Shown: one piece after another, positions 1 through 33,703 of the stretch | How positions within the stretch are numbered: the stretch's first letter is position 1 | Layout of the letters: each line of letters opens with the position of its first letter | Source: a virus | IMG/VR virus record: IMGVR_UViG_3300031218_000007 | Direction: 5' to 3' (one strand) | Length of the DNA: 33,703 nt | The notes under the pieces: model-generated | Told to the model about the DNA's origin: nothing | What the model saw: the letters and a program-made list of their open reading frames with translations, nothing else | Databases searched by the model: none | Position numbers and translations under genes: made by a program

Positions 1-127
1 GCCATCGATGACCGGCGGCAGTCCACGGTCGGCTCGCTGCTGCTTGCGCTCGGCGGCCTTTGTCGCCTTTTCCCTGTCGGTCATTCGCGGTCGTCCCATA
101 GGAGGGCACTTTCTAGCGTGGTATGCG
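1..127. repeat. Terminal overlap, copy 1 (identical to 33577-33703)
   Basis: First 127 nt recur exactly as the last 127 nt, so the contig closes on itself. 127 is a common assembler k-mer length. Confidence 0.95.
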
Positions 128-136
128 CCCCGTCAA
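108..136 (-). promoter_or_regulatory. Sigma70-like promoter for the first leftward gene (predicts a leaderless mRNA)
   Basis: Minus strand reads TTGACG (136-131), a 17-nt spacer, GAAAGT (113-108), then 8 nt to the ATG at 99. This is the same geometry as the promoters at 12181 and 17618. Confidence 0.45.
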
Positions 137-168
137 GCCCGTCTAGCAAGAAATATGGCAATAGGGCT

Positions 169-188
169 TGTATTCATAATCTGGATAC
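169..188 (-). promoter_or_regulatory. GTATCCA-N9-TACA motif (minus-strand copy)
   Basis: Minus strand reads GTATCCAgattatgaaTACA, 70 nt upstream of the leftward ATG at 99. Confidence 0.5.
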
Positions 189-237
189 ACACAGTGACAG
201 ATGCAAAGACGGTTTCGTAGTCGTTTTCGTGTGTTAA

Positions 238-274
238 GCGTCCCTGCCGTTTATTCGGTGGGGGCGCTTTTTTT
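238..274 (+). terminator. Rho-independent terminator-like hairpin
   Basis: GCGTCCC (238-244) pairs with GGGGCGC (261-267) with one G.U pair, followed by a run of 7 T. Confidence 0.5.
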
Positions 275-285
275 CGTATAGGGTA

Positions 286-314
286 TTGACACGCGGGCAG
301 ATTGCTGCATTTGT
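286..314 (+). promoter_or_regulatory. Candidate promoter of a short terminated unit
   Basis: TTGACA (286-291), then 17-18 nt to ATTTGT/TTTGTA. About 100 nt downstream lies the strong terminator at 380-419. Confidence 0.35.
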
Positions 315-379
315 AGGCGTATCGAAAAGATTCGAAGCTTTGCAGGCACGAACAGTTTTCCCGTCCTAGTGACAATTTT

Positions 380-419
380 AGAACCTCGGTTTTCGCCTGC
401 AAAGCGCCGAGGTTCTTTT
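380..419 (+). terminator. Rho-independent terminator
   Basis: Perfect 10-bp stem AGAACCTCGG / CCGAGGTTCT with a 17-nt loop, followed by TTTT. Confidence 0.7.
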
Positions 420-578
420 GGTCTCAGTCAATAGGAGCAAGCGATGAGATCCATTAGCCCGAGTCCTACGGTGCAGTCGTCAACTCATAACTGGGGACTG
501 CTTAATACGGATTCGATGACCGCTTCAGGAATGTCATCGCGTGCACTACCCTGCTATCATGCCTACTCATCGGGAACT

Positions 579-622
579 GAGGCCAGCATCGGGGGTAGAG
601 CGAAAAGCTTGGCCTCTTTTTT
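579..622 (+). terminator. Rho-independent terminator
   Basis: GAGGCCA (579-585) pairs with TGGCCTC (610-616), followed by TTTTTT. Confidence 0.55.
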
Positions 623-743
623 AAGGACAGCACGATTCTCCCGTAATTCAAGGTTTAGGATTTAGGCTTTGGGGTATGGGGGAACCGTGCCCGTAGCCCG
701 GCGCAGCATTTTTAATAAGGTTTGCTACGTAGCATCCAGCCAC

Positions 744-763
744 GTATCCAGAAACCAACTACA
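744..763 (+). promoter_or_regulatory. GTATCCA-N9-TACA motif
   Basis: GTATCCAgaaaccaacTACA, ending 17 nt before the ATG at 780. Confidence 0.55.
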
Positions 764-779
764 CTACCACGAAACGACC

Positions 780-1154
780 ATGAACGACCCCTACACGATC
801 ACACTAGGATTCCCCGACATCGAAATGCTGAAGACTCCGAAAGGCGGCTACAAGCGCAAGACCCTCGAATACATCGGCGTAAGCTGGCCACCGAAAAAAG
901 GCTGGCCTGCCCGCACCGTCGGAAACCGCGTGAATCTGTCCGCATACGAGGCCGCCTTGCATGATGCAGAAATTCTGGCAGGGAAGAAAAACCAGCAACC
1001 CGAGCCGAGGCACCCCGAAGCCCCGCGCTCACGTGGGGAAATGCTCACAGTCATTCAGCGGTGCCAAGCCGGGGACATTGATGCTCTCGGGCTGCTGCGG
1101 ATATTTGAGCACGAGACTGACAAGGCGATTTCGGCTGTCTTGGCTGACTCGTAA
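780..1154 (+). CDS. Hypothetical protein
   Basis: ATG at 780 lies inside track ORF 669-1154 and follows the conserved motif. No domain recognised. Confidence 0.55.
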   Translation: MNDPYTITLGFPDIEMLKTPKGGYKRKTLEYIGVSWPPKKGWPARTVGNRVNLSAYEAALHDAEILAGKKNQQPEPRHPEAPRSRGEMLTVIQRCQAGDIDALGLLRIFEHETDKAISAVLADS

Positions 1155-1170
1155 AATATGCACACAGCTA

Positions 1171-1186
1171 TTGACAGACCTGCACA
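1171..1186 (+). promoter_or_regulatory. TTGACA..CCTGCACA promoter motif
   Basis: TTGACAgaCCTGCACA with CAAGAT 18 nt after the -35 element. Lies upstream of the methyltransferase ATG at 1218. Confidence 0.55.
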
Positions 1187-1217
1187 GATCCGCTCAAGAT
1201 GCGGGAACGAAACCACT

Positions 1218-1856
1218 ATGAAAACCGACCTCCTAGACATCCGCCACGCCGACTGCATGGATCTCATGCGCGAATATCCTGATGGGCACTTCTCACTTGC
1301 CATCGTAGATCCGCCGTACGGGATAAACGTGGCTGAAATGAACATGGGGGTTGGAAAAGGTAAGCGATGCGCTAAGATCGAAAACAGGAAATGGAAAATC
1401 AAGAAATGGGATAGTGATGCACCAAACGATGATTACTTTGAAGAGTTATTTCGAGTATCTAAAAATCAAGTTATATGGGGAGGTAATTATTTCAATCTGC
1501 CTATTTCCCAATATTTTGCTATATGGGATAAGGGCGAAGGTATGCGAGGGCGTAGTTTTGCAGAATGCGAGATGGCATGGGTTAGCAACGGAGGGACAAG
1601 AATTTTCAAAATGTCTCCAGTTGATCGTGAACGAATCCACCCCACGCAAAAGCCCGTCGCGCTCTACGACTGGATTCTCCGCAACTACGCCAAGCCCGGC
1701 GACACGATCCTCGACACGCACATGGGCAGCGGCAGCATTGCGATCGCCTGCCACTACGCAGGGCACCACCTGACGGCTTGCGAGCTGGACGCCGACTACT
1801 ACGCCGCAGGCTGTGAGCGGGTGATGCGCGAGACGCAGCAGACCACGCTGTTTTGA
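1218..1856 (+). CDS. DNA methyltransferase, beta-class N6-adenine/N4-cytosine type
   Basis: Motif IV (AIVDPPYG) precedes HPTQKP and motif I (DTHMGSGS). That DPPY-before-FxGxG order defines the beta class of N4/N6 MTases. Confidence 0.85.
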   Translation: MKTDLLDIRHADCMDLMREYPDGHFSLAIVDPPYGINVAEMNMGVGKGKRCAKIENRKWKIKKWDSDAPNDDYFEELFRVSKNQVIWGGNYFNLPISQYFAIWDKGEGMRGRSFAECEMAWVSNGGTRIFKMSPVDRERIHPTQKPVALYDWILRNYAKPGDTILDTHMGSGSIAIACHYAGHHLTACELDADYYAAGCERVMRETQQTTLF

Positions 1857-1875
1857 CAGCAGCCGCACACAGCCA

Positions 1876-1889
1876 TTGACACCTGCACA
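1876..1889 (+). promoter_or_regulatory. TTGACA..CCTGCACA promoter motif
   Basis: TTGACACCTGCACA with CAGGGT 16 nt after the -35 element. Lies upstream of the ATG at 1929. Confidence 0.5.
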
Positions 1890-1928
1890 CGTCCTCGCAG
1901 GGTGGGGGCACGGAACCACGACACGACT

Positions 1929-2408
1929 ATGACCACACCCGAAAACATACTCGCCCTCGACATGGCCACGACTACCGGATGGGCTGAGCTCCGCGCTGGT
2001 GTCGTATCCTGCGGGCGCGTCAAATTCGCCCGACTGCCAGCCACCAAGAGCCGCGAGCAAGACCACGAGGGCAAGCGTCTGCTCGACTTCGAAAAGTGGC
2101 TCCACGGCGTATTGCGCGACCTACAACCGGCGGTGATCTATTTTGAGGAGGCCATTACCAACCGGCCGAATACTGCCCGATTGCTTTACGGATTCCGAGC
2201 TATAATGATGAGCAGGGCAGCGCATTACAACATACCAGCCGTGGGCTGTCACATCGGCACAGTCAAGAAGTTCGCGACCGGCCGCGGCAATGCGCAAAAG
2301 CACGAAATGGTGGCGGCGGCAAAATCGGTCTGGCCGCACTTGGATATTTGCGACGACAATGTCGCAGACGCTCTGCACTTGCTGAATTACGGGCGCGAAA
2401 ATAAATAA
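1929..2408 (+). CDS. RuvC-fold Holliday-junction resolvase
   Basis: N-terminal LALDMATTTGWA and C-terminal DDNVADALHLL acidic motifs. Size (159 aa) and position in the recombination module also fit. Confidence 0.65.
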   Translation: MTTPENILALDMATTTGWAELRAGVVSCGRVKFARLPATKSREQDHEGKRLLDFEKWLHGVLRDLQPAVIYFEEAITNRPNTARLLYGFRAIMMSRAAHYNIPAVGCHIGTVKKFATGRGNAQKHEMVAAAKSVWPHLDICDDNVADALHLLNYGRENK

Positions 2409-2428
2409 ATAAATATGCACAAAAAGAC

Positions 2429-2443
2429 TTGACAACCTGCACA
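2429..2443 (+). promoter_or_regulatory. TTGACA..CCTGCACA promoter motif plus conserved leader
   Basis: TTGACAaCCTGCACA with CATGTT 17 nt downstream. The leader is homologous to the minus-strand cassette at 33311-33393. Confidence 0.55.
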
Positions 2444-2509
2444 GTCTCCCGCATGTTCTTGTTATCGGAGGCAATCAGCCCGAGACACACACACTAAAAA
2501 CTACGAAAT

Positions 2510-2869
2510 ATGAAAATCACATACAAAACAGAGTCAGGCCACAAAGTCGAAATTACAGTTGAGTCTGAGTTTGGACTTAACCTTCAAGGCCGTCGCCGCA
2601 CGGACGGCGAAAAACAATTAGTAATTAGCGTAAGCCTTAACGGTGCCGCTCATTACGCACCACAGGGATTGCAAAAGCTTTTAGTCGCTCAGCAAGGCTG
2701 CGTAGCTAAAATTGGTCAAATTGGCTTAAATGCGCATCGTCTAGCAATCGTAGAGTCAATGATTTGCGAAACTAAAGCAGGGTTCAAGGGTCACAATGAC
2801 GCTATCGCCGCGCAAACTCAATATGCTGGCACAGGCGACATAAATAAAGACTTTGGCGTAAATTGCTAA
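2510..2869 (+). CDS. Hypothetical protein (AT-rich gene)
   Basis: 119-aa ORF with its own promoter/leader and a (CA)n-containing upstream tract. Composition is visibly more AT-rich than its neighbours. Confidence 0.55.
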   Translation: MKITYKTESGHKVEITVESEFGLNLQGRRRTDGEKQLVISVSLNGAAHYAPQGLQKLLVAQQGCVAKIGQIGLNAHRLAIVESMICETKAGFKGHNDAIAAQTQYAGTGDINKDFGVNC

Positions 2870-2912
2870 TAATAGCACTCTCCTCAATAACACACTTAAC
2901 CAACTACGAATT

Positions 2913-3128
2913 ATGAAATTTATCCACAAATTTACAAACGGATCACAGTCCACTACTACAGTCAACGGCCTTCGCTACGACGCTAATCGCGCAGTCCGCG
3001 AGTTTGGAAACCGTAGCGAGAACGGAGGCGGCAACGTATTTATTACCACCTCAATCGAAATGATGGAATCAGACGACTGCGTAGTTTTTAGCTGCATCGA
3101 CGGTGATTTTACCAGATTAATAAAGTAA
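2913..3128 (+). CDS. Hypothetical protein (AT-rich gene)
   Basis: 71-aa ORF on the same strand, followed by the terminator at 3158-3186. Confidence 0.5.
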   Translation: MKFIHKFTNGSQSTTTVNGLRYDANRAVREFGNRSENGGGNVFITTSIEMMESDDCVVFSCIDGDFTRLIK

Positions 3129-3157
3129 CCTGGACACAACCCCACTACCCCGCACAC

Positions 3158-3186
3158 AGCCTGAGCCTAACCCGCTCGGGCTTTTT
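3158..3186 (+). terminator. Rho-independent terminator
   Basis: AGCCTGAGC / GCTCGGGCT 9-bp stem (one G.U pair), 7-nt loop, then TTTTT. Confidence 0.65.
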
Positions 3187-3219
3187 GGGTGCCAGCATTC
3201 CGCCAGGCACCAACCAAAT

Positions 3220-3591
3220 ATGAGCACATTTACAATCCAAGGCCGCGTGACGGTCATCAAGGACGAGCAGACGTTCGACAGCGGCTTCAATAAGCGCGCA
3301 TTTGTCATTTCAGACGGCGCGGACAAATACCCGCAGGAGCTCGAATTCGAGACTGTGAAGGACAAGACTGAGCTTGTCGCGGCGCTGAACGTCGGCGATC
3401 TTGTTGATATCGGATTCAACCTTCGAGGCCGGGGGTGGAAAGAAAAACACTTCATCAACTTAGAGGCGTGGAAGATCACCGTGCTGGAGTCGGCAAGCCC
3501 GGAACCGCGCACCGAGCAAGCGGCCAAGGCTGCACCCGAAGGCGACGGATTTGACCTCGACGACCCGCTCGACGAGGACGTGCCTTTCTGA
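3220..3591 (+). CDS. DUF3127-type OB-fold ssDNA-binding-like protein with SSB-like acidic tail
   Basis: The core (YPQELEFETV...VGDLVDIGFNLRGRGWKEKHFINLEAWKI) matches the DUF3127 pattern. The C-terminus DLDDPLDEDVPF mimics the bacterial SSB tail DDDIPF. Confidence 0.7.
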   Translation: MSTFTIQGRVTVIKDEQTFDSGFNKRAFVISDGADKYPQELEFETVKDKTELVAALNVGDLVDIGFNLRGRGWKEKHFINLEAWKITVLESASPEPRTEQAAKAAPEGDGFDLDDPLDEDVPF

Positions 3592-3647
3592 TCCGCCTCC
3601 GCACCCCGTAACCAACCACAGCAACCACAGCAACCACACCACACACC

Positions 3648-3839
3648 ATGACAGACCAACCAGCACCAACTAAAGAACCCCGCGTCAACCGCGTAAGGCT
3701 CAACACGTTCATAACGCCGACGACCCATTCGACGGTCAAACGGCTCAACCGCGAAGGCGTCGGACGCAGCGACGGCGCAGTCATCGACCTCGCCGTCAGT
3801 GATCTCGCAGACAAGGTAGCCAAAGGGGGCAGCGAGTGA
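3648..3839 (+). CDS. Small protein, possible ribbon-helix-helix DNA binder
   Basis: 63 aa. RVRLNTFITPTTHSTVKRL resembles an RHH beta-strand/helix start. The stop overlaps the GTG start of erf. Confidence 0.4.
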   Translation: MTDQPAPTKEPRVNRVRLNTFITPTTHSTVKRLNREGVGRSDGAVIDLAVSDLADKVAKGGSE

Positions 3840-4636
3840 GCGCGGAAACAAAGGCCGGCAAGATCGCCCCCGCGCTGATTGCTATTATGCGCGAAATCTC
3901 AGCCATTGATAAGGGCGGATACAACCAGCAACAGAAGTTCAAATTTCGTGGTATTGAGCAAGTGCTCAACTGCCTAAACGGCGTTTTCAAAACTCATGGC
4001 GTAGTTATTCTGACAGACGTGTTAGCTCACAAAGTAAGCGAATTTAAAACAAAGCACGGCACGTCTGGATATCACCACCTGACAGACGTTCGATTTCGAT
4101 TTATGGCTGAGGACGGCTCAGAGGTGGCAATGACATCGATCGGTGAAGCGATGGACTACGGCGACAAGGGCGCATCAAAAACGCTCTCAATTGCGCTCAA
4201 ATATGCGCTTGTCAATATGTTCCTAATTCCGACTGAGGAAATGGCAAAGGACGATCCTGACGCCACGACTCACGAGGTGGCAAAGTCGCCTGCGTCAAAG
4301 CCAACCGCCCCGCACCCCGCAACCATACCGAAGACGCCCGCAGAAAAAGCCGAGGCATGGGCGGCCAAGCGTGCCGAGCTGAAATGGTTTGAGATTACGA
4401 GTCCGCTGGCAACGCCCGCGAAGTGGAAAGGCAAGCAGCTCTCAGACATTGCCAGCGACGGCGACATTAAGAGCCTACAGGCAATCAAGACATTCTTCGG
4501 CAAGTCAGAAAGCGCTGACACTCCTGCGCTCACCGGGCTGCTCAAAAAGCTCGACATGGCTTTAACTGAGGCCAAGTCCAACGAGGTGCCGACAGCTACC
4601 GACCCGCAAGGCAAAGAGGTCGATGCCCCGTATTAG
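3836..4636 (+). CDS. erf: Erf-family single-strand annealing protein
   Basis: QQKFKFRGIEQV...GEAMDYGDKGASKTLSIALKYALVNMFLIPT fits the Erf family core. The GTG start overlaps the upstream stop (GTGA). Confidence 0.75.
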   Translation: MSAETKAGKIAPALIAIMREISAIDKGGYNQQQKFKFRGIEQVLNCLNGVFKTHGVVILTDVLAHKVSEFKTKHGTSGYHHLTDVRFRFMAEDGSEVAMTSIGEAMDYGDKGASKTLSIALKYALVNMFLIPTEEMAKDDPDATTHEVAKSPASKPTAPHPATIPKTPAEKAEAWAAKRAELKWFEITSPLATPAKWKGKQLSDIASDGDIKSLQAIKTFFGKSESADTPALTGLLKKLDMALTEAKSNEVPTATDPQGKEVDAPY

Positions 4637-4657
4637 CTGAGCATAGACATCCCGACC

Positions 4658-4677
4658 GTATCCAATACTCAACTACA
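4658..4677 (+). promoter_or_regulatory. GTATCCA-N9-TACA motif
   Basis: GTATCCAatactcaacTACA, ending 9 nt before the ATG at 4686. Confidence 0.55.
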
Positions 4678-4685
4678 CTACGAGC

Positions 4686-4841
4686 ATGAGCGACCAGATC
4701 CCCAAGACCACATCACCCGACAAGGTGCAAGCGGCGAAAGATAAGAGCTTAGCCGAAGCCGCGCAGACGATCAGCCCACGTACTGCGCGGCTGGGATGGA
4801 TGCCGGACGAGTGCCGAAATTTCGAGGAATGGGACAGATAA
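4686..4841 (+). CDS. Small hypothetical protein (51 aa, below the track cut-off)
   Basis: Hand translation: MSDQIPKTTSPDKVQAAKDKSLAEAAQTISPRTARLGWMPDECRNFEEWDR. It fills the gap and is preceded by the conserved motif. Confidence 0.4.
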   Translation: MSDQIPKTTSPDKVQAAKDKSLAEAAQTISPRTARLGWMPDECRNFEEWDR

Positions 4842-4855
4842 CTGTTCTCCGACCT

Positions 4856-4880
4856 CACACACACACACACACACACACAC
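4856..4880 (+). repeat. (CA)12 dinucleotide microsatellite
   Basis: Uninterrupted CACACA... run of 25 nt, ending 9 nt before the ATG at 4890. Confidence 0.95.
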
Positions 4881-4889
4881 GAAAACGAA

Positions 4890-5225
4890 ATGAAAATAAA
4901 AGAGCACATAAAGGAAATCATCAACCTCATCGCCAGTTCAATTATTGACGGAGATTACGAAGTTGTCCAGTTTACAGATCACTCAATAAAAATTGAAATT
5001 GACGAATCGAAATTTGAAATATGGACAGCTAACGGTGCTGAATACTTAGATTTTTGGGAATCTAAGGGTATGTTTGGCGAGGCGTTTGGCGACGAGTCAA
5101 CGCGCAAGAAAATATGGGATTCGCTCGAATCTCACATACAGCTGCACCGCGCAACGACACTAAAGGACGAAAAGCTGGCAACTATTGCGAAGCTGCAAGC
5201 TGAACTCTCCGACCTCACCACATAA
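4890..5225 (+). CDS. Hypothetical protein (AT-rich gene)
   Basis: 111-aa ORF immediately after the (CA)12 tract. Confidence 0.55.
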   Translation: MKIKEHIKEIINLIASSIIDGDYEVVQFTDHSIKIEIDESKFEIWTANGAEYLDFWESKGMFGEAFGDESTRKKIWDSLESHIQLHRATTLKDEKLATIAKLQAELSDLTT

Positions 5226-5233
5226 GGCACATA

Positions 5234-6115
5234 ATGAAAAAACCACACGAAATCACGATCCCCGAAATCGACGAAAGCGCACCGCTCGCCCTATTTAATG
5301 GCGACCGGCTGAAACTGGAGATCGATAAGATGGAGCTAGAAATTAACTCCCTTGTCCTCGATCCAACCAACCCCGCAGAGCACAAACACTATGGCAGCAT
5401 CAGTCTAAAGATCGGCAAGTTCTTCGCTGCCATTGACCGAGCTGGAAAGTCGCTAGTCGATCCGCTCAAACAGGAAGCTAAAAAGGTTGACGCTCAGCGC
5501 AGCATTGCAAAGAGCCGAGGCGCAGAGCTCAAGGCTGACTTCCTGTTCCCGCGGACGCAATACGACGCCGAAGTCGCAGCACACGCCAAAGCGATCACGG
5601 ACGCGCTGGAGCTGATGCAGAACGGGCACCACCGCGTCGGAGAGTTTCGGACTACAACGCTTGCCGAGTGGGACGCGCATCTCGCAGCGATCAACGCCGT
5701 CGAGCTGTCGGAGTCGTTCTTTGGCGATCGCCTAGCCGACGCTCGTGAGCTGCAAGGCACGGCCATCGAAATGAACACGGCACGCCGCGCTAAGTTTATC
5801 GAAGATCAAGCCGCACTGGAGGCCGGACGCGCCGCCCTCAAGGTGCAGCAGGACGCCGAGGCAGCAAAGCGCCATGCTGAGCGCGTAGCGGCGCAGGAAA
5901 AGGCTAAGGGTGATGCCTCGCCCGCAAGGCCGCAAGAGGCAGCGAATCCTTTGTCACTGAGAGAGTGGGAATCAAGTATGGAATTACTCGTAAAAAATGC
6001 AAAGAATAATATTTACGGGCATCTTGTAGCTTACGGAATGCCCAAAGAAAGCGCAATTAAGTTCATCGACGCGATCGCCGATGGACTTACTGAGCACCTG
6101 AAAATCGTAGCTTAA
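5234..6115 (+). CDS. Hypothetical coiled-coil protein
   Basis: 293-aa ORF with an Ala/Glu/Lys-rich central helical region. Sits next to the recombination genes. Confidence 0.6.
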   Translation: MKKPHEITIPEIDESAPLALFNGDRLKLEIDKMELEINSLVLDPTNPAEHKHYGSISLKIGKFFAAIDRAGKSLVDPLKQEAKKVDAQRSIAKSRGAELKADFLFPRTQYDAEVAAHAKAITDALELMQNGHHRVGEFRTTTLAEWDAHLAAINAVELSESFFGDRLADARELQGTAIEMNTARRAKFIEDQAALEAGRAALKVQQDAEAAKRHAERVAAQEKAKGDASPARPQEAANPLSLREWESSMELLVKNAKNNIYGHLVAYGMPKESAIKFIDAIADGLTEHLKIVA

Positions 6116-6165
6116 TCAACCAGCCGACGCGCACCCACAGCACGCGCCAAGGCTCAATCAACGCT

Positions 6166-6185
6166 GTATCCACAATCCCACTACA
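6166..6185 (+). promoter_or_regulatory. GTATCCA-N9-TACA motif
   Basis: GTATCCAcaatcccacTACA, ending 2 nt before the ATG at 6187. Confidence 0.55.
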
Positions 6186-6186
6186 T

Positions 6187-6720
6187 ATGGAAATACTAAA
6201 ATTCATACTCAAACCGAAACTCGTGCTTTCAAAGATTAACAATGACTCTGACCAAGGCGAGGAAACCCGCACGAGCGAGTCACCTGAAAAGCCGATGGAC
6301 GAATGCTTCACCGCAATGCAAGCGCTCTCTGACGTTGTAATCAGCGTGCTTGAACTGCCCACCACATACGCGGGCAAGAAAGGCGAGGAAACCCGCACGA
6401 GCGAGTCACCTGAAAAGCCGATGGACGAATGCTTCACCGCAATGCAAGCGCTCTCTGACGTTGTAATCAGCGTGCTCTTCAAGAAAGCGCTCCGGAACGG
6501 CAAGACGCACAAAGGCGAGACCCCGCTAATCCAGATCGACGAGCCAGCAGGCTCGGAGAAAGAAGAGCGCGGACTTGCTGCGGGCGAGGCGGCAACTTGC
6601 AACCAGGCGATTGCCGCTGCTACCCTGTATATCGCTGGCACACGCCAACAGCAGACGATGGAGGGGATGATGATCGGGCGATTTGACCCCGACCAAGAAG
6701 ACCTCGGCCTAGAAGATTAA
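6187..6720 (+). CDS. Hypothetical protein with an internal perfect duplication
   Basis: 177-aa ORF. The segment GEETRTSESPEKPMDECFTAMQALSDVVISVL occurs twice. Confidence 0.55.
   Translation: MEILKFILKPKLVLSKINNDSDQGEETRTSESPEKPMDECFTAMQALSDVVISVLELPTTYAGKKGEETRTSESPEKPMDECFTAMQALSDVVISVLFKKALRNGKTHKGETPLIQIDEPAGSEKEERGLAAGEAATCNQAIAAATLYIAGTRQQQTMEGMMIGRFDPDQEDLGLED
6254..6476 (+). repeat. In-frame tandem duplication (97-bp identical core, 126-bp period)
   Basis: 6254-6350 is identical to 6380-6476. The 126-bp offset equals 42 codons. Confidence 0.9.
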
Positions 6721-6772
6721 CCTGTGCGCGGCGCAAGTCCGACCCTTGCGCTGCCACCAACACACACACACC

Positions 6773-7567
6773 ATGACTACGATCCACGAAGAATCCCGCG
6801 AAGTATGCAAACGACTTGCTCGGAGGTATAATGCCAGTAAAGACGAACTCGATAAACTGGCATACAATACACTGATTAAGGCGATAAAGCTAATACCAGA
6901 GCGCAAAGCTGGCGGCCTACACCCGTTTCACAGCACTCTAATCAAGGGGCTCACCCCGAATTTTGACCCAAATGTCAAACGACCTGAGAGCGAGACGAAG
7001 GCTTGGAAAAAGATCGAGTCACACGTTACTGCAACGGGCGCGGAAACCGTGCGCATGTTTATGCGGCTCCCGAAGCCGAAAGCGAAAGCAAACGGCGACT
7101 CATACGATGACCATCTGAGCAAGCGCCCTAAGTCTGCACAGCGGCTAATCAACGTCTACGCGGACATCCTAGCAACCGCAGACGACTATTTCAGATTGCA
7201 CCCGTCCAAAGGGCGGGGCCGCAACTCCACAGCGTCGAACACGCCATCCGCACCAGCCGACTGGGTTGACCGCGTGCCGGGCGGCTGGAAGCAATTCGCA
7301 TGGGTGGATTTTTGTCGCAAATACCCGACCGAATCAGCGCAGGTATTGCGCGGCGAGGATTTGACTGTCGGATTTGAGGAATGCACGCCTGCCGATTTAG
7401 ACGCGGCCTTACGCGGCGAGGGCATTGAGTTTAAGCCGCTGACGAAATGGCAGAAGACTGAGCAAATCGCCAGCCGGCTACGCAAGAACCAAGATGACGA
7501 GGCGATGCAGTATGGCCGCGCTGAGCTAGAGCGGCGTGATGGGGGCGCTGTGACGAGCGGAATTTAA
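6773..7567 (+). CDS. Hypothetical protein whose N-terminus weakly resembles sigma-factor region 2
   Basis: ATG at 6773 follows a CA-rich tract. LARRYNASKDELDKLAYNTLIKAIKLIPERKAGGLHPF resembles the ECF sigma region 2 pattern (weak, by eye). Confidence 0.55.
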   Translation: MTTIHEESREVCKRLARRYNASKDELDKLAYNTLIKAIKLIPERKAGGLHPFHSTLIKGLTPNFDPNVKRPESETKAWKKIESHVTATGAETVRMFMRLPKPKAKANGDSYDDHLSKRPKSAQRLINVYADILATADDYFRLHPSKGRGRNSTASNTPSAPADWVDRVPGGWKQFAWVDFCRKYPTESAQVLRGEDLTVGFEECTPADLDAALRGEGIEFKPLTKWQKTEQIASRLRKNQDDEAMQYGRAELERRDGGAVTSGI

Positions 7568-7571
7568 TATT

Positions 7572-7889
7572 ATGGATAAAAACGAAACCGAAACGAAGCC
7601 AGAAACCACAGCCAAACAAGAGACTAATGGGGATTGCCCAGCCGCATCTTGTGTTCGGCTTTATGAAATAACCGCGATGATCTCTCGTAGCGTGGTCATT
7701 GCGGCCACTTCAAAGCAGGACGCTCTTTCCCATGTCGAAACATGGGAAGACGCATGGGAGGCAGTCTCTGAACTTATTGGAGTTAGCGATGTTGATCTCA
7801 ATAATGTCCGCGATGTGAAAACGGACAATTGGAACGATGAGGCTAACCAAGCTACTTGCGCTGCTAACATCCTTTTGCGCGACAGATAG
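7572..7889 (+). CDS. Hypothetical protein
   Basis: 105-aa ORF, tightly packed on the same strand. Confidence 0.5.
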   Translation: MDKNETETKPETTAKQETNGDCPAASCVRLYEITAMISRSVVIAATSKQDALSHVETWEDAWEAVSELIGVSDVDLNNVRDVKTDNWNDEANQATCAANILLRDR

Positions 7890-7894
7890 ATCTC

Positions 7895-8362
7895 ATGACA
7901 CCAACCAAACAGACCTACCGCGTAATCCTACGCACGCCCCAAGACGTAGCCCGCACGCACGCGATCATTGACAACGCGCAGGTGAGCACCGACACACCTT
8001 ACGAGGTCACGATCAAACCGTATGAGCTGACGCGCTCGCAGGCTCAGAACCGGCTCTACCGCAAATGGCTGGCGATCATCTGCGAAGAGACAGGGCAGGA
8101 CACCGACAGCCTACACTTGCTCTTCAAGGAGCGCTTCTTAGTGCCGCTACTATGCGCCGCAGACGATACGTTTGCTGACCGCGTGCAGGCGGTCAAACAG
8201 CTACGGCGGGACGGGGCGCACGAGATGGCGGACTTCGCCAAGGGCATCATACTGGACTACGCCAGCACCACGTCCCTGAAAGTGCGCGGAATGACAACAT
8301 ACCTTGACAATGTTTCGGTATTTGCGGCTGAATTGGGCATCACACTTTCGCAACCAGAATAA
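7895..8362 (+). CDS. NinB/Orf-like recombination mediator (candidate)
   Basis: VTIKPYELTRSQAQNRLYRKWLAIICEETG parallels lambda NinB VTIQERNRSLDQNRKLWACLGDVS. The size is similar. Confidence 0.5.
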   Translation: MTPTKQTYRVILRTPQDVARTHAIIDNAQVSTDTPYEVTIKPYELTRSQAQNRLYRKWLAIICEETGQDTDSLHLLFKERFLVPLLCAADDTFADRVQAVKQLRRDGAHEMADFAKGIILDYASTTSLKVRGMTTYLDNVSVFAAELGITLSQPE

Positions 8363-8381
8363 TAACCACCAACCAACACAC

Positions 8382-8810
8382 ATGATAGACGAAAACACGA
8401 AACTAGAACACGGCGGAAGCGTCAAAATATCGGGTTTATGGCACGCCGTAGGAAGCTCGGCGATGCCAAGCAAACTTTGGTGTAAAATCGGAGATTTCCG
8501 CTATCCACTACGTCGAATGCTGTCGATCATCGAGGCTTACGAGCCGCCCGCACCGCCGCCGTTTAACTGGTCAACAGGCTGCGCAACGTTTGGCGACGAC
8601 ATCAACGCTGCGCTAACCGCTCAGCACGGCGACCCGACGATCCACACGTATGCGGGTGAGGATGCAGAGCGGTATGGGCTGGCTGCGGGACATCGCGTGC
8701 TGGCTTGGCACTCTGATGGGAAAGGGTGGGTAAGGGCGAACCTCGAAATATTAACGCGTGGCACCCAATGGCGCAAGCAGCCCGCAGCACCGCAGGAGGC
8801 GACACCATGA
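8382..8810 (+). CDS. Hypothetical protein
   Basis: ATG at 8382 inside track ORF 8304-8810, preceded by a CA-rich tract. Confidence 0.5.
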   Translation: MIDENTKLEHGGSVKISGLWHAVGSSAMPSKLWCKIGDFRYPLRRMLSIIEAYEPPAPPPFNWSTGCATFGDDINAALTAQHGDPTIHTYAGEDAERYGLAAGHRVLAWHSDGKGWVRANLEILTRGTQWRKQPAAPQEATP

Positions 8811-8986
8811 GCGCGCTACCGACCGAGGACGGCTACTACTGGGCTAAGCTTGATGATGATGAACCTTGGGAAGTGATCGAAATATGGGACGGCCTCTCGT
8901 TTCGCACAGCGTCTACTCGCACAGAGACCGAATTCCACGAAATCCACCCAACCCGCCTCACCCCACCAACCCACACCACACCATGA
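8807..8986 (+). CDS. Hypothetical protein
   Basis: ATGA start/stop overlap with the upstream gene. 59 aa. Confidence 0.45.
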   Translation: MSALPTEDGYYWAKLDDDEPWEVIEIWDGLSFRTASTRTETEFHEIHPTRLTPPTHTTP

Positions 8987-9246
8987 GCAAACTAAAATAC
9001 ACAGCCTGTCAGCGCGTGAGATTCACGGCGTGCGAGACACTACGCGAGGGCGTGATCGACTTCGCCGTAAGCTACGGCACCGCAGACAACCTCTACGACA
9101 TACAGGACAATCACGGACGCATGTATCACGAGGTGCCAGAGGTGCAGGTGCATGGGCTGGCCGTGGTAAGGGAGCCCGACGATCTCGAAAAGGCAGTGCT
9201 CGACTTCGAGGGGCTCATTGACCAGCTGAGAGGGGGGCAACTATGA
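8983..9246 (+). CDS. Hypothetical protein
   Basis: ATGA overlap with the upstream gene. 87 aa. Confidence 0.5.
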   Translation: MSKLKYTACQRVRFTACETLREGVIDFAVSYGTADNLYDIQDNHGRMYHEVPEVQVHGLAVVREPDDLEKAVLDFEGLIDQLRGGQL

Positions 9247-9368
9247 GCACGCCATCGTTCGCGGTCAGTGCCGCGCCTCCGGTGGTGACGCGGCAGGAGA
9301 CCACTCAATCCGCCACACAGTCAACGCGTTACGCCGCCTCGCCCCATTATGAGCTTGACGGATTCTGA
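9243..9368 (+). CDS. Possible small ORF (41 aa)
   Basis: ATGA overlap with the upstream gene is the only support. Confidence 0.25.
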   Translation: MSTPSFAVSAAPPVVTRQETTQSATQSTRYAASPHYELDGF

Positions 9369-9467
9369 GCGGCGTTATAATCCGAAGCGTAGCAAGGATG
9401 TGGACAGCGTGCGAGGCGTGGAGCGGTGGGTGGTAGGATCACCAGCATGCGCTCAGTTTGCGCGGAT

Positions 9468-9533
9468 GGGGTGTAGGTATGGGGGAGTGTGGTGCAGGGG
9501 CGTGGTGAGTGCATGGGGCACCACGGTGGGGGG
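9468..9533 (+). repeat. G-tract cluster (five runs of G4-G6) in a non-coding island
   Basis: GGGG 9468, GGGGG 9481, GGGG 9497, GGGG 9515 and GGGGGG 9528 sit in a G/T-rich stretch with no credible ORF. Confidence 0.8.
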
Positions 9534-9639
9534 TTACAAGGAATCTTTTACGTTGCAACGCGTCCAAAGTGAGTGTCCCAGACCCACCTCCTTTCTCGCA
9601 AACTTTCAAATTACTAAATCTAATCCCCAAACAACCAAC

Positions 9640-10287
9640 ATGAGCAAAACTAATACAGCCGCAACCAACGAGACCTACACCACGCAGGGCGCCGTCGCGA
9701 AGTCGCTCGGCGTCACCGGCCGCATGATCCGAAAATGGCGCGAAGACCATCACGACGCCCCCGCCAAAGTAGACAAACAGGAGCCGCTGCACGCATGGCA
9801 AGCGTTCGTCGAGCGCAAGGGTCTGAGCGGATTACAGGACGAAGCGAACGCATCGCTGGAGGCCATGAAGATCGAAGAGCAACGGCTACGGAATCTATTC
9901 CGCCAAAGCCAGATCGACCTGAACACGGAGAAGCTGTTGATAATGACCGGCGCTTACATTCCGCGTGCCGAGATTGAAGCGCAGCTCGCGCCGCTGATCG
10001 CAGAGTTCCAGATGCTGGTGACCGAGCGCGATATTGAAATGTCCAACTGGTCACCCGGCCACACGACCGGAGAGATCCGCGTCCGTCAGCGGACTACCCT
10101 CGACGCCGTGTTCGACGCGATTCGCTCTGGAGCTGCCGACCTGATGGCGACCGCGCAGAGCAACACGAAGAAGATGCTCGCCAACGAAGCCACGCCAATT
10201 AACGCTCCCGGGCAAGGCCGTCCCAAATCCGCAACCCGCAAGCCAGCGAAGAAAGCGGCGAAGCGGAAAACCAAACGCACCAAATGA
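9640..10287 (+). CDS. terS: Terminase small subunit (candidate)
   Basis: ATG at 9640 inside track ORF 9349-10287. N-terminal HTH-like segment (QGAVAKSLGVTGRMIRKWRE), basic C-tail, and ATGA-coupled to terL. Confidence 0.6.
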   Translation: MSKTNTAATNETYTTQGAVAKSLGVTGRMIRKWREDHHDAPAKVDKQEPLHAWQAFVERKGLSGLQDEANASLEAMKIEEQRLRNLFRQSQIDLNTEKLLIMTGAYIPRAEIEAQLAPLIAEFQMLVTERDIEMSNWSPGHTTGEIRVRQRTTLDAVFDAIRSGAADLMATAQSNTKKMLANEATPINAPGQGRPKSATRKPAKKAAKRKTKRTK

Positions 10288-12164
10288 CCAGCCTCGAAAC
10301 TATCTGGCGCGCCGCCTTCACGACCCGTGACAACCGCAGCATTACGGACTGGGCACATGAGCACATCAAGTTCGGCTCAGATTCGCCGTTTCCTGGCCTA
10401 TTCGACGCGGACAACGTGCCGTGGACACGCCGCATCTACGAGGCATGGCAAGACCCGAGCGTCAGGCAGATCATCATCTCGGGATGCCCGCAGCTATCGG
10501 GCAAGACCATCGCGGCGCAAGTCTGCATGGCTCACACGCAGGTCAACGACCCAAGTCCGATGGGATTCTACGCCGACACAAACGGCAAGGCTGAGCGGTT
10601 TGAGGCTACACGCTGGCGGCCAATGCTGGACAAATGCCCTGCGCTGGCTGACCGCGTGCGCACGGCCACGAAAGGGCGCACGATCTTCAAAGACGGCTCG
10701 TTCCTGATCATCCTCGGAGCCGAGGCAGAGGCGAATCGCCAGTCGGACACATTGCGTCACATCGTCAAGGACGAGGCATGGCGCTATGGTGCAGGATGGG
10801 GCAAGCAGATCGACAACCGCAAGGAGGCGTTTGACCGCACTGGCGACTGGAAAACGATGGCACTCGGCACCGGCGGCACTAAAGGCACGGAATTTTCAAA
10901 CGATCACGCGTCTGGCACCTGCGAAGAATGGCACGTGCCTTGCCCGCACTGCGGAGGGATGCACGACTACAAGTGGGATCACAGCGACGGCGGCGTCTTC
11001 GAGAAAGAGGATGTGATGAAGGCGGACGGCTCGCTTGACTTCCGCGCCACAGGGCAGACCACCCACATCAAATGCCCGCACTGCAAACAGCGCATTGAAT
11101 ACGACCGCGAGGAACGCGCACGCGCCAACCTGAGCGGCGAATGGATCGCGACGAACGAGGACGCTGACCCGAGCATTGTGTCGATTACGATTTCCGCTTT
11201 CGTTGTCGGCAAGGATTGGCGCGATATCATGGAGCGTTGGATTCGCATAGGCAAAGGACATAACGTCGGTCAAAAGCAGGCACTCAAAGATTTCATTCGG
11301 TTTGTTCTTGCTCAGTTCTGGGAAGACCGCCCCATAGTAGTCAAGCAGGAGATGGTAACAGGCGACTACACACGCGCGGACATGCTCGACGGCAGGATGG
11401 ATGGGGAGTTTACGCGCCTCGCTGCAATCGACTACCAGCACGGATTACGGGGCGACCGCGAGCACTTCTGGTTCGTCGTTCGCGCCTATCGTGCAGACGG
11501 CTCTTCGCGCCTCGTAGACTGCGGGCGGGTTGACGAGGTGGCTGACCTCGACGATCGGTTAATCGCGGCAAAAGTCGAACGCGTCAGTAATGCAGATCAC
11601 AAGTCTAGCCGCGTGACGATTGACTGCGCGTTTAAACCCGATGTGATTTATGAGTTTTGCTTGCGATTTAATTGGGTGGGCGTGCGCGGGGAAGACCGAG
11701 ACATGCGGCAAAATGGGGGGCAGTATCTTCACAAAATACCAGTTAAAAAGGGAGTAGAGTTTCGGGTGTATAAGAATTTCAGCGATCTAAAGAGTGGGCA
11801 AATCGGCGTTGGTCGAACGTCGAAATACAACGGGCTATATGCGCCGTGGCGGGCGATCAATAACCAAGCAATCGAAGACCAGCTCTACGAGCTGCGCTCT
11901 GGTAAGGCTATGGCGTGGGAGGTGCCGAGCGACATAATGGACTTTTGCCCCGAGTATGGGCAGCACATCAACACGCACGCAAAGCTCAATGTGAGCAAGG
12001 ATGAGTCACATGAGAACTACCGCTGGACGCTGGTCGGAAGCCAAGAGCAGAACCCCGACCACCTCTACGCCTGCGAAAAATACCTGGTGGGCAAGGCCAT
12101 CGAGGCCGATCTAGTCACGGACATCAGCGAAAAGCAGGAGAGCGAACAGCAAGATAGCGAATAA
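10284..12164 (+). CDS. terL: Terminase large subunit, GpA (lambda) type
   Basis: Walker A (GCPQLSGKT), Walker B-like (HIVKDEAW), and a CPHCG...CPHCK zinc ribbon typical of GpA-family terminases. 626 aa. Confidence 0.88.
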   Translation: MTSLETIWRAAFTTRDNRSITDWAHEHIKFGSDSPFPGLFDADNVPWTRRIYEAWQDPSVRQIIISGCPQLSGKTIAAQVCMAHTQVNDPSPMGFYADTNGKAERFEATRWRPMLDKCPALADRVRTATKGRTIFKDGSFLIILGAEAEANRQSDTLRHIVKDEAWRYGAGWGKQIDNRKEAFDRTGDWKTMALGTGGTKGTEFSNDHASGTCEEWHVPCPHCGGMHDYKWDHSDGGVFEKEDVMKADGSLDFRATGQTTHIKCPHCKQRIEYDREERARANLSGEWIATNEDADPSIVSITISAFVVGKDWRDIMERWIRIGKGHNVGQKQALKDFIRFVLAQFWEDRPIVVKQEMVTGDYTRADMLDGRMDGEFTRLAAIDYQHGLRGDREHFWFVVRAYRADGSSRLVDCGRVDEVADLDDRLIAAKVERVSNADHKSSRVTIDCAFKPDVIYEFCLRFNWVGVRGEDRDMRQNGGQYLHKIPVKKGVEFRVYKNFSDLKSGQIGVGRTSKYNGLYAPWRAINNQAIEDQLYELRSGKAMAWEVPSDIMDFCPEYGQHINTHAKLNVSKDESHENYRWTLVGSQEQNPDHLYACEKYLVGKAIEADLVTDISEKQESEQQDSE

Positions 12165-12180
12165 ACCTGCACACAGCCCC

Positions 12181-12195
12181 TTGACAACCTGCACA
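12181..12195 (+). promoter_or_regulatory. TTGACA..CCTGCACA promoter motif (predicts a leaderless transcript)
   Basis: TTGACAaCCTGCACA, CAAAGT 17 nt downstream, then 7 nt to the ATG at 12217. An extra CCTGCACA half-site lies at 12166-12173. Confidence 0.55.
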
Positions 12196-12216
12196 CATCG
12201 CGGCAAAGTCACAGAA

Positions 12217-12321
12217 ATGAAACGTCCATACAAATCACACTTCGAACAAGACGCCCTCGGCGGCTGGCGTCGAGTCCTCTGCTACGTGCAGCGGGCAGGC
12301 GTCCGCAGGAAAGCGAAGTGA
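12217..12321 (+). CDS. 34-codon basic ORF, or a small RNA, in a self-contained unit
   Basis: MKRPYKSHFEQDALGGWRRVLCYVQRAGVRRKAK. The ATG sits at the predicted transcription start, and the terminator at 12380-12406 closes the unit. Confidence 0.3.
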   Translation: MKRPYKSHFEQDALGGWRRVLCYVQRAGVRRKAK

Positions 12322-12379
12322 CAGTGCAACAAGCGGGAACGTCGCGAAGCCAAAACCGCGTAACACACACACACCCGAA

Positions 12380-12406
12380 GCCCGCCCTAACACGGCGGGC
12401 TTTTTT
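12380..12406 (+). terminator. Rho-independent terminator
   Basis: GCCCGCC / GGCGGGC stem with a 7-nt loop, then TTTTTT. Confidence 0.75.
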
Positions 12407-12437
12407 GCGTCCGCACCGAAGCATTGACAAGCCGCGC

Positions 12438-12457
12438 GTATCCAGATACTGAATACA
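12438..12457 (+). promoter_or_regulatory. GTATCCA-N9-TACA motif (preceded by TTGACA at 12424)
   Basis: GTATCCAgatactgaaTACA, ending 4 nt before the ATG at 12461. Confidence 0.55.
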
Positions 12458-12460
12458 GGC

Positions 12461-12697
12461 ATGGCAATTCCTGACATCAGCTTTTATACGACCGCCGAAG
12501 TCGCAACCCTGCGCACCGCCGTCGTCGCTGAGCGTTTGCGCCGGGCTACAGGTGGCACGATCACCAGCGCGAACAAGAACGGTCGGCAGTTTACCGTTGA
12601 GAGTGCCAGCGAGTCAGAGCTTGCGGGGCTGGAGCAAGCATTAGCGCGTCGGCTCAACACTGGCGGGGCGAACAAGCGGCGTATTTCATTCAATTAA
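12461..12697 (+). CDS. gpW-like head-tail joining / head completion protein
   Basis: 78 aa, sitting between terL and the portal as in lambda. TITSANKNGRQFTVESASESELAGLEQAL parallels lambda gpW [28 protein letters not shown]. Confidence 0.6.
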   Translation: MAIPDISFYTTAEVATLRTAVVAERLRRATGGTITSANKNGRQFTVESASESELAGLEQALARRLNTGGANKRRISFN

Positions 12698-12706
12698 CCA
12701 GCACAC

Positions 12707-14245
12707 ATGGGACTACTTTACAACTTTCTCAGCGGCAAGCTCACAGCAGACCGCGCCTCAAATTCCCTCATCGTAGCACGCGCCAAGGAGATGACGAATC
12801 TCTACGAAGGCGGCCAGCGCAGCCGTAACCGTGGCAACGCATACGGAACGTTCCAGTCGCCCGAGGGCGCAACGGCAACGACCGAGCGGCTACAGATGAT
12901 ACTTGAAGCCCGAGACCTAGAAGATAACTTCCCGATCGCTGACATGATCTTAAACGTTTACGACGTTTACGCATTCGGAACCATCCGCTACCAGCCGATG
13001 ACCGGCGACGTAAATTTCAACAACGAGATCAGCGAATTCCTCAAGGAGTGGTTTGCTGAGTGCGAATACACTGGGCGATTTGATTTTCAGAAAACGGCGC
13101 AGATGGCGCAACGCGGCAAAAAGCGCGACGGTGAATCTGGCATTGTGCATATTATCGACGAAAACGGAGACTACAAGATTCAGCTAATTACTGGAGACCG
13201 TATTGGAAATCCGAATACGATCCTTTCCAATAATCTCAACGACCAGAACGGAATCCTAGTTGACGACGGCGGTCGCGTGCTAGGGTATGAACTTTACAGC
13301 CGCAGGTCGAACAGCAGCGTTTACACTTTCGACAAGTTCATTCCGCAAGGCCACTTCTCGCACGTATTTGACCCGACACGTGCAGACGCTTACCACGGAG
13401 TAACTGCTTTCAAATCCGTGATTACGCGGATGCGCGACATGAAGGAAACGCTCGAATACTCGCGCATCAATATCAAATACCGCGCCACTCAGTTGCCATA
13501 CATGAAGACCGACGACGGCGAAGTGCCTAGCGACGTAAACCACTTCAGGGACAACCAGCCGCCAAAGCCAACGCATGACGAAGCGGGCGTAAAGCTAGAG
13601 CACGTCGAAGGCGGCGAGCAGCAATACATGCGCACGACTGAGGGCGTGTTTGAGTTTCCGAACGACTTCCCGAACGGAACATTCCTGCCCGTAATCGAAA
13701 CGCAAGCGAAAGAAATCTTCGCAGGCGTAGGGCTGTCTTACGATTTCAGCTGGAAAGTGGACAAACTTACCGGCACAGTCGGCAGGCTCGTAGTTGAGCG
13801 CGAAGACCGCGTGATGCAGATCGAAAGGTCTAACTCTGAGCGGCAGTGGATGAACATGGCCATTCGCCGTGCCATCCAAAACGGAATCGACCAAGGCCGA
13901 ATCAAAGGCGACAGCGCAACCAAATTCAAGGGAGCGTTTTTCTACGGTGCTCGCATCACAGCCGACTACGGACGGGACGCAAAAGCAGACATTGAACTCG
14001 TAAACGCGGGGCTACTGACAGAGACCGAATATCAGCACATACACGGCCGCCACCCCGAGGACGTGCGCACGACTCGACTAGAGGAAACACTTGGATTGAT
14101 TCAGGACGGCAAGAAAGTTGCTGAAAAATCTGGCCTGTCCGTAGACAACGCGACAAACCTAATCCGCAAGGTGTACCCACAGCCGCCAACCATTCAGAGC
14201 GTATCCGAGACAACGCAACCCGGCGCTGAGCTTGAGCGGCGTTGA
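12707..14245 (+). CDS. Portal protein (lambda gpB family by size and synteny)
   Basis: 512 aa, directly after the gpW-like gene and before the protease/scaffold gene, in the lambda Nu1-A-W-B-C order. Confidence 0.75.
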   Translation: MGLLYNFLSGKLTADRASNSLIVARAKEMTNLYEGGQRSRNRGNAYGTFQSPEGATATTERLQMILEARDLEDNFPIADMILNVYDVYAFGTIRYQPMTGDVNFNNEISEFLKEWFAECEYTGRFDFQKTAQMAQRGKKRDGESGIVHIIDENGDYKIQLITGDRIGNPNTILSNNLNDQNGILVDDGGRVLGYELYSRRSNSSVYTFDKFIPQGHFSHVFDPTRADAYHGVTAFKSVITRMRDMKETLEYSRINIKYRATQLPYMKTDDGEVPSDVNHFRDNQPPKPTHDEAGVKLEHVEGGEQQYMRTTEGVFEFPNDFPNGTFLPVIETQAKEIFAGVGLSYDFSWKVDKLTGTVGRLVVEREDRVMQIERSNSERQWMNMAIRRAIQNGIDQGRIKGDSATKFKGAFFYGARITADYGRDAKADIELVNAGLLTETEYQHIHGRHPEDVRTTRLEETLGLIQDGKKVAEKSGLSVDNATNLIRKVYPQPPTIQSVSETTQPGAELERR

Positions 14246-14498
14246 CGGGAACGGCAACTTAGTAACCGAAGAAATAAAAGCAGATCCGTTGATTGCATCG
14301 ATTGGCGTTGGCGGATCTCAGGCAATGACGCAAGTTATTGAGGGATTCGGAACCGGTGTAATACCCAAAAGCGCAGCTAAGATAATGCTGGTCAACGTTC
14401 TCGGCCTCGCGCCTGACCTTGCCGATGAGATGCTCGCCAGCGCGGAAGTGTCGCCACTTGTCGCAGACGGACTCGATACCACCGTAACAGGCGAATAG
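14232..14498 (+). CDS. Hypothetical ORF overlapping the portal 3' end (start uncertain)
   Basis: 88-codon open frame, +1 relative to the portal. The only starts available are TTG 14232 or ATG 14325. Confidence 0.35.
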   Translation: MSGVDGNGNLVTEEIKADPLIASIGVGGSQAMTQVIEGFGTGVIPKSAAKIMLVNVLGLAPDLADEMLASAEVSPLVADGLDTTVTGE

Positions 14499-14533
14499 CG
14501 TCAATCAAAACGATGTTGACCTTTTCAGTTTGT

Positions 14534-14553
14534 GTATCCATAAACTGAATACA
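14534..14553 (+). promoter_or_regulatory. GTATCCA-N9-TACA motif
   Basis: GTATCCAtaaactgaaTACA. The final A is the A of the ATG at 14553. Confidence 0.55.
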
Positions 14554-15590
14554 TGGCAGAATCTTTTCAGTCGCAAGTAGTAGCATTTGACCAGTCACTC
14601 GGACTGGCACTGCTTGACAACGCCATCGACCTTACAGCCGGAACCATCAAAGGCGTAAGCCTTGCGACCGCAGGCGTTGAGGCCATCGGCCACGGCGAGT
14701 ATGACGAGACCACGCAAGAGCTGATACGCGAGTTCTGGACAGACGCTACCACGCTTGAGACGATGCTTGTTGCCTGCCTTGCAATCGGACAGCCGCTCAA
14801 AGCCAAGCTTGAACACGGCACCGGACTCTCCGAAGTCGTTGGCACGTTCGACAATTTCCGTATCGATGGCGATCACCTCCGCGCAGACTTTACAGCGATT
14901 CCAACCTCAGCGGGCGTAGCGCATTTGTTTTCGCTAGCCGACCGCATCTCTAGGCAGTTCGGCGTATCCGTCACAGCACTACTGCAAAAAGTAAAACAGG
15001 GCGGGGTCGATCTAATGCGCTGCATGAAGATAGAGTCGGCGGACTTTGTGGACGCGCCCGCAATCAACGCGGGCTTATTTTCCGCTAAAACTAAATTTAG
15101 CAAACTCACCAAAAACCAAACACAGATTATGACAGAAGAAGAAATCAACGCACTGATTGCCGAGGCATTAAAGCCCATGCAAGAGCAACTTACTACACTC
15201 GTGGAGGGTATGCCCGAAGAGCTATCAGCCGACGAACTCGAAGCTGAAGCGACCGCCGCTGCTGCACTTGAAGCTGAGGGTGAAGCAAGCAAAGCTGAAA
15301 TGTCTGCGCTTAAAGCCAGCATGACAGCACTGGAGACTAAAAACTCCACGCTCGAAGCTAACCTTGCTACGGCAACCGCCGAATCGAAAAAGCTCGGCAT
15401 CTCGTTCGGCGCATCCTTGCAAGTGCAGGAAGCACAGACCAAACAGACCGACTCGTTCTCCGCCGAAATGTCCAAAAAGACCGGCGAGGGCAAAGCTTAC
15501 CACGTCGCGCTTATGGAGCTTACACGTGAAAATCCAAAACTCGTAAATGCAGAGGCCGCTCAGCGCGGAGTCTACGTTTCTCAACTCTAA
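14553..15590 (+). CDS. Prohead protease / scaffold fusion (candidate)
   Basis: The N-terminal half carries HK97-type protease-like segments (LEHGTGLSEVVG, FGVSVTAL, ESADFVDAPAINA). The C-terminal half is an Ala/Glu-rich coiled coil. Sits between portal and capsid. Confidence 0.5.
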   Translation: MAESFQSQVVAFDQSLGLALLDNAIDLTAGTIKGVSLATAGVEAIGHGEYDETTQELIREFWTDATTLETMLVACLAIGQPLKAKLEHGTGLSEVVGTFDNFRIDGDHLRADFTAIPTSAGVAHLFSLADRISRQFGVSVTALLQKVKQGGVDLMRCMKIESADFVDAPAINAGLFSAKTKFSKLTKNQTQIMTEEEINALIAEALKPMQEQLTTLVEGMPEELSADELEAEATAAAALEAEGEASKAEMSALKASMTALETKNSTLEANLATATAESKKLGISFGASLQVQEAQTKQTDSFSAEMSKKTGEGKAYHVALMELTRENPKLVNAEAAQRGVYVSQL

Positions 15591-15610
15591 TCCACAAACA
15601 GTAAAACATT

Positions 15611-15997
15611 ATGGCAGGATCAACTACAGTTTTTAACGTCGCCGGGGTCGTAACAGGTCTAGCGGACGCAGACCTCGCGCAATTCATTCGCGTGAAAATC
15701 ACAGCAACCGGTTACGCAGTAGCCGCCAAAGCTGACCGTGCAGACGGCATCACTCAAGAGGCGATTGCATCTGGTGCTTACGGCTCCATCAAACTTCTTA
15801 GCGGGGCCGACGTGAACTTCGGCACCGCTTCGGGCGCAACCATCGCAGCAGGCGTTAAAGTCTACAGCACGTCTGCTGGCGAGCTTTCCTCGACTAAGGC
15901 AACCGGCTCTTTTGAAGAGGGCGTATCGATCACAGCCGCAGGCGCTGACGAAATCTTCGAGTGGCGCTACAAGCCTTCATCCGTTGCCGAGTCCTAA
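15611..15997 (+). CDS. Head decoration protein (candidate)
   Basis: 128 aa, Gly/Ala/Ser-rich, immediately upstream of the capsid gene (the gpD / DUF2190-type position). Confidence 0.45.
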   Translation: MAGSTTVFNVAGVVTGLADADLAQFIRVKITATGYAVAAKADRADGITQEAIASGAYGSIKLLSGADVNFGTASGATIAAGVKVYSTSAGELSSTKATGSFEEGVSITAAGADEIFEWRYKPSSVAES

Positions 15998-16004
15998 GCT
16001 CTGC

Positions 16005-16024
16005 GTATCCAATAACCAACTACA
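16005..16024 (+). promoter_or_regulatory. GTATCCA-N9-TACA motif
   Basis: GTATCCAataaccaacTACA, ending 10 nt before the ATG at 16034. Confidence 0.55.
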
Positions 16025-16033
16025 TTTAATATT

Positions 16034-16990
16034 ATGTCAGTCTCACAAGCATCAATCTCACAAGCCTTGACGTCCTACGTTCTACAAGGTCTCGCAAAAC
16101 GAACCGACTTTGTCGGCCTCGAAGTTGCTCCCGAACACGGGCAAGATAAACTCGACGGCGAGTATCCAGTCGTTGCACTCGCAAACGGCGAAATGCTTCG
16201 CAACAACACCGCACCGCGAGCACCGGGTGCCCTGTTTAAGCGGATCGAAGCAAAGATCGGACTTGAGACAACTAAGCTGTCTGGCGACGGTTTGGAAATC
16301 CCAATCCCTATCGAAGTCGCTCGCAACTCGGACATCCCAATCATCGGGGTGTACGCCGAGGAAGCCATGCTCAACAGCATGCGCTTGCACGAGACCCGCG
16401 TAGCCGCAATCTCTCAAGGAACCGGCTTTGACACGGTAGCCTCTACCGCTGCCTACACTACTGCGAACATCGCGACGAGTGATCTGGCTATGGACATCCA
16501 ACTCGGCATTGACCGCGTGCGTGACCGTGGCGAGTATCCTGACACGATTGTCATCCCGCAAGCCGTTTGGACGCGTCAGCGCTTCTCGACTAAGCTCGCC
16601 GCGTTCATCGTTGGCGCAAATGGTGCAGGCGCAATGGTCACAGTCTCAAATCTGCAAAAGGCATTTGCCGATGAAGGCATCAAGCGCGTCTTGATTGGCC
16701 GCTCGCAGATCAACACTGCCGCAAAGGGCAAGGTGGACATCGGTCAGATTTGGGCAAACACTCACATCTGGATCGGCGCAGGCCGCGACGCCGACACCAA
16801 TGCACCTGGCGACTCGATGCGCACCGCGATCAAGACCTTCTTCTGGCGTGAGATCTTTAACGCGCCGTTCTTCGTTGAGCAGTATTTCGAGAAGAAGATC
16901 GAAAGCGACATCATCCGCGCTTGGGGCTACACCAACGAGAAGCTAGTCAACGCCCGCGCTGGCACCCGCATCACCACGCAATACTCATAA
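16034..16990 (+). CDS. Major capsid protein (candidate, by position and size)
   Basis: 318 aa, the last gene of the head module, followed by a strong terminator. This matches the lambda gpE position. Confidence 0.65.
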   Translation: MSVSQASISQALTSYVLQGLAKRTDFVGLEVAPEHGQDKLDGEYPVVALANGEMLRNNTAPRAPGALFKRIEAKIGLETTKLSGDGLEIPIPIEVARNSDIPIIGVYAEEAMLNSMRLHETRVAAISQGTGFDTVASTAAYTTANIATSDLAMDIQLGIDRVRDRGEYPDTIVIPQAVWTRQRFSTKLAAFIVGANGAGAMVTVSNLQKAFADEGIKRVLIGRSQINTAAKGKVDIGQIWANTHIWIGAGRDADTNAPGDSMRTAIKTFFWREIFNAPFFVEQYFEKKIESDIIRAWGYTNEKLVNARAGTRITTQYS

Positions 16991-17020
16991 GTTTTCATTA
17001 GGGGTAATGATATAGCGGAA

Positions 17021-17049
17021 GGGGCGTCTCGAAAGGGGCGCCCCTTTTT
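17021..17049 (+). terminator. Rho-independent terminator
   Basis: GGGGCG ... CGCCCC stem followed by TTTTT. Confidence 0.7.
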
Positions 17050-17062
17050 GTGTCTACAGGCC

Positions 17063-17077
17063 TTGACAACCTGCACA
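17063..17077 (+). promoter_or_regulatory. TTGACA..CCTGCACA promoter motif
   Basis: TTGACAaCCTGCACA with CAATGT 16 nt downstream. Confidence 0.55.
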
Positions 17078-17210
17078 CGCGCAGCAATGTCGAGCTGTAG
17101 CAATTCCGCTGCACACACCAGCACCGACGCAAGAGCAATCCGAGCCGCTATCATGCGTGCTCGCAGCTACCGAGGAACCATCCCGCCGACAACACCTAAC
17201 CCGCACAGCC

Positions 17211-17396
17211 ATGAATCCGATCATCACGATAATCGCCGCCAACATCGTCTCAATCATCTGCACCATCGGAGCCGTGACGCTCGCCCTAAACGGCATCGAA
17301 AGCTGGGTATGGTTCCTGGCCGCGGCTGCGTGGTGCGCAACGCGGGTTGACTTCCGCCGATACCGAGAGGCCAAGCGCAACCGTCCTAACCTGTAA
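17211..17396 (+). CDS. Small two-TM membrane protein (insert cassette)
   Basis: MNPIITIIAANIVSIICTIGAVTLALNG..WVWFLAAAAWCA gives two hydrophobic spans plus a basic tail. It has its own promoter and lies between two terminators. Confidence 0.55.
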   Translation: MNPIITIIAANIVSIICTIGAVTLALNGIESWVWFLAAAAWCATRVDFRRYREAKRNRPNL

Positions 17397-17575
17397 CGCC
17401 GACCTACCACCTAATCTTACAGCTAGCGTTCTGCGGTTTCGGCCTAGTCGCCGCCTGCGTATTTTCCTACGGCTGTTTTCTGCTGGCGGAATCCATCGGC
17501 AGCATTTACCGGATTGCTAAGGATCGATTTCGGCGATAACACCTAGCTAGTAAACTCGTTTCCCTAGCGACTCCA

Positions 17576-17603
17576 CAGCCCCGCAGCAATGCGGGGCTGT
17601 TTT
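17576..17603 (+). terminator. Rho-independent terminator
   Basis: CAGCCCCGC / GCGGGGCTG 9-bp stem with a 6-nt loop, then TTTT. Confidence 0.75.
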
Positions 17604-17617
17604 GTGCACACAAACAC

Positions 17618-17632
17618 TTGACAACCTGCACA
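17618..17632 (+). promoter_or_regulatory. TTGACA..CCTGCACA promoter motif (predicts a leaderless transcript)
   Basis: TTGACAaCCTGCACA, CACTAT 16 nt downstream, then 7 nt to the ATG at 17653. Confidence 0.55.
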
Positions 17633-17652
17633 CACAACGCACTATCTACCCC

Positions 17653-18366
17653 ATGACACACGCCCCCCAACTCGCTACAGACTACTACGGCCAACCGATC
17701 AAAGGCTGGCTGCTTTCCGAAAAGCTGGACGGCATCTACGCAGATTGGACAGGATCAGAGCTTCGCACGAAGACAGGCAAGCTCATCCTATGCCCTACGA
17801 GCATCACAGACAGCCTTCCAGCGTTTCCCTTAGCGGGCGAGCTATGGGCGGGGCGCGGAGGGTTTCAGCGCGTTCTATCCGCCCTCAAATCTGGCATCTC
17901 TGGCGACTGGGCAAGTATTGAGTTTGTGGCATTTGACGCGCCCGGCTCACTTGCCCGCGCATCAACTCGGATGGAGATAACACAAAGCATCCCTAGCGTT
18001 AAAGCGGTATCCCAAACCGTAATTACCGACAAGCGCCACATGAAGCGCCTAGTCAAAGAGATACTAGCCACCGGCGGAGAGGGCGCAATCCTGCGCAATC
18101 CAGCATCACTATACACCGCTGGCAGGTCTGACGACTACGCCAAGGTCAAGCCCGTGCTATGCGACGAGGCGACCTATACGGGCAAGACAGTGACCACAGC
18201 GACGGGAAAAACTTCATTAATCTGCGAGTATCAAGGTGAGACCTTTAAACTCCACACCAACACGCCAGCAACTAAAGGCCAGCTAGTCACGTTTGAATAT
18301 TACGGACTGACAGACAGTGGCAAACCTCGGCACGCTCAGTTTATTGCAATCAGAGACTACGAGTAA
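17653..18366 (+). CDS. lig: ATP-dependent DNA ligase (minimal, ~237 aa)
   Basis: Motif I SEKLDG (KxDG), GELW, FVAFD, EGAILRNP and YAKVKP: the nucleotidyltransferase motifs I, III, IIIa, IV and V in order. Confidence 0.85.
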   Translation: MTHAPQLATDYYGQPIKGWLLSEKLDGIYADWTGSELRTKTGKLILCPTSITDSLPAFPLAGELWAGRGGFQRVLSALKSGISGDWASIEFVAFDAPGSLARASTRMEITQSIPSVKAVSQTVITDKRHMKRLVKEILATGGEGAILRNPASLYTAGRSDDYAKVKPVLCDEATYTGKTVTTATGKTSLICEYQGETFKLHTNTPATKGQLVTFEYYGLTDSGKPRHAQFIAIRDYE

Positions 18367-18374
18367 AATCTAGC

Positions 18375-18409
18375 GCCTCACAGCCCCGAGTAAACTGCGA
18401 GGCTTTTTT
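18375..18409 (+). terminator. Rho-independent terminator
   Basis: GCCTCACAG / CTGCGAGGC stem (one mismatch) followed by TTTTTT. Confidence 0.65.
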
Positions 18410-18429
18410 GCGCCTTGCCATTTACATCT

Positions 18430-18449
18430 GTATCCATTAACTGAATACA
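18430..18449 (+). promoter_or_regulatory. GTATCCA-N9-TACA motif
   Basis: GTATCCAttaactgaaTACA, ending 2 nt before the ATG at 18451. Confidence 0.55.
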
Positions 18450-18450
18450 A

Positions 18451-18780
18451 ATGAACGCACTAGACATCTTCATAGAGCGCGGTAATACGCAGTCTGCGCC
18501 CGTCATAGGCGAGACCTTTACGTGGGCATCAGCCGAATACGTTGGCACCGTCAGTGACCTCGTAAAGGATGAGTTCTTTGCTGACGACGGCATCGGATCA
18601 AAGCTCAATGCAGAGCGGTTACTTGAATGCGCCGTGTCGGTATTTGGTGGCGGTGGGATGCCGCAGATCAAGGATACGATTACTTACCTTGCGGTCATCT
18701 ACCAGATTACGGAAATCGAGTCACAGGACACCACGAATATCGTGTGGAAGATCCGCGAAAAGATGGGGGTCGCTACATAA
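18451..18780 (+). CDS. Head-tail connector/adaptor candidate
   Basis: 109 aa, the first gene after the head module. Call is by position only. Confidence 0.45.
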   Translation: MNALDIFIERGNTQSAPVIGETFTWASAEYVGTVSDLVKDEFFADDGIGSKLNAERLLECAVSVFGGGGMPQIKDTITYLAVIYQITEIESQDTTNIVWKIREKMGVAT

Positions 18781-19442
18781 TGGCAAAGCCAGTAAAAGAT
18801 TTCTCGGTCGAGTTTGACCAAGTGCAGATAAACAAGCTCTTCAACGAGCTACTGCGCAACGTGAGCGCGGTCACGCTCAAAAACATCGTGCGCGGAGAAG
18901 CGGCAGCGGTGCTACTTAGCGCGGCGAAAAAGACTCGGATTGCTAGCAAGAAACTCATAATCAAAACCTCGGGAATGGAGAAGGCGGCAAGGGTTTACAA
19001 AAATCGCAATCCTAGATGGATCACTAGATCTGCGGAGCTACTAGCAAAACGAAAAGCCCGGCTAGCCGAAAAACTGCGAAGGATCGGGAGTGCTCGTGAC
19101 GCATGGCTGGCGATTATCCGCAAACTCAACCTCAAACCCGCGAACGCCAACCAGGCCAAAGGTCTAACGAAACTCATGGGCAAAAAACGCCCACTAGTAG
19201 ACGGTAAAATAATCTATCATAAAGAGACGGGTGGCCGTGAGATCGTTAGGGGCAAGGGTTCTTACGCGCTAGAGATCAAATACGGAAACCCTATTGGAAG
19301 ATGGACAGGCGCAAGCCCTGCGCTAAAAAGCGCCGTCCTCGGCCGCAGGAAGTTCTTTCGCTCAAACCTCCGCGCAGGCGTGTTCAACTCTGCCAAGGAA
19401 ACCGCCGCTAAGTATCCCGGCATCCAGATCAACAAACTGTAA
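18780..19442 (+). CDS. Structural protein, function unknown
   Basis: ATG at 18780 with a TAATG overlap. 220 aa, basic. Confidence 0.5.
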   Translation: MAKPVKDFSVEFDQVQINKLFNELLRNVSAVTLKNIVRGEAAAVLLSAAKKTRIASKKLIIKTSGMEKAARVYKNRNPRWITRSAELLAKRKARLAEKLRRIGSARDAWLAIIRKLNLKPANANQAKGLTKLMGKKRPLVDGKIIYHKETGGREIVRGKGSYALEIKYGNPIGRWTGASPALKSAVLGRRKFFRSNLRAGVFNSAKETAAKYPGIQINKL

Positions 19443-19972
19443 TGGCAAACGAAAACTCAGTCTACTCATACGAGACCAACTTCATCGCCGCGCTGGAAAG
19501 CATCCTAGACGTTGCACTGACGCAGACCGTCGCGTTTGGCGACACTACGGCGCACCAGGCGCCGCGCATCGAGGTTGGCTTTACCTACGGCGGCGCAGGC
19601 ATCATTGACCGTGGGCGCACCGCCACAGGCGAGCAGTATCTACGCAAGCACAATGGCACGATCAACCTGACGGTATTCGGCACGGTCAAGTCCGATCACC
19701 TCGCGCTCGTTGGAAAGGTGCGCACGTTTATGGCGTGGAACGTCCCGACGCTGATTTCGCCCGCGCTGGCTTACTACCAAGTGCAGAGCCTGTTTGAGCA
19801 GGCGGGCAGCAACGAGGCAGGCGATGAGGAGGGCGACTTTGAGATCAGCTCGGAACTTAACTTTGACGTCGTGTTTTTTATTCCTACCGAGGCATTCGAC
19901 GCATCAAACATTATCAAATTCAGCCAAACAGCAATCTACTTTGGCACCGATCAACTATTTTACGGAGACTAA
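19442..19972 (+). CDS. Neck/tail-completion candidate
   Basis: TAATG-coupled, 176 aa. Call is by position only. Confidence 0.45.
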   Translation: MANENSVYSYETNFIAALESILDVALTQTVAFGDTTAHQAPRIEVGFTYGGAGIIDRGRTATGEQYLRKHNGTINLTVFGTVKSDHLALVGKVRTFMAWNVPTLISPALAYYQVQSLFEQAGSNEAGDEEGDFEISSELNFDVVFFIPTEAFDASNIIKFSQTAIYFGTDQLFYGD

Positions 19973-19977
19973 ATATC

Positions 19978-21063
19978 ATGAGCAACAACAACCTAGAAAA
20001 CGGCAACAGCAACGAAATCGACGCAACGCGCCGCGCAAGCATCCGCGCCACGATGGAAGTTTACAGCCAAGACGAAACGGACGCTCGGCCTACGCTTATC
20101 GGCAACACGATATTCGTCGCCAAGACTGGCACCGACACCCGCACCGGACTCGACGACCACGACATCCGTAAGCCGTTTCTGACAGTCAACGCAGCGCAGG
20201 CAGTGGCGGTGAGCGGCGACACGATCATGGTCTTTGCTGGCGACTACAGCGCAGAGACCGCGCTCGGCGGCGTGGATGGCGTAGCTTACGTCGGGCAGCT
20301 CGGCGCGACGTTGCCAGCGTTTAACGTGACTACGGGTATTACCATTTACGGCAGCGGATTGGCGCAGTCGCTCACTTGCAATCATGCCAGCGCGGTCATG
20401 AATTTTGCGCGGATGGATACTGTAACATTTATTTTTTGCATCCTCGGTATTCAAACCGCAGGGAACGCAGGCACTATCATTGCGAGCGAGGGCGGTATTC
20501 AAACCGCAGGAAACGCAGGCACTGCCATTGGGTGTGATGGCGGTATTCAAACCGTAGGGAACGCAGGCACTTACATCGCGTGCGGAGACGGTATTCAAAC
20601 CGCAGGGAACGCAGGCACTTACATTGAGTGCGAGAGCGGCGTGCAGACCGTCACTCACGCAAACTTCACCTCAACAGACCGCCCCGTAAGATTGTCAGGA
20701 TCAGGCAGCCTCACCATCACAGGCCGCGTCGAGTCCACCGAGTCAAACGGCGTGATCGTGGACATCTCAAACAACTGGAGCGGCACACTCAACGCCGTTG
20801 ACCTCGACCTCACAGCGACAACCGTCGCCACCAACGGCGCAACCAAGGGCATCAACTACGGCACCGGCGTCACGGGCAATGTGCAGCTCAAGAACTGCAC
20901 TATCATCACGGCCAAGAACGGCACAGGCACCGCCAAGAGCATCGACGCGCCCGCCGCGCAAGCCGTCTACGTTCAGGGCTCGCTCAACCAAACACACGCG
21001 GTTGATTCCGACATCACGCTGGCGGGCGGCGCTGCTATCACCAACACGTCATTCACCGTGTAA
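19978..21063 (+). CDS. Pectin-lyase-fold (right-handed beta-helix) protein: fibre, spike or depolymerase candidate
   Basis: IFVAKTGTDTRTG..RKPFLTVNAAQAVAVSGDTIMVFAGDY is the typical beta-helix N-cap signature. Internal 16-aa coils read GIQTAGNAGTxIxxxx. Confidence 0.65.
   Translation: MSNNNLENGNSNEIDATRRASIRATMEVYSQDETDARPTLIGNTIFVAKTGTDTRTGLDDHDIRKPFLTVNAAQAVAVSGDTIMVFAGDYSAETALGGVDGVAYVGQLGATLPAFNVTTGITIYGSGLAQSLTCNHASAVMNFARMDTVTFIFCILGIQTAGNAGTIIASEGGIQTAGNAGTAIGCDGGIQTVGNAGTYIACGDGIQTAGNAGTYIECESGVQTVTHANFTSTDRPVRLSGSGSLTITGRVESTESNGVIVDISNNWSGTLNAVDLDLTATTVATNGATKGINYGTGVTGNVQLKNCTIITAKNGTGTAKSIDAPAAQAVYVQGSLNQTHAVDSDITLAGGAAITNTSFTV
20446..20637 (+). repeat. Four tandem 48-bp (16-codon) repeats plus a degenerate fifth
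   Basis: GGTATTCAAACCGCAGGGAACGCAGGCACT recurs at 20446, 20494, 20542 and 20590. The last ~18 bp of each unit differ. Confidence 0.9.
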
Positions 21064-21101
21064 ACTTTAGTCATTGCGATTTGCTCAAAACTTTGCAATG
21101 T

Positions 21102-21121
21102 GTATCCAGAATCCAACTACA
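21102..21121 (+). promoter_or_regulatory. GTATCCA-N9-TACA motif
   Basis: GTATCCAgaatccaacTACA, ending 25 nt before the ATG at 21146. Confidence 0.55.
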
Positions 21122-21145
21122 ACACAACCAAACCACTAAAACATT

Positions 21146-21520
21146 ATGACAACAGAATACGAAGACGGCGCACAATTACTTGACGCATTCGAGGCTCCAA
21201 TCGCTACGCAAGATTACATTTTTAACGATTGGAGCGTGACCCCCGCGACACTCATGGCGGAGCGCAACGACGAAAAAGGCCGTCTTGCCGCAAAGCGCAA
21301 CCTCGACGATCCCGGTCGTGATACTGCAACAGCAACGATTCAGATTTCAGTTTCGGCGATGAATCAGAAACTGACTCACGAAACGTTCATCTGCCCTGCC
21401 GGTGCGCACTACGACGGCAACGCTACAACTTACGTTATCGAATCTGAAACTGCACCAGTGACAGTCAACGAGTCCCGCATTCGCACGATCACCTGCCGTA
21501 GAATCCTCACCCAGCCTTAA
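21146..21520 (+). CDS. Tail protein (tube or chaperone candidate)
   Basis: 124 aa, two genes upstream of the tape measure. Confidence 0.45.
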   Translation: MTTEYEDGAQLLDAFEAPIATQDYIFNDWSVTPATLMAERNDEKGRLAAKRNLDDPGRDTATATIQISVSAMNQKLTHETFICPAGAHYDGNATTYVIESETAPVTVNESRIRTITCRRILTQP

Positions 21521-21522
21521 CC

Positions 21523-22152
21523 GTGCGCAACGTCAAGGCCAGCATCCCAGGATGGCTTGACGCGATCCAACATGAGGCCGAGTGTCACGAGTCGGCAATC
21601 GCACACCCTCACGATGGAGTCTGCGGCGTGCCTATTCGTCACCTCAGCTTGATTGACCTCGCTCGGATGCGCGAGCCGTCGATTGATAACTGCTTTTTTA
21701 ACGGCAATTATCCCAGCGAATTTGAGTTCATGGCGCTGCCTCAGCTACAGGCTCACGCCGTGGACTTTCTCGTTTATCAACACGTCAAGAGCACGACTAA
21801 CTCATTCGTCAACACGTGCCGCCGCTACAGATACCGCCGCCTAGACATGGCGACCGTATACGCCGATATTACGCAGCTCCTGACATCTACCTACCTTGAC
21901 GCGCTCGGAGCCTCTGACGAGTCGCACGGGCGCACGGCAATAAGCTTCTGGGCGGGATCAGTGGACTACGTTGACCTGATCGCGACAGAATACGGATGGA
22001 CTGACACGCACATCGAAAACATGCCCTACCGCAAGCTGATTCAATGTGTGCGCAAGATCCTAAAGCGGCGCGATCCAAAACAGATTATCAGCTCGTCGGC
22101 TGATCGCGTTGTATCGCGGTGGCAGGAGCATAAAGCAAAGGAGCGTAACTAA
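21523..22152 (+). CDS. Tail assembly protein candidate
   Basis: 209 aa with a GTG start, immediately upstream of and ATGA/TAATG-coupled to the tape measure. Confidence 0.4.
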   Translation: MRNVKASIPGWLDAIQHEAECHESAIAHPHDGVCGVPIRHLSLIDLARMREPSIDNCFFNGNYPSEFEFMALPQLQAHAVDFLVYQHVKSTTNSFVNTCRRYRYRRLDMATVYADITQLLTSTYLDALGASDESHGRTAISFWAGSVDYVDLIATEYGWTDTHIENMPYRKLIQCVRKILKRRDPKQIISSSADRVVSRWQEHKAKERN

Positions 22153-23951
22153 TGGCATTTTCACTTAAGGCAATTTTAGGGCTGGAAACTTCGCAGTTTG
22201 AGCGTGGCGTCGGCAGGGCTAAAGCAGGGATTAAAAAGCTCGGAGCCAGCGCGGGCGCACTTGCGAAAAAGTTCAGTAAGATAGGATTTACCGCAGTCGT
22301 CGCTGGGTTTGCATTGCTGACGAAAAACGCCATCGCGTTGGGTTCTGAGCTTTCTGACATTGCAATCTCTACGGGGTTTGCGACTGAAAAGTTTCAGGTA
22401 TTTCGGGGAGCTTTACTTGATGCGGGTGGAGAGGCTAAGAGCATGGAGAAGGCCATTCTAATTATGCAGAAGGCCGTAGTCCAAGGCTCCGAGGGGTTGA
22501 CTACATACATTCGCGCTTTTGAGCGGCTCGGACTCAACGTAGAAAACCTCAGAGCGATGAAGCCCGAGGAACAGTTTGAGACTATCGGCAAGGCTATTGC
22601 GGGCGCAGAGGATCAGCAAGGCGCCCTCACGGCAGCTATTGAAATCTTCGGCCAACGTAGCGCACCGCGACTAATCGAGGTATTTAAGCGATTGGATCAA
22701 GATGGCTACGGCAAAATGGCCAAAGATATTGAAGAGGCTTATGGCGTGATGGATGCGCAAACTCAGAAGGCCCTGGACAAAGCTTCTGACACGATTGAAC
22801 GGTTTAAGAATAAGTCTACGATCTACGTAGCTGACCTGATTAACGGTATTGGGCTAGAGGCAAAACTAAAGAAAATCGCACTTCAGTTGTCTCAATTCGT
22901 GGGCAACCTTACGGTTGAGCTTCTTACCATTGGGCCGAGTCTCATTCCGGATTCATGGTTTGACAAATGGAAAGATGGCATCAATGACGGTCACGCTACA
23001 TTGATAAAAGAGCAGGATGCCTTAATATCAAAAGCAAAACGACTAGCAGAAGAGAAGGAAAAAGCAGCAAAAGCCGCTGCGGATGCACAAAAGCCAGTCA
23101 TTGAAGCAATTGTTGAAACGACAGAATCAACCGAGGATCAAGAAAAAGCATTAAAAAAGTTAAATAAAGAACAGGAAGAGCAATATATAACTGAAAAAAA
23201 GTTAGAGGCCCTTCGTCTCCGTGCTGCCGGAGACAATAGTGCAGCCGACGCTTTAGATTTACACATACAAAACATTAAGGAATCAATCCGGATATCAGAA
23301 AAGTACAATATCACCATCGAAGAAGCTATAAGCTTGGTCAACGCCCTTAATAAAGCTTCAGAAAAAAAACCAGAAGACGATGGAGGCGAATTAGAACGGC
23401 AAAAAAAGATAACGGAAATGAAGCTTGCCGCACTCAAAGCGGAGACGCGAGGGGAAGACGCATTGGCCGAGGCACTGAGAAACCGCATAAAACTAGCCGA
23501 GCGAATCCTCGAAATCATGCAAGAAACTGGCGCGACCCAGCGCGAGGCTACCATCATAGCTAACAAACAGGTCAAGGCTGAGTTGGCGGGGGATAGCGGA
23601 TCAACAGGCGGCGGCGATGGTGGCGGATCAACAGGCGGATCAACTGGCGGCACCAACACGGGCAAGCCATCCATCGGCAAAGACCGCGTTGGCGGCGTGC
23701 AGGGCAACTTCGGCGGCTATGGCTCCCGCTTTGGGCCTAAGCAGACAATGGACGAGCGCGAACGTGCAGCCGGTCTCAACCTCGCCGGCAACGACACTTT
23801 AAGCGGGCGCAGAGGCCCCGAAAGCCTCGGAACGGCTGGATCAAAGGCTAAGAGCGAGTTTGGGGAAGCATTGACTCCGACGAATAAGGAGCTGAGTGAA
23901 ATGAATCGCTCGCTGAAAACAATCGAAACCGAACTGACCAATGGCAACTGA
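22152..23951 (+). CDS. Tail tape measure protein
   Basis: 599 aa. The N-terminal region (GSELSDIAISTGFATEKF..AILIMQKAVVQGSEG..AIEIFGQRSAPRL) fits the tape-measure core. It also has a long coiled coil and a Gly-rich C-terminal part. Confidence 0.8.
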   Translation: MAFSLKAILGLETSQFERGVGRAKAGIKKLGASAGALAKKFSKIGFTAVVAGFALLTKNAIALGSELSDIAISTGFATEKFQVFRGALLDAGGEAKSMEKAILIMQKAVVQGSEGLTTYIRAFERLGLNVENLRAMKPEEQFETIGKAIAGAEDQQGALTAAIEIFGQRSAPRLIEVFKRLDQDGYGKMAKDIEEAYGVMDAQTQKALDKASDTIERFKNKSTIYVADLINGIGLEAKLKKIALQLSQFVGNLTVELLTIGPSLIPDSWFDKWKDGINDGHATLIKEQDALISKAKRLAEEKEKAAKAAADAQKPVIEAIVETTESTEDQEKALKKLNKEQEEQYITEKKLEALRLRAAGDNSAADALDLHIQNIKESIRISEKYNITIEEAISLVNALNKASEKKPEDDGGELERQKKITEMKLAALKAETRGEDALAEALRNRIKLAERILEIMQETGATQREATIIANKQVKAELAGDSGSTGGGDGGGSTGGSTGGTNTGKPSIGKDRVGGVQGNFGGYGSRFGPKQTMDERERAAGLNLAGNDTLSGRRGPESLGTAGSKAKSEFGEALTPTNKELSEMNRSLKTIETELTNGN

Positions 23952-24663
23952 ATATTTAGACGGCACCGCCTTCACTACTGCCCGCCAACACGGCGACTTA
24001 ATCCTCGATCGCCCATTGACTGACGTGGGCGACGCGACAGCTCTGGTTATCTACCGCACGATGCGGATTCTAAGCGCCGACTACGCTCCCGTTAGCAGGG
24101 GCACAGCGTTAGCGGGATTTACTGGATCTCGACTCATTCGCGAAACGCAACCCGAAGAAATCAGCACGGGAGTGTGGGAATTTAAGCAAATCTATGCAAC
24201 AAAGCCAGCGAACCGATCAGACGTGTTTTCAGGCTCGATCAGCTTTCCATTTCCATCAACTCAAGGCGTATATTACACGCCTCCTGCGACTGCTGAGTCT
24301 GCTGATGAAAGTGATGATAACCTGTGGGAATATCGCGAAGAAAAAACGGCTGTCACGAATCCCGGCGTTTTGTATATTGATTACGTTTACTTCCTCGAAG
24401 CTTCACCTCCGACAATAGCCACAGTGTTTAAGTCATCAGAGCCCGGATTCGTTTCTAATGGCGGTTCTGGCTCGGTAAATAATGCGAAAGCGTTAAACGG
24501 AGATGTATTTACTGGAACATATTCAGTCAGTGCCACCACGCCATCCGCTACAGCTTACGCAACATCAATAACGGATGGCGATCTGTTAAATGTTGACGTG
24601 CGGATTAGCAGATACATGGGCGACATTTTCGTCATGGAAACCCACAAGACAGCCGCAAAATGA
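23941..24663 (+). CDS. Distal tail protein candidate
   Basis: 240 aa, overlapping the TMP stop by 11 nt. Call is by position only. Confidence 0.45.
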   Translation: MATEYLDGTAFTTARQHGDLILDRPLTDVGDATALVIYRTMRILSADYAPVSRGTALAGFTGSRLIRETQPEEISTGVWEFKQIYATKPANRSDVFSGSISFPFPSTQGVYYTPPATAESADESDDNLWEYREEKTAVTNPGVLYIDYVYFLEASPPTIATVFKSSEPGFVSNGGSGSVNNAKALNGDVFTGTYSVSATTPSATAYATSITDGDLLNVDVRISRYMGDIFVMETHKTAAK

Positions 24664-25235
24664 AAATAAAACCCGAAGAAGTTAAAGGCTGGGGCACCTT
24701 TCGGCGTGTATTGAAAAAGCTGATACACTCCGCCAACCGCACCGAAAACATTTCGATTAGCCGAAATAGTTTCACCGACGGCGTGACCTATTCAGGCGAT
24801 TCGATCATACTTAATATTTCAAAATCGAAACCAAGTCTCGGCGGCGTCAGCTCTGGAAATTTAGGCATTCACGCCTTTCAGTTAGTTGAAGAGGATATTA
24901 CTACGCTTTGCGTTCGACAAGGAACCGTTGGCACTATCATTCCGACTATTACAGGAGGCAGCGAACTTGAACCCGATTACACCGAAAACGTGTTATCACT
25001 ACCGGGCACAGGAACCCGAGAATACTGGCTCAAGATTACAATAGACTCAAGTGGCTATATTACAGCCGTCACCATCGAGGATGGTGAGCCAGGTAACGTC
25101 AGCGCAACTCAAGCTGAAATCCTACTTGGAAGCGTTGAGACCGATAGTGGCGATATAGTCGTGTTTAACTCAAACCTTAGCGGCTCACAGGCACTAGCCT
25201 CTTGTGGCGCAAATCACTTTTTTGGATTCGTCTAA
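24660..25235 (+). CDS. Tail/baseplate protein, function unknown
   Basis: ATGA-coupled, 191 aa. Confidence 0.45.
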   Translation: MKIKPEEVKGWGTFRRVLKKLIHSANRTENISISRNSFTDGVTYSGDSIILNISKSKPSLGGVSSGNLGIHAFQLVEEDITTLCVRQGTVGTIIPTITGGSELEPDYTENVLSLPGTGTREYWLKITIDSSGYITAVTIEDGEPGNVSATQAEILLGSVETDSGDIVVFNSNLSGSQALASCGANHFFGFV

Positions 25236-26488
25236 TGGGAAACCCGTTCAACATAGGGCCGTTTAATTGTTGCTCCTGTCCTGAGCCTCCAGACTTCGAT
25301 GCCGAGGTGGACGATCCGATGGCTAAGTATATCAATATGTGCGGTTGCCCGACTGTCGCGATATTCTGCGTGAGCGAGGAAAAGATCGCTACGCTCTGCG
25401 GCAAAATGGAATTTCAAGACCTCACCGCCGATCCCCCCGTATTGCGGTCTTCACCGCCCGCAGTGTATAAGTCAAAGGAAGTTGAGACTGTCACCGTCAC
25501 ACCCTCTGTCACCACAAGTTTCCCGCAGCGCTGCTGGCAAACAGGGATCACTGGTGACTCAGATGTTACTACAATAGATTATACGGCCACGGCAGTTACG
25601 ACAAGCCGGCACTTTACTGAAAAGACAGTAACAAGTCTATCCACCGAAGTGTGGGATACGGAAACATGCTCAAGCTCTACCTCAAACGATCCTGTTTCCA
25701 TTGTAGGAGGTGTAGGCAGCACGTCTGGCGAGCTTGATTGCTCTAGCTATAATGGCAACAACCCCCCCGGTTGCGGCCCAATAGATCCACCCCTCACAAC
25801 ACGGGGTGCTGTAATACCCGCTGTTGTGCCAGATGATCCGTCCGACTTGGTTGGAAACGCATTAAAAATAAACGTATCTCATACATTTGTTAATAGTGGT
25901 AGAGCCGCAGGCACCTATGAATACACATCATCTCGGCAGGACACAGAAACTTTCGATGGGCTTGAGTTAGTGGATTCGGATTGCGGAATTGATTCTAGAT
26001 CAACTTTAGATATACCTGGGTATGCTGCTAGATACTCCACTACCACAACAACAACTACATTATCGTTGCCAGACTCCGAGGAAGAAGCATTAGCCCGCGC
26101 TACGGCCAAAGCAGGTTCAGATTGTTCCTCTATCGACGAGCTCCGCACCGACTCCTACGACATAACCCAGCGCACCGCCACTTACACGGCTACAGCTAGC
26201 AACCTCGTGATCGGCGTGCCCTACAAGGGCTGCGTGCGCCTTCGTCGCCGCAAAGCCTACAGCGGCACCACCCCCCTCGACCCCGAGACGGAAGTCACCG
26301 AAGTTATCGCATGGGAAGATGTTGAGCCCGACACCATTGCACCTTTTACGCCAACAGAAACAAGCGAGGAAGTCGCGACCGATGAAGCCCTGCCCACCGC
26401 CAAGGGCTATGAATACCAAGCAGTCAGCGCCCACGTCTGGCCAGTCTCCGCAGGTTGCGATTGCCCTACATCTTACGTAACCCCATGA
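25235..26488 (+). CDS. Tail tip/baseplate protein with a Cys-rich N-terminus
   Basis: ATG at 25235 (TAATG overlap). The N-terminus reads NCCSCPEPP...MCGCPTVAIFC...LCG, and the central part is Thr/Ser-rich. Confidence 0.5.
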   Translation: MGNPFNIGPFNCCSCPEPPDFDAEVDDPMAKYINMCGCPTVAIFCVSEEKIATLCGKMEFQDLTADPPVLRSSPPAVYKSKEVETVTVTPSVTTSFPQRCWQTGITGDSDVTTIDYTATAVTTSRHFTEKTVTSLSTEVWDTETCSSSTSNDPVSIVGGVGSTSGELDCSSYNGNNPPGCGPIDPPLTTRGAVIPAVVPDDPSDLVGNALKINVSHTFVNSGRAAGTYEYTSSRQDTETFDGLELVDSDCGIDSRSTLDIPGYAARYSTTTTTTTLSLPDSEEEALARATAKAGSDCSSIDELRTDSYDITQRTATYTATASNLVIGVPYKGCVRLRRRKAYSGTTPLDPETEVTEVIAWEDVEPDTIAPFTPTETSEEVATDEALPTAKGYEYQAVSAHVWPVSAGCDCPTSYVTP

Positions 26489-26712
26489 TTACTCGAAACC
26501 ATAAACCGACACCGCTCGTGCTGACCGAGGCACAGAAGGCCAGCTTGCAAAAGCCACAGTCGCGACCCAAGCACCACGGCTTAGGCGACCTCGTTGAAAA
26601 GCTCGCGAAGCCCATCGCCAAGGTGATCGACCGCGTGGCAGGCACAAACATTCAAGGATGTGGCGGGTGTCAGAAGCGCAAGGAATGGCTAAATGATAAT
26701 TTCCCGAAGTAA
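26485..26712 (+). CDS. Small protein with a CGGC motif
   Basis: ATGA-coupled, 75 aa, ending ..GTNIQGCGGCQKRKEWLNDNFPK. Confidence 0.45.
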   Translation: MITRNHKPTPLVLTEAQKASLQKPQSRPKHHGLGDLVEKLAKPIAKVIDRVAGTNIQGCGGCQKRKEWLNDNFPK

Positions 26713-26762
26713 CCGCAAAATTGACCCATCCCAGCCCGCTTCCAGTCGGCACTTGCCAAAAC

Positions 26763-26782
26763 GTATCCAATAACCTAATACA
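26763..26782 (+). promoter_or_regulatory. GTATCCA-N9-TACA motif
   Basis: GTATCCAataacctaaTACA, ending 6 nt before the ATG at 26788. Confidence 0.55.
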
Positions 26783-26787
26783 CTACC

Positions 26788-27204
26788 ATGAGCACGACAC
26801 TATTAGACACAACCGCAGACGGCTCGCCGTTAATCTCAGACGGCTTTCGAGTCGCCCTAACCGCAGGGGGTGCCGTAGGCATCTCCTGCCGCGTCACGAC
26901 TGGCGGCGCGGCCTTGACCAACGCAGACGGCTCGCGGCTTAGCTCAATGCCGTGCTCGCTGATCATCACGTCGTCGAATTTTACCGATGGCGCAGGCGCA
27001 GGCACGGTGGCCGCAACCACTCAAGCCCAGTTCGGCGGCGCGGGTAGCGTGTCGATCCCGCTGGAGATTTCGGCAGTCGCGTCGGACGTGCGACACACTG
27101 AGGTTGTCACCATTGCAGGCGGGCCGGTGATGTATGGCTTTTTGTCGTTCCCCGCCGAGCTCAGTGCAAACGTCACCATCCTGATCGAAGCCCTCGAACT
27201 GTAA
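26788..27204 (+). CDS. Tail fibre-associated protein, function unknown
   Basis: 138 aa, Gly/Ala/Thr/Ser-rich, upstream of the LamG protein. Confidence 0.5.
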   Translation: MSTTLLDTTADGSPLISDGFRVALTAGGAVGISCRVTTGGAALTNADGSRLSSMPCSLIITSSNFTDGAGAGTVAATTQAQFGGAGSVSIPLEISAVASDVRHTEVVTIAGGPVMYGFLSFPAELSANVTILIEALEL

Positions 27205-27207
27205 TCG

Positions 27208-28485
27208 ATGCTATTGCACAATCAGATACTGCCCCGCGAAGGTAGCCGCTATACACCCGCGCAGTTTCTTGCGCTGTTTGGCGCAAAGAAATTTATACAG
27301 CGCTTCGGCACTGGCCTTACCGCAGCCTACTTTTTAGCCGACCTCGGCAGCAGTCGCGGGACGGTTGATGGCGTGCTAAATCCAGTGGTTCGGGTGCGTC
27401 GTAGTAGCGACGGTGGTTTGCGTGCGTTTACGGCAGCGGATATTAAGAGCGGCACGGCTTTGGATTACGTAAACAACGGGACTAGTGCGCTGTATAATAA
27501 TGCAATGTATTTTGATGGGGTGGATGATTATGTTAAAAAAGACGTGAGCAATTTTAGGTCTGGCGATTCCTCTGGCTCTGTCACCATAGATTTTGCTATT
27601 ACCAGCTCCGGCAATTTTATTTTTGTGGCCTCAGCAAGCACACCAACCGACGCCAAGCGCATTGCTTTTGGAATTAATGCTGGTAAGGTCAGGATTATAA
27701 CTAGAGACTCTGCCTTCAACGCGGTTGAGACGACATCGCTTTTCAACGACGGGCAATTACACACGGTAAAATTTGCATCTAGCGGAACAGCTTGGTCGAT
27801 TGAGATTGATGGAAACTCTGAGTCGCTACAGGTTGTTACTGGCTCAAACACTGGCGGTTGGTTTGCGGATATACCAGATCGAGGTAACATAGTAGTTGGC
27901 GCGCTGGTTGACAACTCCACGGGCGGTTTCTGCGATGGCTTATTAAAAAACCTTATCATTAAAAACGGCGCAGGGACTTCGGTGCTGGCGTGGGCGGGCG
28001 ACGGCAACCAAAACTCTAATTGGTTAGACACCTCTGGCAACTCTTATAATCCTACAGTATTTGGCTCTCCCGCGCTATACTCAGGGCAACCGTTTGGCAG
28101 CGTGCAAGCCAAGCTTTACGACGGTCTCGTAGGAGCCAACGATGCCACGCAAACAACCGTAGCGGACATGCCAAAGACTGTAGTGGCTGGCGCAAGAGTA
28201 GTCGATAACAACGGCAACGCATCAACGCTATGGGAGGCCACGGACAACCTCACATTTACCACTGCATTCACTGGCCTGACATCGGCCAACGTTTACGCAG
28301 TCACCGACAACGCTGGCACTGTCACTCTCAACACGATCACGGCATTTGACATTAGCGCCATCACGACCATGACGGCTCTGCTCACGTCGCTAACCTATAC
28401 CAAAGTCACGGCGGTAATCATCGCGCCAGACAACGCAAATCAAGCCGCCATTCAAGCTGAGCTCAACCGCCTCTTTGGAATCTAA
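27208..28485 (+). CDS. LamG / concanavalin-A-like lectin-domain protein (receptor-binding candidate)
   Basis: YFDGVDDYVKK...GSVTIDFAI...IAFGINAGKVRI..FNDGQLHTVKF..WSIEIDG fits the Laminin_G_3 pattern. Confidence 0.7.
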   Translation: MLLHNQILPREGSRYTPAQFLALFGAKKFIQRFGTGLTAAYFLADLGSSRGTVDGVLNPVVRVRRSSDGGLRAFTAADIKSGTALDYVNNGTSALYNNAMYFDGVDDYVKKDVSNFRSGDSSGSVTIDFAITSSGNFIFVASASTPTDAKRIAFGINAGKVRIITRDSAFNAVETTSLFNDGQLHTVKFASSGTAWSIEIDGNSESLQVVTGSNTGGWFADIPDRGNIVVGALVDNSTGGFCDGLLKNLIIKNGAGTSVLAWAGDGNQNSNWLDTSGNSYNPTVFGSPALYSGQPFGSVQAKLYDGLVGANDATQTTVADMPKTVVAGARVVDNNGNASTLWEATDNLTFTTAFTGLTSANVYAVTDNAGTVTLNTITAFDISAITTMTALLTSLTYTKVTAVIIAPDNANQAAIQAELNRLFGI

Positions 28486-28763
28486 TGAATCTACCATTCC
28501 CAAACGTCACCGCAGCCCAAGCCCGCAACCACAGCGAATATCTACGGCGATGCGGGCTGACCGCAGCCATCCCTGGCGACCCGCTTTATTGGTGGTCAAT
28601 GTCCGTTGCAGACGACGGACGCGCCGCGCTAATGGTAGATGCCGCAGACCTGCCGACAACCGACGAGGATGGCGTGGTAACGCATCACAGTTTGACCGCT
28701 GCCGAGGTGCGGGCGCTAAAGCAAAAGCTGCCCGCACGGTGGATCAAGAAGCAAACAATTTAA
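28485..28763 (+). CDS. Hypothetical protein
   Basis: TAATG-coupled, 92 aa, with no TM segment. Confidence 0.45.
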   Translation: MNLPFPNVTAAQARNHSEYLRRCGLTAAIPGDPLYWWSMSVADDGRAALMVDAADLPTTDEDGVVTHHSLTAAEVRALKQKLPARWIKKQTI

Positions 28764-28767
28764 GACC

Positions 28768-29052
28768 ATGCCAAACCAATCCGACACGACCCAAATCCCG
28801 AACAAATACGCGAGCCTATTGCTGGTAGGATCGCTACTATTTTTGGGGATGGTGTCGATCTACGCAGGCACCGAAGCCCGCGACCTCAAAAAAGCCGTGC
28901 AGGCAAGCAGCATGGCAGACGAGCGACAAGACGCGACGATTGACGCGATCCTGCAAACGCAAGCGGACGGCAAAAAGGCCACTGAGAAACTGACTGATGC
29001 CGTGATCGGGCTGACCGTTGAAATCGCCAAGATACCGCGAGACAACCAATGA
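28768..29052 (+). CDS. i-spanin-like or holin-like membrane protein
   Basis: One N-terminal TM span (YASLLLVGSLLFLGMVSIYAG) followed by a charged helical domain. ATGA-coupled to a lipoprotein gene. Confidence 0.5.
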   Translation: MPNQSDTTQIPNKYASLLLVGSLLFLGMVSIYAGTEARDLKKAVQASSMADERQDATIDAILQTQADGKKATEKLTDAVIGLTVEIAKIPRDNQ

Positions 29053-29279
29053 CCGACCGTATCATCACCGCCCTCCTCGCTGTATCCGTAATCCTAATAC
29101 ACTGCGCAGGGTGCGCGTCGCGACCACTTCCGACGCCGATGGCAACGGTTGATATTTACGTGACCGACGAGGGATTCTTCGTGATCACCGAGCGCGGCTC
29201 TGACGAGTCTATCGCCTACAGATTTAACGTCACAGAGATCCACCCAATCGAACCGCCAACACCAATCCCAGCGCCATGA
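29049..29279 (+). CDS. Small lipoprotein, o-spanin-like
   Basis: Signal peptide ending LIHCAGC (lipobox-like) and a Pro-rich C-terminus (IEPPTPIPAP). 76 aa. Confidence 0.55.
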   Translation: MTDRIITALLAVSVILIHCAGCASRPLPTPMATVDIYVTDEGFFVITERGSDESIAYRFNVTEIHPIEPPTPIPAP

Positions 29280-29929
29280 CACTCCGAAACATCACAACCC
29301 TTTTTACTGTATCCATAATCCTGATACTGGGCGCGGGTTGTTCGAGTGTCGGACTCCAGAGCAAGCGCATTTTCCAAGAAAACGTCGCCGCGCCCGTGGT
29401 CAAGGAGGTTACCGAGGACATCCGCCAAGCCGCCGACTACTTGTCAAAAGCCGTAGAACAGCCCGCAGAGGCAAAGGGCGTAGCGATAGACCTCTCGCAG
29501 CGTGTTGGCTCTCCTGAGCGTCCTATCGACGCAGCAAACGACGTTTCCGCCGCATTGACCAAGGGCAACCGCGCACACCAGAACGACCTTGCCGACCTCA
29601 TGACATGGCTGGACAAGCGCGAAGGCACCGCGCTGGAAGGCACTGGGCTGTCAGTATGGGGCACAGGCGGGTTCGTCGTCGTCTTGCTGATCGTCGTCGC
29701 GTGCGTGCTCATGCCCGCGCTAATCCCGCTCGTCATACAGCTTGTGCAGACCATAGCAGGGACATCACGCGCAGTGCTAAAACAGACAGGCGCGGCCATG
29801 GTATCGGCCATCAGCGAATGGGAGACCGAAAACCCGACCGAAGCCGAAGAGCTAAAAGAGATTATGTCGCGCAAGATGGACACCAAGAGCAAGACCATCG
29901 TCAAGAAACTCAAAGACGGTCAGCTTTAA
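29276..29929 (+). CDS. Lipoprotein with internal hydrophobic spans
   Basis: Signal peptide ILILGAGC is paralogous to the preceding gene's. A ~40-aa hydrophobic stretch (GGFVVVLLIVVACVLMPALIPLVIQLV) follows. Confidence 0.55.
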   Translation: MTLRNITTLFTVSIILILGAGCSSVGLQSKRIFQENVAAPVVKEVTEDIRQAADYLSKAVEQPAEAKGVAIDLSQRVGSPERPIDAANDVSAALTKGNRAHQNDLADLMTWLDKREGTALEGTGLSVWGTGGFVVVLLIVVACVLMPALIPLVIQLVQTIAGTSRAVLKQTGAAMVSAISEWETENPTEAEELKEIMSRKMDTKSKTIVKKLKDGQL

Positions 29930-30057
29930 TGCCAGCGCCCACGCAGCGAGAACTGCACTGGCAATGCGCTAAGGAGCACTTCCGCGCCCGCCGCTTTCGA
30001 CTAGCATTCCACGAGCTAGTCAAGGCGGCTTTTCCGTCGCTGCGGTTGCCGCTGTGA
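29929..30057 (+). CDS. Possible small ORF (42 aa)
   Basis: A TAATG overlap with the upstream gene is the only support. Confidence 0.25.
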   Translation: MPAPTQRELHWQCAKEHFRARRFRLAFHELVKAAFPSLRLPL

Positions 30058-30058
30058 C

Positions 30059-30298
30059 TTACAGGTTTTCCTCAATCCGCGCCATCTCCGCAACGCGTGA
30101 CGGCTTATCAACCGCAAGCCAGAACGCCCGCGCAGCCCGCACGAAGGCGCCGATCCACGCCCACGTAACCACCGCCGAGAACTGCATGGCCTCGCCTGCT
30201 GTGTTTTCGCCGGCGAACACCAGCTCAATGCCGTCTAGGGTCAGCGTGAGCTTGGGCACGTTGACGCGCCGGAATCTGTATTTGTGCGCGTCACTCAT
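30059..30298 (-). CDS. Hypothetical protein (last gene of the leftward operon)
   Basis: 79 aa, convergent with the + arm. Its start overlaps the upstream gene. Confidence 0.5.
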   Translation of the reverse strand: MSDAHKYRFRRVNVPKLTLTLDGIELVFAGENTAGEAMQFSAVVTWAWIGAFVRAARAFWLAVDKPSRVAEMARIEENL

Positions 30299-30545
30299 GT
30301 TCGCCCTCCGCGTCTAAGATCGCGTCAATATTAAACCGGCTCCAGCAGTCTAACCGATCAAGGGAGTCGTCGCTTTCGGTAAGTATCCAGTCCATCCGCG
30401 CCCGCTCCGCAGCCAGCTCAGCCTCAGCGGCGTGCATGCGCAGCTCGATCTTGCGGCAAAACGCGACGTTGATCGTATGCGCATATCCGCGCCCCTCGTT
30501 GATAAGCTGGCGGTCGGTCAGCGGTGTGGTGGTTGGCGTGCTCAT
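30291..30545 (-). CDS. Hypothetical protein
   Basis: 84 aa, overlap-coupled on both sides. Confidence 0.5.
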   Translation of the reverse strand: MSTPTTTPLTDRQLINEGRGYAHTINVAFCRKIELRMHAAEAELAAERARMDWILTESDDSLDRLDCWSRFNIDAILDAEGEHE

Positions 30546-30841
30546 ACGGGGGTATCCTCTCCTGTAATGGTTTTGTCTTCAATGACGGCTTGCGCTACTC
30601 GCAGCGTCGGAAACGACCATCCTGCGCGCCCCCACATGCTGGATGGAGGGTATGACTCCGACCCCTTAAGCGTAACCGTGCCATTTGGCCAAGTGTGATC
30701 GGCCTTGGCGCGTTGAATCAGAATGACCTCGTAGCTAGTGTGGACTGCGCCCTTGCTTTTGCGGTAGAGCGCATGAATTGCCGTGCGCTGGATCTGCTCA
30801 AGGTCAAAACCGTCATTGCGAATGTGGATGGGTAATTTCAT
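30542..30841 (-). CDS. Hypothetical protein
   Basis: 99 aa. Contains a KGSESYPPSSMWGRAGWSF segment; no family assigned. Confidence 0.55.
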   Translation of the reverse strand: MKLPIHIRNDGFDLEQIQRTAIHALYRKSKGAVHTSYEVILIQRAKADHTWPNGTVTLKGSESYPPSSMWGRAGWSFPTLRVAQAVIEDKTITGEDTPV

Positions 30842-30972
30842 AGTGATTTGAGGATCTCCTTGCGGTTAGTGATTGCGTGCGACATGGCGGCTTTCCACCC
30901 TGCGCGGAAGTGCTCTTCGCGGGGAAACGTATACGCGCCCCCATTTGAGTGAGCATTCCACGCCACATCCAT
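30838..30972 (-). CDS. Possible small ORF (44 aa, hand-translated)
   Basis: MDVAWNAHSNGGAYTFPREEHFRAGWKAAMSHAITNRKEILKSL, with an ATGA overlap onto the gene starting at 30841. A better fit than track ORF 30813-31226. Confidence 0.3.
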   Translation of the reverse strand: MDVAWNAHSNGGAYTFPREEHFRAGWKAAMSHAITNRKEILKSL

Positions 30973-31101
30973 CGCGCACGGCTCCTCGTATGCGCGGATT
31001 CGCTCAGATGCCCGCCCGCCACGACTTGACCACGACTATGAGAGCCGCGGCAGTAGGGGCTAGGAGGCACGCTGTGAGCGCGTAGAGTGAGAGTGTGTAG
31101 A

Positions 31102-31359
31102 TCACGACTGACCTGCTTTCTTCGCGCGGGCAATCCGGCAGTAGATAGTCTGCGGATGGATGCCGAGGTCGGCGGCAACAGCCGTAGGGCGTTCGCCTTG
31201 GCTGACGCGGCGCATAGCGGCTTCAACGGTGGCGGCGGTGGAACGGCTACGGTTGCCGTCGCAAATGTCGCCAGTGCGCATTAGCAGCTCCATCTTGAGC
31301 TTGAGTGAGTGGGCGTAATCCATGCAGTGGGATTCGCGGGAGTGATTCATATGTAGCAT
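31102..31359 (-). CDS. Small HTH DNA-binding protein
   Basis: C-terminal GERPTAVAADLGIHPQTIYCRIARAKK is a helix-turn-helix of the Hin/resolvase-type or sigma region 4-like class. Confidence 0.55.
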   Translation of the reverse strand: MLHMNHSRESHCMDYAHSLKLKMELLMRTGDICDGNRSRSTAATVEAAMRRVSQGERPTAVAADLGIHPQTIYCRIARAKKAGQS

Positions 31360-31425
31360 TTTCGTAGTGGTTCGGTTTGTGTGTGCGTCAGCTGAGTGCG
31401 TCCGCTGGTGTGACCCTGCGGGGTG

Positions 31426-31441
31426 TGTGCAGGTCTGTCAA
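31426..31441 (-). promoter_or_regulatory. TTGACA..CCTGCACA promoter motif
   Basis: Minus strand reads TTGACAgaCCTGCACA with CAGGGT 17 nt downstream. Lies upstream of the HTH gene. Confidence 0.55.
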
Positions 31442-31468
31442 GCAATTGTGTGCAAGTTTCGTATTTAT

Positions 31469-31765
31469 TTACTGATAGCTAATATCCAGCCCCAACGACT
31501 GCGCGACTACGTGCTCAGCCACCGCGCCCTTAGAGTGCACCCACCCCCGCAGCATGTAGACGGCATCGACGCAGAGCAGCTGCGCGATCGACAGCCGCAT
31601 ATACTGCGCGTGGGCGACCGCAGAAGCGCTGTCGTAGTTGACCGCAGGGTCGATGACCGCGTAGCCTAGCAGCCGCCATTCGTGCGCAGCAGCGGCGAAC
31701 GCGGGGCGATTGTGGAGCGTGATGCCCGTGATCGGGCCGCTGATGTAGATGATGCGTGTTTTCAT
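31469..31765 (-). CDS. DUF4406 protein (nucleoside 2-deoxyribosyltransferase-like fold)
   Basis: IYISGPITG..NRPAF..AA..L...G..VIDP ... YMRLSIAQLLCVDAVYMLRGWVHSKGAVAEHVVAQSLG fits the DUF4406 pattern. Confidence 0.7.
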   Translation of the reverse strand: MKTRIIYISGPITGITLHNRPAFAAAAHEWRLLGYAVIDPAVNYDSASAVAHAQYMRLSIAQLLCVDAVYMLRGWVHSKGAVAEHVVAQSLGLDISYQ

Positions 31766-31782
31766 AGTGTTGGTGCGCGTTG

Positions 31783-31953
31783 CTACCCTTTGAAATTAAC
31801 CCGAGAGCTCGGCATCAGCCGCCCTTTGCCCTGCGCCTCCATGCGCTCGCTATCGCGGTCAGGCTCGCGCTCAATGAACGCGGGGCGGCCGTATTGGCTG
31901 AGGCGGGCGCAGTGTGTAGGCTGCTCGGTGGGGGGAGGCTGTTTGTCGGTCAT
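31783..31953 (-). CDS. Small hypothetical protein
   Basis: ATG at 31953, 2 nt after the def stop. 56 aa. Confidence 0.35.
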   Translation of the reverse strand: MTDKQPPPTEQPTHCARLSQYGRPAFIEREPDRDSERMEAQGKGRLMPSSRVNFKG

Positions 31954-31955
31954 GG

Positions 31956-32348
31956 TTAAAAGAGGCATACGCCGTTTAAGTGGTCAAGCTCGCGCTGGAA
32001 TACGATGGCAGGAAGGCCGACTAACTTCTTGTCTTTGCTCTTACCTTGTTCGTCAATGTAGCGGACTTCGACGATCTTAGCGCGGCGCACTGTCGTAGTG
32101 CGCCCAGGGAAACTAAGGCAACCCTCCTTGGATGGCGTAGATCCGGTCTCACTAATAATCTCGGGATTGATAACCATGCCGTGCTGCCAAACAAACCAGC
32201 GCTTATTATGTCCGACTTGGTTTGCGGCCAATCCGACGCCCTTTTGCTCCCACATAAGTTTGGCTGCCTCTTTGTAGAGCTTGCGCGTTTCGTCAATATC
32301 CTCGACCTTGCAGCTGCGGGTTCTTAGGTATTTCGGATCTAGTTTCAT
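31956..32348 (-). CDS. def: Peptide deformylase, short phage type, with Arg in place of the first HEXXH histidine
   Basis: Motif 1 (GVGLAANQVG) and motif 2 (EGCLSFPG) are intact. Motif 3 reads QRELDHLNG instead of QHExDH (CGC codon at 31992-31994). The protein ends right after motif 3. Confidence 0.8.
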   Translation of the reverse strand: MKLDPKYLRTRSCKVEDIDETRKLYKEAAKLMWEQKGVGLAANQVGHNKRWFVWQHGMVINPEIISETGSTPSKEGCLSFPGRTTTVRRAKIVEVRYIDEQGKSKDKKLVGLPAIVFQRELDHLNGVCLF

Positions 32349-32664
32349 GTTTGTCGTGGTTGTCGTGTTCGTGTGAAAGTGTCCCCGCTTGCCTTATTGA
32401 GTTGCTGCACGGCGGGAGCGCGCACATCGCCGAAAGGCTCGGCCTTACCCTTAACATGCTTCGGGCTTCGATTCACTTTATTTTACGACCGTCTGGTCAT
32501 GGCATGGCAAAGTGTCCACCAACCGCGATCCCCCGCACTTCCTCGCGGTGTACTGCATATAGGACTATCAGACCCTTCGGGGGGCTGCTGGTGGGAGCAA
32601 ACGCAGACGGCGCGGTGTGCGCAGAGGGAAACAAAAACCTCGTCTGTGAATGCCCGTAAAATAG

Positions 32665-32699
32665 TGGAACTGGAGGGAATCGAACCCTGATGCAGCCCC
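32665..32699 (-). ncRNA. tmRNA/tRNA-Ala-like acceptor-stem plus T-arm minihelix
   Basis: Minus strand: GGGGCTG-CATC-AGGG-TTCGATT-CCCT-C-CAGTTCC-A. It has a T-loop consensus, a 7-bp acceptor stem with G3.U and G4.U, and discriminator A. There is no D arm or anticodon arm. Confidence 0.55.
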
Positions 32700-32725
32700 T
32701 ATGTGATAAAGAACAATTTAATCAA

Positions 32726-32748
32726 TAGTATATCCACGAGGCTCCACC
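32726..32748. repeat. Inverted repeat arm (pairs with 32936-32958)
   Basis: 23 positions against the other arm: 20 Watson-Crick pairs, 2 G.U pairs and 1 mismatch. Confidence 0.85.
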
Positions 32749-32935
32749 TACTTACGTCGTCAACTGCTGGAGTGCTGGCAATTGTCTTTCGACTCGCTCG
32801 TCATATCCAGATACCTCCTTTTATGCCAATGCGTCCATTGGGCGAACCTGACTCTTTTCAACTCCGTGCTGTTCAATCTTTGTAACGAACCAGCGGTGCT
32901 TGATCGTGAATGTCTCCACGTCGTAACCTGTGGCC

Positions 32936-32958
32936 GGTGAAGCCTCTCGGATATACTA
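32936..32958. repeat. Inverted repeat arm (pairs with 32726-32748)
   Basis: Minus strand TAGTATATCCGAGAGGCTTCACC pairs with GGTGGAGCCTCGTGGATATACTA, 187 nt apart. Confidence 0.85.
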
Positions 32959-33023
32959 ATAACTGGTAAAAGAACGGTGCCGTCTCTCCGGCTGTCACCC
33001 CTGTCTACGCTTGAGGTTTTGCG

Positions 33024-33046
33024 GCGTCAAGTCCAGCCCTTGACGC
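33024..33046. promoter_or_regulatory. Perfect palindrome GCGTCAAG-N7-CTTGACGC (operator-like, or an RNA hairpin)
   Basis: 8-bp arms, each carrying a TTGAC element, in opposite orientation. Confidence 0.5.
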
Positions 33047-33085
33047 GGGCTCCTGACGGTGTGAGCCGTCAGGCGAGGGGAAGTG

Positions 33086-33310
33086 TTAAATTAAGACGCC
33101 ATTACTATACACTTTTACACTTTCAATGTTAGTGCCTTTATTTTTAGCAAACCGAATCGCAGCGCGTTTGCTTGAAAATGTATGTTTTAGAGTTTTGCAC
33201 ATTTCCAGTGTGGTAAATAGTGGCGTCATGGTCTTGCGGTGCATTGACTGCGCAGCTGCAAGGGCGTCGGATTTTTTAACTTCTGAGAGGGCTGTATATT
33301 TGTTTTTCAT
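33086..33310 (-). CDS. Hypothetical protein (AT-rich gene)
   Basis: ATG at 33310 (MKNKYTALSEV...) inside track ORF 33086-33370. It follows a (CA)8 tract and a leader homologous to 2429-2509. Confidence 0.5.
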   Translation of the reverse strand: MKNKYTALSEVKKSDALAAAQSMHRKTMTPLFTTLEMCKTLKHTFSSKRAAIRFAKNKGTNIESVKVYSNGVLI

Positions 33311-33321
33311 ATTTCTTAGCT

Positions 33322-33338
33322 TGTGTGTGTGTGTGTGT
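33322..33338 (-). repeat. (CA)8 microsatellite on the coding (minus) strand
   Basis: TGTGTG... run on the + strand, lying between the promoter motif and the ATG at 33310. Confidence 0.9.
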
Positions 33339-33377
33339 CGTCGGCTGATTGCCTTCGATACCCCCAACATGCGCCGA

Positions 33378-33393
33378 CCTGCACAGGTGTCAA
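33378..33393 (-). promoter_or_regulatory. Variant TTGACA..CCTG(TG)CAGG promoter motif
   Basis: Minus strand reads TTGACACCTGTGCAGG with CATGTT 16 nt downstream. The spacer is palindromic, so CCTGCACA reads on the + strand. Confidence 0.5.
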
Positions 33394-33432
33394 GCGTTTG
33401 TGTGCATATTTATAAAATAAATATTCTTGCCC

Positions 33433-33675
33433 CTACTCAGCCGCCATCCCGCGCATCCGCAAAATCGCCGCCATTGCTCCAGCCCGCTGCCCAGCCAGCC
33501 GCGCTGCCAGCTTGCGCGCTGCCTTGACCTCGCTCGCCCGCTGCGCCTGGTAGGCTTCAAGGTCTCGGTCTATGTAGCCATCGATGACCGGCGGCAGTCC
33601 ACGGTCGGCTCGCTGCTGCTTGCGCTCGGCGGCCTTTGTCGCCTTTTCCCTGTCGGTCATTCGCGGTCGTCCCAT
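33433..33675 (-). CDS. Hypothetical basic protein (first leftward gene)
   Basis: 80 aa. The 5' end lies in the terminal overlap, and the promoter lies across the circular junction (108-136). Confidence 0.5.
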   Translation of the reverse strand: MGRPRMTDREKATKAAERKQQRADRGLPPVIDGYIDRDLEAYQAQRASEVKAARKLAARLAGQRAGAMAAILRMRGMAAE

Positions 33676-33703
33676 AGGAGGGCACTTTCTAGCGTGGTAT
33701 GCG
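33577..33703. repeat. Terminal overlap, copy 2 (identical to 1-127)
   Basis: Exact repeat of 1-127. It includes the 5' end of the minus-strand gene that starts at 33675 (= position 99). Confidence 0.95.

Follow-up and report, generated by a model that had tools for sequence, protein, structure and literature searches.

A repeated 20-base phage motif as a probable docking site for a DNA-binding regulator over bacterial-type promoters

Results

The motif and its distribution

The window, namely the whole 33,703-nucleotide stretch of viral DNA analysed here (IMG/VR record IMGVR_UViG_3300031218_000007), contains a genuine repeated 20-base motif, GTATCCA-N9-TACA, which most likely serves as a docking site for a DNA-binding regulator and lies over ordinary bacterial-type promoters, and which is common to a phage family probably infecting Verrucomicrobia, the cultured phage P8625 included. 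The position of the site within those promoters suggests repression. The fuller proposal, according to which the motif would be the operator of a sequence-specific regulator over the -10/start region of sigma-70-type leaderless promoters, with the small HTH protein coded at 31102-31359 as its binder and repression as its effect, is given about an even chance.

An exact search recovered ten matches in the window, nine on the plus strand (744, 4658, 6166, 12438, 14534, 16005, 18430, 21102 and 26763) and one on the minus strand (169-188), precisely where the initial annotation had placed them; shuffling gave an expectation of 0.01, and none of 100 shuffles attained ten. All ten copies fall within the non-coding positions that make up approximately 10% of the window (p ~1e-10 for random placement). 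Each of the nine plus-strand copies stands ahead of a plus-strand gene, and the start codon that follows is in every case ATG, situated 0-25 nt from the end of the motif, the distances previously listed between the final A and the ATG (17, 9, 2, 4, 0, 10, 2, 25 and 6 nt) being correct. Because the window begins and ends with the same 127 nt, the genome corresponds to a 33,576-bp circle in which each motif copy is counted once.

The eighth base of the N9, earlier reported to be invariably A, is indeed A in all ten window copies, and 42 of 69 distinct copies in relatives have A there, 26 having G; taken with the A/T-rich centre of the relatives' copies, this indicates that the N9 is not random. 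Two near-copies that had likewise been pointed out, GTATCCGTAATCCTAATACA (29082-29101, plus strand) and GTATCCATAATCCTGATACT (29309-29328, plus strand), do exist and are also conserved in relatives; each lies 33 nt inside one of two paralogous ORFs (29049-29279 and 29276-29929), and they score 20-22 bits as against 25-29 bits for the ten exact copies.

Full form of the site

In many relatives the motif takes the form of a perfect palindrome, GTATCCA-N5-TGGATAC, a 19-bp inverted repeat with invariant outer bases and a variable, A/T-rich centre, its symmetry being suggestive of a DNA-binding protein that acts as a dimer. Upstream of the terminase operon in two other motif-bearing phages the site is repeated in tandem every 21 bp, with seven copies at 910-1069 of L093 and four at 9077-9222 of L042. 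The window copies are weakened versions of the same site, four having TGAATAC as the right half and six keeping only (A/C)TACA of it.

The minus-strand copy (GTATCCAGATTATGAATACA, 169-188) is a near-palindrome, readable with a single mismatch at 170-189 of the plus strand as well, and it heads a leftward operon, about 69 nt before an 80-aa gene (33433-33675) on the other side of the circular junction. On the plus strand, near-palindromic copies occur at 12438-12457 (GTATCCA-GATAC-TGAATAC), over the -10/start region ahead of the ATG at 12461; at 14534-14553, where the last A of the motif is the A of the protease/scaffold gene ATG; and at 18430-18449, covering the first tail unit's promoter, with the ATG at 18451. 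The promoter at 12438 serves the gpW-like and portal unit. The copy at 26763-26782, ending CCTAATACA, has a right half, TAATAC, that doubles as a -10, and is followed by an ATG 6 nt downstream at 26788. Copies with a degenerate right half are found at 744-763 (CCAACTACA; ATG at 780, 17 nt on), 4658-4677 (ATG at 4686, 9 nt on), 6166-6185 (ATG at 6187, 2 nt on), 16005-16024 (capsid gene ATG at 16034, 10 nt on) and 21102-21121, where a 25-nt A/C-rich leader precedes the ATG at 21146. No -35 was seen ahead of those at 4658, 6166 and 16005, and no good one ahead of that at 744; in total, five or six window copies lack a convincing -35. The ATG at 780 belongs to the first gene of the rightward early operon.

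Promoter geometry and leaderless starts

It had been argued that a conventional -35/-10 promoter cannot sit so close to a start codon, a view that finds no support, consensus -35 hexamers being present upstream of four plus-strand copies: TTGACA at 12424-12429 (motif 8 nt on, ATG at 12461 31 nt on), TTGACC at 14516-14521 (motif 12 nt on, ATG at 14553 31 nt on), TTGCCA at 18415-18420 (motif 9 nt on, ATG at 18451 30 nt on) and TTGCCA at 26753-26758 (motif 4 nt on, ATG at 26788 29 nt on), all on the plus strand. Throughout the phage family a constant 29-31 nt separate the -35 from the ATG, as in a sigma-70 promoter with its +1 at the start codon itself, and the motif lies 4, 7, 8, 9 or 12 nt from the -35. 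A survey of 39 unique sites having an ORF-opening ATG no more than 9 nt downstream, with matches to TTGACA at five or more of six positions sought 15-54 nt upstream of that ATG, returned 27 hexamers, 19 of which were exactly 29-31 nt from the ATG; for 14 of these 19 the motif stood in its main register, at 8-9 nt from the hexamer. The shift of the motif relative to both -35 and ATG amounts to up to 8 bp, a sliding displayed by only a few independent promoters.

The strong intrinsic terminators preceding two of the copies, one after the large terminase gene (GAAGCCCGCC...GGCGGGC then TTTTTT, 12377-12406, plus strand, ending 31 nt before the motif at 12438) and the other at 18375-18409 (plus strand, ending 20 nt before the motif at 18430), confine the respective promoters to the stretch from terminator to ATG. 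The -10 hexamers that the site contains (TATTGG, TATCTG, TAACTG) are weak ones, including those paired with a consensus -35. A Shine-Dalgarno-like core was found ahead of none of the nine motif-linked genes, as compared with 7 of 55 genes overall. This combination of a -35 at 29-31 nt, an invariable ATG and no Shine-Dalgarno sequence fits, in terms of promoter geometry, the initial proposals that transcription starts at the motif end or a few bases away from it, which is very probably the case, and that the mRNAs would be leaderless or have very short leaders.

The suggestion that the motif is itself the promoter found no support. It slides with respect to -35 and ATG, ends anywhere from 0 to 25 nt before the latter, is palindromic in its full form, and is flipped at three P8625 promoters, so that neither its position nor its orientation relative to the start is fixed. 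The site is also separable from the -35/-10 elements that it overlaps, for motif-less promoters share the same geometry: in the window, a comparison element, TTGACA-N29-ATG, at 17618-17655 (plus strand) precedes a 237-aa gene (17653-18366), and in P8625 a candidate motif-less promoter at 22442 has the same 30-nt spacing from -35 to ATG as its motif-bearing ones. No phage RNA polymerase and no demonstrable sigma factor is encoded in the window, the largest proteins of which are of 626, 599 and 512 aa, two of them being the terminase and the portal. The 264-aa protein at 6773-7567, previously called sigma-like, exhibited no similarity to Pfam, PHROG or PDB entries, and its AlphaFold model (pLDDT 53) was unusable, which leaves that label unsupported.

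Relatives and phage P8625

The motif is kept ahead of the same genes in two relatives, L121 and L005, the terminases of which are 56% and 48% identical to that of the window phage. Motif-bearing phages comprise the window's family, the P8625/L069 group, L093/L042/L113 and L070; they span a GC content of 44 to 55% and differ in their terminases and early modules, and genes of the ERF region are shared mosaically between the groups. L124 and L125, relatives devoid of the motif, use Shine-Dalgarno sequences, and L124 has -10-like hexamers 6-7 nt before the corresponding start codons. L121 has two copies within its protease ORF, immediately ahead of an internal ATG that is in frame.

P8625, a phage of Verrucomicrobia that forms a cultured pair with IMCC8625 and is described as lytic (PMC4642752), carries the site at seven places, all of them in the structural-gene region, with the half-sites flipped at three promoters; at five promoters with the motif, a TTGACA-like -35 precedes the ATG by exactly 30 nt. 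The P8625 site corresponding to the window copy at 21102 is one that is flipped and has a -35/-10, and the gene that follows is of the same length as its counterpart in the window. Neither integrase nor partition genes were seen in the window, and no immunity cassette was seen.

The candidate binder

The HTH protein coded on the minus strand at 31102-31359 (85 aa as an ORF, 73 aa in the JGI call), which the initial annotation had named as a possible factor, has emerged through co-occurrence with the motif as the best candidate binder, and, judged on that evidence, it is, as the homologue of P8625 gp40, the most likely one. Members of its family are present in every sufficiently covered motif-bearing genome (the window phage, L109, L022, L131, L005, L143-145 and P8625), and in several relatives a motif copy directly follows the HTH gene. 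Alignment of the window HTH profile with P8625 gp40 by hhalign returned a probability of 88.7% (E 2.6e-6), and the genes downstream of the HTH gene in the window phage and P8625 show weak homology. The gp40 gene belongs to the replication region, and its product contains two HTH repeats in tandem, an arrangement that would fit a target composed of two half-sites. No HTH homologue was found in the available genome parts of the motif-bearing L093, L042, L113 and L070, and a host factor could hence still be the binder.

Family-level matches were unspecific. In Pfam only HTH_23, HTH_30, HTH_28, HTH_Tnp_ISL3 and Sigma70_r4 were matched, every NCBIfam hit was below cut-off, and comparison with PDB profiles yielded only generic HTH domains, the best Foldseek E-value being 0.59. 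Two family members are named 'Mor family transcriptional regulator' by JGI; none of Pfam, NCBIfam, PDB sequences and Foldseek gave a match to Mor.

Discussion

Proposed mechanism and alternatives

According to the mechanism proposed, the full site GTATCCA-N5-TGGATAC would be the target of a protein dimer or of a single protein with two HTH units in tandem, and host RNA polymerase would read the TTGACA-like -35 together with a weak, A/T-rich -10 inside the site. Transcription would begin at the ATG or 1-3 nt before it, which would account for a motif end that always adjoins the start codon and for the lack of a Shine-Dalgarno sequence. Sites that overlap -10 to +1 are nearly always repressive in bacteria, and a site centred at about -11 would be expected to block open-complex formation. 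One protein may thus hold nearly all the transcription units of the phage off, with relief brought about by titration on replicated genomes or by inactivation of the regulator, and the copies without a recognisable -35 (744, 4658, 6166 and 16005) may be weak promoters or roadblock sites.

The latter option, extended to the copy at 21102, supposes that the -35-less copies stop read-through by elongating polymerase when the regulator is bound, in the manner of cluster A mycobacteriophage stoperators; it is compatible with repression at the remaining copies, and is considered rather unlikely. The copies concerned occupy short intergenic gaps within operons and are all co-oriented with transcription, and the targets of L5-type repressors, numbering more than 20, are asymmetric, orientation-dependent sequences located in promoters and in short intergenic spaces (PMC9283540). 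Against such a role, a long non-coding region precedes the copy at 744, which stands first in an operon, and the P8625 counterpart of 21102 is flipped and equipped with a -35/-10.

Repression as the effect is opposed by several observations that would instead fit a positive promoter element, at which a phage-encoded factor, the HTH protein with its sigma-region-4-like helices being one example, would bring in or remodel host RNA polymerase and set the start at the motif end. With P8625 described as lytic, and neither integrase nor partition genes seen in the window, late promoters would more usually be expected to answer to an activator made early; in P8625 the motif is confined to the structural region and gp40 to the replication region; the JGI label on two HTH family members recalls Mor and C of Mu, which are activators; and the protease-internal copies of L121, placed before an in-frame ATG, resemble the creation of a start more than silencing. 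The weak -10 inside the site despite a consensus -35, the several copies without any -35, and the arrays upstream of the L093 and L042 terminase operons point the same way. Such an element is nevertheless considered unlikely, for its centre would be at about -11 rather than at about -42 as with Mu Mor/C or other class II activators, promoters that depend on an activator do not typically have a consensus -35, the motif shifts against -35 and ATG and also occurs flipped, neither Mor nor sigma nor any other specific family was matched at a curated threshold, and the window operon containing the HTH gene has the site itself, which leaves nothing motif-free that is truly early. A late-gene activator or phage-specific promoter of this kind comes near to the idea first put forward for the motif. 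In a more specific version, regarded as distinctly unlikely, one or two sigma-region-4-like HTH units over the -10/start would take charge of -10 recognition or opening, with host sigma at the -35, and so give leaderless late starts; if true, this takeover would represent a new mode of activation of phage late genes, exerted from -11.

It is improbable that the palindrome belongs to a verrucomicrobial transcription factor and was adopted by several unrelated phages, thereby coupling their expression to host physiology. The spread of the motif over phages with different terminases, early modules and GC contents (44 to 55%) accords with that idea, as does the lack of an HTH homologue in the available parts of L093/L042/L113 and L070, and the use of Shine-Dalgarno sequences by the motif-less L124 and L125 may point to a different host. 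However, the HTH family is encoded by all motif-bearing genomes that are sufficiently covered, and a scan of 185,579 genomes for a -35 plus the palindrome yielded seven hits, one of them on a contig of phage origin in the bin of an Opitutae MAG, two inside ORFs of other verrucomicrobial MAGs, and the remaining four with a single site each. The metagenome scan revealed no long host contig with several sites, and mosaic sharing of ERF-region genes links the phage groups to one another.

An RNA-level signal (transcript hairpin, processing site or translation element), as alternatively proposed at the outset, is very improbable: palindromic copies could fold a 7-bp stem with a 5-nt loop beside the AUG in read-through transcripts and the motif-linked genes have no Shine-Dalgarno sequence, but the stem sequence is constant and hence devoid of covariation, about half of the copies have no hairpin (six window copies being unable to form the stem), the arrays lie in non-coding DNA far from any start codon, the predicted start at or downstream of the motif 3' end leaves little or none of the motif in the unit's own mRNA, and no Rfam family was matched.

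Comparison with known systems

A set of operators dispersed over a phage genome is a known kind of system, of which the window motif would be a fresh instance. The repressors of cluster A mycobacteriophages (L5 gp71, TipsytheTRex) have more than 20 sites genome-wide, in promoters and in short gaps by gene starts (PMC9283540). As with these stoperators, one phage regulator would here serve many sites across the genome, in promoters and intergenic gaps, and site orientation follows transcription for the nine plus-strand copies of the window; unlike that of stoperators, the orientation is not universal, three P8625 sites being flipped. Lytic derivatives of cluster A phages, such as D29, retain their sites. 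Stoperators are 13-bp asymmetric sequences bound by a monomer with an HTH and a 'stoperator' domain, whereas the site described here is a 19-bp inverted repeat lying over a -10 with its own -35, its candidate binder is an unrelated HTH protein of 73-140 aa, and no integrase or immunity cassette was seen. Membership of the asymmetric, approximately 13-bp stoperator class was rejected in view of the 19-bp palindrome of the full site and a candidate binder unlike L5 gp71.

Phage P1 offers a further parallel, in that its single repressor C1 acts at many operators scattered over a non-integrating genome, some single and asymmetric and others paired into imperfect palindromes, much as degenerate-half and near-palindromic copies occur side by side here. 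It differs from the window system in sequence, protein family and host, and the late promoters of P1 are activated by Lpa and are without C1 operators. In lambda, a dyad-symmetric operator covers the -10 of a sigma-70 promoter, and the cI mRNA from PRM is leaderless, beginning with AUG, two features that recur in the system proposed here. The lambda operators are confined to the immunity region and its late genes are under antitermination, in contrast to the window phage, in which every late unit would be equipped with a terminator, a promoter and an operator of its own and would as a rule be transcribed without a leader.

The resemblance to Mor and C of Mu resides in small phage HTH proteins, a dyad site, and the presence of that site at each middle or late promoter. 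Mor/C sites have their centre further upstream, at about -43, where they overlap a poor -35; a site position of that type was rejected here, the motif lying downstream of a consensus -35 with its centre at about -11 and its end 0-7 nt from the ATG. Like the T7, T3 and SP6 promoters, the motif is a conserved stretch of about 20 bp that ends at the transcription start (here a predicted one) and is repeated before many units, but it is palindromic, sliding and flippable, and is accompanied by no RNA polymerase gene.

Number, position and anatomy of the site

An exact search for GTATCCA-N9-TACA returned the ten copies first recorded by inspection, one on the minus strand (169-188) and nine on the plus strand (starting at 744, 4658, 6166, 12438, 14534, 16005, 18430, 21102 and 26763), where shuffled sequences gave an expectation of 0.01. 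The nine distances to the downstream ATG reported in the initial annotation (17, 9, 2, 4, 0, 10, 2, 25 and 6 nt) also proved correct, the start codon being ATG in nine of nine cases. Because the window begins and ends with the same 127 nt (1-127 and 33577-33703), the contig, JGI Ga0307973_1000215, is a circular, complete 33,576-bp genome; gene order runs on across the circular junction in the related contigs L022 and L109. According to the gene calls of the public record (JGI) 88% of the genome is coding, and all ten copies lie within the approximately 10% of positions that are non-coding, a distribution with a chance probability of about 1e-10.

At four copies (169, 12438, 14534 and 18430) the opposite-strand reading also matched with two mismatches or fewer, these being near-palindromes of the form GTATCCA-N5-TGAATAC; the remaining six terminate in CCAACTACA, CAACTACA, CCCACTACA or CCTAATACA. 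A first scan of viral contigs yielded mostly single chance matches, multi-match contigs alone being informative, and many copies in related contigs were perfect palindromes of the form GTATCCA-N5-TGGATAC, such as GTATCCAGAAACTGGATACA and GTATCCATAAAACGGATACA. Single matches in the verrucomicrobial MAGs L134 and L137 fell within ORFs and were regarded as chance occurrences. Base composition over 69 distinct copies, drawn from both the window and relatives, demonstrated an A/T-rich centre, A or G at position 15, A or C at position 16, and a pyrimidine immediately 5' of the motif. Copies with a degenerate right half retain just the outer (A/C)TACA, the reverse reading of which, TGTA(T/G), would represent a weakened half-site.

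Tandem arrays of the motif with a 21-bp period were found in three unrelated-looking phages, L093 (910-1069, seven copies), L042 (9077-9222, four copies) and L113 (9203-9328, four copies), in each case occupying a long non-coding region 5' of the genes for the small and large terminase, with a conserved GGGGTGGGGGTG box and an A/T-rich stretch after the array. This periodicity, the complete lack of covariation in the stem sequence, and the impossibility of pairing in half of the copies together argue that the anatomy is that of a target for a dimeric DNA-binding protein. It does not correspond to an RNA structure or to a polymerase-specific promoter. The arrays themselves may serve in regulation, as a titration sink, as an origin or in packaging. 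Replication iterons or a site for packaging may explain those of L093 and L042, but neither can account for ten copies linked to gene starts. A further contig, L070 (44% GC), which has ERF-region genes in common with L042 and L005, carries at 43-830 three repeated units, in each of which a motif copy accompanies the conserved 17-nt stretch CACTGATGAGACCATCA and a gene starts 10-20 nt further on.

Comparison with familiar sites, namely the DnaA box (TTATCCACA), LexA, NtcA, the CopY/BlaI TACA boxes and sigma-54, revealed misfits of spacing or sequence in every case, and a literature search for 'GTATCCA' recovered primer sequences only. A restriction or methylation target was considered for GTATCC, the BciVI recognition sequence, and set aside; the hexamer is not avoided elsewhere (25 found against 15.6 expected, some 13 of them outside motif copies). 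An N6/N4 DNA methyltransferase is encoded in all four well-covered motif-bearing genomes checked: the window (1158-1856), L005 (624-1265), L109 and the cultured Verrucomicrobia phage P8625 (604-1893).

Promoter context and predicted leaderless starts

Consensus-like -35 hexamers precede four plus-strand copies: TTGACA at 12424 (8 nt to the motif, 31 nt to the ATG), TTGACC at 14516 (12 and 31 nt), TTGCCA at 18415 (9 and 30 nt) and TTGCCA at 26753 (4 and 29 nt). Strong intrinsic terminators end 31 nt before copy 12438 and 20 nt before copy 18430, and a promoter is therefore needed between each terminator and the ensuing ATG. When the analysis was widened to 39 unique sites of the family with an ORF-opening ATG no more than 9 nt downstream, 27 matches to at least five of the six positions of TTGACA were located 15-54 nt upstream of the ATG, and 19 of these sit exactly 29-31 nt from it, at hexamer-to-motif distances of 4, 7, 8, 9 or 12 nt. 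Since 29 nt separate the -35 element from +1 in a canonical sigma-70 promoter, this spacing would place the ATG at +1 to +3 and predicts mRNAs with no leader or almost none. The -10 element would lie within the motif, as its A/T-rich centre in the main register and as TAATAC in copies of the CCTAATACA type.

The same geometry is present at a promoter devoid of the motif, TTGACA-N29-ATG, which serves a 237-aa gene (ATG 17653) closed by a terminator at 18375. As the -35 element is fixed relative to the ATG, the motif lies at varying distances from it, and one promoter dispenses with the motif altogether, promoter and motif are separable, the motif always covering the predicted -10/start region. 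The motif-less stretch 17618-18409, comprising promoter, gene and strong terminator, is self-contained; lying between the head and tail modules, it resembles a moron or a gene expressed on its own. Its protein product has weak similarity to a DNA-ligase OB domain.

A Shine-Dalgarno-like core was detected upstream of only 7 of 55 genes and of none of the nine motif-linked genes, and the 20 nt preceding start codons are 69% A+C and 14% G. A (CA)12.5 run at 4856-4880 directly precedes the ATG at 4890, and such a run also occurs upstream of 2510. The near-palindromic copy at 169-188 could fire rightwards as well; a strong plus-strand terminator (236-274) lies about 85 nt beyond it, and rightward firing may yield a small RNA or a 26-codon ORF (189-276, plus strand). 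No gene is called between 280 and 740. Searches of the whole window against Rfam and for tRNAs gave no match.

Conservation in relatives and in phage P8625

Neither a megablast of 15 kb of the window nor a tblastn with the capsid protein matched any GenBank phage, and a terminase-profile scan of 185,579 genomes for prophages confirmed no relative. In the related contig L121 (terminase 56% identical to that of the window) the motif is kept before the same genes, namely the gpW-like, protease/scaffold, 126-aa, capsid, first tail and 125-aa genes; L005 (48%) has four exact copies 2-8 nt upstream of ATGs, and L122 (53%) a degenerate version. L124 and L125 (50-52%) lack the motif and have clear Shine-Dalgarno sequences (AAGGAAA, GGAGG) before the corresponding structural genes, which suggests another host lineage with other translation signals. 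In L124 the -10-like hexamers TAGTAT and TAATAT lie 6-7 nt upstream of the start codons of the gpW-like and protease genes, so that leaderless initiation there seems to predate the motif.

The best large-terminase match among GenBank phages was P8625 (NC_029047.1; 25% identity, E 6e-30), a 32,894-bp phage of Puniceicoccales sp. IMCC8625. A relative of the group comprising P8625 and contig L069 was binned in an 'uncultured Opitutae' MAG, and the host lineage of the window phage is probably Opitutae/Puniceicoccales; the phage is abundant in metagenomes apparently from Antarctic lakes. In P8625 the site was found at seven places, every one among the structural genes: 5426-5444 (ahead of gp08), 8089 (within the Clp-protease-like gp10, apparently overlapping an in-frame ATG read by eye), 9633-9652, 10750, 11266-11285, 15573 and 17515. 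Five of these motif promoters have a TTGACA-like hexamer exactly 30 nt upstream of the ATG, and a candidate motif-less promoter at 22442 has the same spacing. At three P8625 promoters GTATCCA, the strong half, lies downstream of the other, so the orientation seen in the window is not universal, as expected of a symmetric site. The P8625 genome paper makes no mention of promoters or of the motif (PMC4642752). For gp13 the annotated TTG at 9620 looks wrong, terminator, -35 element, site and ATG all pointing to 9656, and gp07 may start at 4672 (TTGACA-N29-ATG) instead of 4705.

Copies within the protease/scaffold ORF of L121 (4974-5014) and P8625 (8089-8108) coincide with an in-frame internal ATG or closely precede one, which suggests a nested scaffold gene with its own start, an arrangement like lambda C/Nu3. 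The window has an internal ATG in this ORF, at 15129, with no motif.

The candidate binding protein

The window encodes no RNA polymerase. Of the two proteins proposed initially as factors acting at the motif, the 264-aa product of 6773-7567 found no support as sigma-like: it gave no Pfam, PHROG or PDB match and no detectable family, had only 10 shallow homologues, and its AlphaFold model (pLDDT 53) was unusable. The suggestion of the HTH protein (31102-31359, minus strand; Pfam HTH_23, E 1e-5) fared better, this being the sole clear DNA-binding protein in the regulatory regions and one with homologues in motif-bearing relatives (L109, L022, L131, L005 and L143-145). Its gene belongs to a leftward operon together with genes for a peptide deformylase and a DUF4406 protein, and in several relatives a motif copy directly follows the HTH gene. 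The homologue in P8625 is gp40 (hhalign probability 88.7%, E 2.6e-6), with which it has in common the N-terminal signature M-[LI]-x-M-...-S-x-C-M-D-[YF]; in both phages a weakly homologous gene lies downstream. The AlphaFold model (pLDDT 78) retrieved nothing below E 0.5 from the PDB with Foldseek, only generic HTH folds, and a JGI label of 'Mor family' on two family members was unsupported by Pfam, NCBIfam, PDB-profile or Foldseek comparisons.

Within the family (gp40-family sequences P0051-P0064), gp40 (26427-26849, 140 aa) and most relatives have two tandem HTH repeats, which would fit a target of two half-sites, and the window homologue and some others (93-94 aa) carry one, providing a natural pair with which to test the half-site reading. 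The available portions of L093, L042, L113 and L070 yielded no HTH homologue; these phages have ERF-region genes in common with L005.

Predicted mode of action

The sequence comparisons indicate a conserved palindromic, protein-type site over the -10/start region of apparently sigma-70-like promoters with a fixed -35-to-ATG spacing, together with an HTH family that co-occurs with it. In the proposed scheme transcription would start at the ATG and the HTH protein, as the candidate binder, would occupy the site and thereby repress. The sign of the effect is the weakest step: repression, suggested because the site is centred near -11, has roughly an even chance of being correct. Activation by the binder, an unusual mechanism if true, is considerably less probable; it would fit the lytic nature of P8625, the weakness of the -10 hexamers, the copies that lack a -35 element, the pair of copies in the L121 protease ORF just before the internal ATG of the nested scaffold gene, and the arrays upstream of late operons, the near -11 position being the feature that favours repression. 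That the binder is a host factor is improbable. Copies lacking a -35 element may additionally form roadblocks in the manner of stoperators (PMC9283540).

Among known systems, dispersed phage-repressor operators come closest, for example L5-type operators and stoperators, the C1 operators of P1, and lambda-type operators placed on core promoters, together with the leaderless cI mRNA. The window phage differs from these in site sequence, candidate protein and host phylum, and in equipping each late unit with a terminator, a predicted leaderless promoter and a site of its own.

To our knowledge, almost nothing is known of gene regulation in Verrucomicrobia phages, and the present data provide a first cis-regulatory map for them, near-complete for this 33.6-kb genome: some ten units that all carry a conserved site, several of them with a terminator or consensus -35 element, and with starts predicted to be leaderless or A/C-rich and free of Shine-Dalgarno sequences. 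The site is also a practical guide to genuine start codons and to transcription units among these phages. As site and candidate regulator are both present in P8625, the one cultured verrucomicrobial phage, the prediction is directly testable.

Associated genes

The peptide deformylase gene of the leftward operon (31956-32348, minus strand; Pfam E 5.7e-32) is of an auxiliary kind known chiefly from marine cyanophages, and is found here in a phage predicted to rely on leaderless, fMet-dependent starts. Within the 361-aa gene at 19978-21063, a 48-nt tandem repeat (20445-20639; 4.1 copies, 83% matches) gives rise to a 16-residue repeat in the protein product.

Follow-up and report, generated by a model that had tools for sequence, protein, structure and literature searches.

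A probable tmRNA pseudogene in a recombination-prone accessory locus of a small phage genome

The tmRNA normally presents its D-loop analogue and helix P2 together with the partner protein SmpB, and jakobid mitochondria retain tmRNAs that are devoid of the mRNA-like part. Minihelices with a G3:U70 pair are charged by AlaRS in vitro and minihelices also serve as RNase P substrates. Small mobile modules of phages include the MPME elements, ultra-small mobile elements of mycobacteriophages, and the promoter-early stem-loops (PeSLs) of T4-type phages, reportedly described by Arbiol and co-workers in 2010 as mobile regulatory cassettes flanking shuffled genes. About 2.3% of phage genomes encode a tmRNA, and prophage genomes carrying ssrA fragments are also on record (PMC9004378).

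The locus compared here with these systems lies in IMG/VR record IMGVR_UViG_3300031218_000007, whose entire analyzed stretch of 33,703 nucleotides is termed the window and corresponds to a phage genome of ~33.7 kb that is probably circular. A gene-free, non-coding block of 737 nt (32349-33085) was located between the peptide deformylase gene def (31956-32348, minus strand; Pfam PF01327, E = 6e-32; phrog_2890), an optional cassette that forms the downstream border, and an AT-rich 74-aa accessory gene (33086-33310, minus strand) that forms the upstream border and is regarded as a "moron," i.e., an inserted extra gene. On its upstream side the accessory locus is preceded by a conserved 80-aa gene and a promoter-like region that is likewise conserved. 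Mapping of twelve relatives by BLAST revealed that each module of the block was present or absent independently of the other modules, while neighboring genes and DNA of the relatives were 88-95% identical to the window. An assembly artifact is excluded, since five independent contigs, drawn from JGI and ENA assemblies, agree at 100% identity over the block. As judged from these alignments, the block is a patchwork of pieces gained and lost separately and not a single large new RNA. It very probably makes up the non-coding content of a hypervariable accessory locus, and the verdict on it, held with high confidence, is that of a tmRNA pseudogene within a recombination-prone accessory locus, ordinary in kind.

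The tRNA-like minihelix noticed within the block in a preliminary description is real and descends from a non-coding RNA gene, namely tmRNA. The Rfam tmRNA model (RF00023) aligned to 32699-32662 as acceptor stem plus T-arm with 20.9 bits (E = 3e-6; gathering score 47), covering model positions 1-374 with the middle deleted. In this 38-nt stump of a tmRNA (ssrA) gene (32662-32699, minus strand), the 5' acceptor strand GGGGCTG runs into the beginning of the D-loop analogue, which is joined to the T-arm, the 3' acceptor strand CAGTTCC, and ACTA. Its tRNA-like domain has a 7-bp acceptor stem in which every position is paired, G3:U70 included (G1-C72, G2-C71, G3-U70, A73) and a T-arm whose loop is the intact GGGTTCGATTCCC. 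The tag reading frame, the pseudoknots, and helix P2 are missing and ARAGORN made no call on the stump, nor did it find a tmRNA in the window.

At exactly the site of the stump, in the same orientation and with shared flanks, the tmRNA gene is complete (381 nt) in two relatives, L260 and L261. In L260, positions 1278-1658 scored 88 bits on RF00023 (E = 1e-34; gathering score 47), compared to the sub-threshold 20.9 bits of the stump, and ARAGORN placed a tmRNA with the tag GNSNVVSFFSGLFAEKIAA* at 1278-1658 in both relatives. The window aligned to the tmRNA flanks over 180 nt comprising the tmRNA 3' end and the downstream leader (96% identity) and over 37 nt across the motif GTTCTTT and the tmRNA 5' end (97% identity). 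Of the 381 nt of the tmRNA, 343 are gone from the window. Agreement with the 5' side extends over 29 nt, from GTTCTTT through GGGGCTGCATCAGG, and with the 3' side over 27 nt back from TTTTACGGGC, minus two substitutions; the two matches overlap at AGG[A/G]TTCGATT, which constitutes the crossover. The two halves of the minihelix are thus the two ends of the complete gene of L260 and L261, save one junction base and two substitutions (CAGCTCC to CAGTTCC, and CCA to CTA within ACCA to ACTA). On the basis of the same site and the shared flanks the stump was filed as a tmRNA pseudogene and not as a functional tmRNA, and these comparisons make it very probable that it is a collapsed tmRNA gene. The preliminary description had named an intact protein-coding gene in homologues, decayed in the present copy, as the finding that would overturn its interpretation. 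Such an intact gene was in spirit encountered, the gene being tmRNA and not protein-coding.

In L268 and L272 just (T)ACCACCA remains of the tmRNA, followed by the same downstream TTTTACGGGC, while L086, L087, L091, L265, L266, L269, and L270 have no tmRNA at all, and the minihelix was absent in every relative without tmRNA. The tmRNA gene therefore occurs in this phage population in four states (intact, collapsed, nearly gone, and gone), which suggests that it is dispensable, or only conditionally useful, to these phages; on the alignments it appears to have been lost more than once. The homologies, the junctions, and the distribution of modules among the relatives were read directly from the alignments, and the direction of events was inferred. 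The ancestor would have carried a complete one-piece tmRNA at the site, as L260 and L261 still do. A 343-nt deletion would then have occurred between two short direct repeats, the D-loop analogue GGATTCGATT near the 5' end and the T-loop GGGTTCGATT, with its ends at the two TTCGATT motifs of the gene. This event would have taken out the pseudoknots, the tag reading frame, and helix P2, and placed the T-arm and 3' acceptor strand directly behind the 5' acceptor strand, with two later substitutions weakening one acceptor pair and destroying the encoded CCA.

The fully paired acceptor stem with G3-U70, A73, and the intact T-loop could indicate that the stump was retained due to a function, either as an alanine-accepting minihelix, a reduced tmRNA, or an RNase P/RNase Z processing signal at which the operon transcript would be cut upstream of the def leader. 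On these features the stump could conceivably still be cleaved by RNase P or, after CCA addition, be charged by AlaRS. However, the encoded CCA is now CTA, the D-loop analogue and helix P2 have been lost, sister phages manage entirely without the stump, and pattern scans of IMG/VR retrieved no other such minihelix. The strict minihelix pattern and the tmRNA 5' end both gave empty results in that collection, and the 42 matches to a loose pattern included none with a complementary 3' acceptor strand and hence no minihelix. A functional stump is therefore considered improbable and the collapsed gene is presumably functionless. With regard to its subsequent history, two substitutions in 27 nt are not clearly above the ~4% divergence of the flanking DNA, so decay of the stump is not statistically demonstrable. 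The deletion allele is also abundant, with an identical def protein in 92 blocks of the collection; this abundance fits neutrality and would fit an advantage too.

Other origins for the tRNA-like piece were considered. Integration at ssrA is common, and imprecise excision has been invoked for the ssrA fragments of prophages (PMC9004378), such that the piece might be the attP core or excision scar of a phage integrating into host ssrA. This is extremely improbable, since the stump has both the 5' and the 3' gene ends and an attP core would hold the 3' end only, the relatives hold the complete gene including the tag frame, and no integrase family was identified among the ORFs scanned or the Pfam hits of the called genes. 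The genome does encode an ERF recombinase. A permuted two-piece tmRNA was rejected with the Rfam permuted model reaching only 15.8 bits (E = 0.85) and pairing the 3' strand with GGGTCTGA, a leader sequence also found in relatives without tmRNA. A rearranged tmRNA body, comprising an ORF of the neighboring insertion ending in ...MDALA* and closed by a 23-bp helix, was likewise rejected, as the insertion displayed no similarity to the L260 tmRNA and no Rfam signal. The idea of a degenerate tRNA gene gave way to the exact tmRNA match in L260. A tRNA-like sequence sharing the T-arm and 3' acceptor strand with the stump was observed in L097 (IMG/VR). A genome scan for a host tRNA or tmRNA source was uninformative, the 3' 23-mer matching only one Solidesulfovibrio and two Pacearchaeota contigs.

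Upstream of the collapsed tmRNA gene lies a lineage-specific insertion of 254 nt (32968-32715), which together with the second copy of an exact 7-nt direct repeat GTTCTTT (32714-32708) spans 32708-32968 on the minus strand. Its junctions were defined by comparison with L260 and it was missing in every relative examined. It would represent a separate event, located 8 nt upstream of the tmRNA 5' end (stump start 32699). The 23-bp long-range helix proposed earlier was recovered within it, formed by a left arm TAGTATATCCGAGAGGCTTCACC (32936-32958) and a right arm GGTGGAGCCTCGTGGATATACTA (32726-32748), both on the minus strand, with 20 Watson-Crick pairs, two G-U pairs, and one mismatch (32958-32936 / 32748-32726). 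It exceeds the longest inverted repeat of 100 dinucleotide shuffles (mean 15.3, maximum 19). The insertion also holds a strong AAGGAGG-N9-ATG followed by a 14-codon ORF, and the own genes of this genome are without Shine-Dalgarno sequences.

The near-perfect inverted repeat of greater than chance length, the exact flanking GTTCTTT, the TA bordering each repeat arm, and a strong Shine-Dalgarno sequence foreign to the style of the genome are consistent with a small non-autonomous MITE-like transposon as opposed to another recombined cassette. Nevertheless, the repeat arms are not terminal but set back by 10-11 nt from the ends of the insertion, and the left junction GTTCTTTTACCA is identical to the tmRNA-deleted allele of L272, which suggests recombination between two alleles instead of transposition; recombination could equally have made the GTTCTTT repeat. 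Furthermore, a second copy was found neither in the window, the phage and plasmid collections, and IMG/VR, nor in a JGI metagenome scan of incomplete coverage, which returned one unrelated inverted repeat and missed the window's own contig. An IMG/VR scan with the repeat arm was empty and a looser one gave more than 119 chance matches, none homologous. Transposition is accordingly a possible but rather doubtful origin. No DNA homologue of the insertion was detected in the phages, plasmids, IMG/VR, and JGI metagenomes searched, it had no Rfam match, its translations had no real protein homologue, and it is presumed to be functionless.

The preliminary description had considered the block a candidate for a large ornate RNA resembling GOLLD, ROOL, or the Y-RNA-like RNAs of phages. 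Its five structures were all present where it had placed them, and they are not parts of one RNA. In favor of the whole block, or an approximately 300-nt unit of insertion plus minihelix, as a single large non-coding RNA, structured and with a tRNA-like module at its 3' end, are the 23-bp helix of more than chance length, two of whose three non-Watson-Crick positions are G-U on the def-sense strand, and a minimum free energy fold of 32975-32656 (-99.8 kcal/mol, z-score -3.6) in which both repeat arms are paired and the minihelix is also formed. However, no Rfam family matched: an Rfam 15 search of the whole window gave zero matches at the gathering score, and permissive runs on the block and its parts yielded the tmRNA-type minihelix only. 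The insertion occurs in no relative and the minihelix in no relative without tmRNA, the minihelix is accounted for by a deletion inside the tmRNA gene, the collections searched contain neither a second copy nor a homologue of the insertion, and the copies in hand are 100% identical, so there is no covariation to be seen. With its parts gained and lost independently, the single-RNA interpretation has already been largely refuted and is very improbable. The block does resemble GOLLD, ROOL, and YrlA in being a long non-coding phage stretch with a tRNA-like module; unlike them, it does not persist as one unit across close relatives, and none of the three surfaced in Rfam searches of the block and its parts, even with E up to 10. 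This disposes of a false lead toward a "new giant phage RNA."

The patchwork of the block was also evaluated for protein-coding content. In agreement with the earlier observation that the block lacks a credible ORF, two plus strand ORFs of 102 and 105 aa had no match in a Pfam search. Both run across an optional 124-nt module described below and cannot exist in relatives without it. A protein-coding pseudogene was rejected given the plus strand ORFs without Pfam match and the open frame of the insertion, which found nothing in a word-index protein search. Exhaustive HMMER searching with this 44-codon frame gave three weak matches, all to proteins of 316 to 1,490 aa and all broken into several matching stretches, which were taken as spurious. 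The leader sequence downstream of the stump also carries 1- and 2-nt indels between relatives.

This leader module of ~147 nt (32509-32655, minus strand) is the sole part of the block that may be a real cis-acting RNA. It was conserved with 79-98% identity in each of the eleven relatives with a contig extending that far, preceding def in the window, L086, L087, L091, L265, and L266, a 67-aa gene in L260, L261, and as a second copy in L086, and a 61-aa gene in L268, L269, L270, and L272; in L086 it occurs twice, around def. It stands ahead of whichever gene fills the next slot. Of 41 predicted pairs in the leader alignment, one was compensatory, and variable columns were concentrated at unpaired (30/68) versus paired (11/82) positions, pointing to a module that is probably structured. 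Leader positions 32655-32509 suit the "long structured def leader" that had been offered as an alternative to a giant RNA, and they had no Rfam match. The distal 8-nt partner GCAGCCCC (32588-32581), assigned earlier to the 5' strand of the minihelix, is indeed fully complementary to GGGGCTGC and belongs instead to the leader module, within which its predicted pairing partner lies; it also occurs in L269, which lacks the minihelix. The leader would act as an RNA in cis and in addition supply short homologies for cassette exchange. That it is a new cis-acting RNA cassette controlling the next accessory gene, and at the same time the recombination joint for swaps, is put forward tentatively and is less probable than not.

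Downstream of the leader, an optional 124-nt module (32508-32385) is flanked by direct copies of the 9-nt repeat GGACACTTT, the first at 32517-32509 and the second at 32384-32376, so that module plus second repeat occupy 32376-32508 on the minus strand. The module was absent in L086, L087, L091, L260, L265, L266, and L268 and present in L269 and L270 without gaps at 97.9% identity, both of these being without def. The def gene was likewise absent in L260, L261, L268, and L272. Directly upstream of the def start codon lies an A/C-rich tract (32349-32375, minus strand) without a Shine-Dalgarno sequence; similar CACACA tracts were found upstream of the genes starting at 33310 (minus strand) and 4890 (plus strand), and A/C-rich CACACA-type tracts also precede the genes of relatives. 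The same locus swaps def, the 67-aa gene, and several inserted accessory genes behind the shared leader module.

The 74-aa accessory gene at the upstream border, which was also called in the identical contigs, has a G+C content of ~0.41-0.47 compared to ~0.57-0.6 nearby and no match in Pfam or PHROG. It was missing in L086, L260, L265, and L268 and was replaced by other genes in L091 and L269. Directly 3' of its stop codon are two 8-bp hairpins (33024-33073, minus strand), both of which had been reported previously and paired perfectly, the first at 33073-33066 / 33059-33052 and the second as the palindrome GCGTCAAG-N7-CTTGACGC (33046-33024). Their sequence was 90-92% conserved in L087, L091, L269, and L270, there behind a different upstream gene, and the two hairpins would move along with the upstream accessory genes. 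Covarying helices conserved as one unit were not observed: hairpin 1 of L269 loses two of its eight pairs and hairpin 2 one of eight without compensating change, and the 23-bp helix is absent from every relative examined. An intrinsic terminator at 33073-33024 was rejected, as hairpin 2 is followed by CGCAAAACC with no T-run and the terminator scan made no call; promoter and terminator scans gave no more sites than in shuffled sequence. The hairpins are followed by a conserved segment (32969-33023, minus strand) ending in the first GTTCTTT (32975-32969). The entire segment aligned to L087, L091, L269, and L270, and ~29-34 nt around its GTTCTTT end (32997-32964) to L260, L261, and L268. In relatives without an accessory gene, the GTTCTTT-proximal part of the segment stands directly after the promoter-like region.

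For scans of phage genomes for tRNA-like modules, it is worth remembering that a tRNA-like minihelix can arise trivially by deletion between two TTCGA motifs of a tmRNA gene. In comparison with known systems, the insertion resembles the MPME of mycobacteriophages and bacterial MITEs in being short, with inverted repeats and a flanking direct repeat, and in occurring in one lineage only, and differs from them in its subterminal repeats and in having no other copy in the collections searched. The leader resembles the PeSLs of T4-type phages as a repeated non-coding element of predicted structure with different genes behind it at cassette joints, and the defining situation of such elements, the same non-coding module before different genes at these joints, was found here. 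In contrast to the PeSLs, the leader has no sequence relationship with them, any promoter in it is putative, and its host genome is small (33.7 kb) and not T4-type. The stump shares with phage one-piece tmRNAs (RF00023) the position, orientation, acceptor stem with G3:U70, and T-arm, and differs from them in the 343 of 381 nt that it lacks and in a 3' end of CTA and not CCA. As in the jakobid mitochondrial tmRNAs, only the tRNA-like part of the tmRNA is left. Those, however, are conserved genes that keep more of the tRNA-like domain, whereas the stump would have arisen by one recent deletion, as an allele of a single phage lineage, the sisters of which carry either the full gene or none.

Comparative analysis of the intergenic block (32349-33085, minus strand) with related phages revealed a set of independent modules. 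Relatives were collected with the def protein and a conserved upstream 80-aa protein as queries and their contigs (L-numbers) compared, while a pattern search with leader-derived DNA added three IMG/VR contigs. Twelve relatives were obtained in all, sharing DNA 79-98% identical to the window, with the 80-aa gene and a promoter-like region conserved at 87-95%. The block was 100% identical in five independent contigs, confirming that its sequence is real and leaving no variation among these copies for a covariation test. The preliminary description had proposed a single large phage non-coding RNA, and its two 8-bp hairpins, 23-bp helix, tRNA-like minihelix, and distal 8-mer were all present; however, BLAST maps and alignments showed that the modules carrying them are independently present or absent in the relatives, such that they do not constitute one unit. 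The region is non-coding, its parts having separate histories, and two plus-strand ORFs of 102 and 105 aa had no Pfam match. The large new RNA was also unsupported by Rfam, which gave zero matches in the window at gathering thresholds.

The minihelix (32699-32662, minus strand) is, from sequence comparison, a collapsed tmRNA (ssrA) gene. ARAGORN identified no tRNA or tmRNA in the window and the sole meaningful match at permissive Rfam thresholds was to the tmRNA model (RF00023), aligned end to end with its entire middle deleted (20.9 bits). In L260 and L261, GTTCTTTATCACATAGGGGCTGCATCAGG runs on into a complete 381-nt tmRNA (Rfam 88 bits, E = 1e-34; ARAGORN tag GNSNVVSFFSGLFAEKIAA*) with the 3' end ...GAGGGTTCGATTCCCTCCAGCTCCACCA followed by TTTTACGGGCATTCACAG, the same downstream sequence as in the window. 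As the flanks match the ends of this tmRNA, the window stump consists of its first 14 nt joined to its last 24 nt with 343 nt missing, and the crossover site was an imperfect direct repeat, AGG[A/G]TTCGATT, made of the D-loop analogue and the T-loop. The stump carries two further substitutions (CAGCTCC to CAGTTCC and CCA to CTA). By score, tag frame, and CCA the stump does not qualify as a functional tmRNA, while descent from a tmRNA was upheld, identifying it as a pseudogene; the tRNA-like resemblance noted beforehand was therefore correct and pointed to this explanation. A residual role, such as an RNase P site or an alanine-accepting minihelix after CCA addition, is unlikely: mutation has altered the CCA, neither the D-loop analogue nor helix P2 remains, and the stump does not occur in sister phages. 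All that is left in L268 and L272 is (T)ACCACCA ahead of the same TTTTACGGGC, on alignment an independent, almost complete tmRNA deletion, and L086, L087, L091, L265, L266, L269, and L270 had no tmRNA trace beyond a possible ACCA or ATCA.

tRNA-like and tmRNA sequences were also observed in other phage contigs. A tRNA-like sequence beginning GGGCTG lies at the end of L097 (IMG/VR 3300032271_000983; 8703-8620, minus strand) and shares its T-arm and 3' acceptor strand with the window stump (GAGGGTTCGATTCCCTCCAGTTCCA); it was not called by ARAGORN, possibly because the contig edge removes its first base. A second phage case of def and tmRNA close together was found in L038 (IMG/VR 3300020473_001965), a 235-kb contig of an unrelated large phage, with a complete tmRNA (tag ANNNYHYEQRLAA*) approximately 1 kb downstream of def (4001-4372 and 5413-5779). 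The IMG/VR contigs L014 and L015, one of 105 kb, encode a CUA-anticodon (amber-reading) tRNA approximately 110 nt downstream of def (4449-4522; labeled tRNA-Pyl by ARAGORN) that may indicate a stop-codon-recoding phage.

The 23-bp helix was confirmed as a non-random feature and lies within a lineage-specific insertion (32968-32715) present in no relative. Its inverted repeat exceeded the longest found in any of 100 dinucleotide-shuffled versions of the block (mean 15.3, maximum 19) and the 32975-32656 interval folded with a z-score of -3.6. Compared to L260, the insertion comprises 254 nt with an exact GTTCTTT direct repeat on both sides and the inverted-repeat arms 10-11 nt inside its ends. 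It holds an AAGGAGG-N9-ATG, out of style for the window genome, that leads into a 14-codon ORF, and several short open frames without homologues in protein searches. No homologue of the insertion was identified in GenBank phages, plasmids, or IMG/VR, nor any copy in one scan of JGI metagenomes, a weak negative as the collection does not cover all samples with the phage, the scan having missed the window's own contig that contains the pattern. A MITE-like element is possible, consistent with the inverted repeat, the 7-nt flanking repeat, and a TA beside each arm, although the arms are not terminal, a second copy was not found in the searched collections, and the left junction (GTTCTTTTACCA) equals that of the tmRNA-deleted allele in L272. 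Based on this shared junction, a foreign cassette brought in by recombination between two alleles is at least as likely.

Upstream of the insertion, the hairpin segment (33091-32961) is present in L087, L091, L269, and L270 after a differing upstream gene and missing where the accessory gene is missing (L086, L260, L265, and L268). Both hairpins are real and neither is followed by a T-run; the L269 copies have lost two pairs from hairpin 1 and one from hairpin 2 (the palindrome), all uncompensated. The adjoining 74-aa gene (33086-33310, minus strand) has a G+C of ~0.41-0.47, much below its surroundings, and no homologue in Pfam or PHROGs. It was probably acquired recently, given that its slot in the relatives holds other small genes or is empty.

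The leader module (32655-32509) was found in all 11 relatives reaching that far and matched no Rfam family. Its alignment (six distinct sequences, 150 columns) was folded by RNAalifold into two domains with 41 predicted pairs; a single pair varies in a compensatory manner (C-G to G-C), and another nine carry one-sided changes (G-C/G-U or A-U/G-U). Variable columns numbered 30 of 68 unpaired versus 11 of 82 paired (Fisher p = 4e-5), a suggestive result only, as the test is biased by a structure derived from the same alignment. The distal 8-mer, GCAGCCCC, is part of the leader. Because its predicted pairing partner lies within the leader and L269 has the 8-mer but no minihelix, the complementarity to the stump is best read as coincidence. 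The gene after the leader varies by phage (def, a 67-aa gene, or a 61-aa gene). L086 carries two leader copies (1782-1926 and 2363-2449), one before def and the other before the 67-aa gene, the second copy being partial and joined to the opening codons of the 61-aa gene via the short homology CCCACCGAG-AGCC in what looks like a fresh cassette-insertion joint. An optional module (32508-32385, 124 nt) follows with GGACACTTT repeats on both sides; most relatives lack it and the two that carry it at 97.9% identity, L269 and L270, lack def. The def gene (31956-32348) is itself an optional cassette, precisely absent in L260, L261, L268, L269, L270, and L272, where the leader passes directly into the 61-aa or 67-aa gene. 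Repeated regulatory cassettes flank shuffled genes in T4-type phages, and the placement of the leader before differing genes appears similar.

The window derives from a JGI metagenome contig (3300035254, Ga0307949_000187, 33,703 bp), and the same sequence recurs in another sample as a 33,718-bp contig with a different start point, such that the genome is probably circular. It encodes the terminase large subunit, portal protein, and major head protein of tailed phages, along with an ERF recombinase and a DNA methylase; the scanned ORFs yielded no integrase. The nearest isolate by terminase was Verrucomicrobia phage P8625 at only 25% identity, followed by weaker matches mostly to Flavobacterium phages. 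Start codons almost never follow a Shine-Dalgarno sequence; A/C-rich tracts, including several that consist purely of CA repeats (cacacacaca), lie ahead of them instead, as upstream of the starts at 4890 (+), 33310 (-), 32348 (-), and 21146 (+), suggesting a host that does not use Shine-Dalgarno-led initiation. Transcription of the locus would start in the conserved region lying downstream of the 80-aa gene and run in the direction of def; this region contains a TTGACA -35-like hexamer and no good -10 hexamer. It was not called in a promoter scan and the host promoter type may differ. The stump and insertion would then be carried passively in the 5' portion of the def transcript, with the leader module as the region's only candidate functional RNA element.

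A survey identified tmRNA genes in 402 of 18,146 phage genomes (2.3%) and also noted fragments of ssrA in prophage genomes (PMC9004378). The region is of low novelty, being a further instance of something known; secondary points of modest interest are the tmRNA allelic series and the common leader module. The window element does not belong to GOLLD, ROOL, or YrlA, and compared to the phage-borne tmRNA genes already known, it is a pseudogene and not a functional tmRNA.

Follow-up and report, generated by a model that had tools for sequence, protein, structure and literature searches.

What does it mean when a phage genome carries, between its genes, the two ends of a transfer-messenger RNA (tmRNA) gene and nothing of its interior? 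That phages have tmRNA genes and 3' fragments of these, be it as cargo or as integration sites, is well known. Of a genome-encoded tmRNA reduced to exactly the acceptor/T-arm minihelix, no description was found in the literature searched. The acceptor/T-arm minihelix is the smallest unit known to be recognised in vitro by RNase P, the CCA-adding enzyme, alanyl-tRNA synthetase (AlaRS) and EF-Tu. Is the phage element a device that exploits this recognition, or what is left of a decaying gene?

The window, by which we mean the whole stretch of 33,703 nucleotides analysed here, is a metagenome contig (JGI 3300035254 Ga0307949_000187) with an exact terminal overlap of 127 nt. As sibling contigs (33.6-33.7 kb) are circular permutations of it, the window represents a complete circular genome of about 33.6 kb. 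Its genes include those for both terminase subunits, small and large, for the portal and the major head protein, for an ERF recombinase and for a DNA methylase; scans against PHROGs and Pfam, together with the precomputed Pfam annotation, found no integrase or other site-specific recombinase in it. The nearest large terminases are those of a Verrucomicrobia phage (25% identity) and of many Flavobacterium phages, and a Shine-Dalgarno-like motif, even a weak one, precedes only 5 of 29 confident gene starts. The host is probably a member of the Bacteroidota or Verrucomicrobiota.

Sequence, fold and parentage of the minihelix

The element was singled out in a first-pass annotation of the window as a minihelix on the minus strand, and its sequence was confirmed at the coordinates given there (Table 1). 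The same is true of the acceptor pairing. Seven base pairs (G1-C72, G2-C71, G3.U70, G4.U69, C5-G68, U6-A67, G7-C66) are followed by an unpaired A73, and the minihelix is the predicted minimum free energy structure, with -13.5 kcal/mol and 87% of the ensemble. The description of the T-arm as canonical stood for the loop, UUCGAUU, but not entirely for the stem, which has four good pairs (AGGG/CCCU) and a C.C mismatch at the fifth position. The connector can therefore be read either as three nucleotides (CAT) plus a mismatched pair or as four nucleotides. The alanine identity set, G3.U70 plus A73, had been recognised correctly, as had the unencoded CCA: directly 3' of the minihelix stands CTA.

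Table 1. Features of the minihelix locus in window coordinates, with the sequences read on the minus strand.
Feature	Position	Strand	Remarks
Conserved flank	down to 32976	(-)	upstream end of the junction series
Left target copy GTTCTTTTACCA	32964..32975	(-)	single copy in empty sites
MITE-like element, 250 nt	32715..32964	(-)	imperfect 23-29-nt terminal inverted repeats, arms 32936-32964 and 32720-32748
Right target copy GTTCTTTATCA	32704..32714	(-)	lies between MITE-like element and minihelix
CATA	32700-32703	(-)	between GTTCTTTATCA and minihelix
Accessory 39-nt unit, ATA + minihelix + C	32664..32702	(-)	missing from relatives; CAC micro-repeat on flanks
tmRNA-derived acceptor/T-arm minihelix, 35 nt	32665..32699	(-)	GGGGCTG CAT CAGGG TTCGATT CCCTC CAGTTCC A
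5' acceptor strand GGGGCTG, positions 1-7	32693..32699	(-)	identical to the 5' end of many tmRNAs
T-arm CAGGG / TTCGATT / CCCTC	32673..32689	(-)	4 Watson-Crick pairs + C49.C65 mismatch
3' acceptor strand CAGTTCC + discriminator A73	32665..32672	(-)	wobbles G3.U70, G4.U69; CCA not encoded
Conserved flank CTATTTTACGGGC...	from 32664	(-)	directly after minihelix
Peptide-deformylase-like gene, 130 aa	31956..32348	(-)	Pfam PF01327 Pep_deformylase, E = 5.7e-32

The folding energy of the minihelix is unremarkable (z = -1.95), and 12 of 200 shuffled sequences fold equally well. Its significance comes from the sequence, namely the alignment to the Rfam tmRNA model and the signature in its 3' 23 nucleotides, and not from thermodynamics alone. 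The 35-mer is single-copy in the window even when three mismatches are allowed, and none of 100 shuffles was matched. ARAGORN calls no tRNA or tmRNA in the whole window, and no Rfam family matches there at gathering thresholds, so that the minihelix had to be rejected as a tRNA or tmRNA gene. These negatives agree with the earlier observation that D-arm, anticodon arm, pseudoknots and tag reading frame are all missing. A tRNA-Ala cloverleaf, with its D-arm and Ala anticodon arm, is likewise absent in view of the ARAGORN result, and 35 nucleotides leave no room for one.

If not a gene in the usual sense, what is the element related to? The first-pass annotation had proposed mimicry of the tRNA-like domain of tmRNA rather than of a tRNA, and two lines of evidence bear this out. 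In a sensitive scan of positions 32300-33200, the tmRNA model RF00023 spans the minihelix end to end (model positions 1-374) with an internal deletion of 328 nt, scoring 20.9 bits (E = 2.7e-6 for the 901 nt searched), which lies below the gathering score of 47 bits. The alignment covers the 5' acceptor strand, the T-arm, the 3' strand and the discriminator, and the interior is deleted. Furthermore, the 3' 23-mer GGGTTCGAWTCCCNCCAGTTCCA was scanned against one genome per species for 185,579 species. The 47 matches comprise 37 tmRNA 3' ends, 8 tRNA-type genes and 2 unclassified fragments; none of the 47 is a minihelix. The exact 23-mer occurs in no tmRNA of these species representatives, the nearest being 1 nt off. 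An identical 3' 23-mer is present in one viral contig, L354, discussed below.

The acceptor stem is identical to that of the bona fide, intact tmRNAs of L092, L095, L098 and L126, which begin with GGGGCTG and end with CAGTTCCA. The heptamer also starts the tmRNA of L334. Both the G4.U69 wobble and the elements of alanine identity are therefore native to tmRNA, and most of these tmRNA genes likewise leave CCA unencoded. The nearest tmRNAs are those of Bacteroidales and Cytophagales (e.g. L098), from which the 3' 25 nt of the minihelix differ at one position in the T-loop. The T-stem of these related tmRNAs and of L354 is GAGGG/CCCTC, with the fifth pair intact, so that the broken pair of the minihelix sits exactly at the junction of its 5' and 3' parts. 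The end-to-end alignment and the 3' signature show that the minihelix derives from a tmRNA gene and is not merely tRNA-like.

What has been kept and what has been lost can be stated part by part. The features of the tRNA-like domain that are present are the acceptor stem with G3.U70, the discriminator A73 and the T-arm with its canonical T-loop. The D-loop analogue, helix P2 and the pseudoknot ring are absent, given that only 3-4 nt separate the 5' strand from the T-stem. The mRNA-like domain with resume codon and tag reading frame is missing as well, as judged by ARAGORN and by the 328 deleted model positions. The element thus shares with tmRNA (ssrA, RF00023) the GGGGCTG heptamer, the T-arm, the 3' strand with A73 and G3.U70, and differs from it in everything that lies between.

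Two other architectures invite comparison. Synthetic acceptor minihelices of tRNA-Ala and tmRNA have been used in studies of AlaRS, RNase P, EF-Tu and the CCA-adding enzyme, and they follow the same plan, a T-arm on which a 7-bp acceptor stem bearing G3.U70 and A73 is stacked. Those are laboratory constructs, whereas the phage minihelix is genome-encoded, has G4.U69 as an additional wobble, bulges by 3-4 nt and has a mismatch in the fifth pair of the T-stem. Two-piece (permuted) tmRNAs are also rearranged versions of the tmRNA gene, but in these the T-arm and 3' strand precede the 5' strand and a coding piece is kept; the phage element has the standard order and no coding part. A permuted pairing with a downstream GGGTCTG was considered and discarded as a chance-level match (15.8 bits, E = 0.73, RF04321 model), with the flank present also in element-free relatives. 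Group I and group II introns were set aside too, as there is no U before the 5' junction and no terminal G, and Rfam is negative.

The insertion site and its neighbours

The contigs retrieved from this phage population fall into three haplotypes. The window haplotype (L001-L007, L351, L352) is 99.6-100% identical across the region, and all its copies of the minihelix are identical, with no diverged conserved copy among them. The two other haplotypes, about 90% identical to the window type, have an empty site. With a slash marking the junction, this site reads ...GGCACC GTTCTTTACCAC/CATTTTACGGGC... in L089, L345 and L353 and ...GGCAC GTTCTTTATCA/ATTTCAGGGC... in L090, L091, L344 and L347-L349; in the junction comparison the corresponding sequences are ..TTTACCAC/CATTTTACGG for L089, L345 and L353 and ..TTTATCA/ATTTCAGGG for L090, L091 and L347-349. 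GGGGCTG is absent from the empty sites, and the 5' acceptor strand is hence inserted DNA and not a chance feature of the flank. The minihelix unit is a discrete accessory indel.

Next to it lies a second insertion. Four nucleotides upstream of the minihelix, a 250-nt element is bounded by terminal inverted repeats (87% complementary) and flanked by an 11-bp target duplication; it holds no credible reading frame and is missing from the empty-site relatives. Terminal inverted repeats and a target-site duplication without a transposase gene are the marks of a MITE. Its long-range stem stands out in the fold (z = -3.78), and no second copy, as would speak for mobility, was found in the window or in IMG/VR. 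At first sight the whole block of about 304 nt looked like one RNA or one mobile element with the minihelix as its end, but the junctions show two insertions, the inverted-repeat-bounded element with its 11-bp duplication and the 39-nt unit. Neither the MITE-like insertion nor the accessory nature of the minihelix with respect to relatives of about 90% identity was mentioned in the first-pass annotation. Intermediate haplotypes, with the minihelix only, the MITE-like element only or a full tmRNA at the site, were not found among the contigs retrieved. No relative retrieved has a full-length tmRNA at the site of the minihelix (GTTCTTTATCA to CTATTTTACGG), which limits any claim that the deletion took place in situ.

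On the same strand, about 320 nt downstream of the minihelix, the window phage encodes a deformylase-like protein, and this proximity had suggested a translation-directed module. The comparison of haplotypes does not bear out such a pairing. The gene is missing in L089-L091 and represents a third, separate indel, divided from the minihelix by about 290 nt that all relatives keep; moreover, its metal motif is altered to QRELDH, as opposed to QHExDH in seven of seven homologues. Two further candidates in this neighbourhood were dismissed. An opposite-strand reading frame of 154 aa across the site in L347 is Cys/Arg/Gly-rich junk with frame-breaking indels between haplotypes, and the conserved non-coding flank shows no sign of being a structured RNA (z = -0.76, no covariation).

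Could the element simply be an integration site? Fragments of t(m)RNA 3' ends are frequent in viral contigs, and some are annotated as attP, for example in Cronobacter phage phiES15. An att core copies no more of the t(m)RNA gene than its 3' part, with unrelated element DNA upstream, and the site-specific recombinase is encoded by the element, usually in an adjacent position. The attP fragment of mycobacteriophage Oscar follows this scheme: a tyrosine integrase follows about 90 nt downstream, and the sequence before the fragment is unrelated and has no GGGGCTG strand. The attP/attB blocks of Oscar and phiES15 resemble the minihelix in combining a T-arm with a 3' acceptor strand, but real att cores such as that of Oscar sit beside an integrase and have no 5' acceptor strand, whereas the minihelix has one within its inserted unit.

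The first-pass annotation had listed as one option that the identity block was a copy of the 3' terminus of ssrA or of a tRNA gene in the host, which would leave the GGGGCTG upstream of it to chance. Besides the frequency of such fragments, one number speaks for this view. A relaxed pattern gave more than 118 matches in viral contigs, which do not form a wide minihelix family but are tRNA-Ala genes, in which GGGGNNG is mimicked by the variable region, and fragments of t(m)RNA 3' ends; among them full 7/7 acceptor complementarity occurs at about the rate expected by chance (~8 observed, ~9 expected). The locus L174 is not tmRNA-like. Against the att view stand the complete circular genome, in which no integrase or other site-specific recombinase was found, and the 5' strand, which lies together with the 3' part inside the 39-nt indel and was no pre-existing flank. 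This strand matches the 5' heptamer of tmRNA exactly and is correctly spaced, for which we estimate a chance of about 2e-4, and the lack of the exact 23-mer among the tmRNAs of the species representatives adds to this. The minihelix is therefore not an att core, and its origin as an att remnant is largely refuted and now highly improbable. An att remnant was to be recognised by a 3' part matching a host gene and a 5' strand not conserved in related phages; since the relatives lack the whole 39-nt unit, this comparison does not apply as it was worded. The case warns annotators against taking every tmRNA-like 3' end in a phage for an att site.

Reduced tmRNAs elsewhere

Is the window phage alone in carrying a cut-down tmRNA? 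A pattern composed of GGGGCTG, a short gap, a T-arm and CAGCTCCA, set to exclude the window phage's own CAGTTCCA form, was run against metagenomes and yielded five loci (L139, L140, L142, L143 and L141). Four of them, L139, L140, L142 and L143, carry GGGGCTGAGACGTGGGTTCGAATCCCGCCAGCTCCA followed by CTA and are referred to here as the L142 group. Their minihelix of 36 nt is found in an AT-rich marine phage, in a gap of 70 nt between ThyX and the next co-directional gene, and lies 8 nt before the ribosome-binding site of the latter. The fifth locus, L141, is a stretch of 31 nt on a GC-rich contig of bacterial type and could be what an att site left behind, its 5' strand being there by chance.

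For the L142 group the parent gene is visible. A small covariance model built from the minihelices, with which about 0.95 Mb of phage loci were searched, found L334, a ThyX-syntenic relative of the group that has a full tmRNA of 426 nt beside ThyX, with the tag AEKSADYQPTYAAA*. This tmRNA starts with GGGGCTGA and ends with GGACGTGGGTTCGATTCCCACCAGCTCCAC. The minihelix of the L142 group, GGGGCTGA joined to GACGTGGGTTCGAATCCCGCCAGCTCCA, corresponds to the 5' octamer of the L334 tmRNA and its 3' 28-mer with two substitutions. By this comparison of sequences, the L142-group minihelix is a phage tmRNA minus its interior. In 50 ThyX-syntenic relatives there is no such gap or element, and as these have different abutting genes, an empty-site comparison had to be abandoned for this group.

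A less extreme form was found when viral contigs were searched with the exact 3' 23-mer of the window. In L354, RF00023 aligns end to end with 41.5 bits over about 78 nt, and 302 interior positions are lost. The resulting 78-nt RNA retains the acceptor stem, the D-loop analogue, a P2 stub and the T-arm. Its 3' 28 nt are 96% identical to the window minihelix, and the contig is otherwise unrelated. A second tmRNA-like 5' end in L354 lies inside the reading frame of an HNH endonuclease and is a spurious match. The window minihelix, the L142-group element and the L354 RNA are all located between genes and co-directional with them.

Forms as small as these are very rare. Two patterns returned no minimal tmRNA from IMG/VR, two distinct forms were found in 241 million metagenome records, and the minihelix has no full-length match among 50,697 GenBank phages. 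These figures come from searches anchored on the two ends of tmRNA, which other decay products would have escaped. Full-length tmRNAs in phages are better known: they occur in 2.3% of phage genomes (PMC9004378), and fragments of ssrA have been ascribed to imprecise excision (PMC9004378). Among the neighbourhoods that we surveyed, a full tmRNA (L334, L045) is present in one of 80 around phage deformylases and in one of 80 around ThyX. Such phage tmRNAs, including those of Melnitz-type marine phages (PMC9004378), are phage-borne, accessory and placed among co-directional early or auxiliary genes, as is the minihelix. They differ from it by their length of 340-430 nt and by their tag peptides, AEKSADYQPTYAAA and ANNNYHYEQRLAA, compared with the 35 nt of the window element.

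Remnant or device

How, then, might a tmRNA gene have become a minihelix, and does the product do anything? We lean towards the view that the minihelix is what remains of a captured tmRNA gene, recent and under weak selection or none, and not a dedicated device. In this scenario, a tmRNA gene would have been cut down to its two ends by the loss of about 330 nt comprising the D-loop analogue, helix P2, the pseudoknots and the tag reading frame. The 5' acceptor strand would thereby have become joined via 3-4 nt to the T-arm, the 3' acceptor strand and the discriminator. The product, which sits in a non-coding stretch of the leftward operon, would have entered, or would survive in, one haplotype of a circular phage of about 33.6 kb as a 39-nt accessory unit, and the MITE-like element would since have inserted 4 nt upstream.

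That the element goes back to a tmRNA gene is favoured by the end-to-end span of RF00023, the 23-mer signature, the acceptor stem shared with intact tmRNAs and the 5' strand inside the inserted unit. It is favoured also by the failure to find an integrase, by the parallel of L142 and L334 with its visible parent, and by L354 as an intermediate. That what is left is a remnant is suggested by the T-stem pair broken at the junction and by the identity of all copies, by the rarity of such forms and their absence from the sister haplotypes, and by the surroundings, namely the MITE-like insertion next door and the deformylase, whose metal ligand is mutated. Neither purifying selection nor conservation or covariation could be shown for the minihelix: in the window population the copies are identical, and the L142-group element varies no less than its flanks do. 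Even as nothing more than a remnant, the element would document the decay of phage-borne tmRNA genes.

One observation counts against decay alone. At least two unrelated lineages, the window phage and the L142 group, have arrived at almost the same minimal domain, which random deletion in a gene of about 360 nt would rarely give. The co-directional intergenic placement of all three reduced forms might likewise hint at selection or at a biased mechanism, although the searches were anchored on tmRNA ends. As unrelated phages have converged on the tRNA-like part, always in the direction of the flanking genes, functional readings stay alive.

What could such an RNA do? If the leftward transcript runs through the element, the RNA would be expected to fold as a coaxial helix of 12 layers. 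By analogy with the established biochemistry of acceptor/T-arm minihelices, RNase P could cleave at G1, the CCA-adding enzyme could extend the 3' end and AlaRS could charge it via G3.U70 and A73. At the very least, the element would give the transcript a tRNA-like site of cleavage.

On this basis the minihelix might be a selected, alanine-accepting mimic of tmRNA, matured by RNase P and CCA addition and charged by AlaRS, that interferes with trans-translation or partly substitutes for it. As variants of this idea, it could titrate AlaRS, EF-Tu or SmpB; where a defence reads RNAs resembling tmRNA or tRNA, it could act against that defence as decoy or cofactor. The presence of the whole AlaRS identity set on the very acceptor stem of intact tmRNAs would fit, as would the retention of the minimal tRNA-like part in unrelated phages (the window, the L142 group and L354). 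However, SmpB binds the D-loop-analogue side of the tRNA-like domain in published structures, and precisely the D-loop analogue and the P2 stub, which L354 keeps, are missing here. With one T-stem pair broken in addition, the form very rare, all copies identical without demonstrable conservation or covariation, and two sister haplotypes evidently doing without the element, we regard selection for mimicry as unlikely. It draws some plausibility from the phages that carry full tmRNAs, such as L334 and L045, from t(m)RNA fragments that serve an anti-CRISPR protein (PMC11662646) and from the SmpB-like domains of some defence systems (PMC11090510).

Alternatively, processing itself could be the point. 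The minihelix might act as tRNA-like punctuation in the leftward polycistronic transcript, excised by RNase P and 3' tRNA-processing enzymes, so that the messages on either side of it would become independent in stability or translation. Elements of tRNA-like shape act in processing of this kind in MALAT1/mascRNA and in some bacterial operons, and minihelices are known substrates of RNase P. The co-directional position in the window and the L142 group is consistent with this possibility, in particular the placement of the L142-group element just ahead of a ribosome-binding site. A weak match to the mascRNA model (19.9 bits, E = 0.31) reflects the shared acceptor/T-arm shape. The mascRNA/MEN-beta family (RF01684) indeed has an acceptor and T-arm shape that RNase P can excise from a longer transcript, but it is eukaryotic, unrelated in sequence and keeps the D/anticodon region. 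Yet any stable hairpin or tRNA would serve the purpose, which leaves the tmRNA-specific sequence unexplained, and both the sister haplotypes of the window phage and the 50 ThyX-syntenic relatives of the L142 group get by without the element. A role as punctuation therefore seems quite improbable to us.

A more far-reaching interpretation takes the three reduced forms together. Phages might, in repeated instances, trim a captured tmRNA gene to a self-contained module that can be charged with alanine (78 nt in L354, 35-36 nt in the window and the L142 group) and express it, be it to manipulate ribosome rescue, through untagged rescue or a block of trans-translation, or as a decoy or a supply for systems by which RNAs resembling tmRNA or tRNA are read. 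We hold this to be doubtful; if true, it would define a new class of phage-encoded, translation-directed small RNA. Should the minihelix be expressed and charged, it would amount to a natural experiment on the minimal tmRNA/tRNA-Ala domain and offer a way of learning how phages cope with ribosome rescue. The series from the full gene through the 78-nt tRNA-like domain to the minihelix of 35-36 nt makes the question directly testable.

An inverted-repeat element beside the minihelix

The 39-nt unit that carries the minihelix, a 35-nt tmRNA-derived acceptor/T-arm element, does not stand alone. Next to it lies a 250-nt element that is bounded by imperfect inverted repeats and flanked on both sides by an 11-bp duplication (GTTCTTTTACCA / GTTCTTTATCA). 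Like the minihelix unit, it is missing from the relatives, haplotypes of the same phage population with about 90% identity. The unit starts only 0–1 nt from the end of the duplication, and because this fit is so precise, two independent insertions seem unlikely. Neither the rest of the window nor IMG/VR yielded a second copy of the element.

What might this element be? It encodes a 14-codon ORF (MTSESKDNCQHSSS*), whose ATG follows 9 nt after a perfect Shine-Dalgarno sequence. Since such sequences are almost wholly missing from genes elsewhere in this genome, the element may originate from a different genomic background.

Features in the window and in other loci
Feature	Locus	Position	Strand	Remarks
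250-nt element with flanking duplication	window	32715-32975	-	imperfect inverted repeats of 23-29 nt at its ends
AAGGAGG (Shine-Dalgarno)	window	32814-32820	-	inside 250-nt element
14-codon ORF	window	within 32760-32820	-	inside 250-nt element
Non-coding stretch, 290 nt	window	32365-32655	-	98% identity between haplotypes
Peptide-deformylase-like protein gene	window	31956-32348	-	accessory indel, missing from ~90%-identical relatives
(CA)n/(TG)n tracts, 6-12 units	window	33322-33337, 4856-4879, 6760-6771, 12363-12374
254-aa ORF, ATP-dependent DNA ligase domain matches	window	17602-18366	+	PF14743, PF01068
~78-nt 'tRNA-like-domain-only' tmRNA	L354 (IMGVR_UViG_3300032271_000983)	8624-8703	-
Full-length phage-borne tmRNA, tag AEKSADYQPTYAAA*	L334 (marine phage)	242-667	+	immediately upstream of ThyX
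Full-length phage-borne tmRNA, tag ANNNYHYEQRLAA*	L045 (235-kb viral contig)	5413-5779	+
Second GGGGCTGAGCAAGTCGATGCGG, tmRNA-5'-end-like, then tandem AACGAGACGTA repeat	L141	within 1048-1213	+

Conserved and accessory neighbours in the window

Between haplotypes, the 290-nt non-coding stretch is 98% identical, whereas the adjoining coding regions reach only about 90%. It shows no significant fold, covariation, Rfam hit or credible ORF.

The deformylase-like protein carries the motif QRELDH, compared to QHExDH in all seven phage homologues examined. As the first metal-ligand histidine is thereby replaced by arginine, the enzyme may be inactive or altered. In the relatives, a dinucleotide tract (CACACACACACACAC) is found where this gene is missing. 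Similar (CA)n/(TG)n tracts occur in the window, one of them immediately upstream of a 74/94-aa ORF in the leftward arm, and could act as slippage or recombination hot spots.

A 254-aa ORF scores above the cut-off of PF14743 (E = 1.4e-7) and below that of PF01068 (E = 5.2e-5). It lies inside the structural gene block, an unusual place for a ligase.

Reduced and full tmRNA-related sequences elsewhere

The reduced tmRNA of L354 matches the Rfam tmRNA model with 41.5 bits, with 302 interior positions missing. It is located at the extreme end of its viral contig, which costs it the first G, and precedes two ORFs, one of zinc-ribbon and one of HNH-endonuclease type. In L045, roughly 1 kb separates the full-length tmRNA from a peptide deformylase gene.

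L141, a GC-rich contig of bacterial type, harbours a 31-nt minihelix with a second GGGGCTGAGCAAGTCGATGCGG about 135 nt upstream. Here a tmRNA may have decayed badly, or an island junction may be present.

Short tRNA-like sequences with the 3' end GGGTTCGATTCCCACCAGTTCCA are present in five cyanobacterial MAG contigs (L107, L108, L114, L119, L123), neighboured by a tRNA-Leu or tRNA-Gly gene. ARAGORN made no call on any of them, and Rfam none at the match in L107, L108 and L114; L119 and L123 gave Rfam tRNA calls (64–66 nt, 29.7–33.7 bits) barely over the gathering score. These sequences could be tRNAs of an unusual kind, or else the acceptor parts of two-piece tmRNAs.
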